From assembly GCA_963805625.1 (NCBI GenBank), contig CAWDVE010000014.1:1-64000 (forward strand): a stretch of DNA of 64,000 bases, in the 5' to 3' direction. The notes under the pieces were generated by a model, which worked only from the letters and a program-made list of their open reading frames with translations, was not told the DNA's origin and searched no databases. The stretch is from an uncultured Candidatus Rokubacteria bacterium. Lineage in GTDB: Bacteria; Methylomirabilota; Methylomirabilia; Rokubacteriales; DASRDR01. How positions within the stretch are numbered: position 1 is the stretch's first letter; every line of letters starts with the position of its first letter. A program made the translations under genes and the position numbers. Shown here piece by piece: positions 1 through 64,000 of this stretch.

Positions 1-545
1 AACGTCCAGCCCTTCGGCAGGTTCTTCAGTTTGCTGCCCACCGCGCCAGGTTGTCGGGGTGCCAGGCTCGGATCGACCGCCTTGGTGTATTCCTGCAGGA
101 CCCAGACCGCGCCGCCCGGCTCGCGCAGTAGATGCACGGGCTTGCCCGCGTGCAACGTCCAGATCGAATTGCGCTGGATCAGCGAGGGCACGTAGGCGCT
201 CTGGATCTGGGCGATCATTTCGGCCCCGGTCATGTCGCCGGCCCAATTCAATTTGACACCGTGGAAGTCGACGCGGTCGCCCCCGGGGTACTTGATTTCG
301 TCCATCATCCAGAAGCGTCCGCTATTGACCGCGCACATATCCACTTCGAGCTCAGCCGCCAGCTTCTTGGGATCGATCTTCTTGTAGGCCTCGGGGTCGA
401 CGGGGATCGATGCCGCCGTATAGACGTGGGCCCTCTGCAGTCTTGCCGGTGCCGACAAAGGCCCCGATCCCGTGGAAGGGAAGGCCGCGGGCGTCGTTGA
501 AGCGTGCATCCAGCTCAGGGGTTCCATACCGGTTTTCAGCTTCAT
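1..545 (-). CDS. conserved hypothetical protein, runs off the left edge of the window
   Basis: ATG at 545 after RBS AAAGAGGAG. The frame is open to position 3 (MKLKTGMEP...RFWMMDE...GKPVHLLREPGGAVWVLQEY...KLKNLPKGWT). Absent from the ORF track because there is no stop in the window. Confidence 0.7.
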   Translation of the reverse strand, partial: MKLKTGMEPLSWMHASTTPAAFPSTGSGPLSAPARLQRAHVYTAASIPVDPEAYKKIDPKKLAAELEVDMCAVNSGRFWMMDEIKYPGGDRVDFHGVKLNWAGDMTGAEMIAQIQSAYVPSLIQRNSIWTLHAGKPVHLLREPGGAVWVLQEYTKAVDPSLAPRQPGAVGSKLKNLPKGWT

Positions 546-559
546 TTGTATCTCCTCTT

Positions 560-983
560 TCGGGTGGGTTTGAGACTCGTGACCTCCGTGGGACTTGCGG
601 GAAGGAGGGGGCGATGAGGTGTACCGGCCCCCGGATGAGCACGTACGGCACGACGGCACAGACGAAGGCCACGACCAGCACCATTCCGGGGTAGATCCAG
701 CGGAAGACGACCAACTGGTACGTAATGTCGAGAACGACGGCGATGAGAAAAATCTGGCCGACGTCCTTGAACCAGCCATGGAAGATCCGCTTCCGCTCGA
801 CCGGGTCCTGGATCCATATGCCCAGGAAAGCCGGCCGGCCTCCCGGAGATCCTTCCAGACGGCACGCAGGGCAATGATGGTGACGACCGTCGGCATGACC
901 ATGAGCCGGAAGTTCAGCGGCCCGCTAAACCGGCCGAGAAACTGATCGACTGCGAGCCTGAGCAGGTCGGTCATGGTGCCCAT
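560..983 (-). CDS. small inner-membrane protein (frameshifted), paralog of 6873-7283
   Basis: MGTMTDLLRLAVDQFLGRFSGPLNFRLMVMPTVV, then after a frameshift near 840 FKDVGQIFLIAVVLDITYQLVVFRWIYPG...RGP. Aligns by eye with ORF 6873-7283. 3' end approximate. Confidence 0.7.
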
Positions 984-1079
984 ACGTGTCTCGTCTTCCC
1001 CCGAGGTCCGGCCGGAGGCCGGAGAACGAGGCTTTCCCCCGTTCTCCGGGCTGCCCAAGGTACTGGGCTGCATCAACAC

Positions 1080-1478
1080 TTACTTCTTCATGTTCTTCGC
1101 GACAAACTCCTGGATCTTCTTGCCCTGCGCAGCCAACCCTCCAGCGGTGCTGAACTGGATGATCTCGGCCCCTTCCTTCGACTTGAAGTTGTGCGGAGCC
1201 GGCATGTAGCCCGCTTCCCCAGCGCGCCAAACTTCAATGGTCCCGTCGAGGTAGATGACCTCCAACGCGCCCTTCAAGACGTAGGCCCAGTGTTCAACCC
1301 CGCACAAATCGTGGTCCAGTCCCTTTCCCTTCAGGATGTCCGTGAAGTCCGTGCCCGGGGCAAAGACGTGGTACGCGATCTGCATGCCGCCCCAGTTCTC
1401 CTCCCAAATCTTGAGGCCCGGGGTGCTCTGGGTGACGAGGTCGTCTACCGGGTGCATGTCCGTCAATTTCTTTCTCAT
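1080..1478 (-). CDS. cupin-domain protein
   Basis: RBS AAGGAG before ATG 1478. Cupin-like motifs CGVEHWAYVLKG and AGEAGYMPAPH. Confidence 0.75.
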   Translation of the reverse strand: MRKKLTDMHPVDDLVTQSTPGLKIWEENWGGMQIAYHVFAPGTDFTDILKGKGLDHDLCGVEHWAYVLKGALEVIYLDGTIEVWRAGEAGYMPAPHNFKSKEGAEIIQFSTAGGLAAQGKKIQEFVAKNMKK

Positions 1479-1952
1479 CGATTGCTCCTTTTCCTGTGCC
1501 TCACCGGACCGGCGGTGATGGCGATTTGTCCAAGGCCAGATCCGGTCGCCTGGACAGACCCAATTACGCACCAACGGCCATCGGTTACGGTATGGAGTTG
1601 ACACTCGTGTCCGAGTCGTAACCCATGGCCTGGTAGGTGCAGTGCAGGTCGTCGCGGATGATCGACGCCCAGCCGTCGCCGTACTGGCACTCGCCGTGGT
1701 CGAACGTCCAGATGCGTCCCCGTGTCGCGACGACCATGTCGACCCGAACTCCTGGCCTTCTTCTCTGGATCGGGCTTCCAGAGGAAGTCGTTCGGAGTGT
1801 TTGGGAAGTCACGATGCTTCCGGCCATGGCCGTGCGGCCCAGGCAGCATCGCACCCTGCATGGATCGCCAGAGCTGGAACACGTCTGCACGCCGCTCTGG
1901 CGGACCTGAGCTATCGACGAGCACGCTCTCCTGTAGACGCACGCTCCTCTCT

Positions 1953-1970
1953 AGTGCTCGATCCGTGCCG
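1953..1970 (-). promoter_or_regulatory. sigma-54 (-24/-12) promoter, leftward
   Basis: Minus strand CGGCACGGATCGAGCACT with GG-N10-GC spacing. 17/18 identical to the site at 4739-4756. Confidence 0.65.
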
Positions 1971-2072
1971 GCGCGCCTCCAGATCGGTCACTGGCGGCCA
2001 AACCGCTGACACCGAAGGATTTCGGCAGTGTCGTGCGCGAGGGCGCTGAACAGGAGAGGAGGGTCCGGGCGG

Positions 2073-2105
2073 GACGCAATCTCGTCCCCGAGTCGATATT
2101 TCGTC
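2073..2105 (-). promoter_or_regulatory. tandem pseudo-palindromic enhancer (UAS) pair for the adjacent sigma-54 activator
   Basis: Minus strand GACGAAATATCGAC-N5-GACGAGATTGCGTC, about 136 bp upstream of the -24 GG. Mirrors 4606-4638. Confidence 0.6.
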
Positions 2106-2134
2106 TCCCGGTCGGAGTCCGTATACTCTGCGCT

Positions 2135-4537
2135 ATGCCCCCAGCCGGCGATCGGCCGCAGCCCTCCGCAGAGAGCCTCGCGAGCCTGTCGCTCGAGTTC
2201 GACACACTCGTCTCCGATCTCTCCTCGCGATTCATGAACCTGCCTCCCGCCAAGGTCGACCGCGAGATCGAGGGCACGCTGCGGCGTGTCTCCGAGCCGC
2301 TCGGCCTCGATCTGGCGGTACTTTGGCGGTGGTCTGACGCCAACCCGGGCGTCATCACACCCGCCCACGCCTGGTGGGCCCTGGAAGGCCTGCGACCTTC
2401 CGAGCCGCTGCGCCAGGACCGGTACCCCTGGACGGTCAAGCACGTACTGGCCGGCCGCATGTTGGCCATCTCCTCGCCGGAACGGCGCCCCCTGCCGGCA
2501 GAGGGCCATGTCGACCGGCAGACCTGCCTCGAGGTCGGCATCGAGTCAGCCTCTGGTCCTCCCACTCTCGGTGGGGGCGGGCCGCCCGTCGGCGCCCTGT
2601 GCCTCACTGCCCTGCGGCAACCGCGTAACTGGCCAGACGCCCTCGTGGAACGCCTGCAACTGGTGGCGCAGGTCCTCACCAACGCGCTGTCCGCAGGCGC
2701 CACGAGCTCAGCCTGCGGGAGAGCGAGGAGCGCCTGGGCCTAGTGGCGGGACTCCGCCGAGGCGGGGCTCCTGACCCTGGATTACGGCACGGGTGTCTTC
2801 TGGCTGACCCACGGGGCGCGGGCGATCTTCGGGTATCAGCCGGACGAGATCGTCAGCATGGAGCGTCTCCAGGCTTCAGTGCATCCAGACGACTGGGACC
2901 TCGTCAAGAGAAGCCTTCGCCCAGTCCGCGGGGGCGGAGGAACCGGTCAGCGCGGAATACCGGATCGATCCTCCACGGGCAATGGACACGTGCGCGGATC
3001 CACTCGCATGTGCGTCTCCGCCGGACGTCTGATCGGCGATCCCGTGCACCTGATGGGCGTCTCGATCGACGTCACCGAGCGGAAGGCTGCCGAAGAGGCG
3101 TTGCGCGCCAGTCAGGCTCGCCTGGAGGCGGCCGCCGACCTCGCCGGCCTCGGGTTCTACGAGGTGGACTTCGAGGAACGTATCGCCTTCGTCGACGACC
3201 GGCTTCGCGACCTCCTCGGCATTCCCCCGGAACGTGAGCAGGGCCTTCTGCCAGTGGAGTTCTTCATGGAGCGCGTGCATCCCGACGACCGTCCGCACTT
3301 CATGGAGCAGCGCGAGCAGCTTCACGACGGAAGGCTGGAGCAGGTCTCCATCGAGTATCGCTACCTCCACCCGGCTCGTGGGGAGCGGTGGCTCCATCAC
3401 ATGGCCCGCGTCGCCGCACGCAACGCCGAGGGACACGTGCGGAAGACGTACGGCGTCCTCCGCGACATCACGGAGCGACGGCAACGCGAGGAGGCGCTGC
3501 GCAAGTCCTACGCCGAAATCGAGCGATTGAAGGACCAGCTGCAGGCGGAAAGCGACTACCTGAAGGCCGAGGTCAAGGTGACTCAGGCCCACGGCGAGGT
3601 CATTGGAAAGAGCCCCGCCATCCGAAAGGTCCTCAGCCAGGCGGAGCAGGTCGCGCCCACGGATTCCTCGGTGCTGATCCCCGGCGAGACCGGCACGGGC
3701 AAGGAACTCGTCGCCCAGACCATCCACCGCCTTAGCCCGCGCGGCAGCCACGTGATGGTCAAGGTCAACTGCGCGGCGCTGCCCGCCGCGCTGGTCGAGA
3801 GCGAGCTGTTCGGCCGCGAGAAGGGCGCCTTCACCGGTGCCCTGATGCGCCAGATCGGCCGCTTCGAGGTCGCCGACGGCTCCACCATCTTCCTCGACGA
3901 AGTCGGCGAGTTGTCCTCCGAAGTGCAGGCCAAGCTGCTCCGCGTGCTGCAGGACGGGCGAGTTCGAGCGGCTGGGCAGCCCCAGGACCATCAAGGTCAA
4001 CGTGCGCGTCATCGCCGCCACCAATCGCGACCTGGCGCGAGGAAGTGCGCAAAGGGCGCTTCCGCGAGGACCTCTACTACCGCCTCAACGTCTTCCCCAT
4101 CCGCGTCCCGCCGCTGCGCGAGCGGGCCGAGGACATCCCGCTGCTGGTCTGGGCCTTCCTCGAGGAGTTCTCGCGCCCGCATGGGCAAGAAGATCACCCA
4201 GGTGCCCCGCAAGACGATGGAAGTGCTCCAGCGCCATCCCTGGCCGGGCAACGTCCGCGAACTGCGCAACGTGATCGAGCACAGCGCCATCGTCACCACC
4301 GGTGATACGCTGAGGGTGCCGATGCTCGAGGAGGTCGCGCCGGTCGCGGCGCCGCCGCAGACGCTGGCCGACTCCGAGCGCGAGCACATCCTCAAGGCGC
4401 TCGAGACAACGCGCTGGCGCATCAAGGGGCCGAAGGGCGCCGCCGCCTCGCTGGGGCTCAATCCCTCGACCCTCTACAGCCGCATGAAGAAGTTCGGAAT
4501 CCGGCCGCCCGGACCGGCAGAGGACGGCTCGGCGTAG
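2135..4537 (+). CDS. FhlA/NifA-type sigma-54 enhancer-binding protein (GAF-PAS-PAS-AAA+-Fis HTH), multiply frameshifted
   Basis: GETGTGKE Walker A, ESELFG, GAFTGA loop, [21 protein letters not shown] (shifted frame, ORF 4045), [11 protein letters not shown]-terminal [20 protein letters not shown]-terminal GAF in ORF 2033-2743 and PAS motifs VHPDD. Confidence 0.9.
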
Positions 4538-4605
4538 GTTCTCCCGGCGCACGCATTTCGCAGATTCCGGTGACGACAGACGCCGGCCGGCTCGGCACCT
4601 AGGCA

Positions 4606-4638
4606 GACGAGATATCGACTCGAAGACGACATCTCGTC
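4606..4638 (+). promoter_or_regulatory. tandem pseudo-palindromic enhancer (UAS) pair
   Basis: GACGAGATATCGAC-N5-GACGACATCTCGTC, 134 bp upstream of the -24 GG at 4740. Confidence 0.6.
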
Positions 4639-4738
4639 CCTCTGTCGCCCATCCTGGTTCTCCGAGTGATTCGGTGGGAAGACCACCCGCTCTTGACTCG
4701 CAATGAGTTAGGCCGTCGAGCCGGGTCGAGGATCGCGG

Positions 4739-4756
4739 CGGCACGAATCGAGCACT
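4739..4756 (+). promoter_or_regulatory. sigma-54 (-24/-12) promoter, rightward
   Basis: CGGCACGAATCGAGCACT with GG(4740-41)-N10-GC(4752-53), directly upstream of the ABM gene. Confidence 0.65.
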
Positions 4757-4766
4757 CCTCGGGGGC

Positions 4767-5114
4767 ATGATCGTCGTCGGGACGCTCAGGGTCCTGCCGG
4801 CACCGGATCGACGAGGCGAGATCCTGGAGGTCTTCCGGGCCGTTCAAGGGCCGGTGCTGGCTCAGCCCGGGTGCGTCGCCTGCCACATCTACGAGGAGCA
4901 GGGCTCGGAGCCGGCCGTCGTGCTCGTCGAGCGGTGGGAGTCCCAGGCGGCGCTCGAAGCGCACCTGCGCTCGGAGAGCTACCGCCGCATTCTCGGCGCC
5001 ATCGAGCTCTCGGGCGGCCCGCCCGAGGTCTCTTTCGACTACGTGTCCGCGACGGAAGGGATGGACTTGATCGAACGGTCGCGCGCACCGGGAGGCACGA
5101 CGGCGAGCCGCTGA
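4767..5114 (+). CDS. antibiotic biosynthesis monooxygenase (ABM) family protein
   Basis: About 115 aa with the typical pattern QPGCVACHIYEE...VVLVERWESQAALEAHLRSESY. Confidence 0.85.
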   Translation: MIVVGTLRVLPAPDRRGEILEVFRAVQGPVLAQPGCVACHIYEEQGSEPAVVLVERWESQAALEAHLRSESYRRILGAIELSGGPPEVSFDYVSATEGMDLIERSRAPGGTTASR

Positions 5115-5160
5115 TCGCGAACCAGTCGCTGGGTCCAGGGCGCAGGACGGAGAAAGATCA

Positions 5161-6856
5161 ATGAAAGTCATCATCGTGGGCGGAGTGGCGGGCGGGGCCT
5201 CCTGTGCGGCGCGGCTGCGCAGGCTGGACGAGAAGGCCGAGATCCTGATGGTGGAGCGCGGCCCGTACGTCTCGTACGCGAACTGCGGGCTGCCCTACCA
5301 CGTGGGCGGGGTGATCCCGGAGGAGTCGAGCCTGCTCGTGGCGACCGAGCAGACGTTCCGCGGCATGTTCGACGTCGAGGTGCGGACCGGCTGCGAGGCC
5401 GTCTCCATCTCGCCGAAGAAGAAGACCGTGGACCTGCGCAACGTCGCGACCGGCGAGGTGACGACCGAGTCCTACGACAAGCTGGTGCTGTCGCCCGGCG
5501 CCGCCCCGATCCGCCCGCCGCTTCCCGGCATCGACCTGCCCGGGATCTTCTCCGTGCGGACCGTCCCGGACGCCCGGACCATTCGGCAGTGGCTGGAGCG
5601 CGGCACGGAGACCCGGACCGGGCTCGACTCGTACACCGGGCTGCAGGTCGTGACGAAGCCGAAGCGCGCGGTGGTGGTCGGCGGCGGGTTCATCGGCCTC
5701 GAGATGGTGGAGAACTTCGCCCACCTCGGGCTCGAGGTGACGCTCGTCGAGAAGCTCGACCAGGTCATGCCGCCGCTCGACCCGGAGATGGCGCGGCTCG
5801 TCGAGCGCTACATGGTCAAGCACGGCGTGCAAGCTCGAGCTCAACGACGGCGTCGCCGGGTTCCGAGCAGGCCGCGGACGGCTCGCTCGAGGTCCTCACG
5901 AGCTCCGGGAAGGCCCACCCGGCGGACGTCGTGGTTCTCGCGATCGGCGTGCGGCCGGAGACGGCGCTCGCCAAGGCGGCCGGGCTCGAGCTCGGCCAGC
6001 GCGGAGGCATCCGCGTCGACGAGCACATGCGCACGAGCGACCCCGACATCTTCGCCGTCGGCGACGCGGTCGAGGTGAAGGACTACGTCACCGGCCAGTG
6101 GACGCTCATCCCGCTCGCCGGCCCGGCCAACCGGCAGGGCCGGATCGCGGCCGACGTGATCGCCGGCCGCAAGTCGCGCTACCGCGGCACGCAGGGCACC
6201 TCGATCTGCCAGATCTTCGAGGGCGTGATCGGCCAGACCGGGCGCCAGCGAGAAGCTCCTCCGGCAGCTCGGGGACACGGACTTCGAGAAGGTCTACCTC
6301 TACGTGAACTCCCACGCGGGCTACTACCCGGACGCCAAGATGATGGCGATCAAGGTGCTCTTCCGGAAGTCCGACGGGCGCCTGCTCGGGGCGCAGGTGC
6401 TCGGCGAGGACGGCGTGCCCAAGCGGATCGACGCCTTCGCGATGGCGATCCAGATGAAGGCGACCATCTACGACCTGGAGGAGGCCGAGCTGTGCTACGC
6501 GCCTCCGTTCGGCAGCGCGAAGGACCCCGTCAACTTCGCGGGCATGGTCGCCGGGAACCTGCTCCGCGGCGACATGCCGCTCACCCACTGGGACGGTCAT
6601 CGACGGGCGCGTTCCTCCTCGACGTGCGCAATCCCCCGGAGCTCGCGGTCGAGACCGTTGCCGGGCGCGGTCAACATCCCGCTGCCGCAGCTGCGCGCGC
6701 CGCCTCGGAGAGCTGCCCCGCGACCAGGAGATCCACGTGATCTGCCGCTCCGGCGGGCGCGCCTACTTCGCGACGCGCATCCTGCTCCAGAACGGGTTCA
6801 AGGCCCGGAACATCTCGGGCGGCATGCTCGCCCGCTCGCACCGCGCCGCCCAGTAA
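5161..6856 (+). CDS. CoA-disulfide reductase / NADH oxidase family flavoprotein with C-terminal rhodanese domain (frameshifted)
   Basis: GGVAGG FAD motif, SYANCGLPY redox Cys, GGGFIGLE, IFAVGD, LAGPANRQGR, ELCYAPPFGSAKDPVN, rhodanese LDVR...ICRSG. Spread over ORFs 5161, 5589, 6304, ending at TAA 6854-6856. Confidence 0.9.
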
Positions 6857-6872
6857 CACGAGCCGGCGAGCC

Positions 6873-7283
6873 ATGGACAACCTGCTGACGCGGGGATTCG
6901 ACCAGCTCCTCGGTCGACTAAGTGGACCGCTGAACTTCCGGCTGGTCGTCATGCCCACGGTGGTCACCCTCCTCGCCTTGCGAGCCGCCCGGAAGGATGC
7001 CCGCGCCGGGCGGCCGGCGTTCCTGGGGGTGCTCATCAAGGATCCCGCCGAGCGGCGTCGCCTCTTCCGCAGCGCGCTGAAGGACATCGGCCGCATCTTC
7101 ATCGTGGCCATCGTGCTCGACACCGTGTACCAGCTGATGGTCTTGCGCTGGGTCTACCCCGGGCAGGCGCTGATCGTGGCCGTCGTCTGTGCCGTCATGC
7201 CGTACGCCCTGGTCCGAGGGCCCATCACCCTTGTGGCGCGGCTGCTGTACCGCAAGGTCCGCCACGCGCGTTCAGGGGAGTGA
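6873..7283 (+). CDS. small inner-membrane protein of unknown function
   Basis: Three hydrophobic segments, GRLSGPLNFRLVVMP motif. Paralog at 560-983. Confidence 0.8.
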   Translation: MDNLLTRGFDQLLGRLSGPLNFRLVVMPTVVTLLALRAARKDARAGRPAFLGVLIKDPAERRRLFRSALKDIGRIFIVAIVLDTVYQLMVLRWVYPGQALIVAVVCAVMPYALVRGPITLVARLLYRKVRHARSGE

Positions 7284-8341
7284 CCAGCATGAAAGCGATC
7301 ACGGTCGAGCCTGGAAAGCCCGGGACGGCGCGCTTCGAAGACGTCCCCGAGCCCGACCCCCGCGAGGGCTCGGTCCTCGTGGAAGCCGTGGCCGTCGGCG
7401 TCTGCGGGACCGACGTCGAGATCGCGGAGGGCAAGTACGGCTGGGCTCCCCCGGGACACGCACGTCTCGTGCTCGGCCACGAGTCCCTGGGCCGGGTGCT
7501 GGACCCCGGTCCGAGCAGCGGGCTCAAGAAGGGCGATCTGGTCGTCGGCATCGTCCGCCGCCCGGACGCCGTCCCCTGCCCCAACTGCGCCGTGGGCGAG
7601 TGGGACATGTGCCGGAACGGCCAGTACACCGAGCGGGGGATCAAGGAGATCCACGGGTTCATGTCGGAGCGCTGGCGCGTCGAGCCCGAGTACGCGATCA
7701 AGGTGGATCCGTCCCTGGGACTCCTCGGCGTGCTCCTCGAGCCGACGACCGTGATCGCGAAGGCCCTGGAGCAGGTCGTCGCGGTCGGCCAGCGCGCCTT
7801 CTGGGAACCGAAGACGGTGCTCGTGACCGGCGCGGGGCCGATCGGTCTCCTGGCGGCCTGCGTCGTGAAACTGCATGGCAAGCAGTTCCAGCTCCACGTC
7901 CTCGATCGTGTCGAGACGGGGACGAAGCCGGAGCTCGTGCGCGCCCTCGGCGCGACGTACCACTCGGGGAGCGTCCTCGACGTCGGCTTCGAGCCGGACG
8001 TCATCGTCGAGTGCACGGGCGTCGGGTCGGTGATCGCTGACTCGATCCAGAAGATCGGGGCAGGCGGGATCCTCTGCCTCACGGGAGTGGGCAGGGGCGG
8101 GCGGTCCGGCGACGTCGTGGCTGATGTCGCCGCGAAGGTGGTCTTGAAGAACAACGTGCTCGTGGGCAGCGTGAACGCGAACAAGCGCCACTGGTATAAG
8201 GCGTCCCAAGCACTGGCCGAGGCGGACCGGGCGTGGCTCGGCCGCCTGATCACGCGCCGCGAGAAGCCAGAGAACTTCCAGCAGGCCCTGCAGCGGACGC
8301 CCGACGACATCAAGGTCGTCATCCAGTTCTCGGAGGTCTGA
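7280..8341 (+). CDS. zinc-dependent MDR-family glucose 1-dehydrogenase
   Basis: GVCGTD, LGHES, VRRPDAVPCPNC...DMC structural Zn, GAGPIG, GSVNA. Features of the archaeal-type glucose dehydrogenase subfamily. Confidence 0.85.
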   Translation: MTSMKAITVEPGKPGTARFEDVPEPDPREGSVLVEAVAVGVCGTDVEIAEGKYGWAPPGHARLVLGHESLGRVLDPGPSSGLKKGDLVVGIVRRPDAVPCPNCAVGEWDMCRNGQYTERGIKEIHGFMSERWRVEPEYAIKVDPSLGLLGVLLEPTTVIAKALEQVVAVGQRAFWEPKTVLVTGAGPIGLLAACVVKLHGKQFQLHVLDRVETGTKPELVRALGATYHSGSVLDVGFEPDVIVECTGVGSVIADSIQKIGAGGILCLTGVGRGGRSGDVVADVAAKVVLKNNVLVGSVNANKRHWYKASQALAEADRAWLGRLITRREKPENFQQALQRTPDDIKVVIQFSEV

Positions 8342-8411
8342 TGCCGAAGCTCCACTGGGCCTGCTACGAGGCGTTCCACGGGCGACTAAGACTTCCGGGT
8401 GCTGAGGAGGA

Positions 8412-9491
8412 ATGATGAAGCGGGCTCTGCTGCTCTTCGCCGTGCTCACCATGGCGGGATGCGCGAGCATCGGCCCGGGAACCGTCGCTCGGGACCGGTT
8501 CGACTACACCGGGGCGGTCGCCGAGTCCTGGAAGAGCCAGATGCTGCTGAACCTGGTGAAGATCCGCTACGGCGACACCCCGGTGTTCCTGGACGTCGGG
8601 CAGATCGTCGCCGGGTACACGGTGCAGAGCACGTTCTCGGCGGGGGGGGCCATCTTCAGCACCAGCGGGGTGGTCCCGGGGGTGCCCAACAGCAGCGTGA
8701 CGCTGGGCGCCCAGGGGCAATACACCGATCGGCCGACCATCACCTACAGCCCGCTCGCGGGCGAACGCTTCGCCCGCTCGCTGATGACGCCGGTCCCCCC
8801 GGCGGCCCTCCTGAGCTTGATCCAGGCCGGGAATCCCGCGGACGTCGTCCTGCGGCTCGCGGTGCACGTCGTGAATGGCCTCGCCAACCGCTTCGGGGGC
8901 GACCTGCGGGCGCGACCCGCGGACCCGGAGTTCCACGTCCTCCTGGAGCGGCTCCGGCGGATCCAGCTCTCGGGGGCGATCGGTCTCCGGGTGCGCCGAA
9001 TCGATCGCGAAGAGGCCGTGCTGATGACCTTGCGGCACAAGGTGGACCCGAGCATCGAGGCGGACATCCTGGCCGTCCGGCAGCTGCTAGGCCTCGATCC
9101 CGCCGGCCGGGAGTTTCAGGTCGTGTACGGCTCGGTGGCGGCCAACGACACGCAGATCGCGATCCTCAGCCGGTCCATCCTGGAGATCCTGGTAGATCTC
9201 TCGTCCTTCATCGACGTGCCCGAGGCTCACGTCACCGACCGACGCGTGACACCGACGGCGGAGCTCGAGGTGGGACCGAGCGGCCCCATCCGGCCCCTGA
9301 TCCGCATCGGGAGCTCTCCGGAGCGACCAGCCGACGCCTTCCTGGCCGTGCCCTATCGGGGCTACTGGTTCTCGATCGACGACCGCGACATGGGGTCGAA
9401 GCGGCTGTTCACGTTCTTGATGTTCGTCTTCACGCTCGTCGAGACCGGGGGCAAAGAAGGCGCCCCCGTTCTGACGATCCCGACGCAGTGA
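8412..9491 (+). CDS. conserved hypothetical lipoprotein
   Basis: RBS GAGGAG, signal peptide with lipobox MAGC, motifs LLNLVKIRYGDTPVFLDV and RPTITYSPLAGERF. Confidence 0.8.
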   Translation: MMKRALLLFAVLTMAGCASIGPGTVARDRFDYTGAVAESWKSQMLLNLVKIRYGDTPVFLDVGQIVAGYTVQSTFSAGGAIFSTSGVVPGVPNSSVTLGAQGQYTDRPTITYSPLAGERFARSLMTPVPPAALLSLIQAGNPADVVLRLAVHVVNGLANRFGGDLRARPADPEFHVLLERLRRIQLSGAIGLRVRRIDREEAVLMTLRHKVDPSIEADILAVRQLLGLDPAGREFQVVYGSVAANDTQIAILSRSILEILVDLSSFIDVPEAHVTDRRVTPTAELEVGPSGPIRPLIRIGSSPERPADAFLAVPYRGYWFSIDDRDMGSKRLFTFLMFVFTLVETGGKEGAPVLTIPTQ

Positions 9492-9505
9492 TGGAGGCCC
9501 GCGTG

Positions 9506-9650
9506 ATGCTGTCCGCAGCGCTCTACCAGATGAATACCCACGCGGAGCGGTCCCGGATCCTGGGCCGGCCGGCGACGCTGGACGACATTCCGAGCCCCAC
9601 CTGGACCGCGTGGGCGGCATGGGGCTCGCCCGGATCTGGCGGCATGGTGG
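9506..9650 (+). pseudogene. N-terminal remnant of an alpha-amylase (GH13)-like gene
   Basis: LYQMNT...SRILGRPATLDDIP resembles the N-terminus of GH13 genes often found next to GH63 glucosidases. Degenerates afterwards. Confidence 0.5.
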
Positions 9651-9872
9651 GGCGCTCGCGCCCCACCAGTGGGGTGGCGTCACCCTGCCAGGCCAGCTAC
9701 ATACGTTCGCAAAGTTGGGATTTGGCAGTCCCTTTCTCGATAGCGCACCGGCGTTGGCCTTGCATGGACGGTCAAACGGGCGAGGCAGGTGCCGGTGACG
9801 AGCGGCGTACCGGAAGTCGCTGCGGAGCGTCGAGGCACGCGAAGACGGCTCAGAAAGCCATGGAGGCCGCAA

Positions 9873-12626
9873 ATGGACGTCGAGCATGGTCGTTTGGAAG
9901 AAGCGCACACGAAAGAGGTTCCCTGGCGGAAGTGGGGCCCGTATCTCTCCGACCGGCAGTGGGGCACGGTGCGGGAGGATTACAGCGACAACGGAGATGC
10001 CTGGAACTTCTTCACCCATGATCACGCTCGTTCCCGGGCATATCGCTGGGGTGAGGACGGTCTAGGAGGGATCTCCGACGACAAGCAGCACCTCTGCTTC
10101 GCCCTCGCGCTGTGGAACGGCAAAGACGCGATCCTGAAGGAGCGGCTCTTCGGGCTCACGAACAGCGAGGGGAACCACGGCGAGGACGTCAAGGAGTACT
10201 ACTTCTACCTCGACAGCACGCCGACCCACTCGTACATGAAGTTCCTCTACAAGTACCCGCAGGCAGCCTATCCCTACGCCGACCTGGTCGACACGAACCG
10301 GCGGCGCAGCCGCAACGAGATGGAGTACGAGCTCCTCGACACCGGGGTCTTCGAGCAGGACCGCTATTTCGACGTCTTGGTGGAATACGCCAAGGCGGGC
10401 CCCGAGGACATCCTGGTGCAGATCACGGCCGCCAATCGGGGACCGGACGAGGCCGAGCTGCACGTGCTGCCGACCCTCTGGTTCCGCAATGACTGGGCGC
10501 CGTGGATCGCGCATCCCGCTGAGAAGCCGATGCTCACACAGCTCGCGGGACCGGCGGGCACGAGCGCCATTGCGGCAACCCATTCCGTGCTGGGCGCTTA
10601 CCATCTGTACTGCGAAGGTGATGTGCCGCTGCTCTTTACCGAGAACTCGACCAACCACGCCAAGCTCCACCTCGACTATCCGGACGTGGGCCCGTACCTC
10701 AAGGACGGCATCAACAGCTATGTCGTCCAGGGTCAGCACGAGGCGGTGAACCCCGAGCGGCGCGGCACCAAGGCCGCCGCACACTATCGGCTGAAGATCG
10801 GCCCCCGCCGATCGGCGACGGTGCGGCTGCGCCTCACCGCCCAGGCGCCGGCCGGGTCGCGCCCGCCGACCACAGGGAGCCCCGCCCCGTTCGGGAAGGG
10901 CTTCGACGAGACACTGTCTGCCCGCCTGCGGGAGGCCGACGCCTTCTACAAGTCAGTGACCCCGCCCTCGGTCTCCCCGGATGCCGCGAATGTGATGCGC
11001 CAGGCCATCGCCGGCATGCTCTGGTCGAAGCAGTACTACTACTGGGACGGCGACGCGTGGTTGGAGGAGCACCGCGCCCACCCGCTCCATCACGGCAGCC
11101 GCGACTTCCGGAACCGCGAGTGGTTCCACATGATCAACGATGACATCATCTCCATGCCCGACAAGTGGGAGTACCCGTGGTACGCCGCCTGGGACCTCGC
11201 CTTCCACACGCTCCCTCTCTCGGTCGTGGACCCCGACTTCGCGAAGGCGCAGATGAAGCTGATGCTCCGCGGGGTGTACCTCCACCCTAGCGGCCAGCTC
11301 CCCGCCTACGAGTGGAACTTCAGCGACGTGAACCCCCCGGTCCACGCGTTTGCGACCTTGTTCCTCCATCGCACTGAGCAGGCCCTGCGCGGCGAGGCGG
11401 ATGTCGATTTCCTCAGGGCCGCCTTCAACAAGCTCATGCTGAACTTCACCTGGTGGGTGAACCGCAAGGACCGGTTCGGCAAGAACGTCTTCGAGGGGGG
11501 GTTCCTCGGCCTCGACAACATCGGGGTCTTCGACCGGAGCGCTCCGCTGCCGACCGGCGGGTATCTGGAGCAGGCGGACGGCACCGCGTGGATGGCCCTC
11601 TTCACGCAGAACATGTTGGAGCTCGCCGTGGAGCTCGCTGGCCACGACAAAGTCTACGACGAGATGGCCTTCAAGTTCGTCGAGCACTTCCTCTATATCG
11701 CCGCGGCCATGAACAAGCCTGGGCAGGACGGCATGTGGGACGAGGAGGACGGCTTCTACTACGACCTCTTGCGGCTCCCCGATGGCAGCGCCACGCGGCT
11801 CAAGGTGCGCTCGATGGTGGGGCTCCTGCCCCTGTGCGCCACGACGGTGATCGAGAAATCGCAACGCGAGAGCAGTCCGCAGGTCATGGCCGCGTTTCAG
11901 GCGCGCGTCCGCCAGATGCCCGAACTCCTGGAGTCCATACACCCCTCGGGGCCGGGGCATTTCGGCGTGGCCGAGCGGGGCATCTTCGCGCTGGTCAACC
12001 CGGAGCGGCTCCGCCGGATCCTTTCCAAGATGCTCGACGAGAACGAGTTCCTGAGCCCCTACGGCATCCGCTCGATCTCCAAGTTCCACGCGCAGCACCC
12101 CTATCTGTTCCACGTTGGCAGCCAGGAGTACCGCGTGGACTATCTGCCCGCCGAATCGAACACCGGCATGTTCGGCGGCAACTCCAACTGGCGGGGGCCG
12201 ATCTGGATGCCGGTCAATACCATCCTGATCCGGGCGCTCCTGAACTTCTACGCCTACTACGGCGATGACTTCAAGATCGAATGCCCGACCGGCTCCGGCA
12301 AGATGATGAACCTCTTCCAGGTGGCCAAGGAGATCTCCGACCGGCTCGCGCGGATCTTCCTGCGCGATGCGCGCGGCCGCCGGGCGGTCTACGGCGGGAC
12401 CGAGAAGTTCCAGACCGACCCCCACTGGCGCGACCACGTCCTGTTCTACGAGTACTTCCACGGGGATAACGGGGCGGGGCTGGGCGCGAGCCACCAGACG
12501 GGATGGACGGGCGTGGTGGCGAAGTTGATTCAGCTCTTCGGGATGCTCGATGCCACGAAGCTGCTCGAGGCGGGCAAACAGGCGGCGTTTACCGGCGGAA
12601 AGGCGGGAGGCGAGGTGAAGACATGA
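9873..12626 (+). CDS. GH63 / MGH1-like glucosidase (mannosylglycerate hydrolase-like)
   Basis: RBS GGAGG before ATG 9873. [69 protein letters not shown]. Confidence 0.92.
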
Positions 12627-13014
12627 CGGGTGTGCCCCGTATTCCTCGCGCTATCAGATCAAGAAGCTCGCGACGGGGTGGTCGGGGTCGCGTCTCGGGC
12701 CAGTGGCTCGCCCTGGGCCCAGCTGACCAGGAGCTGGACGTGCCAAGGCACGAACGTGACGCGGCCGGCGACGTTGATTCGGCCGGCGGGTCGGCAGGGG
12801 GCACGGTCGGTGGAGTGCTTTCGCATGACGCGCATGCCATGTGTGAGGGAACCACGGTGAATCCAGGCTGTACGGCCCTCTGGCGGAGGGGCGCCATCGG
12901 CGCCGCCATCCGGCTTGCGGCGGTACCAGCGTTGGCACAGTCAAGCCGGGTCGGGCTGGACCGCGTGACCCTGCCGCCCGAGGGCGGCTGCCGTGCGCCA
13001 CGCTGCTCCGCCGC

Positions 13015-14289
13015 ATGTTCGGGACCGAGGTCCGCAGCGCTCCCCGCTGTGCCGGCCTGCGCCGGACCGAGGGCGCGGTGAGCTGGCCCCTCCCTGTGCG
13101 ACGGCTGCTCGACGCGTTCGGGCTGTCGGCGCCGCCACGGCTGGACGCGGTGCCGCCCGCATTGACGGCGAAGGCCGAGATCCCGGGGATGCCGGGGGTG
13201 CGTTACGTCGGTGGCGGGGACATGACGGACTTTTTCAGAGCCAGCCTCGACGGAGTGCGCCGCGAGCAGGAGTACCTCGTACGCCGGGGCCACAAGGGAC
13301 CGCTGCCCCCGGCGGCGTACCTGGCCATCTCCGGTGGCGGCGACAATGGCGCGTTTGCCGCAGGGCTGCTCAACGGGTGGACGGCAGCGGGGACCCGGCC
13401 CGAATTCAAGCTCGTCACCGGCATCAGTACCGGCGGATTGATCGCGCCATTCGCGTTCCTGGGGCCGAAGTACGACGCGACGCTCAAGGAGTTCTATACC
13501 ACCATCTCGCCAAAGGACGTCATCGAGCCGCGCAGCGTCATCAAGGGCGTCCTCAGTGACGCGATGGCCAACAACGCGCCCCTGTGGACACTCACGCGCA
13601 AGTCCGTGACCGACGAGCTGCTGAAAGAGGTGGCGGTGGAATACGCGAAGGGCCGCTTTGTGATGATCGGCACCGCCGACATCGATGCGCGCCGCGCGAT
13701 CCTCTGGGACATGGGCAAGATTGCGACCTACGGAGGGCCCAAGGCCCTGGACCTGTTCCTCAGCGTCATGATTGCCTCGGCCTCCCTGCCGGCGGCCTTC
13801 CCGCCGGTGATGATCGATGTGGAGGCCGACGGCAAGCGCTACCAGGAGATGCACGTGGATGGCGGCGTCGTGGCGCAGGTCTTCGCCTATCCGGTTGGGA
13901 TCACGGCGGCGGGCATTGACGCGGCCACCGGCACCACCCGCGACCGCAGTCTCTACGTGATTCGTAACGCGCGACTCGATCCGGGCTGGACGCAAGTCGA
14001 GCGCCAGACCATGAGCATCGCCGGACGCGCCATCACCTCGCTGATCCACAGCCAGGGCATCGGCGATCTCTACCGGATCCATTCCACCACCCAGCGCGAC
14101 CGTGTTGATTTCAACCTCGCGTTCATCCCGCCGACGTTCAATCAGCCGCATCCGGAGGAGTTCGACAACGCGTACATGCGTCAGCTCTTCGCCGTGGGGT
14201 ACGAGATGGCATTGAAGGGCTTTCCATGGGCCAAGACCCCGCCCGGCTTCATCGTTAGTCCGGCTGCGACGCCAGTGCCGGCTCACTGA
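13015..14289 (+). CDS. patatin-like phospholipase (N-terminus apparently damaged)
   Basis: ISGGGDNGAFAAG oxyanion motif, GISTG nucleophile elbow, HVDGG. No clear signal peptide, unlike the paralog. Confidence 0.85.
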   Translation: MFGTEVRSAPRCAGLRRTEGAVSWPLPVRRLLDAFGLSAPPRLDAVPPALTAKAEIPGMPGVRYVGGGDMTDFFRASLDGVRREQEYLVRRGHKGPLPPAAYLAISGGGDNGAFAAGLLNGWTAAGTRPEFKLVTGISTGGLIAPFAFLGPKYDATLKEFYTTISPKDVIEPRSVIKGVLSDAMANNAPLWTLTRKSVTDELLKEVAVEYAKGRFVMIGTADIDARRAILWDMGKIATYGGPKALDLFLSVMIASASLPAAFPPVMIDVEADGKRYQEMHVDGGVVAQVFAYPVGITAAGIDAATGTTRDRSLYVIRNARLDPGWTQVERQTMSIAGRAITSLIHSQGIGDLYRIHSTTQRDRVDFNLAFIPPTFNQPHPEEFDNAYMRQLFAVGYEMALKGFPWAKTPPGFIVSPAATPVPAH

Positions 14290-14483
14290 GGAGGTTGATC
14301 GCCCGTGCTTCCGATCACGAACACGCTCTCCACCGTGACCGTGGACGTGAGAGCGCCGCGGCTTCCAATCCATGGTCGCCCGGTAGACGAGCCGCCACGT
14401 GTCCAACTCCCCCATCCCGTGAGCATCGGATGGCCGGAGAGAAACAAGGCGCCGTCGTGAAAGCCTTCGATCAAGGAGCATAA

Positions 14484-15725
14484 ATGGGAGTGACACGGAG
14501 TGCACTCATGGCATCGCCCTCGCCCACATCGCCGTTCGGCGACGCGCTGCGCCCGAATCCGTCCGACTTCTCGCTGGTCCTGGGCGGGCCTCTCTACCAG
14601 CTTCTGCGTCGAGCGCACATGGCCGGCAATGCGCTGGAGCTGATGCGCCGGCGCGTCGTCGTCATCTCGCTGTTCGCCTGGGTGCCTCTGCTGGTGCTCT
14701 CGGCTCTCGATGGACGGGCGTGGGGAGGGGCCGTGGCCGTGCCCTTCCTGCGGGACTGGGACACGCACGCGCGCTTCCTGGTGGCGCTGCCGCTCCTCAT
14801 CGTCGCGGAGCTGGTGGTTCACCAGCGAATGCGCTTGGTGGTGACGCAATTTCTGGAGCGCAACTTGATTCCCCCGAGCGCCGTGAGCCGGCTCGAGGGC
14901 GCCATCGCCTCGGCGTTTCGCCTCCGCAACTCGGTGCTGGCCGAAGTGCTGCTGATCGCCTTCGTGTGCCTCGTCGGGGTCTCGCTCGTCTGGCGGCAGT
15001 ACGTCGTGCTCACCACAGCCACGTGGTACGCCACCCCGACAGCCGCCGGCATGACATTCTCGCTCACGGGATGGTGGTATGCCTACGTGAGCCTGGCGCT
15101 CTTCCAGTTCCTGCTCATGCGCTGGTACTTCCGGATCTTCATCTGGGCGCGCTTCCTCTGGCAGGTGTCACGCATCGAGCTGAATCTGATTCCCACGCAT
15201 CCGGACCGCGTGGGCGGTCTGGGATTCCTTGCCAACACGGTCTACGCCTTCGTCCCCTTGGCGGTGGCCCACGGGGCGTTGCTGGCCGGGGTGATTGCGA
15301 ACCGCATCTTCTACCTCGGGGCCCGGCTGCTTGACTTCAAGATCGAGGTGGCGGTCGTCGTGGCGTTCATGCTGTGCCTGGTATTCGGTCCCCTCGTGGT
15401 GTTTGCGGCTCAGCTCGCTCAGGCGAAGCGAACGGGAAGCCGCGAGTATGGCACGCTCGCCGAGCGGTATGTTCGCGAGTTCGATGCCAAGTGGCTTCGC
15501 GGCGGAGCCGCTGCCGACGAGCGCTTGGTGGGGAGCGGCGACATCCAGTCCCTCGCCGATCTGGGGACTGGCGTGGAGGTCGTGCGGACGATGCGCGTGG
15601 TGCCGGTGACGAAGGACGCGGTCCTCTATCTCGCTGCCGCGACGCTTGCGCCGATCGTGCCGCTCGCGCTGACGATGATGTCGCTGGAAGAGCTGCTGAA
15701 GACGCTGCTGGGCACCCTGTTCTAA
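14484..15725 (+). CDS. multi-pass membrane protein of unknown function
   Basis: About 8 hydrophobic segments. Motifs FSLVLGGPLYQ, PTHPDRVGGLGFL, DIQSLADL. Confidence 0.85.
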   Translation: MGVTRSALMASPSPTSPFGDALRPNPSDFSLVLGGPLYQLLRRAHMAGNALELMRRRVVVISLFAWVPLLVLSALDGRAWGGAVAVPFLRDWDTHARFLVALPLLIVAELVVHQRMRLVVTQFLERNLIPPSAVSRLEGAIASAFRLRNSVLAEVLLIAFVCLVGVSLVWRQYVVLTTATWYATPTAAGMTFSLTGWWYAYVSLALFQFLLMRWYFRIFIWARFLWQVSRIELNLIPTHPDRVGGLGFLANTVYAFVPLAVAHGALLAGVIANRIFYLGARLLDFKIEVAVVVAFMLCLVFGPLVVFAAQLAQAKRTGSREYGTLAERYVREFDAKWLRGGAAADERLVGSGDIQSLADLGTGVEVVRTMRVVPVTKDAVLYLAAATLAPIVPLALTMMSLEELLKTLLGTLF

Positions 15726-15805
15726 CCTGACCCATTTACAAACGATGAACGACACGGAGCACCGGGTCTCTCATCGGTGCGATGGAAGTCTAATCCGCAC
15801 ACGGA

Positions 15806-17041
15806 GTGAACGACATGGGAAAGTTCGCCACTTGGAATCTTCTCCTGGCCGTAGTGGCGTCGCTGCTGAACCACGGCTGCGCGGCGCCGCCACGGCTGGC
15901 AGCTGTGCCTCCCCCCCTGACGGCGAAGGCGGAGATCCCGGGCATGCCGGGGGTGCGCTTCGTCGCCGGCAGCGAGATGACAGACTTTTTGAAGATGGCC
16001 GTCGAAGCACTCCGCCGCGAGGAAGCGTACCGCGCGAGCCAGGGCCAGACGGGCCCGCTGCCCCCGGCGGTGTATCTGGCCGTCTCCGGCGGCGGCGACA
16101 ACGGCGCGTTCGCCGCGGGGCTGCTCAACGGCTGGACGGCCGCGGGGACCCGGCCCGAATTCAAGCTCGTCACCGGGATCAGCACCGGGGCGCTGATCGC
16201 GCCCTTCGCCTTCCTCGGGCCGAAGTATGACGCGACCCTGAAGGAGGTCTATACCACCCTCTCACCGAAGGACGTGCTCGAGCCGCGCGGTCTGATCAAG
16301 GGCGTCTTGAGCGACGCGATGGCGGACAATCGGCCGCTGTGGACGCTCACGCGCAGGTCCGTGACCGAGGAATTCCTCAAGGGAGTGGCCGCGGAATACG
16401 CGAAGGGCCGTGGCCTGATGATCGGGACCGCCGACATCGACGCGCGCCGCGCGGTCATCTGGGACATGGGCAAGATCGCCACCTACGGAGGCCCGCAGGC
16501 CCTGGACCTGTTCGTCAAGGTCATGATCGCCTCGGCTTCCATTCCGGTGGGGTTCCCGCCGGTCATGATCGATGTCGAGGCCGAGGGCCAGCGCTACCAG
16601 GAGATGCACGTGGATGCCGGCGTCGTGGCCCAGGTGTTCGCCTATCCCTCCCGGATCTCGGCCGCCGCCATCGCGAAGGCGTCCGGCGTGGAGCGAAAGC
16701 GCCGGCTGTACCTGATCCGCAATGCGCGGCTGGACCCGGACTGGGCGCAGGTCGAGCGTCAGACCATGAGCATCGCCGGGCGGGCGGTCGGCTCGCTGAT
16801 CCACAGCCAGGGCATCGGCGATCTCTATCGCATCTACGCGACCGCCGAGCGCGATGGCGTCGATTTCAACCTCGCGGTCATCCCGTCGACCTTCAAAGAA
16901 CCGCATCCGGAGGAGTTCGACAACCCGTACATGCGCAAGCTCTACGCCGTGGGGTATGACCAGGCGTCGAAAGGATTCCCGTGGCTCAAGCTACCGCCGG
17001 GATTTGGCGAGGTGTCGGTCCCGGAGTCGCCCCCCAAGTGA
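15806..17041 (+). CDS. patatin-like phospholipase lipoprotein
   Basis: Signal peptide with lipobox-like NHGC, SGGGDNGAFAAG, GISTG, HVDAG. Close paralog of 13015-14289. Confidence 0.9.
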   Translation: MNDMGKFATWNLLLAVVASLLNHGCAAPPRLAAVPPPLTAKAEIPGMPGVRFVAGSEMTDFLKMAVEALRREEAYRASQGQTGPLPPAVYLAVSGGGDNGAFAAGLLNGWTAAGTRPEFKLVTGISTGALIAPFAFLGPKYDATLKEVYTTLSPKDVLEPRGLIKGVLSDAMADNRPLWTLTRRSVTEEFLKGVAAEYAKGRGLMIGTADIDARRAVIWDMGKIATYGGPQALDLFVKVMIASASIPVGFPPVMIDVEAEGQRYQEMHVDAGVVAQVFAYPSRISAAAIAKASGVERKRRLYLIRNARLDPDWAQVERQTMSIAGRAVGSLIHSQGIGDLYRIYATAERDGVDFNLAVIPSTFKEPHPEEFDNPYMRKLYAVGYDQASKGFPWLKLPPGFGEVSVPESPPK

Positions 17042-17496
17042 TCACGCCGGGGGCCCGGCTCCGCTGACATCACCGCGACCGGGTCGACCGGGACATCCGC
17101 TGGCCGACCCTGATCTGCCGTCCGACAAACGCTTCCTGAGCGCTGCCGCGCCGGCGTCGAGCGCCGTCCGTCTTCCGAGTGCCACGTCGGCGGCGATCGA
17201 TGTCATGGCGCAATGGTGCGGGGCAGGATGCGCTCGGCACGGAAGCCGTCGGCATGGATCGTGGCGGCCACTTCCTCCCGTGTCTCGACGCGGTCAGCCG
17301 TCACGTGGATGGCTACGTGCTGTCGCACGCTAGAGTCCGGCCACCCTGGGAATGTGCCCGCTGGGCTCACGGCGGGGCCGGGGACGGAGGCACGAAAGGG
17401 GCTTTGCACCAGGAAACAGGAACCGCCTGGGTTCAATCGGCGGATCGGGTACACTACGCCCGCGCTCGAGGGGAGTCGGATCGGAGGAGACGACCG

Positions 17497-18420
17497 CTGG
17501 TAGGCCGGGCGTCACGGCTCGGGGCAGGCGCGGCGCTCGCCGTCCTGGTGCTCGCGACGGCAGTGACGGCCGAGGCCCAGGACATCGAACCGAGGACGTA
17601 CGCCAACACGCCCGTCGGCCTGAACTTCCTTCTCCTGGGCTACGCATACACCCAGGGCGACGTGGCGTTCGACCCGTCCACACCGATCGAGGACGCCGAA
17701 CTCACGGCCCACAGCCCGTTTCTCGCCTACGCGCGTGCCCTGGACGTGTGGGGCCGAGCGGGGAAGCTCGACGTCGTGCTGCCCTTCGCGTCGGTGTCGG
17801 GATCGGCCACCTTTGCCGGCCAGCCGCGCGAGCGAGACACCGCCGGCCTCGGCGACCCGCGCCTGCGCTTCTCGGTGCTGCTGTACGGCGCGCCCGCGCT
17901 CTCGCTGACGGAGTTCCAGCACTACACACCGGATCTCATCGTCGGCGCCAGCCTCGCGGTGACGGCGCCGCTGGGTGAGTACGACTCCGACAAGCTGGTG
18001 AACATCGGGACCAACCGCTGGTCCGTGAAGCCGGAGCTGGGCGTCTCCAAGACGCTCGGCTCGTTCACGCTGGAGCTGTCCGCGAGTGTCGCGTTCTATA
18101 CGGACAACGATGACTTCCTCGGGGGCCAGACGTTGGAGAAGGATCCCCTCTACGCCCTCCAGGCCCACGTCATTTACCACACGCGCCTGGGCGTGTGGGC
18201 GGCGGTGGACGCCACGTACTACGCTGGCGGGGGCGCGACGATCGACGGCGAACGGGGCGAACGGCAGGAGAACCTCCGTTTCGGCGTGACGGTCGCCATT
18301 CCCATCGATCGGCGGAACTCGGTCAAGCTCTATGGGAGCACCGGGGCCATCGCGCGCACCGGGGGCGACTTCGACACGGTGGGCATCGCCTGGCAGTACC
18401 GCTGGGGCGGGGGGCTCTAG
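17497..18420 (+). CDS. outer-membrane beta-barrel 'transporter' (Phenol_MetA_deg-like family)
   Basis: Signal peptide ending AEA-QDIEPRTYANTPVG, GLGDPRLR, PLGEYD...NIGTNRW, C-terminal WQYRW. Start uncertain (the long ORF begins at 17179). Confidence 0.8.
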   Translation: MVGRASRLGAGAALAVLVLATAVTAEAQDIEPRTYANTPVGLNFLLLGYAYTQGDVAFDPSTPIEDAELTAHSPFLAYARALDVWGRAGKLDVVLPFASVSGSATFAGQPRERDTAGLGDPRLRFSVLLYGAPALSLTEFQHYTPDLIVGASLAVTAPLGEYDSDKLVNIGTNRWSVKPELGVSKTLGSFTLELSASVAFYTDNDDFLGGQTLEKDPLYALQAHVIYHTRLGVWAAVDATYYAGGGATIDGERGERQENLRFGVTVAIPIDRRNSVKLYGSTGAIARTGGDFDTVGIAWQYRWGGGL

Positions 18421-18639
18421 CGACGCCCCGGCGTCGCTGGGTTCTCGAGTGAGCCATAGCCCAAGGGAACGGAAATGGGTCCAGATCGAACACCCCGAAT
18501 CGCGTAACGACAGCCCGGTCACCGGCTATGGGCTCGGCTTCTACATTCGCGGCACCGGATCGGCGATCGAGCAGAGGGTCCACGTGGTGACCACCGTGTC
18601 GGCGACCCTCGGACCGGGCGGGATCGCCTCCGCCTGTCC

Positions 18640-18824
18640 CTCGAGCTCCGCGGGCACCGACATGGCCCAGGCGGTGATCGTGCTCTATGGCCGGCCGGGG
18701 GCGGAGCAGATCGCCCCCCTCGTGGAGTACGCCTGGTAGTCCGACCCCGCCCGGGATCCGTTCCACCAGTACCTCAACCAGGGAGACCTCCAGCAGATCC
18801 TTGCCGCCCTGGGCCGCACCTGAC
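18640..18824 (+). pseudogene. C-terminal remnant of a DJ-1/PfpI-family protein
   Basis: SAGTDMAQAVI...YGRPGAEQIA..VEYAW*SDPARDPFH with an internal stop. Resembles the DJ-1/PfpI C-terminus. Confidence 0.5.
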
Positions 18825-19580
18825 GGTGACGCAGGCGGAGGGCAGTGCGGACGCCCCAGTCAGGGGCGCCTGGTCCCGCGGGACGGCTCGGCCGAGCCGT
18901 CAGCCGCCGGGGTCGAGTCGCGCGGTCCCAGGGTGTGACCCGGGGCGCGCGTGGAGCGTTTGAAGGCCGACGATCTCCGGTCCAAAGTCGCTCGCGGCAC
19001 TGCCCTTCCGAACTCGTCGCCCGGAAGCGGGCTACCGGAAGCAAGACGAGGCGCTCAACAGTGTCATTGAAAAACGCGGACGTCTGGCCTCATCGGCTCC
19101 TTCCCATGACCCTGCCGTATCCATTTGGGCACGCTCGGCAACGAGGTGCCCTGAAGTCTAAACAGGGCGTATCGAAAAGTCAGAATTGACTAGATCGCAG
19201 AACGGCTGTAAGCGCAGAGCGACTGCTCGGCGTCGCCGCTGCGTCGAGACGCTGGGTCAGCCGCGGCATTCTGCAGCGCCGCCGCGACGTCTTGCAGCAT
19301 GTCACGGCGGGAGGCGACGGCGCCGCTAGGGGAGGACGCGACTCTGCGCGCTTCACGGAGCGGAGTAGGCGCGAACCCCCGAGGCAGAGACGCTCTCCAC
19401 GGTCCGGCAGGTCTACCGCCTCACGCGAACCGGGGCCACCCGCTCTTCATGGAGAATGACCACGCCGCATGGGCCATCCCCACCAGGGAACCGCTGGCGA
19501 TGATCTCACTCTGAAAGGCCCGAATAGCGACGGCCGAAGCGACTCCTGTTATGTAAGTCATTGAAAGATAATGTGTTTAC

Positions 19581-19601
19581 TGGTGTCCCCGACGGGATTC
19601 G
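19581..19601 (-). repeat. att core: displaced copy of the tRNA-Glu(TTC) 3' end including CCA
   Basis: Identical to 42119-42139. The match ends within the T-loop. Confidence 0.9.
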
Positions 19602-19689
19602 CTGGCTTGTGGAAGCAGGAATTCCAAGGACTTATCAGGATCGCCTGATCCCTTGGTTGGAGCGCATACCACGATGGCGGTTCGAACAG

Positions 19690-19792
19690 AGTTCGACCCC
19701 ATGTTTCAGCCTTGAGAGGGCGGTGACGTGGGTAATGGCGACGCGGACTTACGCGCCGGTTGCCACCGGCGGTTGCCACGGAGCCTTTGAGT
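19690..19792. repeat. degenerate tRNA-Glu(CTC) fragment plus integrase arm-like repeats (copy 1)
   Basis: GCCTTGAGAGGG-N19-GACGCGGACTTA...CGGTTGCCACCGGCGGTTGCCAC, repeated with the same N19 spacing at 32925-32995. Confidence 0.7.
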
Positions 19793-19920
19793 AAGCAGTG
19801 GCTCATAGTCCACTAGCGATCCCTCGGCGGATGCCAGCCTCCGAGGGCAGTCCCCTTCCGAACCTCTCACATTGACGAGCACCCTTGGCTCATTGCCCAG
19901 CTCAGACGGGCTGATCCTGC

Positions 19921-21258
19921 TCAGATTCGCGGCAGGACCTTCGTCTCCACCAGTTCCTTTGCCGCATCGTCAAAGATCCCGATGGTCCGATCGATCTCAC
20001 GCTCGGTGTGAGCGGACGATGTCACCCCGCCGGTGTAAGACAGGACGTCCACCCCTCGGGCCCGCAGGGCTTGCTGGATCCCCGACACGATGGGCTTGGG
20101 AATACCCTTGAGCTGCGCGGCATCGAGATCCTTGATGGACGGTTTCCCGATGTAGATGTGAAAGGTTGACGAGTCGCCATAGACCACGCCCGCAACGCCG
20201 CGACGGCTCATCACTTCCTGGAGTCCATGCCGCAGCCGCGCCGCCATGGCATCCGCCTGTGCTTGCGGTGCGCCAGTCGCCACCTCTGTAAGCGTCGCGA
20301 CGCCGGCGGCAGCTGCCAGCGGATTGGCATTGAAGGTCCCACGATGGATGGCGCGCGACCGCTTTCCGCGCACCTCCTCGCGAGGATCAAGAACGCGCAT
20401 GATCTCGACTCGGCCCCCGACCGCTCCACCGGGCAACCCGCCGGTCACGACCTTCGCCAGCGTCGTCAGGTCGGGTGTGACACCAATGCTCGCTTGGACG
20501 CCCCCGGGACCGTACCGGAACCCGGTGATAATCTCATCGAAGATGAGGACGACCCCATACTGCGTAGCCAGCCGTCTCAACTCGGCGTGAAAGCCGGGTG
20601 ACAGCGGCACGGTGCCCCAGGACGCCCCGGACGCCTCGAGGATGACAGCGGCCACATCCCGATCCTTCCGAAGCACCTCCTCCACTCGAGTGGCGTCATT
20701 GGCGGGCAATACGATGGTCGCCTCGATACTCCCCGGGAGGATCCCAAGCGACGGGGCCTCGTAGAATGGCAAGTCCATCCCGGTGGCCAGATGGTCATGC
20801 CAACCGTGGTAGTGGCCTTCGAAGCGAACGATCTTCGTCCGGCCCGTGAACGCACGGGCAATCCGAACGGCCAGCATGGTGGCCTCAGTACCGGAGCCCA
20901 CGAAGCGGACGCGTTCGGCGGACGGAATCAGACGCTGGATCAGCTCAGCCCACTGAAGCTCCAGCGGGTGACAGTTTGAGAAGAATGTACCTTTCGCCGC
21001 TTGATCCTGGATCGCCTTCACTACGGTCGGCGATGCATGACCGAGGAGGAGCGACGCGCTTCCCATCGAGTAGTCGATGTACTCGTTTCCGTCGACGTCC
21101 CACGTCCTCGGACCGTCCGCCCGCTCGATGTATATCGGGAAGGGTGCCGCAAAGCGATTCTCGTGCGACACGCCACCAGGCAGCAAGCCGACCGCCCGCT
21201 CGAACAGGTCCTTCGAACCCTTCCGCGCCCGGTACAAGGTTCCCGCCACACTCTCCAT
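19921..21258 (-). CDS. class-III PLP aminotransferase (glutamate-1-semialdehyde aminomutase-like)
   Basis: WDVDGNEYIDY, SGTEATM, FEGHYHGWHD, FDEIITGFR, TLAK, GTFNANP. Lacks the HemL SPVRA motif. Confidence 0.9.
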   Translation of the reverse strand: MESVAGTLYRARKGSKDLFERAVGLLPGGVSHENRFAAPFPIYIERADGPRTWDVDGNEYIDYSMGSASLLLGHASPTVVKAIQDQAAKGTFFSNCHPLELQWAELIQRLIPSAERVRFVGSGTEATMLAVRIARAFTGRTKIVRFEGHYHGWHDHLATGMDLPFYEAPSLGILPGSIEATIVLPANDATRVEEVLRKDRDVAAVILEASGASWGTVPLSPGFHAELRRLATQYGVVLIFDEIITGFRYGPGGVQASIGVTPDLTTLAKVVTGGLPGGAVGGRVEIMRVLDPREEVRGKRSRAIHRGTFNANPLAAAAGVATLTEVATGAPQAQADAMAARLRHGLQEVMSRRGVAGVVYGDSSTFHIYIGKPSIKDLDAAQLKGIPKPIVSGIQQALRARGVDVLSYTGGVTSSAHTEREIDRTIGIFDDAAKELVETKVLPRI

Positions 21259-21383
21259 CTGCTCCGATCCTCCTCGTTCCCTTTAGCAGCGGCCACTCTC
21301 GGGCCGACAGCTCGGTGTCTCCGGACTGCACAGACTGCCAGCCCAGCGCTTGGATCCCCGACACGCGCGTCGACGAGCGAAGG

Positions 21384-22985
21384 CTAGTTCTTCACCACCG
21401 GGTACAGTCGTACGGCGCCCAGGGGAAAGTATTCATATCCGCTGATGTTCGGCCGTACAACGACCTCGACCTTCCCCTGGAGGAGGTTCACGTAGGGGCC
21501 GTTCTCGACGAGATACGCGAGCAGCTCCTTGTACATGGCCGACCGTCGCTTCGGGTCGAGCTCCGCATCCGCCTTTCGCGTCATGTCCTTGGCCTTCGGA
21601 TCGTCCCACCTGAGCCGGGGCGCAAAGGTGTGGAGGACCATCTGGCCGGCCCAGTCACTCGGTCCGATATAGTCCGGGTTGTTGTACGAGATGACGGCGA
21701 TCTCCATCTTCGCCCGATACTGGGTGATCATGACCGAGTACTCGAGCGGCACGAGCTGAGCCTCGACGCCGATCTTCTTCAGGTCCGACTGGACCTTCTG
21801 CGCCACCGCTTCGTACGTGACGCCGACCGGCGACGGCCCCGTGAAGTACTTCAGCGGAAACTTGAAGCCATTCGGGAACCCCGCCTTCGCCAGCAGTTCC
21901 TTGGCGAGATTCACGTCGAACTTGGGATTGAGCTTGTCGGCGTCGGCTTGGGTCTCCAAGCCGAGGACCCCGATCGAGAAGAGCGCCGGGCCGATGACCG
22001 CCCGGCCCCCCGCCAGCTTGATGAGTCCCGATCGATCCACCGCGTGCCGGAGCGCCTGGCGAACCTCCTTCTTGGCGAACGCCGGATTGAGGGCCGGATC
22101 GACCGTGACACCCATGTACATGTTGTCGAGCGATTGTCCGACGAGGATTTTGACGTTCTTATTGCTTCTCATGGTGGCGGTGAGGTCCGGTGTGATGTTG
22201 ATCGCCACGTCGACATCACCGTTCTCCACCATCAGTTTCTGCGTCGCCGCGGACGTGATGGCCCGGGCGTCGATCTTGGCGAGCTTTGCCGCGCCCTTCC
22301 AGTACGTCGGATTCCGCTCCAGGGTGACCGCTGTGTCCTTCTGCCACCCCTTCAGAACGAACGGACCACTCCCCGCCGAGTTCTGGCTGAGCCACTCCTC
22401 CGCCTTGTCGTCCTTGTCCGCCGTCGCCGCGTCGCTGGCACCGTGCTCTTTGGCGAGCTTCGAATCGAGAATCGAGGAGCTCGGGCCCGCCATGACGGCC
22501 AGCCAGTCCGCGAACGGCTCGTTGAGAACCATCTTGACGGTCAACGGATCTACGATGACAACTTCCCTCAGCGGATCCATCAGCCAGCTCGGGTTGCCCT
22601 TCACATTCTTGAGCCGCATCAGGCTGAACTTCACATCCTCGGCACTGAATGGATTCCCACTCGCGAACTTGACGTTAGGCCGTAGCTTGAAAGTGTACTC
22701 TTTGCCATCCGACGAGACCTTCCACTCCGTCGCCAGCATCGGCACGAATGTATTCAGATCATTGGACCCTTTGTGAGCAAGGAGCTGGTCGTACGTGTTG
22801 CTGTCGATGAAGAACGACATGAACTCAAAGCCGCGACCGGGGTCGAGTGTCTTCGCCTCGGACTGGTCGAGCGCCATGATCAGCGTCTTGTCGCTTCCAG
22901 TCGTTTGGCCTGTCGCCGGCAGAGCCGCCCCAACTACCGTGAGTGTCACGAGCGCGAGGATGACAGACATGCGCGACCGCCCCAT
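21384..22985 (-). CDS. ABC transporter substrate-binding protein, family 5 (DppA/OppA-like)
   Basis: RBS GGAGGAG, signal peptide, LDPG, LATEW..S.DGKEYTFKLRPNVKFASG, GSGPF, VRQAL. Confidence 0.92.
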   Translation of the reverse strand: MGRSRMSVILALVTLTVVGAALPATGQTTGSDKTLIMALDQSEAKTLDPGRGFEFMSFFIDSNTYDQLLAHKGSNDLNTFVPMLATEWKVSSDGKEYTFKLRPNVKFASGNPFSAEDVKFSLMRLKNVKGNPSWLMDPLREVVIVDPLTVKMVLNEPFADWLAVMAGPSSSILDSKLAKEHGASDAATADKDDKAEEWLSQNSAGSGPFVLKGWQKDTAVTLERNPTYWKGAAKLAKIDARAITSAATQKLMVENGDVDVAINITPDLTATMRSNKNVKILVGQSLDNMYMGVTVDPALNPAFAKKEVRQALRHAVDRSGLIKLAGGRAVIGPALFSIGVLGLETQADADKLNPKFDVNLAKELLAKAGFPNGFKFPLKYFTGPSPVGVTYEAVAQKVQSDLKKIGVEAQLVPLEYSVMITQYRAKMEIAVISYNNPDYIGPSDWAGQMVLHTFAPRLRWDDPKAKDMTRKADAELDPKRRSAMYKELLAYLVENGPYVNLLQGKVEVVVRPNISGYEYFPLGAVRLYPVVKN

Positions 22986-23227
22986 GGTTAGCCCCTCCTC
23001 CACACGTAGGTTGCGTCAGTGCCACGCGGGTCTTCCCCGGATGAGAGAGCTAAAGATATCCGAACGAGCCTGTCTGGGCGGCACCCGCGCTGTGCGACCA
23101 CACATCTCCGCCATGACAGAGCGCTCATATCCCCCCCACCCTGACACACGCCGTAGTCGCGCGACACTCGCGCGATGGAAGCAGGCAACGACTGGACCTC
23201 TTCGATACTCCGGGCATCTGGCACGGT

Positions 23228-23285
23228 AGTCTCTGCCGGCGATTCATTCTTGTCAATACCATTACGATATGAGACAGTTTTTCCA
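23228..23285 (-). promoter_or_regulatory. putative sigma-70 promoter with adjacent operator-like site
   Basis: Minus strand TTGACA(23256-51)-N17-GAGACT. TGAGACAGTTTTTCCA at 23270-23285 resembles the 28844-28859 site. Confidence 0.4.
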
Positions 23286-23456
23286 ACTCTCTGCCTGTCG
23301 ACGGCCCAATGTTCGGCGATACTCCTGATCCAATGTCGTGTCAGCATCGAGACCTCACGAGGTTTTGGGGCGACCCCACAAAACGATCTCGCCGCGGGTG
23401 GGTCCGAAGCGAACAGTCACATGATCCCGCACACTTAACACGCTCGAGGAACCATC

Positions 23457-24203
23457 GTGGATCTTGAACTGGGCGGCAAGGTCGCCTTGGTGACGGGAGG
23501 CTCGAAGGGCATTGGCCGCGCCTGCGCGGAGAGTTTGGCAGCTGAGGGCTGCCAGATCGCGCTCTGCGCCCGTGGACCGGAAGCCCTGGAGGTTGCCGCC
23601 CGGGAGCTCACTCGCCGAGGAGCGACAGCGATCACGATCTCAGCGGATCTCTCCGAGGAGACCTCGGCCAGTCGGGTGGTGGCCGAAGTGATCCGCCACT
23701 TCGGTCGATTAGACATCCTTGTGAACAATGCTGGTGCGATCCGGGACGGGGGCTTCTTGGAGACTGCGCTGTCTGTATGGGAGCACGACTGGCGGCTCAA
23801 GCTCACGGGGTATGTCCGGATGGCTCAGGCCGCGCTGCCCCTCATGCGCCTGCGTCGATGGGGGCGCATCATCAATATCGTCGGAACCGCGGCTCGCAAT
23901 CCCATGACCACGTTTATGGCAGGAGGAATCGCGAATGCCGGGCTCATCAACTTCACGCGTGCTCTCGCCGATCTCGGTGCGCCCGATCACATCCTCGTGA
24001 CCGCGGTGAGCCCAGGCCCAACCACCAGCGAGGAGTCGGATCGCGACCAAGTAGGACGCCCGGTCGCCAGTCCCCTTGGCCGCATGGGACGCCCCCGGGA
24101 CGTGGCCGATCTGGTCACCTTTCTCGCTTCGGAACGAGCAAGCTTCATCACGGGGGTCGCCATCACAGTGGATGGCGGGGCGAGTCGCGGCGTCCACCTG
24201 TAG
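23457..24203 (+). CDS. short-chain dehydrogenase/reductase (atypical catalytic motif)
   Basis: TGGSKGIG, LVNNAG, VSPG, VDGG. The YxxxK position reads GGIAN. Confidence 0.88.
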   Translation: MDLELGGKVALVTGGSKGIGRACAESLAAEGCQIALCARGPEALEVAARELTRRGATAITISADLSEETSASRVVAEVIRHFGRLDILVNNAGAIRDGGFLETALSVWEHDWRLKLTGYVRMAQAALPLMRLRRWGRIINIVGTAARNPMTTFMAGGIANAGLINFTRALADLGAPDHILVTAVSPGPTTSEESDRDQVGRPVASPLGRMGRPRDVADLVTFLASERASFITGVAITVDGGASRGVHL

Positions 24204-24271
24204 TCGCGTGTGGAGACGCCTTACGACACCGGCGATGGATCCCTCCAGAGCATCTCCGGCACGGTGAGGTG

Positions 24272-24795
24272 ATGCCTGCATTGCCTCTAGCCCGCGACGC
24301 ACTCGTCGGACCCCCTCCGGGCCAATCGGCGTCGACTCTTTCGGCAGCTCTTCCAGAAGCCGACGGTCGTCCTCGGAGTCATGGTGATGCTCGCCTGGAC
24401 CGTCATTTCGATCCTGGCCCCGGTGATCCGAATGATCCCATCGAGATGAACCTGGATGAACGGCTTGCGCCACCCTCGACGGCCTGGGGAGTGACGTTCT
24501 CTCCCGAGTCTTATGCGGTGGGCGCGTCTCCCTGCCCGTGGCCCTCGTCGTCGTGATCACGGCGTCTGTGCTCGGGACCTTGTAAGAGACGCCCGCAGCC
24601 TATCCGGCGGCTGGTTCGACGAGCTAGCAATGCGGATCGTGGACATGGTGCTCGCCTTCCCATCGCTGATTCCCGCCATGGCGATCGCGGCGGCGCGGGG
24701 CCCGAGCATCCAGAACTCGATGCTCGCGCTGCTGATCGTGTGGTGGCCACCGTATCCTCGCCTCTCTCGCACCCAGGTTCTGGCTCTCAAAGCGC
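24272..24795 (+). pseudogene. degraded DppC-like ABC permease
   Basis: Fragments in several frames: VMVMLAWTVISILAP, DERLAPPS, GGWFDELAMRIVDMVLAFPSLI...GPSIQNSMLALLIVWWPPYPRLSR. Confidence 0.75.
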
Positions 24796-24854
24796 GGTGG
24801 TGTCCGAGATCACTGCTGAGGCACGAATCGTCCAACATCCAACGCTCGGGACGG

Positions 24855-26219
24855 CTACAGCGTGATCCCAGCCGCAAAGGCATGGAAGTCGGGCAACGTC
24901 TCCAGTGTCATACAGGCGTGGTAGAGTCGTTTCGTCGCCTCGTCGCCCCAGATCGGAGTCCCGAGCTCAAAGAACTTTCGCTCCAACTCGCTCGGCTCGT
25001 GCGGGTTGCTCGGCTCACCCTTCGTCACCGTACAGTGCCCTTCAATCGTCGCTCCCCGTTTCAGCCGTAGCGTGACGATGCACCGCTGCTGAGCAGGGTA
25101 CGCCGCGGTGAACGCCGGATCCTCTTCGACACTCACCCGGGCCGCCAACGCCCGAACCTTCTGGTTGGCAACCGCGGCTTCATTGAACGACCCAAGCCCG
25201 GACTGACCGTGGTAGAGAATACTCGCCAATGCGAAGGGGATGGAAAATCGCGCGCCGAAGCTGCTCGTCACCGCCTTCTCGGCGAGGAACGCTGCCATCT
25301 TGTACGCGCGGACGTCGATCACGTCGATCTCCTCGCTATCCAGGCGTCCTCCGGCCACCTTCTTGAGCGCATCCTCCAGCGCATCGATGGCGGAGTGGAC
25401 ATATCGGCCGGTCGGGTGAAGCTTGAAGTATCCGTCCGCCAGCAGCCACTCTCGGCCGAGGCCGGCAACCGCGGTCTCGGGATCAAACCCGTCTGACAGC
25501 ACATGCCCGAAGATCGATCGCACCCCGTCACGCTCCCCCGTGAATCCGGCCTCGACGAGACGAACCGCCATGATTCCCATGAAGCCGCTATGACCAGAAT
25601 AGATGTTCCGGACCGTGGCCCCCTCGAGCAGTGTCTTGCGGCTCGTCGCCATCCCCATGGTCGCGGCAACGTTGATAAGCTCGCGCATCGCGGTCGGAGT
25701 GAATCCTCGCAGACGTCCGACGGCCACGGCCGCGCCGATCACGCCATATGTGCCGTGCGGATGCACCAGAATGCGCGTCTTGGCCGCGCGGCTGATGCGA
25801 GAGCACACCTCGTAGCCGAGCGATGCCGCGAGCAGGAGTTCAGCGCCGGATACGGCACTCTCTTGTGCGACGGCAACGGCGGCAGGCACAACTTGGATGC
25901 CGGGGTGCCCCTTCGCGAATAGGTTGCCCTCATCGAGTTCCAACCATGTCCCCGCAGTACCATTCAACAACGCTGCATCCAACGCGGCGGCTCGGCGTCC
26001 CGTCCCGATTACCCAAGCGCCTCCCGACGCGGCAGTGTCGAGGTGCGCCGCGACGAGCGCCTTCATCTCGTCCACCTGCATTCCGGCCGCAATCACCGGG
26101 AGACAATCCGCCAGCACCCACCGCATGTGCTCATGAGCCCGGCCGCTCAGATCCGAGAGGCGTGCTTCGGCCGCGAAGCGGCCGAGCTCATCCAGGTATT
26201 CGTCTTCACGCGGCTTCAT
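24855..26219 (-). CDS. MmgE/PrpD family protein
   Basis: AALLNGTAG..LELDEG, GHPG, FKLHPTGRYVHSAIDA, FSIPFALA, KGEPSNP. Confidence 0.9.
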   Translation of the reverse strand: MKPREDEYLDELGRFAAEARLSDLSGRAHEHMRWVLADCLPVIAAGMQVDEMKALVAAHLDTAASGGAWVIGTGRRAAALDAALLNGTAGTWLELDEGNLFAKGHPGIQVVPAAVAVAQESAVSGAELLLAASLGYEVCSRISRAAKTRILVHPHGTYGVIGAAVAVGRLRGFTPTAMRELINVAATMGMATSRKTLLEGATVRNIYSGHSGFMGIMAVRLVEAGFTGERDGVRSIFGHVLSDGFDPETAVAGLGREWLLADGYFKLHPTGRYVHSAIDALEDALKKVAGGRLDSEEIDVIDVRAYKMAAFLAEKAVTSSFGARFSIPFALASILYHGQSGLGSFNEAAVANQKVRALAARVSVEEDPAFTAAYPAQQRCIVTLRLKRGATIEGHCTVTKGEPSNPHEPSELERKFFELGTPIWGDEATKRLYHACMTLETLPDFHAFAAGITL

Positions 26220-26282
26220 CACGACGCGCCCTCCACCCAAGACGAGTCAAGGCTGCTGGTTTCCAGACGGCCGGGGGCGGCT

Positions 26283-27716
26283 TCAACAGGCGGCACGCCC
26301 AAGCACTGCTCCATCGATCTTCCGAGGCGTGACGAGTTGTCCGTCACCCAAGGTGCCAGCGAGCCAGCCTCCGTCAACGATGACTTTCCCTCGCAGGATC
26401 GTCATCACTGGCCAACCAGACACCTCCCACCCTTCCCATGGGCTGTAGTCGCTGACGTGAAAATCATCGCGAGTGAGTCGCTTCCTGATCGACGGATCGA
26501 TGATGGCAAGATCGGCGTCGCTTCCGACTTCGATGACCCCCTTCTTCGGAAACATGCCGAAAATCTTCGCGGCATTTGTGGAGGTGACGTCGGCGAACCG
26601 AGCCAGTGACATACCCCGTTTGCCAACACCCTCCGTAAACACGATCCCCATCCGAGCCTCAGCACCCAGGTTCCCGCCCGTTACGTTCTCGACGGTCCTT
26701 CCTCGGAGCTTCAGTTCCAGCGAGGTTGGAAACTCATCCGTCGCCGTGGTCGACACGTCGTCACCGACGAGGCCGCTCCACAGAGCCTGCTGATCCTCAG
26801 GTCCCTTCAGCGACGGATAGGTGTGGTAACAGTAGCCGCGCGGTGTCCTGTACTGTTCCGCCGAAAAGCACGCGTAGTGATGTAACGTTTCCGCATAGAT
26901 GGGTAGGCCGGCGGCCCTGGCTTCCGCCACGGCCTCCACGCCCTCTTTCGCCGAGGTGTGCACGAAATACACCGCCGCGCCCGTCGCTCTCGCCACTTCG
27001 ATGGTGCGGCGAAATGAAAGGAGCTCCGAGAGCTTGTTGTGAATCAGATGCATGTTCCACCCTTCCAACCGCCCCTCGCGCCGGAACTTCTCGTACATGA
27101 ACTGGACCACGTCATGGTCCTCGGCATGGACAGCGAGGATTCCCCCGTGCGATGCGAGCTTCTCCATCGCGAATTGCATGCGCCCGAAGTCGAGGCGGCG
27201 CGACTCGCGTTTGGGGTGGGGCGGCAAAAGGTCCGCCGTGAAGACCTTGAAGCTGGGAAAGCCCTGCTGGATCGCCTCCGGAATCTGATCGAACACGCCG
27301 AGCTCGAGCGCACCGAGCAGAGTGACGTGGAAGGAATAGTCCACGTGCGACTGTCCTCTCCAACGCGCCACCCGTTCCTCCAAGGCGTGTTGCAGATCGA
27401 CACCCGGCCGGATGAAGCAGAAGTCGATGTGCGTGGTGGTGCCACCAAAAGCGAGGCCGCGTGTGTCTTCCTCGGGCCCCAAGGTATAGAACGCCTCCTC
27501 CGGGTGCATGGAGATGTAGTGCGCCAGATGGGTGTGGGGCTCAATGCCTCCTGGCACCACGATCTTCCCTACCGCGTCAATAGATCGGCCGGCCTCACTG
27601 CGAAGTGAACCGGGGGGACCGAGGCTAGCGATCTTCTCCCCTTGAATGCCAATCTCCCACTCTCCCACGCCTTGAGCCGTCACCACCTGGTCACCACGGA
27701 CCACGAGATCGAGCAT
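26283..27716 (-). CDS. cyclic amidohydrolase (dihydropyrimidinase/hydantoinase-like)
   Basis: PGGIEPHTH, GGTTT, SFKVF (carbamylated Lys), HAED, VHTS, TDE, NAAKIFGMFPKKG. Confidence 0.9.
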   Translation of the reverse strand: MLDLVVRGDQVVTAQGVGEWEIGIQGEKIASLGPPGSLRSEAGRSIDAVGKIVVPGGIEPHTHLAHYISMHPEEAFYTLGPEEDTRGLAFGGTTTHIDFCFIRPGVDLQHALEERVARWRGQSHVDYSFHVTLLGALELGVFDQIPEAIQQGFPSFKVFTADLLPPHPKRESRRLDFGRMQFAMEKLASHGGILAVHAEDHDVVQFMYEKFRREGRLEGWNMHLIHNKLSELLSFRRTIEVARATGAAVYFVHTSAKEGVEAVAEARAAGLPIYAETLHHYACFSAEQYRTPRGYCYHTYPSLKGPEDQQALWSGLVGDDVSTTATDEFPTSLELKLRGRTVENVTGGNLGAEARMGIVFTEGVGKRGMSLARFADVTSTNAAKIFGMFPKKGVIEVGSDADLAIIDPSIRKRLTRDDFHVSDYSPWEGWEVSGWPVMTILRGKVIVDGGWLAGTLGDGQLVTPRKIDGAVLGRAAC

Positions 27717-27956
27717 CCTGCCTCCTCCAATCGGTCCGTCGGTCTCTTGGGTTCCGGGATATGGTGATGATACTGAGCGGTCAGCCAGCTAGAATGCCGT
27801 CGGTCTGCCTGGGGTGGCCACAGAAACGCGAGTGCACGGCCGATTTCCCAGTTGAACCCGTGCAGCCGGGCGGCGTTCTCGCCGGCAACCAGCGATTGGC
27901 CAGGCTCTGGCCCATGCCGTGGAGGCGCCTCGAGCCCAGCACGCTACCCCGACGAA

Positions 27957-28706
27957 CTACGGCATGTACGATCCGCCATTCACATGCAGCACCTGGCCCG
28001 TAATGTGGCGAGCGTAGTCCGATGCGAGGAACACCGCCACGTCCGCAATGTCACCAGGATTGGCCATCCGGCCCAGCGGAATAGCTCTCGAGCGCGCCTG
28101 TATCTCCTCCTCGCTATGGCCATAGCGAGGCTGAGCGGTATCGGTCAGACCCGGGGCGATGGCATTGACCCGAATTCGATGCGGCGCTAGCTCCAGCGCC
28201 ATTGCGCGCGTCATCGTCACGATGCCGCCCTTGCTCGCCGAGTAGTGGACACCGCGTACGGCCCCCGCTACCGCGGATGACGCCACGTTGATGATGGATC
28301 CCGCGCGTCTCGCCGCGATCATGGCGCCAGCTGCCGCCTGGGCACAAAAAAAGCTGCCACGGAGATTGATGTCGAGCACGTAGTCCCAGTCGCTCTCACG
28401 CATCTCAAGCATTGCCACGCGCGGGTACATGCCCGCATTGTTCACCAAGATATCGACGCCGCCGAGTTCACGCACGACGGTCTCGACCATAGCGCGCCCC
28501 TCTTCGGTCTTCGACACGTCGCCTGACACAAGCAGGGCGCGCCGGTCGTGGGCGCGAACTCCCTCGGCCACCTTTTCGGCCGCGCCCCGATCGTCAAGAT
28601 AGTTGATGCCCACGTCGGCGCCGTCGCGTGCGAACGCCAACGCCATGGCGCGACCGATTCCCTGTTGGGCTCCGGTCACCAGAACTACCTTGGCATCGAC
28701 CCGCAT
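27957..28706 (-). CDS. short-chain dehydrogenase/reductase (FabG-like)
   Basis: TGAQQGIG, NNAG, YSASK, IRVNAIAPG. Confidence 0.92.
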   Translation of the reverse strand: MRVDAKVVLVTGAQQGIGRAMALAFARDGADVGINYLDDRGAAEKVAEGVRAHDRRALLVSGDVSKTEEGRAMVETVVRELGGVDILVNNAGMYPRVAMLEMRESDWDYVLDINLRGSFFCAQAAAGAMIAARRAGSIINVASSAVAGAVRGVHYSASKGGIVTMTRAMALELAPHRIRVNAIAPGLTDTAQPRYGHSEEEIQARSRAIPLGRMANPGDIADVAVFLASDYARHITGQVLHVNGGSYMP

Positions 28707-28785
28707 CGTCCCTCTATTTCTACCGGCACGGGCCGGATGTCGGCGTTCGCTTACGGTCCCGTCAACCAGATGGCTCCACCGCCAC

Positions 28786-28859
28786 AAGATAGGTTCCGGT
28801 CGGAATCGCTGTCAAGTACAGATATGTTCGTCATTCCCAACACTGAAATCTCAGTTTCA
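28786..28859 (-). promoter_or_regulatory. putative sigma-70 promoter and palindromic operator
   Basis: Minus strand TTGACA(28815-10)-N18-TATCTT. Imperfect palindrome TGAAATCTCAGTTTCA at 28844-28859. Confidence 0.45.
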
Positions 28860-29088
28860 TTCTCATGGGCGCCTTGACGCATCGTCTCCTCTGGGTCACT
28901 GTTCGCATCAGACGTTGAATGCGCTCGAGCTCTGCAAGAGTGGCCGACGACTCGGAGGCGCTGACGTATGCATGGCAGAGACTCACCGACTCGGCCCGGG
29001 CTCGCGGAGTCCAGCGCGTGAAGACGCTCACACCAGAGCTGGTCTACCGACTCGTTCCACCCACCCGCCGTCCGACAAAGTGATCGAC

Positions 29089-30036
29089 CTATGAGCCCTC
29101 GGTATCGATTGCCCTTCCGGCACGAGCGACAACCTTGCCCGCGGAGGATTCATCCGGCACCTCTTCACCCTTCCGTCGGGCCCTGAACAGGTAATTTCGC
29201 TCAGCAAGAAAGTCATCCAGTTGCCTCAGGCGTCCCACCGCCCTCGTGCTCGAACGGGCAGCCACCTCGGCTACGAGGGCGTTCAGTAGCGCCAGAGGTG
29301 CCGCCAAGAAGTCCGTAAAAGACGTTTCCCCCACTTCCGTGTAGAGCATGTGGGTACACAGAGGCGCCAAGGGAGACAGCTCGATGTCGGTCAGACCAAG
29401 GCTCCTAAACCCCTGTTGCTTGCCAAACCTCGCCACGTCGAGCAGTTCCTGCGAGTATCGGGGCAGCGTCATCAGGATTAGGAGGGCCTTCCGATCACTC
29501 AACAGCAGGTCTTCGAAGGTCACGCTCCCCGCGCGCGTATGGAGCGTGACGTCTGGCTTCACCTTCCGCAGGTTGTACCACAGATAGTGCGCCAGCGTCG
29601 CGGCCGCTCGGAACCCAATGACCACGACGGCGGGGGCCTTCACCACTAGACGAACCGCTTGGCTCCACTGAGAAATGTTGAATCGCGACTGGAGCGTCAC
29701 GAGGTTCCGGAGCTCCTGATCAATGACCCGCCCAGCCAGTACGCGGGGCAGCCGCCCGTGGAGACTGGCGGTCAGTCGCTCATCCTGTCGCAGTTCGCTC
29801 CGAACGATGTCATGGAGCGCACGCTTGAACTCCGGATATCCGTCGAAGTCTAGGGAGGTCGCAAACCGCACCACGCTCGCCGGACTGATCTTGGCCGCTT
29901 TTGCCAGCTCTGTGACGCTCATGAACGCCACGTCTTGGTACTGACGAAGAACATACTCCGCCACACGTCGTTGACTTGGCGAGATGGGCCGACGCCGGCG
30001 ATTGAGTAGTGCGACCACGCGACCACGTTCCGACAT
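29089..30036 (-). CDS. MurR/RpiR-family transcriptional regulator (HTH + SIS)
   Basis: SPSQRRVAEY, SVTELAKAAKISPASVVRFATSLDFDGYPEF, SIS motifs IGFR, PRYS, LTD...SPL. Confidence 0.92.
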   Translation of the reverse strand: MSERGRVVALLNRRRRPISPSQRRVAEYVLRQYQDVAFMSVTELAKAAKISPASVVRFATSLDFDGYPEFKRALHDIVRSELRQDERLTASLHGRLPRVLAGRVIDQELRNLVTLQSRFNISQWSQAVRLVVKAPAVVVIGFRAAATLAHYLWYNLRKVKPDVTLHTRAGSVTFEDLLLSDRKALLILMTLPRYSQELLDVARFGKQQGFRSLGLTDIELSPLAPLCTHMLYTEVGETSFTDFLAAPLALLNALVAEVAARSSTRAVGRLRQLDDFLAERNYLFRARRKGEEVPDESSAGKVVARAGRAIDTEGS

Positions 30037-30071
30037 GTCGGACACGTCCTCCCTTCGCTGATCCGCGAGAC

Positions 30072-30100
30072 ACACTAGTGTGCCATGCGATGCCAGTCAA
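30072..30100 (-). promoter_or_regulatory. putative sigma-70 promoter of the RpiR gene
   Basis: Minus strand TTGACT-N17-TAGTGT. Confidence 0.45.
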
Positions 30101-30123
30101 CCCGCAACCAGTCTTGGCACGCA

Positions 30124-31619
30124 TGCTGTTGGTCCATAAGAATGTCATGGGCTAACTGTTCAGTGAGAGTGTCACCCCATGCCGACATGGGAGCCCTCAC
30201 GATGAGTCGCAAGGAAGTCCCGCGGCCCGGCCTGCTCAAGGCGGCCCTGGCCGGGAAGTTCACCAATGCCGAGGGAGCCGGGGCCTTGCACCTGAGCGTC
30301 CGGCAGTTCATCCGGGTCAAGCATCGCTTCCAGGCCGCCGGGGCGTCGGGCCTGTGCCACCGCCTGCGGGGGCGACCCTCCCCCCGCCGGCTGCCGGCCG
30401 ACGTCCGGGCGCGGGTGGCGGCGCTCCTGCAGACCACCTACCTCGATGTCAATGACTGCCACGCCACGGAGAAGCTGCGCGAGGTCGAGGGCCTCCGCGT
30501 CAGCCGGGCCTCCGTGCGGCGGATCCGCCGCGCCCTGGACCTGCCGGCCAAGCATCGCCGCCGGCCCCGCCAGCACCGGGCTCGCCGGACCCCGGAAGCC
30601 CGCAGGGGCGTCCTCGTCCAGCTCGACGGCAGCCCCCACGCGTGGCTCGAAGACCGGGGCCCCGCCCTGACCCTCCACGGCGCGATCGACGACGCCACCG
30701 GCACGGTCCTGGCCCTGCACGTTCGGCCGACCGAGGACCTGCACGGCTACGCCACCGTGCTCCAGCAAATCGGTCTGGCCTACGGCCTCCCGCTGACCCT
30801 GTACGGCGATCGTTTCGGCGTTTTCGTCCGCAACGACCCGCACTGGACGCTCGCGGAAGAACTCCAAGGCCACCAGCACCCCACCCATTTCGGCCAGATC
30901 CTCCGAGACCTCGCCATCGGCTTCCTGGCGGCGGGCTCCCCCCAGGCCAAGGGGCGCATCGAACGGCTCTGGCGCACCCTGCAAGATCGCCTCGTCGTCG
31001 AGCTCCGCCTGCGCGGGATCGCGACCCGCGCGGCGGCCAACGCCTTCCTCCCTGAGTTCCTCGCCGATTACAATGGCCGCTTCGCTCATCCCCCCACCGA
31101 CGCCCACGCCGCCTGGCGGCCGCGGCCGCGGGACTTCGCCGACCAACTCAGCTGCCGCTACACCCGCGTCGTCGCCCCCGACAACACCGTCCGCCTGGGG
31201 ACCCGCTGGGCCCAGATCCCCCCCGGTCCTTCCGGCCGCTCCTCCGCGGGCCGCCGTGTCGACCTCCGCGAGTGTGTCGACGGCCGGCTCCTTGTCGTCC
31301 GCGCCGGCGGGCGACTCGTCAGTCAGCCCTCGCCGGGGCCTGATTTCGTCCTCACGCCCCGCAGCAAGCCCCACGCGGAGCGCACGCGTCGCCTACGCGC
31401 CTCCAGGACTGCGTCGGAGGAGGGGGGCCGCCATCAGAGTATTCCCCAGAAACCGCCTGCGCGCCCCTCGGCGCGCCGCCTCACCCCGACCACCCAGACG
31501 GCTCGCCCCGCCGCCACGCATCCCTGGCGCCGCTCACTCAACCTCCGTCGCCACACCCCTCACACAGGGGTGACATTCTCACGGAACAGTTAGGGTGACA
31601 TTTTCACTGGACAGCTACA
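30124..31619 (+). mobile_element. complete IS1202-family (ISNCY/IS481-related) insertion sequence
   Basis: About 50-bp imperfect IRs with internal TGTCA repeats, right end ...CTACA. Flanked by the 18-bp direct repeat CCAGTCTTGGCACGCATG at 30108-30125 and 31620-31637. Confidence 0.85.
30187..31593 (+). CDS. DDE transposase (ISNCY/IS1202 type)
   Basis: N-terminal HTH LSVRQFIR, LVQLDGSPHAW, AIDDATG, LYGDR, SPQAKGRIERLWRTLQDRL. Confidence 0.92.
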   Translation: MGALTMSRKEVPRPGLLKAALAGKFTNAEGAGALHLSVRQFIRVKHRFQAAGASGLCHRLRGRPSPRRLPADVRARVAALLQTTYLDVNDCHATEKLREVEGLRVSRASVRRIRRALDLPAKHRRRPRQHRARRTPEARRGVLVQLDGSPHAWLEDRGPALTLHGAIDDATGTVLALHVRPTEDLHGYATVLQQIGLAYGLPLTLYGDRFGVFVRNDPHWTLAEELQGHQHPTHFGQILRDLAIGFLAAGSPQAKGRIERLWRTLQDRLVVELRLRGIATRAAANAFLPEFLADYNGRFAHPPTDAHAAWRPRPRDFADQLSCRYTRVVAPDNTVRLGTRWAQIPPGPSGRSSAGRRVDLRECVDGRLLVVRAGGRLVSQPSPGPDFVLTPRSKPHAERTRRLRASRTASEEGGRHQSIPQKPPARPSARRLTPTTQTARPAATHPWRRSLNLRRHTPHTGVTFSRNS

Positions 31620-31711
31620 CCAGTCTTGGCACGCATGTAGATCTCGGCAGTTCGTTCCGCTCCGGTGTGGGACCGCCAACGCAGCGCGTCTCAACGGGTG
31701 AGCGCGCAGGC

Positions 31712-32490
31712 TCAGGTCGTGCTGTAGCCACCATCGATCAGGAGATCAGCGCCGGTCATGAAACTGGACGCGTCGCTCGCAAGAAAAAGCGCCGCTCGCG
31801 CGATCTCCTCAGGCCGTCCGAGTCGCCCCAAAAGATGCTTTGGTCCGGATATCCGGCGCGCGTCCTCGATTGAACCGAAGTAGTGGACCAGACGCCCAGT
31901 CTCTACGGCACCAGGAGAAAGCGAGTTCACTCGAATGCCAACGGCGGCATGATCCACAGCCATCGCTCTCGCAAGTTGGATCAGCGCGCCCTTGGCGCTG
32001 CAGTACGCTGCGTGCTTGGCTGCGGCGACGCTCCCAAGCTGTGAGGCAATGTGGATGATGGAGCCACCGCCAGACTTCGCCATCAGCGGCACGACGAACT
32101 TGCTCATTAGAAACGCACCACCCACCATCACGCCATACACGATGTTCCACTGAGCGACGTCATACTCCAGGATGGTGCCTCCTGCCTCTCGGACGGCAGC
32201 CCCGTTCACTAACACGTCGATCCGGCCAAGTGCGCGATACGCTGCATCCACCGCAGCCTTGGCCTGCGCCTCTATCGACACGTCACAGTGGATACCGACG
32301 GCGGCGCCACCCGCATCCCTAAGGTAATCGCTCCCACCGTGTCTCGCGTGCCGGGCTCATCGAGATCCACACACGCGATGCCCGCGCCGGCGCGAGCCAG
32401 CTCAAGTGCGATCGCGCGGCCGATGCCATTCGCGCTGCCCACAACGATCGCGGCCTTCCCGATGAGGCTGTACGGATCCTGTGCGGTCAC
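31712..32490 (-). CDS. short-chain dehydrogenase/reductase (frameshift near 32310)
   Basis: N-part VGSANGIG in ORF 32272-32652. C-part YCSAKG, IRVNSLSPG, IDGG in ORF 31712-32281. Confidence 0.8.
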
Positions 32491-32599
32491 GCGACTTCTC
32501 GCATTCTTGCCTCGTGTCTCCCGACGATCGAACGGGATCTGAGCCAGTGTAAAGACAGTCATGCCACGGGCATGCCGTTTGTCGTCTCCAGCGACGTGT

Positions 32600-32743
32600 G
32601 AGGATGACCTCGAGGAGGTGCGCGCGCTCCTCGGCCATGCTCGGATCGACACGACTCAGATCTATACGCGCATCCGGCCGCCACAGTTCCAGCGCGCGGT
32701 CCCGTTCTACGACCAGACTGCACGGCGGATGCTCATCAGCTGA
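32600..32743 (+). pseudogene. C-terminal remnant of a tyrosine recombinase/integrase
   Basis: DLEEVRALLGHARIDTTQIYT is the box II LGH...Y catalytic motif. The rest of the gene is missing. Confidence 0.8.
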
Positions 32744-32890
32744 TGCACGGTTCAAGGCCCCGTTTGAGCCTCGATGTGCAACGGCTCGAACAGGATTTGA
32801 ATGGGCGGAATCCCGTTCGATCGGAATCGGGTTTCAGGACGTTGGCCAAGGCCCTCAAATCGGGGAACGAAACATCCAGAGAACATCGAG

Positions 32891-32936
32891 TGGTGGCTCC
32901 AGCGGGATTCGAACCCGCGTTTTGGCCTTGAGAGGG
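32891..32936 (-). repeat. 3' half of tRNA-Glu(CTC) (att fragment, not a full tRNA)
   Basis: Minus strand CCCTCTCAAGGCC-AAAAC-GCGGGTTCGAATCCCGC-TGGAGCC-A-CCA. Truncated just 5' of the anticodon loop. Confidence 0.85.
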
Positions 32937-32955
32937 TTGTAACCAGGACTGTGGT

Positions 32956-33008
32956 GACGCGGACTTAGGGCGCGGTTGCCACCGGCGGTTGCCACCGCGC
33001 CTTCGAGT
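32956..33008. repeat. integrase arm-like tandem repeats (copy 2)
   Basis: GACGCGGACTTA and a 23-bp exact match CGGTTGCCACCGGCGGTTGCCAC to 19757-19779. Confidence 0.7.
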
Positions 33009-33244
33009 GCGCAACAGGCTAGCCTGGACACCGCCTCGGCAACAGCCCGAAGTCGTCCGCGGAGAGTGGCCATCCCAAGCCGAACGATGGCGGACGGCCC
33101 CTTGATCTGGTAGGAAGCGGCCGCCACGCCCTACGGGAAGTCGCGTGGGAAACGGGTGGCCGGTCGCTCCGGCGTCAGTCGCTCCCGCCAAGTCCGGAGC
33201 CCGTCGAATGGACGGAGGCGCTGCTGTGACCATCGGCCTTCCCC

Positions 33245-33410
33245 TCAGCGGGCGCCGACGGGCACACCTTTCGCGGCGGCCACGATGAGCGCCGCGACCG
33301 CACCTGGCTGCGACACGTAGATCGCGTGGCTCCCCCGCCCCTCGACTACGGTCGATCCGGCGCGCTTTGCCATAACGCGCTGGGCCGGCGGTGGGATCAT
33401 CCGGTCTTTG
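33245..33410 (-). pseudogene. C-terminal fragment of an alpha/beta hydrolase
   Basis: KDRMIPPPAQRVMAKRAGSTVVE..GSHAIYVSQP contains the catalytic Asp/His region only. Confidence 0.7.
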
Positions 33411-33419
33411 GACGGATGC

Positions 33420-34667
33420 CTATGGATTGACACGCTGGACGACGAACGCACCCCACGCACAAGCCACCATCAGCACCAGACCCGGCAGGATCTCGACGGC
33501 GTACTGGCGGTCACCGAGTGCCAAGGCGCCGACCATCTTGCCTACGGTGTTGCTGGTGAAGCCCGTCAGGACCCCGAGCGATGCGAGTTCCATGTTCGTC
33601 GAGCTGCCCGCCACGGACACAGCCGAAATAGCCGCGGCGTGCGCATCGGCGAATCCCGCGAAGGCTGAACCGAGCAGCAGCCCGCTGGAGCCGAGCCAGC
33701 GCGTCAGAAGCGTGGAGCCGACCAGGGCACAGCCCAGGATCGCCATGAACAGGAGTGCCGTCCTGGGGTCGAAGGGACGACCGCTGCCGACGTTGTCATC
33801 CTCGGCTTGCCGCACGCTGCGCAGCGTGAAGAACGCGCCATAGACGATCGCGGCGAGTCCCGCTGCCCCCAGCGGCAGCATCAGGCTGCGTAAGGCTGCC
33901 ACGTTGGTGAGACCGATGACGATGGCCAGTTGCAGTACCGTCGCCACCGACGACAGCACCGCCCCGGCCACGGCGCCTTGACGCAGGGTCGGATGTGCTT
34001 TGGCACGAGCCCCCATCGCGGCGATGGTTGCCGTACTCGATACGAATCCGGACATCAACCCGGCCAGCGGTAACCCGAAGCGCGCGCCGAGCGTTCTCAA
34101 GGCTACGTAGCCGAGCGCATTGATCGCCATGAGCAGCACGACCAGCAACCAGAGCTTGCGCACATTGACGACGCCCCAGGGGTCGATCGGCTGATCCGGA
34201 ACCAGAGGCAGAATCACGAGCGCCGCTGCGGCCAGCAGCAGGCCGTCATGGACTTCCGTGTCGGTCAGAACGCTGTGGATGAAAGTATGCAGCCGGGATC
34301 GCGCCGCCAGGATGATTGCCACGATCACCGCAATGCCCGCGGCCATGCCGGGTTGCCGCGTGGCCCAGGCACCGAGCAGAAAAGTGGTCATGAGCGCAAT
34401 CTCAGTGGTCATCCCTGGATCCACAGTCTGCGTACGCTGGTAGCCGACGATGACCAGCAGGCCGACGACGACACTTAAGGAGACCAGGGCCCACTCATCG
34501 ATCGTGAGCGCGATTGCGCCGGTGAGCGAGGTGAGCGCAAACGTGCGGACGCCGGCCACCTGACGGTCCGGCCCCTGGCCCTTGCTGCGCTCGCGTTCGG
34601 TGCCGATCAGCAGGCCGAGTCCGAGGGCCACAGCCAGTCCGATGAGGTGTTCCTCGAGCACATCCAT
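33420..34667 (-). CDS. MgtC/SapB + DUF4010 membrane protein
   Basis: GLLIGTERE...AGVRTF, GMTTE, GFVSSTAT, G.ADAHA. Confidence 0.9.
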   Translation of the reverse strand: MDVLEEHLIGLAVALGLGLLIGTERERSKGQGPDRQVAGVRTFALTSLTGAIALTIDEWALVSLSVVVGLLVIVGYQRTQTVDPGMTTEIALMTTFLLGAWATRQPGMAAGIAVIVAIILAARSRLHTFIHSVLTDTEVHDGLLLAAAALVILPLVPDQPIDPWGVVNVRKLWLLVVLLMAINALGYVALRTLGARFGLPLAGLMSGFVSSTATIAAMGARAKAHPTLRQGAVAGAVLSSVATVLQLAIVIGLTNVAALRSLMLPLGAAGLAAIVYGAFFTLRSVRQAEDDNVGSGRPFDPRTALLFMAILGCALVGSTLLTRWLGSSGLLLGSAFAGFADAHAAAISAVSVAGSSTNMELASLGVLTGFTSNTVGKMVGALALGDRQYAVEILPGLVLMVACAWGAFVVQRVNP

Positions 34668-35172
34668 GCAGGTATGTTACGTGAGCGGGCCGAGCCGTAG
34701 GGGCGGATCACCGCGCCGGCGGTGTCAACCCACGCGATGGCCGGCATTCCTTTGCAAACCGTGGGATTTCGGGAGATCAGGCAGGCTCCACCGTGACGCG
34801 CTGCGGCCCGAGGTGGCTTCGTGTCACCGCCCTGTGGCCCGCCGCACGTCGCCCTGGCGACCGGAACGGCCGAAGGCATCGTCCGCGCGCTCAAGCGAAA
34901 CGAGCTCTAACGGCCAGCCGAGCCACCGACGGCGCCCCCCGGCGACCGCGACGCCGCGTCCGCTCCGCCGGCACGGATGGAAGCCCGCAACCACTTGCCG
35001 GCCAACTGCGGGCTACTCAACGTCGGTTCGAGAGAGACGTCGCGTGCCGACATATGTCGTCCCGCAGCGTACGAGCATGGTGGCATGCCGAGCACTTCCT
35101 CTGCTCAATCCTTAGTCTTGGCCGGTCCGACTTGCCACCTTCCGTCACCCAACTCTCGATCGGTTCTCGGCC

Positions 35173-36185
35173 TCAGCTCCCACGCTTCATGGTCTTCTCC
35201 CAGAAGCGGATGGCGTCGGCCATCCATCCTTGGGCACTCGTGCCCGTGCCGAGCCCGAAGCCATGGCCGAGATGTCCGAACTTATGATACTCGACCAGCG
35301 TACCGGCCCTGCGAAGGGCCGCGATCCGCTGTTCCATGCTCGATGCCGGCGCAATGCCATCTTGCTCGCCGACGACCACAAAGGTCGGAGGCTCATCGGA
35401 CGAATAGTCTGAATGCGCGGTGTAGGCCATCACGACGGCGGACGGCTTTGGAAGGGAGTCACCTCCAAACCCTGCAACCCCGTCCGAACCGATTGCGGCC
35501 GCCATCCTCGCGCCCGCCCAACTCCCCCACACCGAATAATCCTGGGTGCTGACTCCGAGCGTGCGGGCACCCCTGAAGATGTAGGAGATGGCCGCCGCCA
35601 TGTCCTGGGTAGCCGCCGCACTGCCATGACCGGCCCGGTATTTCAGGACGAAGGCGTGTACCCCCGCCCGCTGATCTCCACGGCATAGGGAAAGCCTTCG
35701 TGGACGGAGCCCACATAGGAGAACCCGCCACCCGGGGCGACAATGGCAAACGGCGCTCCGACCGTACCGCGGAAGAAGAACAACCCGGTCTGTTCTTTCG
35801 ATGGCTCTGCCCGCTTCTGCGCCTCGGTGTAGACATCGAAGAATATGGTCTTGCCGCGGTTCACATCGTCAATCATGTGATTCATGGCGCCCACCACCAC
35901 ATCCGGACTCACATGGGTGTGATACGGCAGCAGCGAGCCGATGTCGCTCAACCGTGTGTCTTCAGCATAGGCGCGATCATCCCAGGGCAGTATCAACCGA
36001 CCATGACCGGCGAACGCCGGATGATGCAGGACGTCCCGGATACTGCTGGCCACGCTCAGGTGGCCGCTAGTCACCGGCTCACTCGCATTGCCACGGGAGA
36101 GGACAGTCTCGCTCTGTCCAGCTTCCGCAAGCGAAGCCATCCAGAGCACCGAGAACGCCAAGCCGGTGGTTCTGAGGACATCCAT
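35173..36185 (-). CDS. secreted alpha/beta hydrolase (frameshifts near 35610-35660)
   Basis: Signal peptide, APGGGFSYVGSVHEGFP, nucleophile GSWAG, VGEQD, GHGFG. ORFs 35643-36242 and 35173-35601. Confidence 0.8.
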
Positions 36186-36460
36186 TCCTCTGATTGTGGA
36201 TCCTTGCCACGGCCGCCGCCACCGCGATGCGGAACCTGTCAACGAGAGTGAGACAGTGGGGCCATGAGTTTAGTGGAGGAGTGCCTTTTTGGTTGTCCGG
36301 GGTAGCGGTGGCCCACTTGATCTTGATGCTGCGGGAAGCCTGGCCCGTGGTTTGCTCCCGTGACTGCGGCCAGCCGATGACGTGATCTGCCCGGATCATT
36401 CATCCGCTCGCGCCCGCATCGAGGGCGGAATCGTCACGGCCGGTTTGGTCCTGGGACCTG

Positions 36461-36961
36461 CTAGAAGTGAAATCGCACGACCACCGGCGGCATCCCCTGT
36501 CGCGGAAAGACCAGAAACACATTACTATACTCGTCCCGGCCGATCGGAACGTCTGCTGTGTGTCCCAGCGCCCTGAGCAACACCGGGATGGTTTGCGAAT
36601 GGCTGACGATGAGCACACGATCCTGGGTGTGCTCGACGGCAAGCCGCCTCACCAGTGCCTCGATCTCGCGTCGCGGCACGATCCGGCTGTCGATCGCCAA
36701 CACCTTCGCCAGTGGTTGCGCGGTCTGAATCGTCCGCAGAGTCTCGCTCGTGTAAATGACGCGGATGCCCGCGTCTCTGAGGACGCTGGGTAGCCGTGCA
36801 GCGCGCTGATGGCCGATGTCCGTTAGCGGTGGATCCTCCCCATCGACCGCCTGCTCCGTATGCCGAATGATGAAGACCGCCTCTTGGGCCATGCTTGCGA
36901 GTGGGACCAGGAGGCAGAGGCAGGTGAAGAAGACGATGACAGCAAGTCTCCCGAAAGGCAT
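36461..36961 (-). CDS. histidine phosphatase (PGAM/SixA-like) family protein, exported
   Basis: Signal peptide, IRHTE, PLT..G..RA, RTIQTA, VSHS. Confidence 0.88.
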   Translation of the reverse strand: MPFGRLAVIVFFTCLCLLVPLASMAQEAVFIIRHTEQAVDGEDPPLTDIGHQRAARLPSVLRDAGIRVIYTSETLRTIQTAQPLAKVLAIDSRIVPRREIEALVRRLAVEHTQDRVLIVSHSQTIPVLLRALGHTADVPIGRDEYSNVFLVFPRQGMPPVVVRFHF

Positions 36962-36982
36962 GCGTGTCGCCCTCCCTTCCTC

Positions 36983-37966
36983 TCACCGGAGCACGTGGTC
37001 GGCCCGAGTGAGGATTGTCGGCGGCAGGATCAGCCCCAGGGCCTTCGCAGTCCTTGCATTCACCACTAGCTCGAACTCAGTCGGCTGCTCGACCGGCAGG
37101 TCGCTCGGCCGAGCTCCCCTTAAGATCTTGGTCACGTAGCCGGCAGCCTGTCGAAACACCTTGGCATGGCTCGGGCCGTATGCCATCAGGCCTCCCGCCT
37201 CGACGAATTCCCGGGATGCGTACATAGCCGGAAGGCGATGCTGGCCCGCCAGCATGACGATCAAACTGCGATGCCGAGCATTCACCGGTGTCTCAGGCGC
37301 ATACAACGCGTCAGTCCGCTCCCGGGAGAACCACGCGAAGACGTCCCGAAACTCCTCTGGTGTGGCCGCTTCCGGCGAGACCAGCAACGCCAACCCTAAC
37401 GCCCGCGCTGCGTCGCGCATCGGGGCCGGATCGACCCGGCTGGCCGAGTCCAGCACGACCCCCACGCGAGTGGCCGCCGGCACGGTCTCTTTCAGCAGCT
37501 GGAGGCGCTTCCCTTCGATCTCACGGCCGGCCGAATCGGACACGCCCGTCACATTGCCGCCGGGATGTGCCAGGCTCGCCACCAACCCGAATCCTACCGG
37601 ATCAGCGGCCCCGGCGAAGACGATTGGAATGGTACTCGTGGCGACCTTGGCGGCGCGTACGGCGGACGCGCCAGAGGCAATGATGACATCCACCTTCAAG
37701 CCCACAAGTTCCGTCGCCAGCTCGGGAAGCCGGTCGGCCCGGCCACCGGCGTATCGGCGCTCGATCGTGATGCTCTTTCCCTCGACCCACCCATCCTCGC
37801 GGAGCCCCTCCAAGAGGGCAGCCTCAATGCGCGGAGGCAACCCGTCGGCGAGTGAGAGGAAGCCGACCCGAGGGACTCTCCCCGCGAGCTGTGCCTCGGC
37901 GGCGAGCGCCGCCACGAGGAACGCGATCGTCAGGATGGCCATGGGAACGCGCCGTGAAACCGTCAT
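36983..37966 (-). CDS. ABC transporter substrate-binding protein (ABC_sub_bind type)
   Basis: AEAQ signal, DPVGFGLVASLAHPGGNVTG, GKRLQLLKE, GGLMAYGP, LPVEQPTEFELVVN. Confidence 0.92.
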   Translation of the reverse strand: MTVSRRVPMAILTIAFLVAALAAEAQLAGRVPRVGFLSLADGLPPRIEAALLEGLREDGWVEGKSITIERRYAGGRADRLPELATELVGLKVDVIIASGASAVRAAKVATSTIPIVFAGAADPVGFGLVASLAHPGGNVTGVSDSAGREIEGKRLQLLKETVPAATRVGVVLDSASRVDPAPMRDAARALGLALLVSPEAATPEEFRDVFAWFSRERTDALYAPETPVNARHRSLIVMLAGQHRLPAMYASREFVEAGGLMAYGPSHAKVFRQAAGYVTKILRGARPSDLPVEQPTEFELVVNARTAKALGLILPPTILTRADHVLR

Positions 37967-37995
37967 GTCTCCTCTCCGGCTCGAGATCGTGCGCC

Positions 37996-38665
37996 TCAGC
38001 ATAGCTCCGGTCCTGACCACCCGTCAGGCGCGATTTCGGTGGAGCCGGTCGCGGGAGGATTGATCCAGACTTCCGTCGGACACGCCGGCGGCCGGGGGAG
38101 CCCGCGGGGGAAGCGCTCTGGGCGCGCGGCGTGAGCCGTGGCGAGTACGACCGCTCGCGCTGCCACGCGTTGGTCGGCCAGGCCGTGGTGGACGTCATGG
38201 GGCGTCAGGAGCCCAAGGCCGCTGTGCCGATGCTCCGTGTTGTACCAGGGGAAGAAGGCGTGGCAGTAGGCGCGGGCGTCCTGGATCGAGCCGAACCGCT
38301 TCGGGAAGGCGGGCCGATACTTGAGCGTCTTGAACTGCGCCTCCGAGTAGGGATTGTCATTGGAGACGTGGGGTCGAGCATGGGTCTTGGTGACACCCAG
38401 GTCAGCTAGGAGGAGCGCCACGGGCTTCGAGGTCATCGCGGGTCCGCGATCTGCGTGGATGGTCAGCTGATTGCGTTCGATCCCCTGCCGGACACACGTC
38501 TCGCGGATGAACCGCTCCGCCAGCGTGGCGCTCTCCCGATGCGCCACCATCCAGCCCACCACGTACCGACTGAAGACGTCGAGTAATGTGGAGCTCCACA
38601 TGAGTCGAGCATGACATACAGGTAGAAGTAGGTCCACTTGGCCGGGCCGAGGAGCTTGGTGATGT
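37996..38665 (-). pseudogene. 3' part of an IS3-family transposase, truncated and frameshifted
   Basis: ITKLLGPAKWTYFYLYVMLD / VFSRYVVGW, HADRG, SNDNPYSEAQFKTLKY, WYNTEHRHSG. The 5' part is replaced by the neighbouring IS. Confidence 0.85.
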
Positions 38666-40007
38666 TGTCCTTCGCCAAAACCCCGTCCAGCGGCCAGGCG
38701 GTTGATCTTTCAGCTCGGATCCGGAGACAATGGCCGTCCCATGATCACCACGCTGCTCCACCTGCTTCGCCTCTTCCCGTTCCTCTGCGGCGGCCACCGC
38801 CAGCTCGCTCTCGAGAACCGTGCCTTGCGCCAGCAGCTCGTCGTGTACAAGAGAACGGCGAACCGGCCTCAGCTGCGCCCCCGCGATCGGCTCTTCTGGG
38901 TCGGCTTGTCCAGGGTGTGGACGGGATAGAGAACGGCCCTCGTGATCGTGGCGCCCGACACCGTCCGGCGCTGGCAGCGGCGCCGCTTCCGCCTGCACTG
39001 GTCCAAGCTCTCCGGTCAGCCCACTGGGGGCCGCCCGCCCATCAGCCCCGAGATCAGAGCCCTTGTCACACGAATGGCTGCGGCAAATCCCCTGTGGGGC
39101 GCCCCCAGAATCCATGGCGAACTCCTGAAGCTCGGTATCGACGTGGCCGAGCGCACCGTCTCCCGGCTGATCCCCAAGCGGCGCTCACCGCCCTCTCAGA
39201 CCTGGCGCGCGTTCTTGACCAACCATGTCGCGGACCTCGGTGCCATCGACTTCTTTACCGTACCCACCGCGCACTTGCGCGTGTTCTTCGTCCTCATCGT
39301 GCTCGCCCACCATCGCCGCCGTGTCCTCCACTTCAACGTCACCGAGCATCCCCCCGCCACATGGACCGCCCAGCAGATGGTGGACGCCTTTCCGGAAGAC
39401 TCCGCGCCGTCCTATCTCCTCCGCGACCGCGACAGCGTCTACGGTCACCTCTTTCAGCACCGACTGAGGGGCATGCGCATCCGTGAAGTGCTGACGGCCC
39501 CCCACAGCCCATGGCAGAACCCGGTCGTGGAACGCCTCATCGGCTCGATCCGGCGCGAGTGTCTGGATCATGTCCTCGTCCTGGGCGAGAGCCACCTGCG
39601 CCGCATCTTGACCCGCTACCTCGCGTACTCTCACCGCGCACGCACTCACCTCGCACTCGACAAGGATGCGCCCGACGGGAGGCCCAGCGAACCGCCGGCA
39701 CTGGGCACGATCATGGCGATTCCCGACGTCGGTGGGCTGCATCACCGATACGTCCGCCGGGCGGCATAATCCAGCATCGCTCGGCCGGCCTACCGCTCCC
39801 CAGCGCCACGGCCCTCACGACACGATCCTTCCTTCTGGGGCCAATCCGCCCACGCTGATCGACCGTTTGGGATGGCGGGACCGATGGCCTCAATCTGCCG
39901 ACTGCCCTGCGTCGAACGTCCCACCCACCATTCTTCGAGCGTGTTGGGCCTCTCCCAAGAGCACGGATCGTCGCCAAGCGAATCGGACGCGGTTTTGGCG
40001 AAGGACA
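38666..40007 (+). mobile_element. IS-like element with integrase-core (rve) transposase
   Basis: Perfect 17-bp IRs TGTCCTTCGCCAAAACC (38666-82) and GGTTTTGGCGAAGGACA (39991-40007). No flanking target duplication. Confidence 0.8.
38741..39769 (+). pseudogene. integrase-core transposase with in-frame TAG at 38927-38929
   Basis: LALENRALRQQL...W(TAG)...WGAPRIHGELLKLG, DFFTV, RDRD, PWQN..VERLIGSIRRECLD, GGLHHRY. Confidence 0.85.
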
Positions 40008-40438
40008 GGCGTGTGGTGAATCCTCAGCAGTCGCTGGTGGCCGGGGTAGAGCGGGCGTGTCCAGGTCGCCTCGGACTCGAACGTCACGGGCAATCGGCCC
40101 TCTTCGCGCACCACGAACGTGTAGCCCAACAGGAACGCAGGCACCGGGCCGTGCGTCGTAAGGCGGATCTCGAAGCTGTACGTGTCCGCATCCAGGAAGA
40201 AACTCTCATCGGCTAGGAAGTTCGCTTCTACCCATGGCCGATGCGTGGCGTCGAACATCCGCTGCGTGGTCGAGGCCTGCCGCTTAGCCTCACGGGCCAG
40301 GCGCCACGTGAGGGCGGCGTAGACACCGGCTACGACGACGCCCGCGACAGTCGCCAAGCCGGTCAGTCCGCTCAGCGCCGCCTGTTCCTTGCTGAGCCAG
40401 CCCCAAAGGTTGTTCCACCACGAGATCAAACTGTCCAC
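40008..40438 (-). CDS. hypothetical membrane-anchored protein, C-terminally truncated by the IS
   Basis: TM helix followed by YAALTWRLAREAKRQ...RPWV. The frame enters the IS IR at 40007. Confidence 0.6.
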
Positions 40439-40491
40439 GGCGGCGAGGGTAGCACGCCGGGTCTACAGACCAGTCACGTGAAAGGAGATGC

Positions 40492-42159
40492 TTGATGATC
40501 GCAGCCATCTACGCGCGCAAGAGCAACGAGCAAGGCGTCCCCGATGAGGCGAAGTCCGTAACCCGCCAGGTCGAGCACGCGACGGCGTATACCCAGCGGA
40601 AGGGCTGGACCGTTCACCCGTCTCACGTCTACGTCGACGACGCGATCAGCGGGGCGGAGTTCGTCAACAGACCGGGCTTGGCCAGGCTCCTGACCGCCCT
40701 GTCGTCGCGCCCGTTCCAGGTCGTCGTCATGGCCGAACCCTCACGCCTCGGCCGTGAGCAGATCGAGACCGCGTACACCCTCAAGCGCATCACGGACGCC
40801 GACGTGCGGGTGTTCTACTACCTGAATGACCACGAAGCCCTCATGGACACGGCGCTGGCGAAGGTGATGGCGTCGCTGACCGGGTTCGCCGCAGAGCAGG
40901 AGCGCGAGCAGGCCCGGGTCCGGACGCATGACGCGATGGCCCGCAAGGCGAAGGCCGGCCACGTCACGGGCGGGCTGACCTACGGCTACACCAACGTGCG
41001 CCGGGACGGCCACGTCGCGCGCCAGATCAACGAGCGCGAGGCGGCGGTCGTCAAGCGCATCTTCGCCGACTACGTGCAGGGGATCGGTCCCCGTGCCCTC
41101 GCCGTCGCCCTCGCGGCGGAGGGTGCGATCCCACCCAAGCCACGGCAGCGAGGGGCGGTCCCCGGATGGTCGCGGGCCGCGATCCTGGACATCCTCAAGC
41201 GCGACCTGTACCGGGGCGAGATCGTCTGGAACCGCCTCAAGAAGACGGACCGTGGTGGCCGGACGAAGGTCCGGGTTACCCGGGCCACGACGGACCTGAT
41301 CCGCGTCCAGGACGAATCCCTCCGCATCATCGACGACGTGACGTGGGAGGCGGCGCAGGCACGCCGGCAGAAGATGGCCGGCACTCGACCGGCAGGATCA
41401 TGGACCCGGAGCACGACCCCCTCCACGCCCGCGCTGCTGGCGGGCATCGCGCGCTGCGCGGGCTGCGGCGCGCCCCTGACCCGGCGTGGCCGACCGAACG
41501 GGTCAGGCAAGAATCGGACCCGCATCATGATGTACGTGTGCAGCAGTCGGAACCGGCCCGGGGTCTGCGCCAACGCGGTCGCGCTCAAGGAGTCTATCCT
41601 CGACGACGCCGTCCTCCACGCCCTGGCGGACGCCCTGTCCGCCGACGCGATCGAGGCGGCGGTCAAGCGGGCGATGGCCGAGGCGAAGGCGGAGCTGTCC
41701 GGGAGTGCGGATCGCCGGGTCGAACTCGACCGGGACATCCGGACGGTGGAGACCCGGCTCGCGCGGCTGATGGAAGCCCTCGCGGCGGGCACGATGCCGG
41801 TCGGCGTCATCACCCCGAAGGTGACCGAGGAGGAGGCACGACGGGTCAGCCTGACCCGCGAGCGCGATGCCCTGGCCACGGCCGGCGCCGTGGTCGACTA
41901 CACCAACACGAAGGTCCTAGCCGCGATCAAGGCAGCGGCCGGCGACGTCCGGGCTGCCCTGCTGGAACATCGCACGGAGGCGAAGGACGTCTTGTCCGCG
42001 TTCCTCGACACGATCGTGTTCACCCCGTTCGGCGCAGGCCGTGCGCGGGGCTACGAGTTCAAGGGGACCGGCGACTACGGGTCCCTGATCGGCCAGGCCG
42101 TGAAACCTCTCCTGCGGGTGGTGTCCCCGACGGGATTCGAACCCGTGTTGCCAGATTGA
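40492..42159 (+). CDS. large serine recombinase (resolvase + recombinase + Zn-ribbon/coiled-coil)
   Basis: RBS AAAGGAG. AAIYARKS catalytic Ser, DDAISG...RPGL, SRLGR, GG..YGY, LLAGIARCAGCG...YVC...C. C-terminus VSPTGFEPVLPD is read from the antisense tRNA. Confidence 0.95.
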   Translation: MMIAAIYARKSNEQGVPDEAKSVTRQVEHATAYTQRKGWTVHPSHVYVDDAISGAEFVNRPGLARLLTALSSRPFQVVVMAEPSRLGREQIETAYTLKRITDADVRVFYYLNDHEALMDTALAKVMASLTGFAAEQEREQARVRTHDAMARKAKAGHVTGGLTYGYTNVRRDGHVARQINEREAAVVKRIFADYVQGIGPRALAVALAAEGAIPPKPRQRGAVPGWSRAAILDILKRDLYRGEIVWNRLKKTDRGGRTKVRVTRATTDLIRVQDESLRIIDDVTWEAAQARRQKMAGTRPAGSWTRSTTPSTPALLAGIARCAGCGAPLTRRGRPNGSGKNRTRIMMYVCSSRNRPGVCANAVALKESILDDAVLHALADALSADAIEAAVKRAMAEAKAELSGSADRRVELDRDIRTVETRLARLMEALAAGTMPVGVITPKVTEEEARRVSLTRERDALATAGAVVDYTNTKVLAAIKAAAGDVRAALLEHRTEAKDVLSAFLDTIVFTPFGAGRARGYEFKGTGDYGSLIGQAVKPLLRVVSPTGFEPVLPD

Positions 42160-42196
42160 AAATCTGGAGTCCTAGGCCTGCCTAGACGACGGGGAC
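42119..42196 (-). tRNA. tRNA-Glu: tRNA-Glu (anticodon TTC)
   Basis: GTCCCCG/CGGGGAC acceptor stem, CCAGA-TT-TTC-AA-TCTGG anticodon arm, ACGGG-TTCGAAT-CCCGT T-arm, encoded ACCA end. Confidence 0.96.
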
Positions 42197-42221
42197 GCGT
42201 CCTCTAAATGCCCGCCACGCA

Positions 42222-42250
42222 ACGCTATCAAGACCATCAGTCCAATGCAA
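42222..42250 (-). promoter_or_regulatory. putative sigma-70 promoter of tRNA-Glu
   Basis: Minus strand TTGCAT-N17-TAGCGT followed by a GC-rich discriminator. Confidence 0.5.
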
Positions 42251-42502
42251 GCAGCGATCAAGTCTTCGTGTCGCCAGCCGAAAATCTGGAATCAGTGACG
42301 GCCCGGGAGATGGTCTGGATGTGCAAGTCATCGGGAGATTGGAACTTTCATTCGCATCAATCGAACCTCGGCTCAAGGGTCAGGAGTGCCACCATGAGTG
42401 CCACCGGTACCGGCGGTCGAAGAGCCACGACGGCCAGGCGTACCGCGCGCGATCCCCACTTCAATTGGTTGAGAGGTTCGATCCAGCGAGACTAGACGCA
42501 GA

Positions 42503-42735
42503 CTAGTACCGTGTCAGCCGTGAGATACCCTGCGGACCATGAAGACCAGAGACCACCGTGGGCGCAGCGACTGAGACTCTCGCGTCGCGAGTGCAGGATG
42601 CTCACCGAGCTCCTGCGGGCCGGCCGGACCGGTCTGTGGCGGGCCCTGCGGGCCCGCGCGTCCTGCTCGCGGCCGCCGGCGTGGCCGTCTCGGAGATTGC
42701 CCGGCAGGTTGGGCGCGACCGCAAGTGGGTCCGAC
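42503..42735 (+). pseudogene. left end and N-terminal HTH remnant of an IS630-like transposase
   Basis: CTAGTACCGTGTCAGC end-like sequence. LRLSRRECRMLTELLR / RVLLAAAGVAVSEIARQVGRDRKWVR. Confidence 0.55.
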
Positions 42736-45071
42736 ACACGCCGTACCTCCCGGTGATCGAGCTGCTCCGCACCTACTTCGGCATCGACGGGCGCGATGAT
42801 CTGCGGAGGATCCGCGAGAAGGTGACCGGCAAGCTCCTGGCGCTGGATCGCGCGCTCGAGCCGGCGCTGCCGGCGTTTCTATGGCGTCCTCGACGTCCCC
42901 GTCGAGGACGCCCAGTGGCAGCGGCTCGACCCGCCGCAGCGCCGACAGCGCGCGCTCGACGGGGTCAGGCGGCTCCTCCTGCGCGAGAGCCTCGGGCAGC
43001 CGGTCCTCGTCCTGTTCGAGGACCTGCACTGGATCGACACCGAGACCCAGGCGCTGCTCGACGGCCTGGTCGAGAGTCTTCCCACCGCGCGCATGCTGCT
43101 CCTCGTCAACTACCGGCCGGAATACCAGCACCGGTGGACGGGCAAGAGCTTCTATCGCCAGCTCCGGATCGATCCCTTGTCCCGGAGAGCGCCGACGATC
43201 TCCTGACGGCGCTCCTCGGGTCGGATACAGCCCTCGCGCTGCTGCGGCGGCTCCTGATCGAGCGCACCGAAGGCAACCCGTTCTTTCTCGAAGAGAGCGT
43301 CCGCGCTCTGCTGGAGACCCAGGTCTTGGTGGGGGAGCGAGGCGCCTACCGCCTTGCGGCGCCGTCCGCGAGCCTCGAGAAGACCCTGCAGATCCCGGCG
43401 ACGGCCCGGGCGATCCTGGCCGCTCGCATCGACCGGCTCGCGCCGGAGGACAAGCGCCTGCTCCACGGCGCCGCCGTCATCGGCAAGGACGTGCCGTTCG
43501 CGCTCCTTCAGACCATCGCCGACGAGCCGGAGGAAACCGTGCGCCGCGGCTTGAGTAGCCTCCAGGCCGCCGAGTTCCTGTACGAGACACGGCTGTTCCC
43601 CGATCTCGAATACACGTTCCGGCACGCCCTGACTCACGAAGTGGCGTACGACGGCGTCCTCCACGACCGCCGACGTACCCTTCACGCCCGGATCGTCGAC
43701 ACCATCGAGGCTGTCTATCCAGGCCGGCTCGCGGAGCACGTCGACCGGCTCGCCCATCATGCCTTTCGTGGCGAGGTCTGGGAGAAGGCAGGTCGGTACC
43801 TCCATCAGGCCGGGACGAAAGCGGCCGGGCGCCTGGCGTTCCGGGACGCGATCGTGCGCTTCGAGCAAGCCCTGGTCGCGCTGGCGCATCTCCCGGACGA
43901 TCCGATGCGGATCGGGCAGGCCATCGATCTCCGGTTCGACATCCGCAATGCCCTCGTGCCCCTCGGCGCCATCGGGGAGACCGCGCTCCATCTTCGCGAG
44001 GTCGAGCCCCTGGTCACAGCCCTCGGCGATCGGCGACGGCTGGCGCGTCTCGCCATCTACCTGACGAGCTACCTCTGGGGGCAGGCCGGCTACGATGGGG
44101 CGATCGAGTGGGCTCAGCGCGCCGTCGCCCTTGCCGCGGAGCTCGGAGATCCCGCGCTCGAGGGCACCGCGCCCTACTATCTCGGACGGATCTACGACGC
44201 GTTGGGCGACTACGGGACGGCGATCCCCCTGCTGGAGCGGAGCGTGGCGTTGCTGGAGCAGCCGGCGACCGCTGAAGGACGGGGCATGATGTCGCACAGC
44301 CTCCCCTCCGTCCTGGCGCGCACCTTCCTGACCTGGTCCCTGGCGGAGCGTGGCGCGTTCCCTCAGGCCGTCGCGTGCGGAGAGGAGGCGGTCCGCCTGG
44401 CCACGGCGGCCGATCACGCGGAGAGCCTGCTCAGCGCGTCCGCGGGACTCGGCGGGGCCTTGAGTCGTAAGGGCGACATCGACCGAGCAATCCCCACGCT
44501 CGAGCGAGCCGTGACCCTGGGGGACGCCATCCAGGTCCCGCTCCTGTTCCCGTTCCTCGCCATGTCCCTCGGAGCCGCGTACATCCTGGCCGGACGGCCG
44601 GCCGAAGCGACGGCGCTCCTGGAAAAGGCCTGGGCGCAGACGGTGGCGATGCCGTTCAAGACCATCCAGTCACCGATGGCCGCGCACCTCGGCGAGGCGT
44701 ATCTCCGGACGGGGCGCATGGGCGAGGCCATGGATTTCGTGACGCGGGCGCTGGAGCTCTCCCGCCAGCACAAGGAGCGGGGGCACGAGGCGTGGAGCCT
44801 CCGCGGGCTCGGGGAGGTCGCGCTCGCCCAGGAGCCTCCCGACGCCGCCCGGGCCGAGGGCGCGTTTCGACAGGCGAGCGCCCTGGCTGGCGAGCTCGGG
44901 ATGCGCCCCTTGGTGGGCCACTGCCACCTGGGCCTGGGTACGCTCTACCGACGAACGAGAGACCGGGCGCGCGCCGAGGAGCACCTGACGCAGGCCCGGG
45001 ATGCGTTCAGCGACATGGCGATGGAGCACTGGGCGGCCCGGGCGCGCACGGAGCTCGACGCCAGCGTCTGA
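42736..45071 (+). pseudogene. N-truncated AAA-ATPase/TPR protein (adenylate-cyclase-associated type), frameshifted
   Basis: PYLPVIELLR, FEDLHWID (alternate frame), RTEGNPFFLEE, ARIDRL, YTFRHALTHEVAY, TPR repeats. Cyclase and Walker A regions absent. Confidence 0.8.
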
Positions 45072-45074
45072 CGG

Positions 45075-45295
45075 TGCTGGTCCGAGGCGCCGGCGCGATC
45101 CGGGCCATACGCGCCGGCGCCTCGGGGACGGTCGCCAACGGCCTCGACGGCCATCTCGCCGCAACCGAGTGAGCCGAGCCCCCCGGCATTGCTGACCGCC
45201 GCTGCCAGTTGCGGCGTCGCCGACCCTGCCATGGGCGCCTGGATGATCGGGTGCTCGACACCAAGCAGGTCGCAGAGCTCTCGACGCGGCCACAT
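45075..45295 (-). pseudogene. N-terminal fragment of a nitronate monooxygenase-family gene
   Basis: [32 protein letters not shown]...[14 protein letters not shown], then lost. Confidence 0.75.
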
Positions 45296-45312
45296 GGGAG
45301 CCACCCTCCGAA

Positions 45313-46734
45313 CTAACCCTTGGTCTCGTCGGATGGGGCCTGGCCCGGGACGGCGAGCAGGCCGAGGGTGCGGCCTGAGAAGCGGAGCAGGGTCCCGACC
45401 GGAAGCAGTACAAGGCCGGCCGCGACCGCGACGTAGAGGACCTGCCGGAATCCGGCGAGATCGAGTGTCCCCTCCACGATGACTCCAAGGAGGACGGCTC
45501 CCAGAATCGCGCCCAGGTACCGTCCGGTGGCCCAGATGCCCCCGGCCACGCCGGACATCCCCGCTGGAGCCGACTCCAGCGCGGCGGACTGCTCGGCTCC
45601 CATCTGAAGGCCTACCCCGGCCGCCCCCACGGCCAGAGGTGCGATCAGGCCGAGGAGCGAGGTGTCGGCGTGGGCTTGCAGCAAGAGCCCGGTCCCGGCG
45701 AGCAGGAGCAGCGTCCCGCCGACCACGGGAACGGCAGGCCCCAGCCGGTCGCTGAGGAAGCCTCCCACCGGGGAGAGCGCCGCCATCACACTGGAGTAGA
45801 TCACGAGCACCCCGCCCACCTCCCGGGGTCCGCGGCCCTGCAAGCCGACCATGAAGAGCGGCACGAGGAGGAGCGTCGTGTACATCACCACGTTCGTGAG
45901 GAGGACTGCGACCGAGGCCCCCGCGAATGCCGGGTGACGGAAGAGGCGAAAATCGACGATCGGGTTGGCGTGTAGCCGTTCCCACGCATACAGGACCCCG
46001 CCCAGAGCGACGCCGGCGACGGCCACGGCCAGGACCGCCAGCGCTCCACGGGACAGGCGGGACAGGGCGACCACCCCGGCGGCGAGGGTCAGGCTGAGCA
46101 ACACCGCACCACCGGCGTCGAAGCCGCGATGGCCCTGGCGCACCGTCTCGGGCAGCCGCCGGATTGCGAGGGGGATGACGAAGGCCAAGATGGGGAGGTT
46201 CACCCAGAAGATCGACGCCCAGCCGAACTGGCCGACGAGGAGACCTCCGACAGCCGGACCGATGGCAGCGCCAAAAGTCATGCACGCGGCAAGCCAGCCG
46301 TAGGCGCGGCCTCGCGCGTCCACGACGAACGCGTGCCGGATGATCGCGGCCCCGTTCGGGTTCACCGCGGATGCACACACGCCCTGGAGCGCGCGGAACG
46401 CGATCAGGAGGGGAAACGTCGGAGCCAGCGCGCACGCGATCGAGGCGCCCCCGAGCCCGATGCAGCCGGCCACGAAGAGTCGCCGGTGCCCGTAGGAATC
46501 CCCCAGCCGGCCTGCCACGGGCTGAAGACTGGCCATCGTCACGAGGTATAGGGTCACGATCCAGCTGACCCCGGCCACGCCGACCCCGAACGCCGTCATG
46601 AGTGCCGGCAGCGCCACCGCGATCATCGTCGAGTTGATTGGGGTGAGGAACGTTCCTCCGGCAACGATGGCGAGGAGGAGACGCCCGTGGGCCAATCGCT
46701 CGGGCGCGCGTTCGCTCGTCGCTAAACTGCTCAC
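45313..46734 (-). CDS. MFS efflux transporter (DHA2, 14-TM type)
   Basis: [21 protein letters not shown] motif [25 protein letters not shown] start overlaps the upstream stop (GTGA). Confidence 0.92.
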
Positions 46735-47546
46735 CGTGCGCCTCGAGTGATGGCACGTCGCTGCAGGAGATAGAGCATCTCCTGCGCGAAGGCCCACTCG
46801 AGATCCTGGGTCCCTCCGAACACCTCCTCGCATCGGGTGGCCAGGCCGTGAAGCTGATGAAGGTGCCCGTCCCCGAGGCAGAGCACGCTGGCCCGCTCGG
46901 CGGCGACGTCTTGCTCGATTGTTCCACCCTCGGGCAGCGGGCAGATCGCGACGGATTTCGTCCCCGCCACCCGCTCGATCACCGTGCCCTCGCGACTCAC
47001 CCGATACCGGTCGGGCGTCACCAGCCCCGCGACCACCGCCTCCCCAAGCCCCCAGGCGGCCTCGATGACGCGCTCGTCGGCGCCATCGAGCGGGTTCACC
47101 GTGAACAGGACGCCGGCAACGTCAGGAGCCACGAGCGTCTGCACCACCACCCCGATCTGCGGCTCGACCACGATCCCGAGGCGCCGGCGGTAGGCCAGCG
47201 CCGCGTCCGAGCGCGCCGACTCCCAGACGGCGCGCACGGCCTCGGTCAGGCCACTCCCCGAGCGGACGTTCAGCCGGGTGACATGCTGGCCGGCGAAGCT
47301 CGCGTGCTCGGAGTCCTCGCCGACGGCCGATGAACGAACGGCGAGTGGGCCCACGAGCGCGTGACCAACCCCGGCAAGCAGATCCATGGCGACCACATCA
47401 CCGGCGGCCACGGCCGCGACGAGCCGGGCGGGGAGCGCGGTCCCGTCGGGGACCGGAAGGCCCGCGCGAATCCCGGCGCCGAGTTGCACCGCCTTGCCCC
47501 CGAAGACCCCTTCGTCGGTCGCCTCACGGAGCGCGACCGGTTTCAT
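46731..47546 (-). CDS. stand-alone ATP-grasp (PEP/pyruvate-binding, PPDK_N) subunit
   Basis: [58 protein letters not shown]...LQRRAIT. No His or pyruvate domain. Confidence 0.92.
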
Positions 47547-49240
47547 CACACGATCACGGCATCGCCGGCTCGCCCGTCGACCCGCACTCGCGCCCCGTCC
47601 CGAATCTGACGCGTGGCGTCGGTACAGCCGACAACCGCGGGAATCCCGTACTCTCGCGCCACGATCGCCGCGTGGGAGAGGAGACCCCCACGATCCGTCA
47701 CGATCGCCCCGAGCATCGGCAGCACGATGTTGAATGCGGCGCTCGTCGAGGTCGTGACGAGGACGTCACCGTGACGAATCCGAGCGAAATCGGCCGTGCC
47801 ATGAATGAGGCGGGCCGGTCCTTCGTAGACGCCGGGACTGACTCCCACCCCGCGCACCGACCGCGCCTCCGTGCGCGGGGGCGGCGTCACTAGGATGGCC
47901 TGAATACAGACCCTGATGGCAACCTCCGCGCGCGCGGCCGAGGACGGCAGCCACTCAGCTGGCAGGGGGTCACCCGGTGGCGATCCCAGCATCGCCGGCA
48001 CGTCGGCCCATGTGGTCTGCGCGCGGTAGCGCGCCCGCTGCGCCAGCTCGTCGGCGGTCGGCCCGTCAGCCCCCCGGATGAGCGCCTGCATCTCTTCGTA
48101 GTCAGCCTCGACGAACTCCGCCGCGCGCGCGAGGCGTCCGGTGCGCACGAGCCGCTCGCCGGCCTCGAGCATCGCACGGCGCGCGAGGCCGAACGCCCAG
48201 ATGTCGCAATAGATCCCGCGCTCATCGCGCAGCCGATACACGCTGCGCGCTTCCGCCAGGAGCGCGTCGAACGCCGGACGGTGTGCGCTCGGCACGCCGT
48301 CACGGATCTCCGCCGTAGCCGCCTCTCTCACGTCGGCCGCGGGCTGGGCTACCGCCGGATCCACCACGGAGCGCATGGCCTGGAGCAGCACCTCGGGCAT
48401 CTCCAGGGCGTAGGGTTCGCCCACGTCCAAGCCGTTCGCGAGCCGGTAACCGACGACGTCGATGTACGCGCCCACCGCAGCGCCGACCTCCCCCGGCAAT
48501 GCGCGCAGGGCCGCGAGCACGTCCCGCGGCGCCCCCGACGAGGCGAGTAGATCTCGGGCTCTCCCGTCTGCCGCGACGGCCCGCCGGACCCGCTCGAGCT
48601 CGTCCGCGGCGCCGCGTGAGACCTTGGACGCCCCGCCCAGCAGCGCGAGCAGCTCCGTCGCGGGTCGACCCGTCCACGCCTCGCCTTGGGCGAGAAAGTC
48701 CCCGACGGGCAAGAGCGCCGGCACGTTGAATCGATGATGCACGTAGATGAGACGCTTGGCATGCTCGCGGCAGCGCTCGAGGTGGGCGAACAGCGCGTCG
48801 GCCGAGAGGCTCGCCGGATCCACGGATTGCAGGGCCAGGTGGTCGCGGACCGCGCCTGGCTTGACTTCCCGGTCCCACCACTCGAGATCCTGGCGCCAGA
48901 TCTTCTGCTCCATGGCCACCGCGCTGGACGCGAGCCGCGCGCGAATCTCCGGATGGGACAGCATGAGCTCGTCCCAGACGTGCTTGGGCGGGTGGCCCAC
49001 CGCGTCGGGCGGCGCGCCGACCGGGCGCAGACAGAAGTAGGGGCAGCTTGCCGCGAACCGGTAGTCCAGGTTCTCCAGGAGCAGCCCGTAGCGCTTCAGG
49101 CCCTCCCCGAACCCTCGGGCGAACTGGCCCGGAAAGATCTCCGCGACGAAGCGGGTCACCGGCCGGGTGAAGTGGGTGGCGTCGAGGGCCCACGATCCTG
49201 GCCCCGGCGAGTCAAACCTGAGTCCTGCCTGCACACTCAT
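47546..49240 (-). CDS. PEP-utilising enzyme: substrate-binding + phospho-His swivel domain (Rph/PpsA-like)
   Basis: RBS GGGGAG before ATG 49240. WALDATHFTRPVT N-terminal motif, C-terminal SPGVYEG...TDRGGLLSHAAIVAREYGIPAVVG. Confidence 0.9.
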   Translation of the reverse strand: MSVQAGLRFDSPGPGSWALDATHFTRPVTRFVAEIFPGQFARGFGEGLKRYGLLLENLDYRFAASCPYFCLRPVGAPPDAVGHPPKHVWDELMLSHPEIRARLASSAVAMEQKIWRQDLEWWDREVKPGAVRDHLALQSVDPASLSADALFAHLERCREHAKRLIYVHHRFNVPALLPVGDFLAQGEAWTGRPATELLALLGGASKVSRGAADELERVRRAVAADGRARDLLASSGAPRDVLAALRALPGEVGAAVGAYIDVVGYRLANGLDVGEPYALEMPEVLLQAMRSVVDPAVAQPAADVREAATAEIRDGVPSAHRPAFDALLAEARSVYRLRDERGIYCDIWAFGLARRAMLEAGERLVRTGRLARAAEFVEADYEEMQALIRGADGPTADELAQRARYRAQTTWADVPAMLGSPPGDPLPAEWLPSSAARAEVAIRVCIQAILVTPPPRTEARSVRGVGVSPGVYEGPARLIHGTADFARIRHGDVLVTTSTSAAFNIVLPMLGAIVTDRGGLLSHAAIVAREYGIPAVVGCTDATRQIRDGARVRVDGRAGDAVIV

Positions 49241-49499
49241 CGTTGATTTCTCCCCAGGCAACTGACGTACGGGCGACCGGCGGCGTGATCCTCGCTCCGC
49301 ACCAACCGGAGACATCGGGGGCATGCCGAGATCCCGCTTCGGAACCTCGGCATGGTCGGTATCGGCCCCCGGGTGCCAGCCGACGATACTCCACGCCGAG
49401 GCGCCCCGCCAGAGGGCGCATCGCGGCTGATCCTGGCCCGTGGTACGCGGAAGGCCGTACACCGAGCCTGTGCTGCTCGGATCCAGAGGGAACAGGCGG

Positions 49500-49725
49500 G
49501 TGCACCAGCGTGAGCCAGGCACGCTTCGCGATTTCCCGGAGCGGGGATGGTATCGTTTCGAGAACGAGAATCTCCTCCTTGGGGCGGAGCCGTCTCGTCC
49601 TCTGGGAAGAACACGCCTGATGGGAAGCGATGCTCGGGTCGCACCTTCTTGAGCATCCCGTGAATGGTGCGGAGGTCGCGGTAGATCGTGCTTGGCTTCA
49701 CGCCGGCACGGCCGCGCGCCTGACG
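49500..49725 (-). pseudogene. internal remnant of a tyrosine integrase
   Basis: AGVKPSTIYRDLRTIHGMLKK...PEDET / LRPKEEILVL resembles the core-binding to catalytic junction. Confidence 0.5.
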
Positions 49726-49769
49726 GAAGGCGCTGTTCAGGAATCGCCCGCGGGGGCGAACTGGCGCGA

Positions 49770-50939
49770 TCAGCCCTTCCGGAGCAGCGCGCTCCCGACC
49801 GTGTACCCCGCGCCGAAGGCGGTCATGCAGGCGATCTCGCCCCGCTGCATCGAGCGCTCTTCCGCCAGGCAGATGCCGACGCCGCAGCTGCTGGTGTTGC
49901 CGAAGCGATCGAGATTGATCGCGATCCGGCCGCGCCCCCCGTCCGATCCCAGGAGGCGCCGCTCGATGCCGTCGAGGATCAGGCGACTGGCCTGGTGAAA
50001 CATGAAGACCCGGACCTCGTCGGTCGAGCACGTGTTGCGCTCGAGAATCTCTTGCGTGAGCTGCACGACGAACGGCACCACCTCTCGGTACACCGCCGGG
50101 CCGTTCTGGTAGAAGTGCCGGTAGGCCGGGCTGCCTGGCTCGACGAACGCCGCCTTGCCATTGCCGAGAGCCACGTCCGCCACCAGCGGCCGGGTCCCGC
50201 CGAGCCCGGTGCGGATGTTGTCGCTCAGGCGCGAGCGGCAGAGGGTATCCACGATCTCGTACCCACCCTTGCCGCGGCCCAGGTCTGGTGTTTCGATCAC
50301 GGCCGCCGCCGCCCCGTCGCCCCAGAAGAACGCGGTCTCCGGATCGCGATAGTCGACTCCGCAGGTGAAATACTCGGCGGCGACCAGCAGGACCCGCCGA
50401 GCGACGGCCGCCGTGAGGAGCCCGCGGGCGATCTCGAGGCCGTAGACGAAGCTCGAGCACGCCGCGAGCAGATCGTAGGCGTGGGCCCGCTCGGCTCCGA
50501 TCCGGTGCTGGATCTCGATCGCCGTCGTCGGATAGACGCGGTCCGGCGAGGAGGTTCCGCAGATCACGACGTCCACCTGGTCGGCACCCACGCCGGCCGC
50601 ATCGAGGGCGCACTGCGCGGCGCGGGCGCCGAGATCCGACGCGAACTGCCCCGAGCTGGACGCTCGGCGCTCGAGGATCGCCGTACGATCGACGACCCGC
50701 CGCGTCCGGATCCCGATGCGCTGCTCGACGTAATCGGCGAACACGCGGCGCTCGAGCGCGCCGGCATCCGTCCCGACCTGGTCTGCCGCCGAGAGCTCGG
50801 CGAGACGCCTCCGGCGCCACTCGTTGCGGGCGACCCACACCGCCAGGCGATCCGGATCGATGACCGAGGCCAAGTCCACATTGGACAGGGAGTCCGCCGG
50901 AACGTGCAGCCCTCGACCGGTGATGATGGGGTACGCCAC
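49770..50939 (-). CDS. 3-oxoacyl-ACP synthase III (FabH-like) family protein
   Basis: Cys-His-Asn triad: AACSS, FHQAS, GNTSS. Also GIRTRR, WGDGAAA, AFGAG. Confidence 0.9.
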   Translation of the reverse strand: MAYPIITGRGLHVPADSLSNVDLASVIDPDRLAVWVARNEWRRRRLAELSAADQVGTDAGALERRVFADYVEQRIGIRTRRVVDRTAILERRASSSGQFASDLGARAAQCALDAAGVGADQVDVVICGTSSPDRVYPTTAIEIQHRIGAERAHAYDLLAACSSFVYGLEIARGLLTAAVARRVLLVAAEYFTCGVDYRDPETAFFWGDGAAAAVIETPDLGRGKGGYEIVDTLCRSRLSDNIRTGLGGTRPLVADVALGNGKAAFVEPGSPAYRHFYQNGPAVYREVVPFVVQLTQEILERNTCSTDEVRVFMFHQASRLILDGIERRLLGSDGGRGRIAINLDRFGNTSSCGVGICLAEERSMQRGEIACMTAFGAGYTVGSALLRKG

Positions 50940-51116
50940 GGACGCTTGCCTGTCCTTCTGAGCCCCGGCTCCTCACTAAGGGTAGGTCTCGAGCCCCTCG
51001 CGCGCCGCCGACGCAGTGACCGGATGGCCGGCCGCGCGGAACGGTCCTGAACGCCCCGACCACTTTACTAAACGCGCCGGCCGAATGCCCCATTTACGTG
51101 GGGCTGCTCGGGTGAC

Positions 51117-51245
51117 TCACCGCAGGCCGAGCTGGAGCTTCGCAGCCTCCGACATCCCACTGGGATCCCACGGCGGGTCGAACACGATCTCGACCTTGAG
51201 GTCAGTCACCCCCAGAATCGCCCCGACGCACTCTTCGGTCTCGGT
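51117..51245 (-). pseudogene. C-terminal remnant of a DUF59/SufT-like Fe-S assembly protein
   Basis: GVTDLKVEIVFDPPWDPSGMSEAAKLQLG. Confidence 0.65.
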
Positions 51246-51300
51246 GGGGACGAGGCGGGGCGAGACGAGGAAGAGGGCGGCGATCAGGCCGGCGGCACGA

Positions 51301-51912
51301 TCATACCCGCTCCGTCAGCCAGCCGAACCAGCTCGGCCACCGAGCCTGCCCGCATCTTCTCCATGACCTGGGCGCGATGTACCTTGATCGTCTTTTCGAC
51401 CACGCCGAGCTCGAAACGCGATCTGCTTGTTCAGCATGCCGGTCACGACGAAGGCGAACACCTCCGTCTCGCGCTGAGTCAGCATCTTGGTGCGCTCATG
51501 GATGCTCGCGAGGCGGGCCTCCGCGGCCCGATCCCGGAGGTCCTTCGCCAGGGCCCGCTGAATGGCTGCCAAAAGCTCCTTGGCATCGACCGGCTTGGTG
51601 AGCAGATCGACCGCCCCGTGCTTCATGGCCCTGACGCTCCCGGGGACGTCGATGTGGCCCGTGACGAACACGATGGACATCCGGCGCCCCGCGCCCGCCA
51701 GCGCGTCCCGCAAGTCGAGCCCGCTCAGGCCGGGCATCCGCACGTCCAGCACCAGGCAGCACGGACCGGCATACCGCTCACGCGCGCCAGGAACTCGCGG
51801 GCGGACGCCAACCCCTCGACCTGTACCCGGCCGATCCGATCAATCGAGCCAAGCTCCTCTGCACGGAGGTGTCATCGTCCACGACGAAAGCCAGCGGCGC
51901 GACCGTGGTCAT
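51301..51912 (-). pseudogene. FixJ/LuxR-family response regulator, frameshifted
   Basis: FVVDDD, LDVRMPGLSG, FVTGH, KPV, LTQRE..V...VTGMLNKQIA, KTIKVHR in shifted frames. Confidence 0.85.
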
Positions 51913-52190
51913 GACTTGTCCTCGGCGCCCGCTAGCACCGTGAAATGAAAGGTCGCCCCCCCGTGCACGTTGTTGGCGGCGCCCAGGCGGCCGCCATGCG
52001 GGTCGACGATTGTACGCACGATGGTCAGGCCCATGTCCAGTCCCTCGGTCTTGGTGGTGTATCGCGGTTGGAACATACGCTCCAGGTCCTTGTCGTCGAC
52101 GCCAGTCCTGAGTCCTGCACCTCGACCTGGCCGGCGGCCGCGCCCTCCCGGGCCGTCCGGATGACGAGGGTCCGCTCACCCGCGCCGGCT
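51909..52190 (-). pseudogene. HATPase C-terminal remnant of a FixL-like sensor kinase
   Basis: VQDSG / ERMFQP.YTTKTEGLDMGLTIVRTIV.PHGGRL...GATFHF. Stop overlaps the regulator start (ATGA). Confidence 0.7.
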
Positions 52191-52231
52191 CTCGCATGGC
52201 CTCGTGGTACAGGATGCCAGAGCTTGCCACG

Positions 52232-52906
52232 TCAGCCGCGTCGTGTTCGACGCGTCCAAAGACGATATCCTCCAAGGAACGCGTGCGCGTTCGATCCCAG
52301 GCGGACTCCGGGCAGCCGGCCGTCGAGTTTCTTGGCGTTCCCGCCACCCACGACGACATCGTCGGCCTGAAACGCCGCTTTGAATCGCATCACGACATCG
52401 ATGACATGGCGTCGCCACTTCTTCTTCCCGAGTCGCTTCCGTCCCGCATCGCCGATGTACTCCTCGTAGGTGCGTCCCTTCCGATACGGAAGGTGCGCAA
52501 GCTCCATCGATTCCAGCACCCCGTCGACGATTAGCGCGGAGCCCAGACCGGTGCCCAAGCCGAGAAACAACATGCGCCCGCCCCGATAGCTGCCCAGCGC
52601 CTGCATGGCCGCGTCGTTGATGATTTTGACCGGACGGCCGAACGCTTTCGTGAAGTTGAAGCCGACCCACCCGGGCCCGAGGTTCTTCGGCTCGGCCACC
52701 GGCTTGCCGTCCACCACCGGTCCGGGGAATCCGATCGACACCGCATCGAACCTCCAGCCCGCGGTGGCCTTGCGCACACGTCGCACCATATCCTTCGCCT
52801 TCATCGCCGGCCCTGACGGAATCTTGACCGGCACGCGGCGCCCCGTCACGAGCGCCTTGACGTGGGATCCACCCACATCAATGACCAAGATGCGCGTCAC
52901 TTTCAC
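52232..52906 (-). CDS. ppgK: ROK-family polyphosphate glucokinase
   Basis: IDVGGSHVK, GFPG, INDAAMQA, LGLGTGLGSA, MELAHL, VVGGGNAKK. Adjacent to ppk1. Confidence 0.8.
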   Translation of the reverse strand: MKVTRILVIDVGGSHVKALVTGRRVPVKIPSGPAMKAKDMVRRVRKATAGWRFDAVSIGFPGPVVDGKPVAEPKNLGPGWVGFNFTKAFGRPVKIINDAAMQALGSYRGGRMLFLGLGTGLGSALIVDGVLESMELAHLPYRKGRTYEEYIGDAGRKRLGKKKWRRHVIDVVMRFKAAFQADDVVVGGGNAKKLDGRLPGVRLGSNAHAFLGGYRLWTRRTRRG

Positions 52907-53237
52907 GTTCGGCTCGCCGCGGCCGGATAATTACGCCGTCCGGCTCGCGTCACGGCATCGTCGCCGTCCCGTCGGACACGTGCTGGCCCGAGATTCCCGC
53001 GCCCTGGGTACCGTGCTCGGCCCCTCGAGGCGCGCAGCACGAGGAGAAGCCGTTGAGCGTGAAGGTCAGCACGCCGGGCATCATGAATCAGACCGGTCGG
53101 ATGTCCTGTTGACACGTCGGATGGTAAGGAGAAACAGGTCAGCCGGGCATTCCTTCACTGAACGAAGAGGGGACGTCTTATCGACGCGTTGGACTCTGAA
53201 CGCGGTTGACAACCGGCCGCGGCGCGCGCGCCGCCCG

Positions 53238-55418
53238 TCACACCGGCTCGCGCCTGGCCGCGTGGCGATGCTCGATCAGCCAGCGCTGGCTCTCCAGGGG
53301 TTCCGTCCCCGGGTCCGGCTTCACCGGCTCATAGGTGCCGTCGGCCCGCAGGCGCCGGGCCTTGGCCGAGTCCGCCAGATAGGTGGCCAGCACATGGTCC
53401 CGCAGGTACCGGACGAGCCGCGAATCTTGGATGGGGAACAGGATCTCCACGCGGCGGTCCAGGTTGCGGGGCATCAGGTCGGCACTGCCCAAGTAGAGCG
53501 CTTCGCTCCCCCCGTTGCGGAAGTAGAAGACGCGGCTGTGCTCCAAGAAGCGGCCCACGATGCTCAGCACCCGGATGTTCTCGCTCAGTCCCGTGACGCC
53601 GGGCCGCAGTCCGCAGATGCCACGCACCAGCAAGTCCACGATCACCCCGGCCTTGGAGGCTTGGTACAGCAACTGGATCATCGGCTGGTCCACGAGGTGG
53701 TTGAGCTTGAAGATCAGGTGCGCGGGCTCACCCCGGCCGGCGCGCTCGATCTCCCGTTCGATCAGGGCCTGCAGGCCGGCCCGAAGGGTGAGCGGCGCCA
53801 CCAGGAACTTCTGATAGTCTCGCTTGGCCGAATAGCCGGTCAGGTAGTTGAACAGATCCGAGGCATCCCTCCCCAGAACCTCGTCGCAGGTCAGCAGGCC
53901 GATGTCCGTGTAGACCTGGGCGGTGATGGGATTGTAGTTGCCGGTGGACAGGTGCACGTACCGGCGGATGCGCTCGTCCTCCCGGCGAACGACCAGCGCG
54001 ATCTTGGAGTGGGTCTTGAGTCCCAACAGCCCGTAGACGACGTGGACCCCCTCGTGCTCCAGGGACCGCGCCCACTCGATGTTGCTCTCTTCGTCGAAGC
54101 GCGCCTTGAGCTCGACCAGCACCGCCACCTGCTTGCCGTTACCCACCGCCTCCAGCAAGGCTTCCACCACGGGTGAGTCGCCGCCCACCCGGTAGAGCGT
54201 CTGCTTGATGGCCAGCACCTCCGGGTCTCGGGCGGCCGCTTGCAGGAAGTCCAGGACCGGGGCGAAGGAATCGTAGGGATGGTGCAGCAGGACGTCCTGG
54301 CGCCGGATGGCGGCAAAGATCCCGCCCTCCCCGTGGAGAAGCGAAGGGATTGCGGGTCGAAAGGGGACATCCTTCAGATCGGGCCGATCCAGCGCGTACA
54401 GCTCTTTGAGGTCGCTCATGCCCAGCGGGGAGGTCACAGTATAGATGTCGGCGGGGCCGACCTCCAGGTTCTCCATGAGGATGTTCCGGCTGGCCGCCGT
54501 CATGGCGGGATCCATGGTGACGCGCACGACACCGCCGAAGCGTCGTTCCCATACGCTCCGCTCGACCGTCTCCAGGAGGTCCTCCGCCTCGAGCTCCTGA
54601 ATGGCCAGCTCGGCATCCCGCGTGACCCGGAAGGGGTGGACTTCGACGATGTCCATTCCGGGGAAGAGGCGATGCACGTTGGCGGCGATGATCTGTTCCA
54701 CCCAGACGAAGAACCGGGGTGGCCTCGTCGGGTTCTCCTCGGACGCCTCGCCCGGCACACTGACGGGCACGAGCCGCGGCAGGGTGGCGGGAGCCTTGAC
54801 GCGAGCAAACCCCTCGTGGCCCAGCGGATCACGGACGCGTACCGCCAGGTTCAGGCTCATGTGGGAGATGTGGGGGAAGGGTCGGCCCGGGTCGTAGGCC
54901 ATCGGCGTCAGGATGGGGAAGATCATCCGCTCGAAATACGTGTCGGCTTGAGCCCGGTGCGGGTCGGTCAACGTCGCGTAGTCGAGAATGTGGATGCCGG
55001 TCTCGGCGAGCAGGGGCAGGAGTTGACTCAGAACCTCCCGCGCGCCCTGCATCAAGTCGGTCGCCACCTGGCGAATGAGCGTCAGTTGCTCGGCCGGAGT
55101 CAGCCCGTCCATGGACCGCTCCACCACCCCGGCCGCCACCTGCTGTTTGAGGCCGGCCACACGCACCATAAAGAATTCGGCGAGGTTCGAGCTGACGATC
55201 GACAGGAACTTGACGCGCTCGAGGAGGGGATTCCGCTCGTCCTGGGCCTCCTCCAGCACGCGACGGAAGAACGCCAGGAGACTCAGCTCTCGGTTCAGGT
55301 ACAGGGCAGCGTCCCGCGGCACGGTGGGGACCGTGCGGCGCTTCGGTGGTCCGGCGGGGTCAGCCACACCTCCGTTCCGTGTGCTCCGGTCTGGAGTGAC
55401 TCTCTTCCGCCTCGGCAT
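53238..55418 (-). CDS. ppk1: polyphosphate kinase 1
   Basis: NRELS, PLLERVKF, EFFMVRVAGL, HHPYDSF, KQTLYR, ELKARFDEESN, KTHSK, STGNYN, GRFLEHSR, SADLMPRNLDRRVE. Confidence 0.97.
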   Translation of the reverse strand: MPRRKRVTPDRSTRNGGVADPAGPPKRRTVPTVPRDAALYLNRELSLLAFFRRVLEEAQDERNPLLERVKFLSIVSSNLAEFFMVRVAGLKQQVAAGVVERSMDGLTPAEQLTLIRQVATDLMQGAREVLSQLLPLLAETGIHILDYATLTDPHRAQADTYFERMIFPILTPMAYDPGRPFPHISHMSLNLAVRVRDPLGHEGFARVKAPATLPRLVPVSVPGEASEENPTRPPRFFVWVEQIIAANVHRLFPGMDIVEVHPFRVTRDAELAIQELEAEDLLETVERSVWERRFGGVVRVTMDPAMTAASRNILMENLEVGPADIYTVTSPLGMSDLKELYALDRPDLKDVPFRPAIPSLLHGEGGIFAAIRRQDVLLHHPYDSFAPVLDFLQAAARDPEVLAIKQTLYRVGGDSPVVEALLEAVGNGKQVAVLVELKARFDEESNIEWARSLEHEGVHVVYGLLGLKTHSKIALVVRREDERIRRYVHLSTGNYNPITAQVYTDIGLLTCDEVLGRDASDLFNYLTGYSAKRDYQKFLVAPLTLRAGLQALIEREIERAGRGEPAHLIFKLNHLVDQPMIQLLYQASKAGVIVDLLVRGICGLRPGVTGLSENIRVLSIVGRFLEHSRVFYFRNGGSEALYLGSADLMPRNLDRRVEILFPIQDSRLVRYLRDHVLATYLADSAKARRLRADGTYEPVKPDPGTEPLESQRWLIEHRHAARREPV

Positions 55419-56135
55419 CTAATCTCCGCTGGGGTCCCCGGTGATCTCCGGGCGGCCCAAAGGGCCCCACCCGTCTGGCGGGAGGCACCTCGCCGCCACG
55501 GTCGTCGTCTAGGATGACAGCACGTTCAAACGCTCGGGCTTTCGGGTTAGCTATAGGGTCTGCCTGGAGGATGACCCTCGACTCTCCGTCCAGGATAGAC
55601 GAGCCGGCGGCGGGCCGCCAAGGGGGGGCGTTGATCAGCCGCTACTCGGCCAGGTCCCGGCCGGAAGGACCGGGCATGTCGGATGGGCCACCGGTCTCGT
55701 CCCTTCAGACGTGGACACGCGAGGAGTTACGTTCACCTGGGAGGCCACTTACCCCCGGCCGGACGGGAAGTTCGAAGCCGCCGCCGACCAGACCTTCGAC
55801 AACGAAGCACCTTTCTGTGTCCATCAAGCGCGCCCGGTGGGCGAATTTCTGGAAAGACTCTTTCGCGGCGCGGACCGGGCCTGCGGCATGCGCTGGTCAA
55901 TGGGCTGGACGGGCGGCGGACCCTCACGCGGGGGTTCTGTTACCCGCGCCGCCGCGCCCTGCGTCGTCACTTCCGGGGTCGTGGTCGCCGCTTTGAGGCC
56001 AGCGTCGGCACCCGGGCCAGAAGGGATCCTCGCGAGTCATGCTGTTGAACTCCGACAACAATCTAACGGTCGAACGGGAAGGGAGGAGATCGCGGCTCGT
56101 ATGGTTGCTCTCGGGAGCTACTCGCGCTGCGACAG

Positions 56136-56585
56136 CTAGTCCGGAATCTCGGCCTCGACGAGCTGCGCCAGAAGGGTGAGCGACTCTTGCCAACCGAGAC
56201 AGCAAGCCTCAGGTGGAATGACGTCCGGGAGCCCTTCTTGCACGATGCTCAACTCGGTTCCGACGGACACCTTCTTCAGGGTGATCGTCGTCTGCATTTC
56301 GCCGGGCAGGGTCGGGTCGTCGAATTTGTCGGTGTGACGAATGCGCTCGTTTGGCACCAGCTCGAGGTATCTTCCGCCAAAGGCGTGTTGGCGGCCGCTG
56401 GTGAAGTTTGTGAACGACATCTTATACGTGCCGCCGACCTTGGCGTCCATGTGGTGCACCTTGCCTGTGAACCCGTTTGGCGGAAGCCACTTAGCCATCG
56501 CGTCCGCGTCGAGGAAGGCGCGGAAGATCTTCTCGGGCGTTGCACGCAGCACACGGTGAAACCGGACGGTGTTTGTCGGCATCAT
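56136..56585 (-). CDS. SRPBCC/AHSA1-family protein
   Basis: HRVLRATPEKIFRAF...KWLPP, VGGTYKMSF, YLELVPNERI, GWQESL. Confidence 0.9.
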   Translation of the reverse strand: MMPTNTVRFHRVLRATPEKIFRAFLDADAMAKWLPPNGFTGKVHHMDAKVGGTYKMSFTNFTSGRQHAFGGRYLELVPNERIRHTDKFDDPTLPGEMQTTITLKKVSVGTELSIVQEGLPDVIPPEACCLGWQESLTLLAQLVEAEIPD

Positions 56586-56817
56586 CTGCTCCTTTCGTCG
56601 GGTCGTTGGTCCGTCGACGTCGACCACGGGCGATCCACGCGGGGCACATGGGTGCCTCCTACCACCGCATAGTCGAACGGGCCGGCCCGAGATCGACAGC
56701 CCCGATGGGAGGCGCGGTCCTCGCGGGGTGGAGGGGGTCGGCATCTCGGAGTGGCCGACTGCCCGGCGACGCCGCCACGGACTCGCCGACTTGGTGACGC
56801 GGCCCACTCGCGGCCTG

Positions 56818-57215
56818 CTAGGCCTTCAACCCCTGGACGATCCGGCTGATCGCGCTCTTCGATAAGGCCCGGCCCTGCAGCAGCGGCTTCAGCGCGCCGC
56901 GGATCCGGCGCGTGTTCGCCCCGCACAAGTAGACCTGCAGGACGGCCTCGTTGACCTGCCGCATCCGCCGGGCGTAGGCCGGCAGGACCTGACTCTGCCA
57001 TTCGGTGGCGCCAGCGCCCGCGGCCTGCAGGCGTGCCCGGGGAACCGTCAGGGTCACGGCCCCCACCGGGCTGGTGATCGTGCGCCCCTTCGACCCGTGG
57101 CGATAGCCCACCCGCACTTCGCCCCGCGCGTACCGGGGCCCGAGCACCGCGGCGAGCTCCGCGCCCACGAGGTGCTCAAGTGAGAGAAGAGCGGTCTGGA
57201 CGCCATCGCGAAGCC
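56818..57215 (-). pseudogene. N-terminal fragment of an IS256-family transposase
   Basis: ELAAVLG.RYAR...GYRHG..RTI.SPVG...VPRAR, LPAYARR, YLCGANTRRI, LSKSAISR, then a stop. Confidence 0.85.
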
Positions 57216-57427
57216 GCGAAGATCGCGGGTTCCGCAGTGTCGGGCTGAAACGATCCCAGATTCTCAGTCGGCAGAGGTTCGGCGGCTCCGGCAGACGCAT
57301 GGGTCGTGTGACCAGATCCGGGCGCGAAGTGTAGCCTGTCGGTTTGATGGCTGCCCTCGAACGTACGCCACAGGTCATTGCGTCAGCGAACTAGTGCCCT
57401 GAGTACGAGTTCGGAGCAAGCAATCGA

Positions 57428-58381
57428 TCAGCAGGCTGTCGAAACAGGGGATGTCGCTGGCCCTTGATCGCCCCAGGCCAAAGACGCCCACCGCGGTCGC
57501 CGCGCCCGTTCTGATTCCACCACGACCAAGTAGCGCCCCGACCACGGAGTCGGCGTGCGATCCTTCCGCAGCGCCCACAACTGCCCGCCACGCGCAAGCG
57601 CGGCTTCGTAGTCGGCATCCAGCACACCGTACTTGTCGAGAAGCCGATTCAGCGTCGCAGAAATGCGAATGCATCCACTCGATGCGGCGGAGCCGAGTCG
57701 CGGCTCGAGTACATCGGGGTCTGTCGCATGCACTTGTAGCCGCATCGGGCTCAGTCCGCCATCACCCCAGGTGCGTTCGCCCATCACCCAGCCGAAGTCG
57801 AACACCCGCATGCCTTTGACACCATAGCCACGGATGCCGAACTCGTTGCGCGTGCCTTCCGCCCGGAAGTCCAGATGCGCGACGCTGTGCTCAAACACGC
57901 CCAGCGGTGTGAGGAAGTGTTCATAGCTGCCAGGACGTCCGGTGGAGGCAGGCGATGCACCGATGAAGTGCAGCGTGCCTTCACCGTCTCCCCAGTACAC
58001 GAGCGCGGCTTGCACCCTCGGACTACGGTCGACCAGCAGGACGTATTGAGCGGTCGTCTGCACCACGTTCGCCTTCGTCAGCGCCACCCCCAGTAGGCCC
58101 GCGTACGCGGCATGTTCCTTCTCGGGCAGATTCAGTCGTGGCCTGACCTCCCGCGCAAAGATCGGGGCCAGCTCGACACCCGATCGCACTGGCGGGGGCG
58201 TCGGGCTCGGCCCACTCGCCCCTTGTTCAGCGGCGGCTTGCGTGAACAGCAACAGCAATGCCCCAAACACCAAGCGACGCGTCGCGTTCACTCGTCCGGG
58301 GAACCACCGCGGGTCCCAACACAATCGGCTGCGCTCACGCTCGTAGCTGGGTCCATTACGGCAGCATCGAACCGGCCGCAC
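57428..58381 (-). CDS. L,D-transpeptidase-like exported protein
   Basis: ASTGRPG...TPLG, QVHATD...LG.AASSGCIRI (YkuD-type His/Cys motif). True start probably downstream, near 58290. Confidence 0.8.
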   Translation of the reverse strand: MRPVRCCRNGPSYERERSRLCWDPRWFPGRVNATRRLVFGALLLLFTQAAAEQGASGPSPTPPPVRSGVELAPIFAREVRPRLNLPEKEHAAYAGLLGVALTKANVVQTTAQYVLLVDRSPRVQAALVYWGDGEGTLHFIGASPASTGRPGSYEHFLTPLGVFEHSVAHLDFRAEGTRNEFGIRGYGVKGMRVFDFGWVMGERTWGDGGLSPMRLQVHATDPDVLEPRLGSAASSGCIRISATLNRLLDKYGVLDADYEAALARGGQLWALRKDRTPTPWSGRYLVVVESERARRPRWASLAWGDQGPATSPVSTAC

Positions 58382-58448
58382 ACCACGGGCGGCAATCCGG
58401 CGGATGAGTCATGCGGTGGCGATTATCCAGAAGACTACGATCCCTCGT

Positions 58449-59633
58449 TCACATGGACGAAGATCGCTTGCGTGCATCGGACGGCGGGGCGTCCCCAGCC
58501 CCCGCCGGAACATGGTCGTCAACGCCACGCGCCGTGGAGACCGCCAGGACATGGAGCACGTCCCTCAGGCTCAGGTACCCGACGAGGCGCCCGCTGTCCA
58601 GGACGGCGAGCCGGCCGAGCCCGTTGCGGGAGAGCTTTTCCAGCGCGTCGGGCACAGGATCTCCGGGTCTCGCGGTGAGCGCGTCAACAATCGGTAGCAT
58701 GGCCTCGCGCGCGCGAGTCGCGCGCCATTCCTCGCACGGCCGGTCGCCCAGCCGGTGGATGCCGAGGATCCCCACAAGCCGCTCGCCGTCCACCACCGGA
58801 AAGCTGGTGACGTGATGGTGCCAGAAGTACTCGTCGACGACCCGGTCGAGCGGCAGGTCGGCGGGGACGCTGATGACATCGCGGGTCATAACGTCACGGA
58901 CGGAGAGCGGGGCCAGCGCCCGCCGCCGCAAGAGCTGCTGGTAGCTACCTTCGGCGGCCTGGCGCAGGAACGACCCGATCAGAACGAACCAGAGACCGCC
59001 GAGGAATTCGCCGGTGAGGCCCCGAACGATCCCGAGCCCGATCAGCGCTAGGGCGACGATCGAGCCCGCCCGGCTCGCCACGCGTGTCGCCCACTGGAGG
59101 TTGCCCTTCGCCCGCCACAGCGCGGCGCGAAGCACGCGGCCACCGTCCAACGGAAGGCCGGGCACGAGGTTGAAGGCCCCGACTACTAGGTTTACGAGCC
59201 CAAGATAGCGAAGGATCGCGGCGAGCGTGGCCCGATCCCCGACCAGGGCGACGGTGACAAAGGCGAGACCGCCCAGGGCGAAGCTCGTGAGCGGGCCCAC
59301 AATCGCCATCCGGAACTCGACACCCGGGCTCTCCGGCTCGCGCTCGAGCTCCGACACGCCACCGAACGCATGGAGCGTGATCGCGGCCACTGGGAGCCCG
59401 TGACGCCGAGCCACGATGGAATGGGACAGCTCATGAAGGAACACCGAAACGAACAGGAGGAGCGCGGCAACAAGTCCGCTCACCCAGTATGTACGGGTTG
59501 GGACGTCTGGCAGGACCTGCGGAAAGTACCCAACGGAGAGACTCCAGGCGATCAGGCCGTAGATGGCAAGCCAACTGGCGTGGAGGCGGACCGGAATGCC
59601 AAAGACCCGAAACAGCGTCAGGGCTCCGCCCAT
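58449..59633 (-). CDS. site-2 protease (M50) with tandem CBS domains
   Basis: RBS AGGAGG. GIPVRLHASW, LHELSH (HExxH), FNLVPGLPLDGGR, VRDVMT CBS pair. Confidence 0.92.
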   Translation of the reverse strand: MGGALTLFRVFGIPVRLHASWLAIYGLIAWSLSVGYFPQVLPDVPTRTYWVSGLVAALLLFVSVFLHELSHSIVARRHGLPVAAITLHAFGGVSELEREPESPGVEFRMAIVGPLTSFALGGLAFVTVALVGDRATLAAILRYLGLVNLVVGAFNLVPGLPLDGGRVLRAALWRAKGNLQWATRVASRAGSIVALALIGLGIVRGLTGEFLGGLWFVLIGSFLRQAAEGSYQQLLRRRALAPLSVRDVMTRDVISVPADLPLDRVVDEYFWHHHVTSFPVVDGERLVGILGIHRLGDRPCEEWRATRAREAMLPIVDALTARPGDPVPDALEKLSRNGLGRLAVLDSGRLVGYLSLRDVLHVLAVSTARGVDDHVPAGAGDAPPSDARKRSSSM

Positions 59634-60345
59634 CGCAGACCCTCCTGGGAGAGTTGATGCGCAGCCCGCAAGGAAGCCGCAGTGCAATGGTACATCGCTC
59701 CGGGTCCTCACGGTAGGACGGCTCGCTCTCACAGCACGCAGGGGCGCGGCCGGTGTCGTGAGGCCAGAACGGCAGCGGACGGCCGCGACCAATGCGAGCT
59801 GATTGAGCACGGAGCAGCGAGACGTGGCGTCGCGTTCCGACCCTGCGGCTCGCCGCGATGGTTCTCGGCACACGGCCCGATCCGAACGTGATGCGCGTCC
59901 ACAGATGGACCGGCTCGAAGTCGGCAACGAGTGCAGCCCCGGTGTCGGACGGGGGAATCCGCAGGAGGAGGTCGCATTTCGCCCACTGGGGCGCACGATG
60001 ACGGAGCCGAGTGAGCAGCGTTTGTCCGTCCCATCCGCGGAGGTCGACGTTCCGCATACGGGGCACGTCGCCGGTTCTCTTCGTCCACAGCCGTCAGTGG
60101 TAACCTCAGCCACGCCCGTCGGCCCTCGCCATTGCCCGTGTGCCCAGCATCGTGCTGCGCCGGCTGGGTGGGGCACCCACGCCTCGGAGTGGCGAGACTG
60201 CCCCACTCAAGAAGACAATCCCGTCGGCCAAGATCCCAGAATCCCTAGCCTGTCATTCTTGGCACCTCCGTTGCTCGGGGAACATCTTGTCGGCGCAAGG
60301 GTCAGAAGCCTTGCAACGGAACCGGAGACAGAGAAGGAGGGTGCC

Positions 60346-60495
60346 ATGCTGTGGACCATTGCCGTGATTCTTCTGGTGCTGTGGGCGCTCGGCCTGGTCA
60401 GTTCGTACACGGCTGGCGGGTTGGTCCACTTACTGCTGGTCATCGCAATCATCGTCGTCGTGTTCCAGTTCATTAGCGGCCGCCGATCCCTCTGA
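60346..60495 (+). CDS. lmo0937-family (DUF5670) small membrane protein
   Basis: RBS AAGGAGG. MLWTIAVILLVLWALG...GGLVHLLLVIAII...SGRR. Confidence 0.88.
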   Translation: MLWTIAVILLVLWALGLVSSYTAGGLVHLLLVIAIIVVVFQFISGRRSL

Positions 60496-60629
60496 CGGCA
60501 TCGAGGCGAGGTGCGCGGTGGGGCTGAGGGCCGGGCGTGAAGTCCGTCAAGAATGACATGCGGCTCAAGTGACGGCAGCTGGAGTCGTCGCGACGGCAGC
60601 GCCCGAGAGCGCGCACGAGGAGGACTGTG

Positions 60630-60920
60630 ATGCGAACCAGTGGGGCCTTTGTCCTGGGAACGGTCATGGGGGCAGCCGTCGTATGGCTATGGGGACGGGA
60701 TATCGAGGAATACGTGGAGGAGAAGGCGCGAAGGGTGCGCTCGAAGGCCGCGAAGAGCGTTCGGGCGGTAGAGGAGAAGGCTGGGAAGGTGCTGGACCGT
60801 GGCGGAGATGCCCTGCGCCGGGTCGACGAGTTCCTGCAGGACACGAGGGAGGATGTCAGCGAGGCTCTCCGGGCAGGGCAGGAAGCGATGCGCTCGACAC
60901 CAGCAGCTAGAAAGGAATGA
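60630..60920 (+). CDS. YtxH-like small protein
   Basis: RBS GAGGAGG. FVLGTVMGAAVVWL TM segment followed by a charged coiled coil. Confidence 0.7.
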   Translation: MRTSGAFVLGTVMGAAVVWLWGRDIEEYVEEKARRVRSKAAKSVRAVEEKAGKVLDRGGDALRRVDEFLQDTREDVSEALRAGQEAMRSTPAARKE

Positions 60921-60942
60921 CCAGTACGGGAAGGAGAGCGCC

Positions 60943-61293
60943 GTGAAGCTAGAGACTGCAGCGAAGATCAAGTATGGAATCTGGGGTCTCATTTGTGGGG
61001 CCATCATCGCGATGATCATTGGCTTTGCGTGGGGTGGCTGGACAACCTTCAGCACGACGCAAACGAGAACCCAGGAGGCGGTGTTGGCGAGTCAGGCGGC
61101 GATCTGCGTCGCCCAATTCATGAAGGAGCCGAACCATGAAGCGAAGCTCAAAGAACTCTCGGACCTAGGTAGCTGGCAGAGAGCGGAGGCCATCGAAAAG
61201 GGGGGCTGGGATAGGATGCCAGGGCAAGAAAAGGCTGGCTATGCTGTAGCTCGGGCGTGCGCCGATGGGCTTGAGCTTCTCTTCAAGAAATGA
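60943..61293 (+). CDS. conserved hypothetical membrane-anchored protein
   Basis: RBS AAGGAG plus GTG. IIGFAWGGWTT...ICVAQF...GGW..MPG...VARAC. Confidence 0.75.
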   Translation: MKLETAAKIKYGIWGLICGAIIAMIIGFAWGGWTTFSTTQTRTQEAVLASQAAICVAQFMKEPNHEAKLKELSDLGSWQRAEAIEKGGWDRMPGQEKAGYAVARACADGLELLFKK

Positions 61294-61304
61294 GCGCGTC
61301 GCCC

Positions 61305-61480
61305 GCACCTTGCGCCGGCGGTCCCGGATGTCTTCGGCCGAAACCGCCTGGGCTCCCCCGGAAACGCGTACATGCTTCTCCATGTTGGACGGAACGCGTT
61401 GGACGTCTTCGCCCGGGTCTCCGGTCACTGCGATCACGGCCTTGCGGTGGTCAATCCACACACCCACGTCTTTCTGTGGC
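61305..61480 (-). pseudogene. N-terminal fragment of an eRF1-like/host-attachment-type protein
   Basis: VGVWIDHRKAVI...SNMEKHVR.SGG, truncated. Confidence 0.55.
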
Positions 61481-61841
61481 TGTGGCTGGTCCACCGGTGG
61501 CGCGCGCCTCCTCCCCGCGGCGCGGTCAGAGCGAGCTCCACACGGGCCACTTCAGAGGAGGGCAGCGCGCCGCGGCTTCGACGCAGACTGGAGACGCTGC
61601 GCCGTCCCGGAATCGATGTCGGGCGTCGAGACCATCGAACCCCAAGCGCCCACGCAGGAGAGATGGCACTGGACAGAATACAGCGACTTAGTTAGTAGCT
61701 CGCGGTCAGACGGAGACGAGTCCGGCGGGCGCAGCCGCCTCCGCCGGCGGTGTGATCGGCTCGTCTTGGCTCTCAGGGCCGTCGTCGCTCATGATACTGG
61801 CCTGCATACACGGATTCGTATCCGCTAGACCTGAGGACGCC

Positions 61842-62489
61842 GTGGGGGCACTTCAAGAGTTCGTCGGCAACTTTACGTACGTTGGCATTTTCCTGGTGCT
61901 CCTGCTCGGGAGCCTGGGAGTGCCAATCCCTGAGGAAATGCCGATCATCGCGGCCGCCGTGTTGAGCCACGAGGGTATCGTCCGGTGGTGGCTTGTGCTG
62001 CCCGTCTGCCTGCTGGGGGTGCTATCCGGCGATATGGTGCTCTACTGGGTCGGCCGGCACTGGGGTGAGCAGGTCCTCAACTGGCGACTGGTTCGGCTGG
62101 TCCTGTCGTCCGCGCGGGAGCAGTGGCTGAAGGCCGCGTATCGACGGCATGCCCTGAAGACCGTCGTCACGGCACGGCACATCATGGGACTGCGCGCCGC
62201 CGCGTTTCTGACCGCAGGCAGTGCGAGCGTTCCGTTCTGGAAGTTCGTGGTGGCGGACGCAGGCGCCGCCTTATTCGGCGTCCCGTTGGCGTTCGGGTTC
62301 GCGTACTTCTTTACGGATCAGATCAAAGCCATCATGGCCGATGTGCACCGGGCAGAGCGCTGGCTCGGTCTCGCTGGCCTCCTGGCGCTAGCGGCGATGC
62401 TGGTTGTCGGCGTGTGGCGATGGCATCGTCGCGTCGGGAAGGAGCGTCTGGACGAGGAACCGGCCGCGGGACATTCGCCGCCGCCATGA
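61842..62489 (+). CDS. DedA-family membrane protein
   Basis: GVPIPEE, GDMVLYWVGRHWG, ARHIMGLR, AG...VPFWKF...D. Confidence 0.9.
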   Translation: MGALQEFVGNFTYVGIFLVLLLGSLGVPIPEEMPIIAAAVLSHEGIVRWWLVLPVCLLGVLSGDMVLYWVGRHWGEQVLNWRLVRLVLSSAREQWLKAAYRRHALKTVVTARHIMGLRAAAFLTAGSASVPFWKFVVADAGAALFGVPLAFGFAYFFTDQIKAIMADVHRAERWLGLAGLLALAAMLVVGVWRWHRRVGKERLDEEPAAGHSPPP

Positions 62490-62567
62490 GCGCTCGGGAT
62501 GGCGACCTATCACCGGTGCGAAGGACGAGCGAATAGTGGCCACCTTCTTCCGTCGCCGTGGGGGTGA

Positions 62568-63362
62568 TTGTGGCCCTACGAGAGTCCCGAGCGGGAGCCG
62601 CTCCTCCAGGCGGGCTATCGCGCGCTCCTGGGCGTGCCGTTGCTCCGGGAGGAGCAGGTGATCGGCGCACTGTCGGTCATCCGCAAGACGCCGGGCGACT
62701 TCGCACCGGAGGTGGTGCGCGTGCTCATGACGTTTGCCACTCAGTCGGCGCTCGCCGTCCAGAATGCGCGCCTCTTCCGGGAGATCGCGGACAAGAGCCG
62801 GCAGCTCGAGGCCACGAGCCGCCACAAGTCGGAGTTCCTCGCCAACATGTCCCACGAGCTGCGGACCCCGCTGAACGCGATCCTCGGCTTCTCGGAGGTG
62901 CTGGCCGAGCGGATGTTCGGCGAGGTGAACGAGAAGCAGGCCGAGTACCTCCAGGACATCCTGTCCTACGAGCACGATTCCCATCGTCACGACTGCGAAG
63001 GGGCATTCGCGGCGATAGCCCGAGAGCGCGCGGGGGCTCTCCTGGTCGTGCCGGACGCGGTGTTTGGTCTCCACCGAGCACAGCTCCAGGACTTCGCCGC
63101 CAAGAGCGGCCTCCCGGCCATGTACGGCTTGAGGGAACATCCAGAGGCCGGTGGCCTCATGAGCTACGCTGTCGATCTGCGTGATAGTTTCCGTCGCTCC
63201 GCGACGTACGTCGACAAGATCCTGAAAGGCGCCCAGCCCGCCGACCTTCCCGTGGAACAGCCCACCAAGTTCGAGCTCGTCATCAACCTGAAGACCGCGA
63301 AGGCGCTCGGCCTCACCATCCCGCCGTCGGTGCTCGCGCGGGTGGACGAGGTGATCCAATAG
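62568..63362 (+). pseudogene. chimeric remnant: GAF-HisKA fragment fused to the C-terminal half of an ABC_sub_bind protein
   Basis: LLGVPL...[31 protein letters not shown], junction near 62965, then GLPAMYG...GGLMSY...[18 protein letters not shown]. Confidence 0.8.
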
Positions 63363-63377
63363 TGGACAGGCGAGCCT

Positions 63378-63881
63378 TCATGGCTGGTACCGTTGTCCTC
63401 CTCGCCGCGCCGCCCGCCGCAAGCGGCCTCGATGCCGAAGCCCCGGTGGCTGACCGCTGAAGACCCGGCTCGTGGCGAACCCCCCTCGTGGCGTAGTCGA
63501 GCGACCTGGCCTCGGATCGACACGCGCCGCCCCGGGGCCCACCGTCCCCCAGATCTCGTCGAGACCGATGTCGACGAGGAGCCCGCCCCGGTAGTCCAGG
63601 ACGCGCTGCCGCGGGATCACGCACCCGCGTCGGTGGACGGCCTCCTCGAGCCCGAGCCTCCGGAGCGCCCGGACGCCATTGGCCGGAAGAAAGACGCCGG
63701 TGCCGACCTGCTCCTCTTGGCCCGCGCGCTCCACGATCTCGCCGGAGAGCCCCCGCTGCCGAAGCGCTCGCGCCAGCGCCAGCCCGGCGATTCCCCCGCC
63801 GACGATCAGAATTCGCGGAGCCCGGAGCATCGCTCTCTGCCGGCACGCCGGCTCGGGGTCGTCAAGTGCCGAGTCCGTCAC
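63378..63881 (-). pseudogene. N-terminal part of an FAD-dependent monooxygenase, truncated
   Basis: ILIVGGGIAGLALA...ER...GTG..L.ANGVRALRRLG. Similarity is lost after about 63540. Confidence 0.75.
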
Positions 63882-64000
63882 CCGAGCGTGCGCCGGCGGG
63901 CGGGGCCATGCCGAGGATGCGGGCGACGTTCCCCTCCGAGAAGTAGTCGGCTGGCGAAACGACCCCGGCGTACGTACGGGCGAAACCGTCCATCGCCTCC
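63878..64000 (-). CDS. C-terminus of a gene running in from the right edge (possibly an NAD(P)/FAD oxidoreductase)
   Basis: EAMDGFARTYAGVVSPADYFSEGNVARILG...* with its stop overlapping the next start (GTGA). Confidence 0.5.
   Translation of the reverse strand, partial: GGDGRFRPYVRRGRFASRLLLGGERRPHPRHGPARRRTLG

Follow-up and report, generated by a model that had tools for sequence, protein, structure and literature searches.

A tRNA-Glu island whose serine integrase gene crosses its own att repeat, with a candidate degradation tag on the circle form

The integrase of myxophage Mx8 is a tyrosine recombinase. Its attP lies inside the integrase gene, and integration provides a new 3' end with changed activity and specificity (PMC6070905). 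In mycobacteriophage BPs, integration through an attP located within a gene removes an ssrA-like C-terminal tag; there, it is the repressor gene that is split, and a tag on the tyrosine integrase itself persists whether or not the phage is integrated (PMC3694055, PMC4557955). For serine recombinases, the layout of a gene across its att site is already in print: the ssrA islands of Dehalococcoides encode DsiB, a recombinase of ~540 aa; the 3' end of its gene invariably runs into the att repeat, and the stop codon is located beyond the island (McMurdie et al. 2011, PMC3146451). These islands occur in tandem arrays, and the authors suggest that DsiB is fully functional solely on the circle or beside an adjacent island (PMC3146451). 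For serine-integrase elements that lack a known directionality factor, the means by which futile integration and excision are avoided is described as an open question (PMC12286644).

The window, i.e. the whole stretch of DNA that was analysed (64,000 nucleotides from an uncultured Candidatus Rokubacteria bacterium), carries an island of 22,538 bp with tRNA-Glu(TTC) as its insertion target. The island is delimited by exact 21-bp direct repeats (19581-19601 and 42119-42139, spacing 22,538), the identity of which extends on neither side and of which no third copy was found within the window. These repeats, the 22,538-bp circle obtained by joining them and an integrase reading frame running across the right-hand repeat had all been part of the original prediction and were confirmed from the sequence. 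The features are:

19581-19601 (+): distal att junction, consisting of the displaced tRNA-Glu 3' end and the element's P' arm; exact 21-bp repeat
19591-19592 (+): predicted crossover dinucleotide GA, at the centre of a short dyad and at the acceptor/T-stem junction (from the end of identity in relatives and dyad symmetry)
19601-19648 (+): last 15 codons and stop of the circle-form integrase, stranded; ends Ile-Ala; candidate degron
19675-19797 (+): degenerate tRNA-Glu(CTC)-like sequence carrying short direct repeats, left by a different integrative element (75% identity to 32891-33013)
19921-30075 (-): metabolic cargo, with aminotransferase III, ABC solute-binding protein, MmgE/PrpD, amidohydrolase, SDR and RpiR regulator (Pfam)
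30118-31619 (+): ISNCY element, with four other copies in the genome at ~99.7% identity
32561-33013 (+): remnant of a tyrosine recombinase gene, 3' part (a below-cut-off match to PF00589, E=0.002), then the 3' portion of a tRNA-Glu(CTC)-like sequence together with short direct repeats
37996-39769 (no strand assigned): transposase remnants, IS3/IS481-like
40495-42159 (+): large serine integrase gene, intact; 554 aa when integrated
42119-42139 (+): proximal att junction, consisting of the P arm within the integrase gene and the restored tRNA; predicted crossover GA at 42129-30
42119-42196 (-): tRNA-Glu(TTC), intact, the integration target; its antisense encodes the C-terminal 6 residues and the stop codon of the integrated integrase

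Pfam and profile searches of the island genes detected no directionality, replication or transfer gene, in agreement with what had been noticed at the outset. No repressor gene was found in the island. Convergent tRNA transcription, suggested at the outset as an additional antisense control, may play a part, and a consensus scan for promoters and terminators returned no match. The island is decayed.

The integrase starts at ATG 40495, preceded by a purine-rich SD at 40482-87. Pfam, alignment and models identify the features of a large serine recombinase: Resolvase, Recombinase and Zn-ribbon domains, the catalytic Ser motif, four Cys and a coiled coil, with R8/S10 and C321/C324/C349 invariant in alignment A1. 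The gene crosses the repeat, and the two state-specific C-termini that had been proposed both follow from the sequence. In the integrated state, the protein ends EPVLPD, the TGA at 42157-59 being antisense to anticodon-loop bases. In the modelled circle, the protein is 563 aa long, residues 549-563 being encoded by 19601-19645 (AGLWKQEFQGLIRIA) and followed by a stop at 19646-48; a 15-residue tail ending in Ile-Ala thereby replaces the six tRNA-antisense residues. The folded core is predicted to end at ~residue 540, upstream of the crossover at codons 545-546. At random positions, a 10-35 aa frame ending in Ala was encountered in 92 of 2,996 trials, and three near-copies of the window tail, two from this genome and one from G008, match it at 74-93% identity up to the stop and at 20-35% beyond. 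Thus, the window tail is more than chance. Over the four copies of this tail type, the peptide is kept in two frames via a 1-nt indel, with divergence directly after the stop.

In 9 of 20 relative pairs, identity reaches to the dinucleotide corresponding to GA 19591-92/42129-30 and no further, although pairs were retrieved only if 12 bases to the left matched, and a crossover further left is compatible with this result. The inner dyad (positions 2-5) holds across the 20 pairs. We infer that crossover at this GA is likely. The predicted 21-bp att core consequently stands as a repeat but not as the true overlap: it is longer than the real overlap, since identity in the relatives stops after the GA equivalent. 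A crossover in the T-loop was considered and rejected, identity ending 9 bp earlier in 9 of the 20 pairs.

A circle junction was not seen among the contig matches listed, which leave aside many contig loose ends; one contig, possibly from the source sample, spans 19502-19696 without differences. The 8 relatives listed differ from one another in the DNA 3' of tRNA-Glu(TTC), which in none of them matches the window's left flank, and for 17500-19600 there is one long match among 40 relatives. The tRNA-Glu(TTC) site is an insertion hotspot, the empty attB allele of which was not found among the relatives compared.

By sequence, an Ala-ending tail is kept family-wide in the integrase's own frame, in line with the distal hydrophobic-Ala tail predicted for homologous islands. 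Integrase ends lying at a tRNA-like T-arm numbered 78, and for 20 of them the distal att was found within the available DNA. In-frame tails of these 20 islands end in Ala in 18 cases and in Ala-Ala in 13 (17/19 and 13/19 when the window is left out), versus 4/40 and 0/40 for off-frame controls on the same DNA. Ala-ending tails span all three crossing frames, and the minority-frame pairs end in Ala in their own frame in 5 cases out of 5; the crossing frame underwent at least 16 changes on a 101-protein tree. The paired integrases share 25-66% identity and their tail DNA a median of 29%, a related cluster accounting for 4 of the 20 pairs. A looser search yielded two extra pairs (G000:C10 and G003:C8), which lay outside the filter defining the 20-pair set and have tails ending in Pro, bringing Ala to 18/22. 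Complete non-tRNA forms were available for 13 of 29 viral loci; 10 end in Ala and 7 in Ala-Ala. One locus, L100, is a temperate phage without tRNA; replication genes flank it to one side, and tail genes to the opposite side. A second serine recombinase of approx. 200 aa is present in 3 of the 20 related islands. Integrated-state ends comprise 50 distinct tails of 1-78 residues, i.e. whatever the tRNA antisense gives. Because Asp is terminal at only 2 of 88 such ends, the notion of a stabilising Asp fails; terminal Asp was thus rejected as a designed stabiliser, and with it an LPD isoform that is stable by design.

We consider it probable, given this sequence signature, that the Ala-ending tail on the free-circle integrase is a ClpXP-type degradation tag that is removed by integration. 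With the gene spanning its own attP, the free circle would encode an enzyme with an Ala-ending tail, and insertion at the tRNA 3' end would exchange this tail for arbitrary tRNA-antisense residues. The tagged circle form would be short-lived and would cap integrase levels in the free state, resulting in slower integration after entry and less re-integration after excision, while the untagged integrated form would await a directionality factor or an expression cue. Where islands are stacked, the older integrase would become fused to the newcomer's tail. The degron-like character suggested for the tail is consistent with a host that encodes ClpX and, on another contig, a tmRNA whose tag ends Ala-Leu-Ala-Ala. 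In an E. coli screen, a terminal Ala-Ala was reported to be critical (bioRxiv 2024.01.29.576913). The 13 family tails noted above have this ssrA-like end; the window tail ends instead in Ile-Ala, a weaker degron. The tails are predicted to be disordered. Confidence is low for P0064 548-571 and for the window form at 541-554, but tail-bearing and tRNA-form sequences were combined in the AlphaFold alignments, and low confidence is therefore not proof of disorder. In the window island, the switch is probably a vestige, given the decay of the element and a tail that may not have co-evolved with this integrase, although we lean slightly towards its having done so.

For the family, a broader proposal is that recombination itself acts as a post-translational switch: the free form would be protease-tagged (and possibly integration-biased), integration would strip the tag, newcomers would re-tag and silence the displaced island's integrase, and the switch alone would set direction where an excisionase is absent. 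We regard this as possible but doubtful. The family in that proposal comprises widespread tRNA-targeting serine integrases of soil and aquatic bacteria.

Could the tail serve another role? It might be a structural β-strand on the zinc-ribbon that alters activity or blocks the directionality-factor site, the circle form favouring integration and the integrated form being open to excision, which we judge unlikely. Alternating hydrophobic residues are present in the tails; a strand contributed by the directionality factor is predicted at the zinc-domain/coiled-coil junction, and in SCCmec recombinases C-terminal strands have been proposed to block the directionality-factor site (PMC12286644); the new 3' end of Mx8 changes integrase specificity (PMC6070905), and a C-terminal toggle of SprA is named in a reference title. 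However, conservation is seen in the final one or two residues and the stop that directly follows, while length (11-27) and sequence vary widely; neither model, from the mixed alignments mentioned above, placed the tail on the fold; and 6 of the 20 islands still encode excisionase-like small HTH_17/MerR proteins. The latter also weakens the original proposal that the tail switch replaces a directionality factor in general, and the absence of an excisionase-like gene from the window island is better explained by decay. A structural tail would be an Mx8-like activity switch and matches the original directionality reading. Far less probable still, indeed very improbable, is that the tail merely supplies a stop, its Ala end being a by-product of GC-rich DNA or att-site constraints. 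Any gene across attP needs a downstream stop, and a trivial variable C-terminus is one of the options listed for DsiB by McMurdie et al. (PMC3146451), but the off-frame controls argue against it, as do the host background (13.9% of long ORFs end in Ala, 1.8% in Ala-Ala), the tracking of the frame, and stops that lie 33-81 nt from the crossover, beyond the approx. 25-bp att arm.

A question of a different kind is whether the window is a composite, in which the 19581 arm and tail derive from an older element and were joined to a different integrase by deletion; the pair would then not be cognate, and the family switch would still be real. This we hold to be a serious possibility, not far short of an even chance, and it is compatible with the degron explanation at the family level. 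The outer attP arm symmetry of the window is 4/14, which is background (paired mean 7.5/14, non-cognate mean 4.3), and other integrase ends fit the 19581 arm better, reaching up to 11/14. Two further tails of this type adjoin other integrase remnants elsewhere in the genome, the interval contains IS elements and relics of other islands, and mismatched neighbours are common, 3 of 9 tandem-array junction arms being a far better match to the downstream integrase than to the one next to them. A search of 251 genomes of the phylum for relatives of the 3' end and tail gave one weak and one good match. Against a composite, there is no further core between both repeats, tail and integrase gene share one frame, and low symmetry is compatible with a cognate pair, since 6 of the 20 pairs score ≤5/14 and the near-identical G258 tandem elements 3-5.

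In the full-text literature, whose coverage excludes subscription journals, we found no swapped degron on a serine integrase; the main text of Durrant 2023 makes no mention of tRNA or of the C-terminus. If the degradation-tag reading is true, a self-encoded, state-dependent tag would be a simple answer to the question of futile integration and excision, and a single gene would combine an attP within the integrase gene with a degron removed by integration, both of them known designs. Annotated sequences of these integrases mostly represent the integrated state with its tRNA-antisense end, so that miners for genome engineering express a state-specific isoform. The predicted 2-bp crossover at the acceptor/T-stem junction would provide attB/attP pairs for tRNA-Glu, Ala, Arg, Ser and Lys.

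Foldseek matches of the homologue P0064 are Bxb1, phiC31 and SPbeta-type integrases (E 1e-21 to 1e-14, identity 15-18%), phage enzymes that work with directionality factors and with which the window integrase shares the catalytic, recombinase, zinc-ribbon and coiled-coil architecture; short dyad att sites with a 2-bp centre, as in these phages, are predicted for it. The genes of these phage integrases are not known to cross attP. No close relative was found among 50,697 GenBank phages (best 26-32%), and the match to the CcrB model is far below cut-off (100 versus 900 bits). Like DsiB, the window integrase has a 3' end that overlaps the att repeat and a stop outside the island. Unlike DsiB, which targets ssrA/tmRNA with a T-loop crossover, it targets tRNA-Glu(TTC), its relatives also Ala, Arg, Ser and Lys, and its predicted crossover is at the acceptor/T-stem junction; the six-gene Dehalococcoides module (dsiB, dsiA, recF-like, parB, mom and a large protein) is absent from the window, and the excerpted DsiB report does not describe the conserved tail or a degron (PMC3146451). 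For Mx8, the change is one of specificity and activity, no degron being described in the excerpted account (PMC6070905), in contrast to the degradation tag favoured here. The closest parallel to such a tag is BPs, in that integration would likewise strip a tag-like C-terminal end, here recognised as a sequence signature. Unlike in BPs, attP lies inside the serine integrase gene, and it is the integrase's own tail that is swapped.

The sequence features of the original prediction (the repeats, the tRNA, the gene crossing it and its two C-termini) are all present in the window, which contains:

19581-19601 and 42119-42139: 21-bp exact direct repeat, spacing 22,538 bp; an intact minus-strand tRNA-Glu(TTC) has the right copy as its 3′ end
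40495: ATG of the large serine recombinase gene (Resolvase, Recombinase and zinc-ribbon domains), which crosses the right repeat head-on to the tRNA
42157-59: its TGA stop, antisense of the anticodon loop
19601-19645: 15 residues ending Ile-Ala (the tail), which replace the integrase's last six in the modelled circle
32561-33013: 3′ stub of a tyrosine recombinase, then a 3′ piece resembling tRNA-Glu(CTC), along with short direct repeats
19675-19797: degenerate copy of that block, 27 bp past the stranded tail
30118-31619: ISNCY element, of which the genome has four further, almost identical copies
19554-19580: AT-rich stretch adjoining the distal repeat on its left and occurring once in the genome
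12993-17041: left of the island, patatin-like genes and neighbours in tandem duplication (blocks 82-86% identical)

The blocks at 32561-33013 and 19675-19797 are relics of a second integrase system targeting tRNA-Glu, and the near-identity of the ISNCY copies points to a recent move. The AT-rich stretch resembles motifs that lie beside the tRNA ends of tyrosine-integrase elements, and the left flank may therefore be another island. Same-genus relatives place the host in the Methylomirabilota (Rokubacteria).

By structure comparison, the fold of a homologue, P0064, matches those of solved large serine integrases. Among the 120 homologues listed of 1,876, most carry tRNA-antisense peptides at the C-terminus, and each of the three reading frames is used. 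Family loci, sought in genomes, viral contigs and metagenomes, were found in Methylomirabilota, Nitrospirota and Acidobacteriota; there the gene terminates within the 3′ portion of a tRNA, that of tRNA-Glu or, more rarely, of tRNA-Ala, Arg, Ser or Lys. In all, 78 integrase ends lay at a tRNA-like T-arm. The far att, sought after extending long contigs, was found for 20 of these in the DNA available, many others lying on short contigs; the paired integrases are 25-66% identical.

As the original prediction anticipated, homologous islands have a conserved Ala-ending distal tail. Read in the frame in which the integrase gene crosses att, 18/20 tails end in Ala and 13/20 in Ala-Ala, versus 4/40 and 0/40 in the other two frames of the same DNA; the own-frame counts are 17/19 and 13/19 without the window. 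The C-terminal background of long host ORFs is 13.9% Ala and 1.8% Ala-Ala. A looser search adds two pairs with Pro-ending tails, with which the Ala count would be 18/22. On a 101-protein tree the crossing frame switches 16 times or more, and all five pairs crossing in a minority frame have the Ala end in their own frame. Tail DNA of the paired islands is at background identity, one cluster of four excepted, and the tails stop 33-81 nt from the crossover, past the att arm. Junctions lying naturally outside tRNAs have an Ala-ending tail of 10-35 residues in some frame in 27/33 cases (random positions, 249/2,999), and the 29 viral loci include 13 complete non-tRNA forms, of which 10 have a terminal Ala. 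One scanned locus, L100, is the genome of a temperate phage; its integrase is flanked by replication genes and by tail genes, with no tRNA present, which makes it a natural attP form. The window tail itself has three near-copies, two in the same genome and one in another (G008). Window-type tails are read in one frame in two copies and in another frame in two, the shift coming from a 1-nt indel right behind the core; their identity is 74-93% up to the stop and 20-35% beyond. On these comparisons, the tail is under selection as a peptide.

Among 88 tRNA-form (integrated) ends we found 50 different tails of 1-78 residues, with Ala in four, Ala-Ala in none and Asp in two. The integrated C-terminus is thus not under selection, and the terminal Asp, proposed originally as a stabiliser of this form, is incidental.

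Elsewhere in the window's genome (G000:C10 1.94-2.02 Mb; C22:75485; C6:4320) another full integrase of the family sits at a displaced tRNA-Glu(CTC) fragment, and four or more further att junctions have tails that end in Ala, including the two near-copies of the window tail.

We then considered whether the window tail belongs to the window integrase. Dyad symmetry of the outer attP arm averages 7.5/14 positions in the 20 pairs and 4.3 in non-cognate pairs; the window arm scores 4/14, and 6/20 pairs score 5 or less. At tandem junctions, 3/9 arms score 9-12 with the downstream integrase against 2-4 with the adjacent one, which shows that stacking joins an old integrase to a newcomer's tail. Arrays with an older integrase fused to the next element's tail were seen at G252:C65, G255:C4, G257:C2, G258:C25, G264:C24, G253:C37, G274:C4 and L280. 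In the window, tail and integrase gene are in matching frame, and no further core was found between the two repeats. In another frame, 42090-42120, leading up to the core, resembles the C-terminus of the closest homologue, P0003; a small insertion is suggested to have moved the gene into the tail-matching frame. On balance, we lean towards the tail being the integrase's own partner.

In 9/20 pairs identity ends directly after the dinucleotide equivalent to GA 19591-92 / 42129-30, which is flanked by a short dyad in both attP and attB. The crossover is therefore likely at the acceptor/T-stem junction (integrase codons 545-546), and the 21-bp repeat is longer than the real overlap. AlphaFold ends the folded core of the window protein near residue 540 and does not place the tail of a homologue that naturally bears one; because both alignments mixed tail types, the models indicate only that both isoforms would retain the whole core.

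The tail swap had also been proposed to replace a directionality factor. In six of the 20 islands there is a gene for an HTH_17/MerR protein of 66-95 residues with excisionase-like matches (four above the Pfam cut-off), and others have ribbon-helix-helix or XRE-type regulators. Three of the six excisionase-like proteins end in Ala-Ala (L090:2836-3033, L024:4476-4685, L204:11435-11635). No excisionase-like gene was found in the window island, which holds metabolic cargo, the ISNCY copy, IS3/IS481 remnants, the stub of the tyrosine recombinase and the pair of tRNA-Glu(CTC)-like relics. Since this island is decayed, and some serine recombinases are described in PMC5704250 as excising factor-free, the swap is not needed to explain the absence.

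What, then, might the tail do? ClpX-type degrons are characterised by hydrophobic tails that vary in sequence but keep Ala or Ala-Ala at the terminus (bioRxiv 2024.01.29.576913); the Ile-Ala end of the window is a weaker match. The host encodes ClpX, and its tmRNA tag ends Ala-Leu-Ala-Ala. Judging from sequence, the free circle probably encodes an integrase that carries a degron-like tail and would be short-lived, and integration would remove the tag. The main rival, which we consider unlikely, draws on the Discussion of PMC12286644: the tail would pack against the zinc domain as a strand, changing activity or the directionality-factor site. Degradation and packing are compatible, and both may hold.

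Among known systems, the Mx8 integrase is of the tyrosine class. Its attP lies within the integrase gene (PMC6070905), integration strips a degron from the BPs repressor (PMC3694055 and PMC4557955), and in the tandem tmRNA islands of McMurdie et al. 2011 (PMC3146451) the 3′ end of the serine recombinase gene always overlaps att, for which regulatory relevance was suggested. The window element works like all three but belongs to none, differing in target, module and enzyme class. The literature searched yielded no serine integrase that itself bears a degron-like tail tracking the frame. The layout seen in the window is real. An att-overlapping integrase gene and a degron removed by integration are each known already, and the serine integrase's own degron-like, frame-following tail appears to be new.
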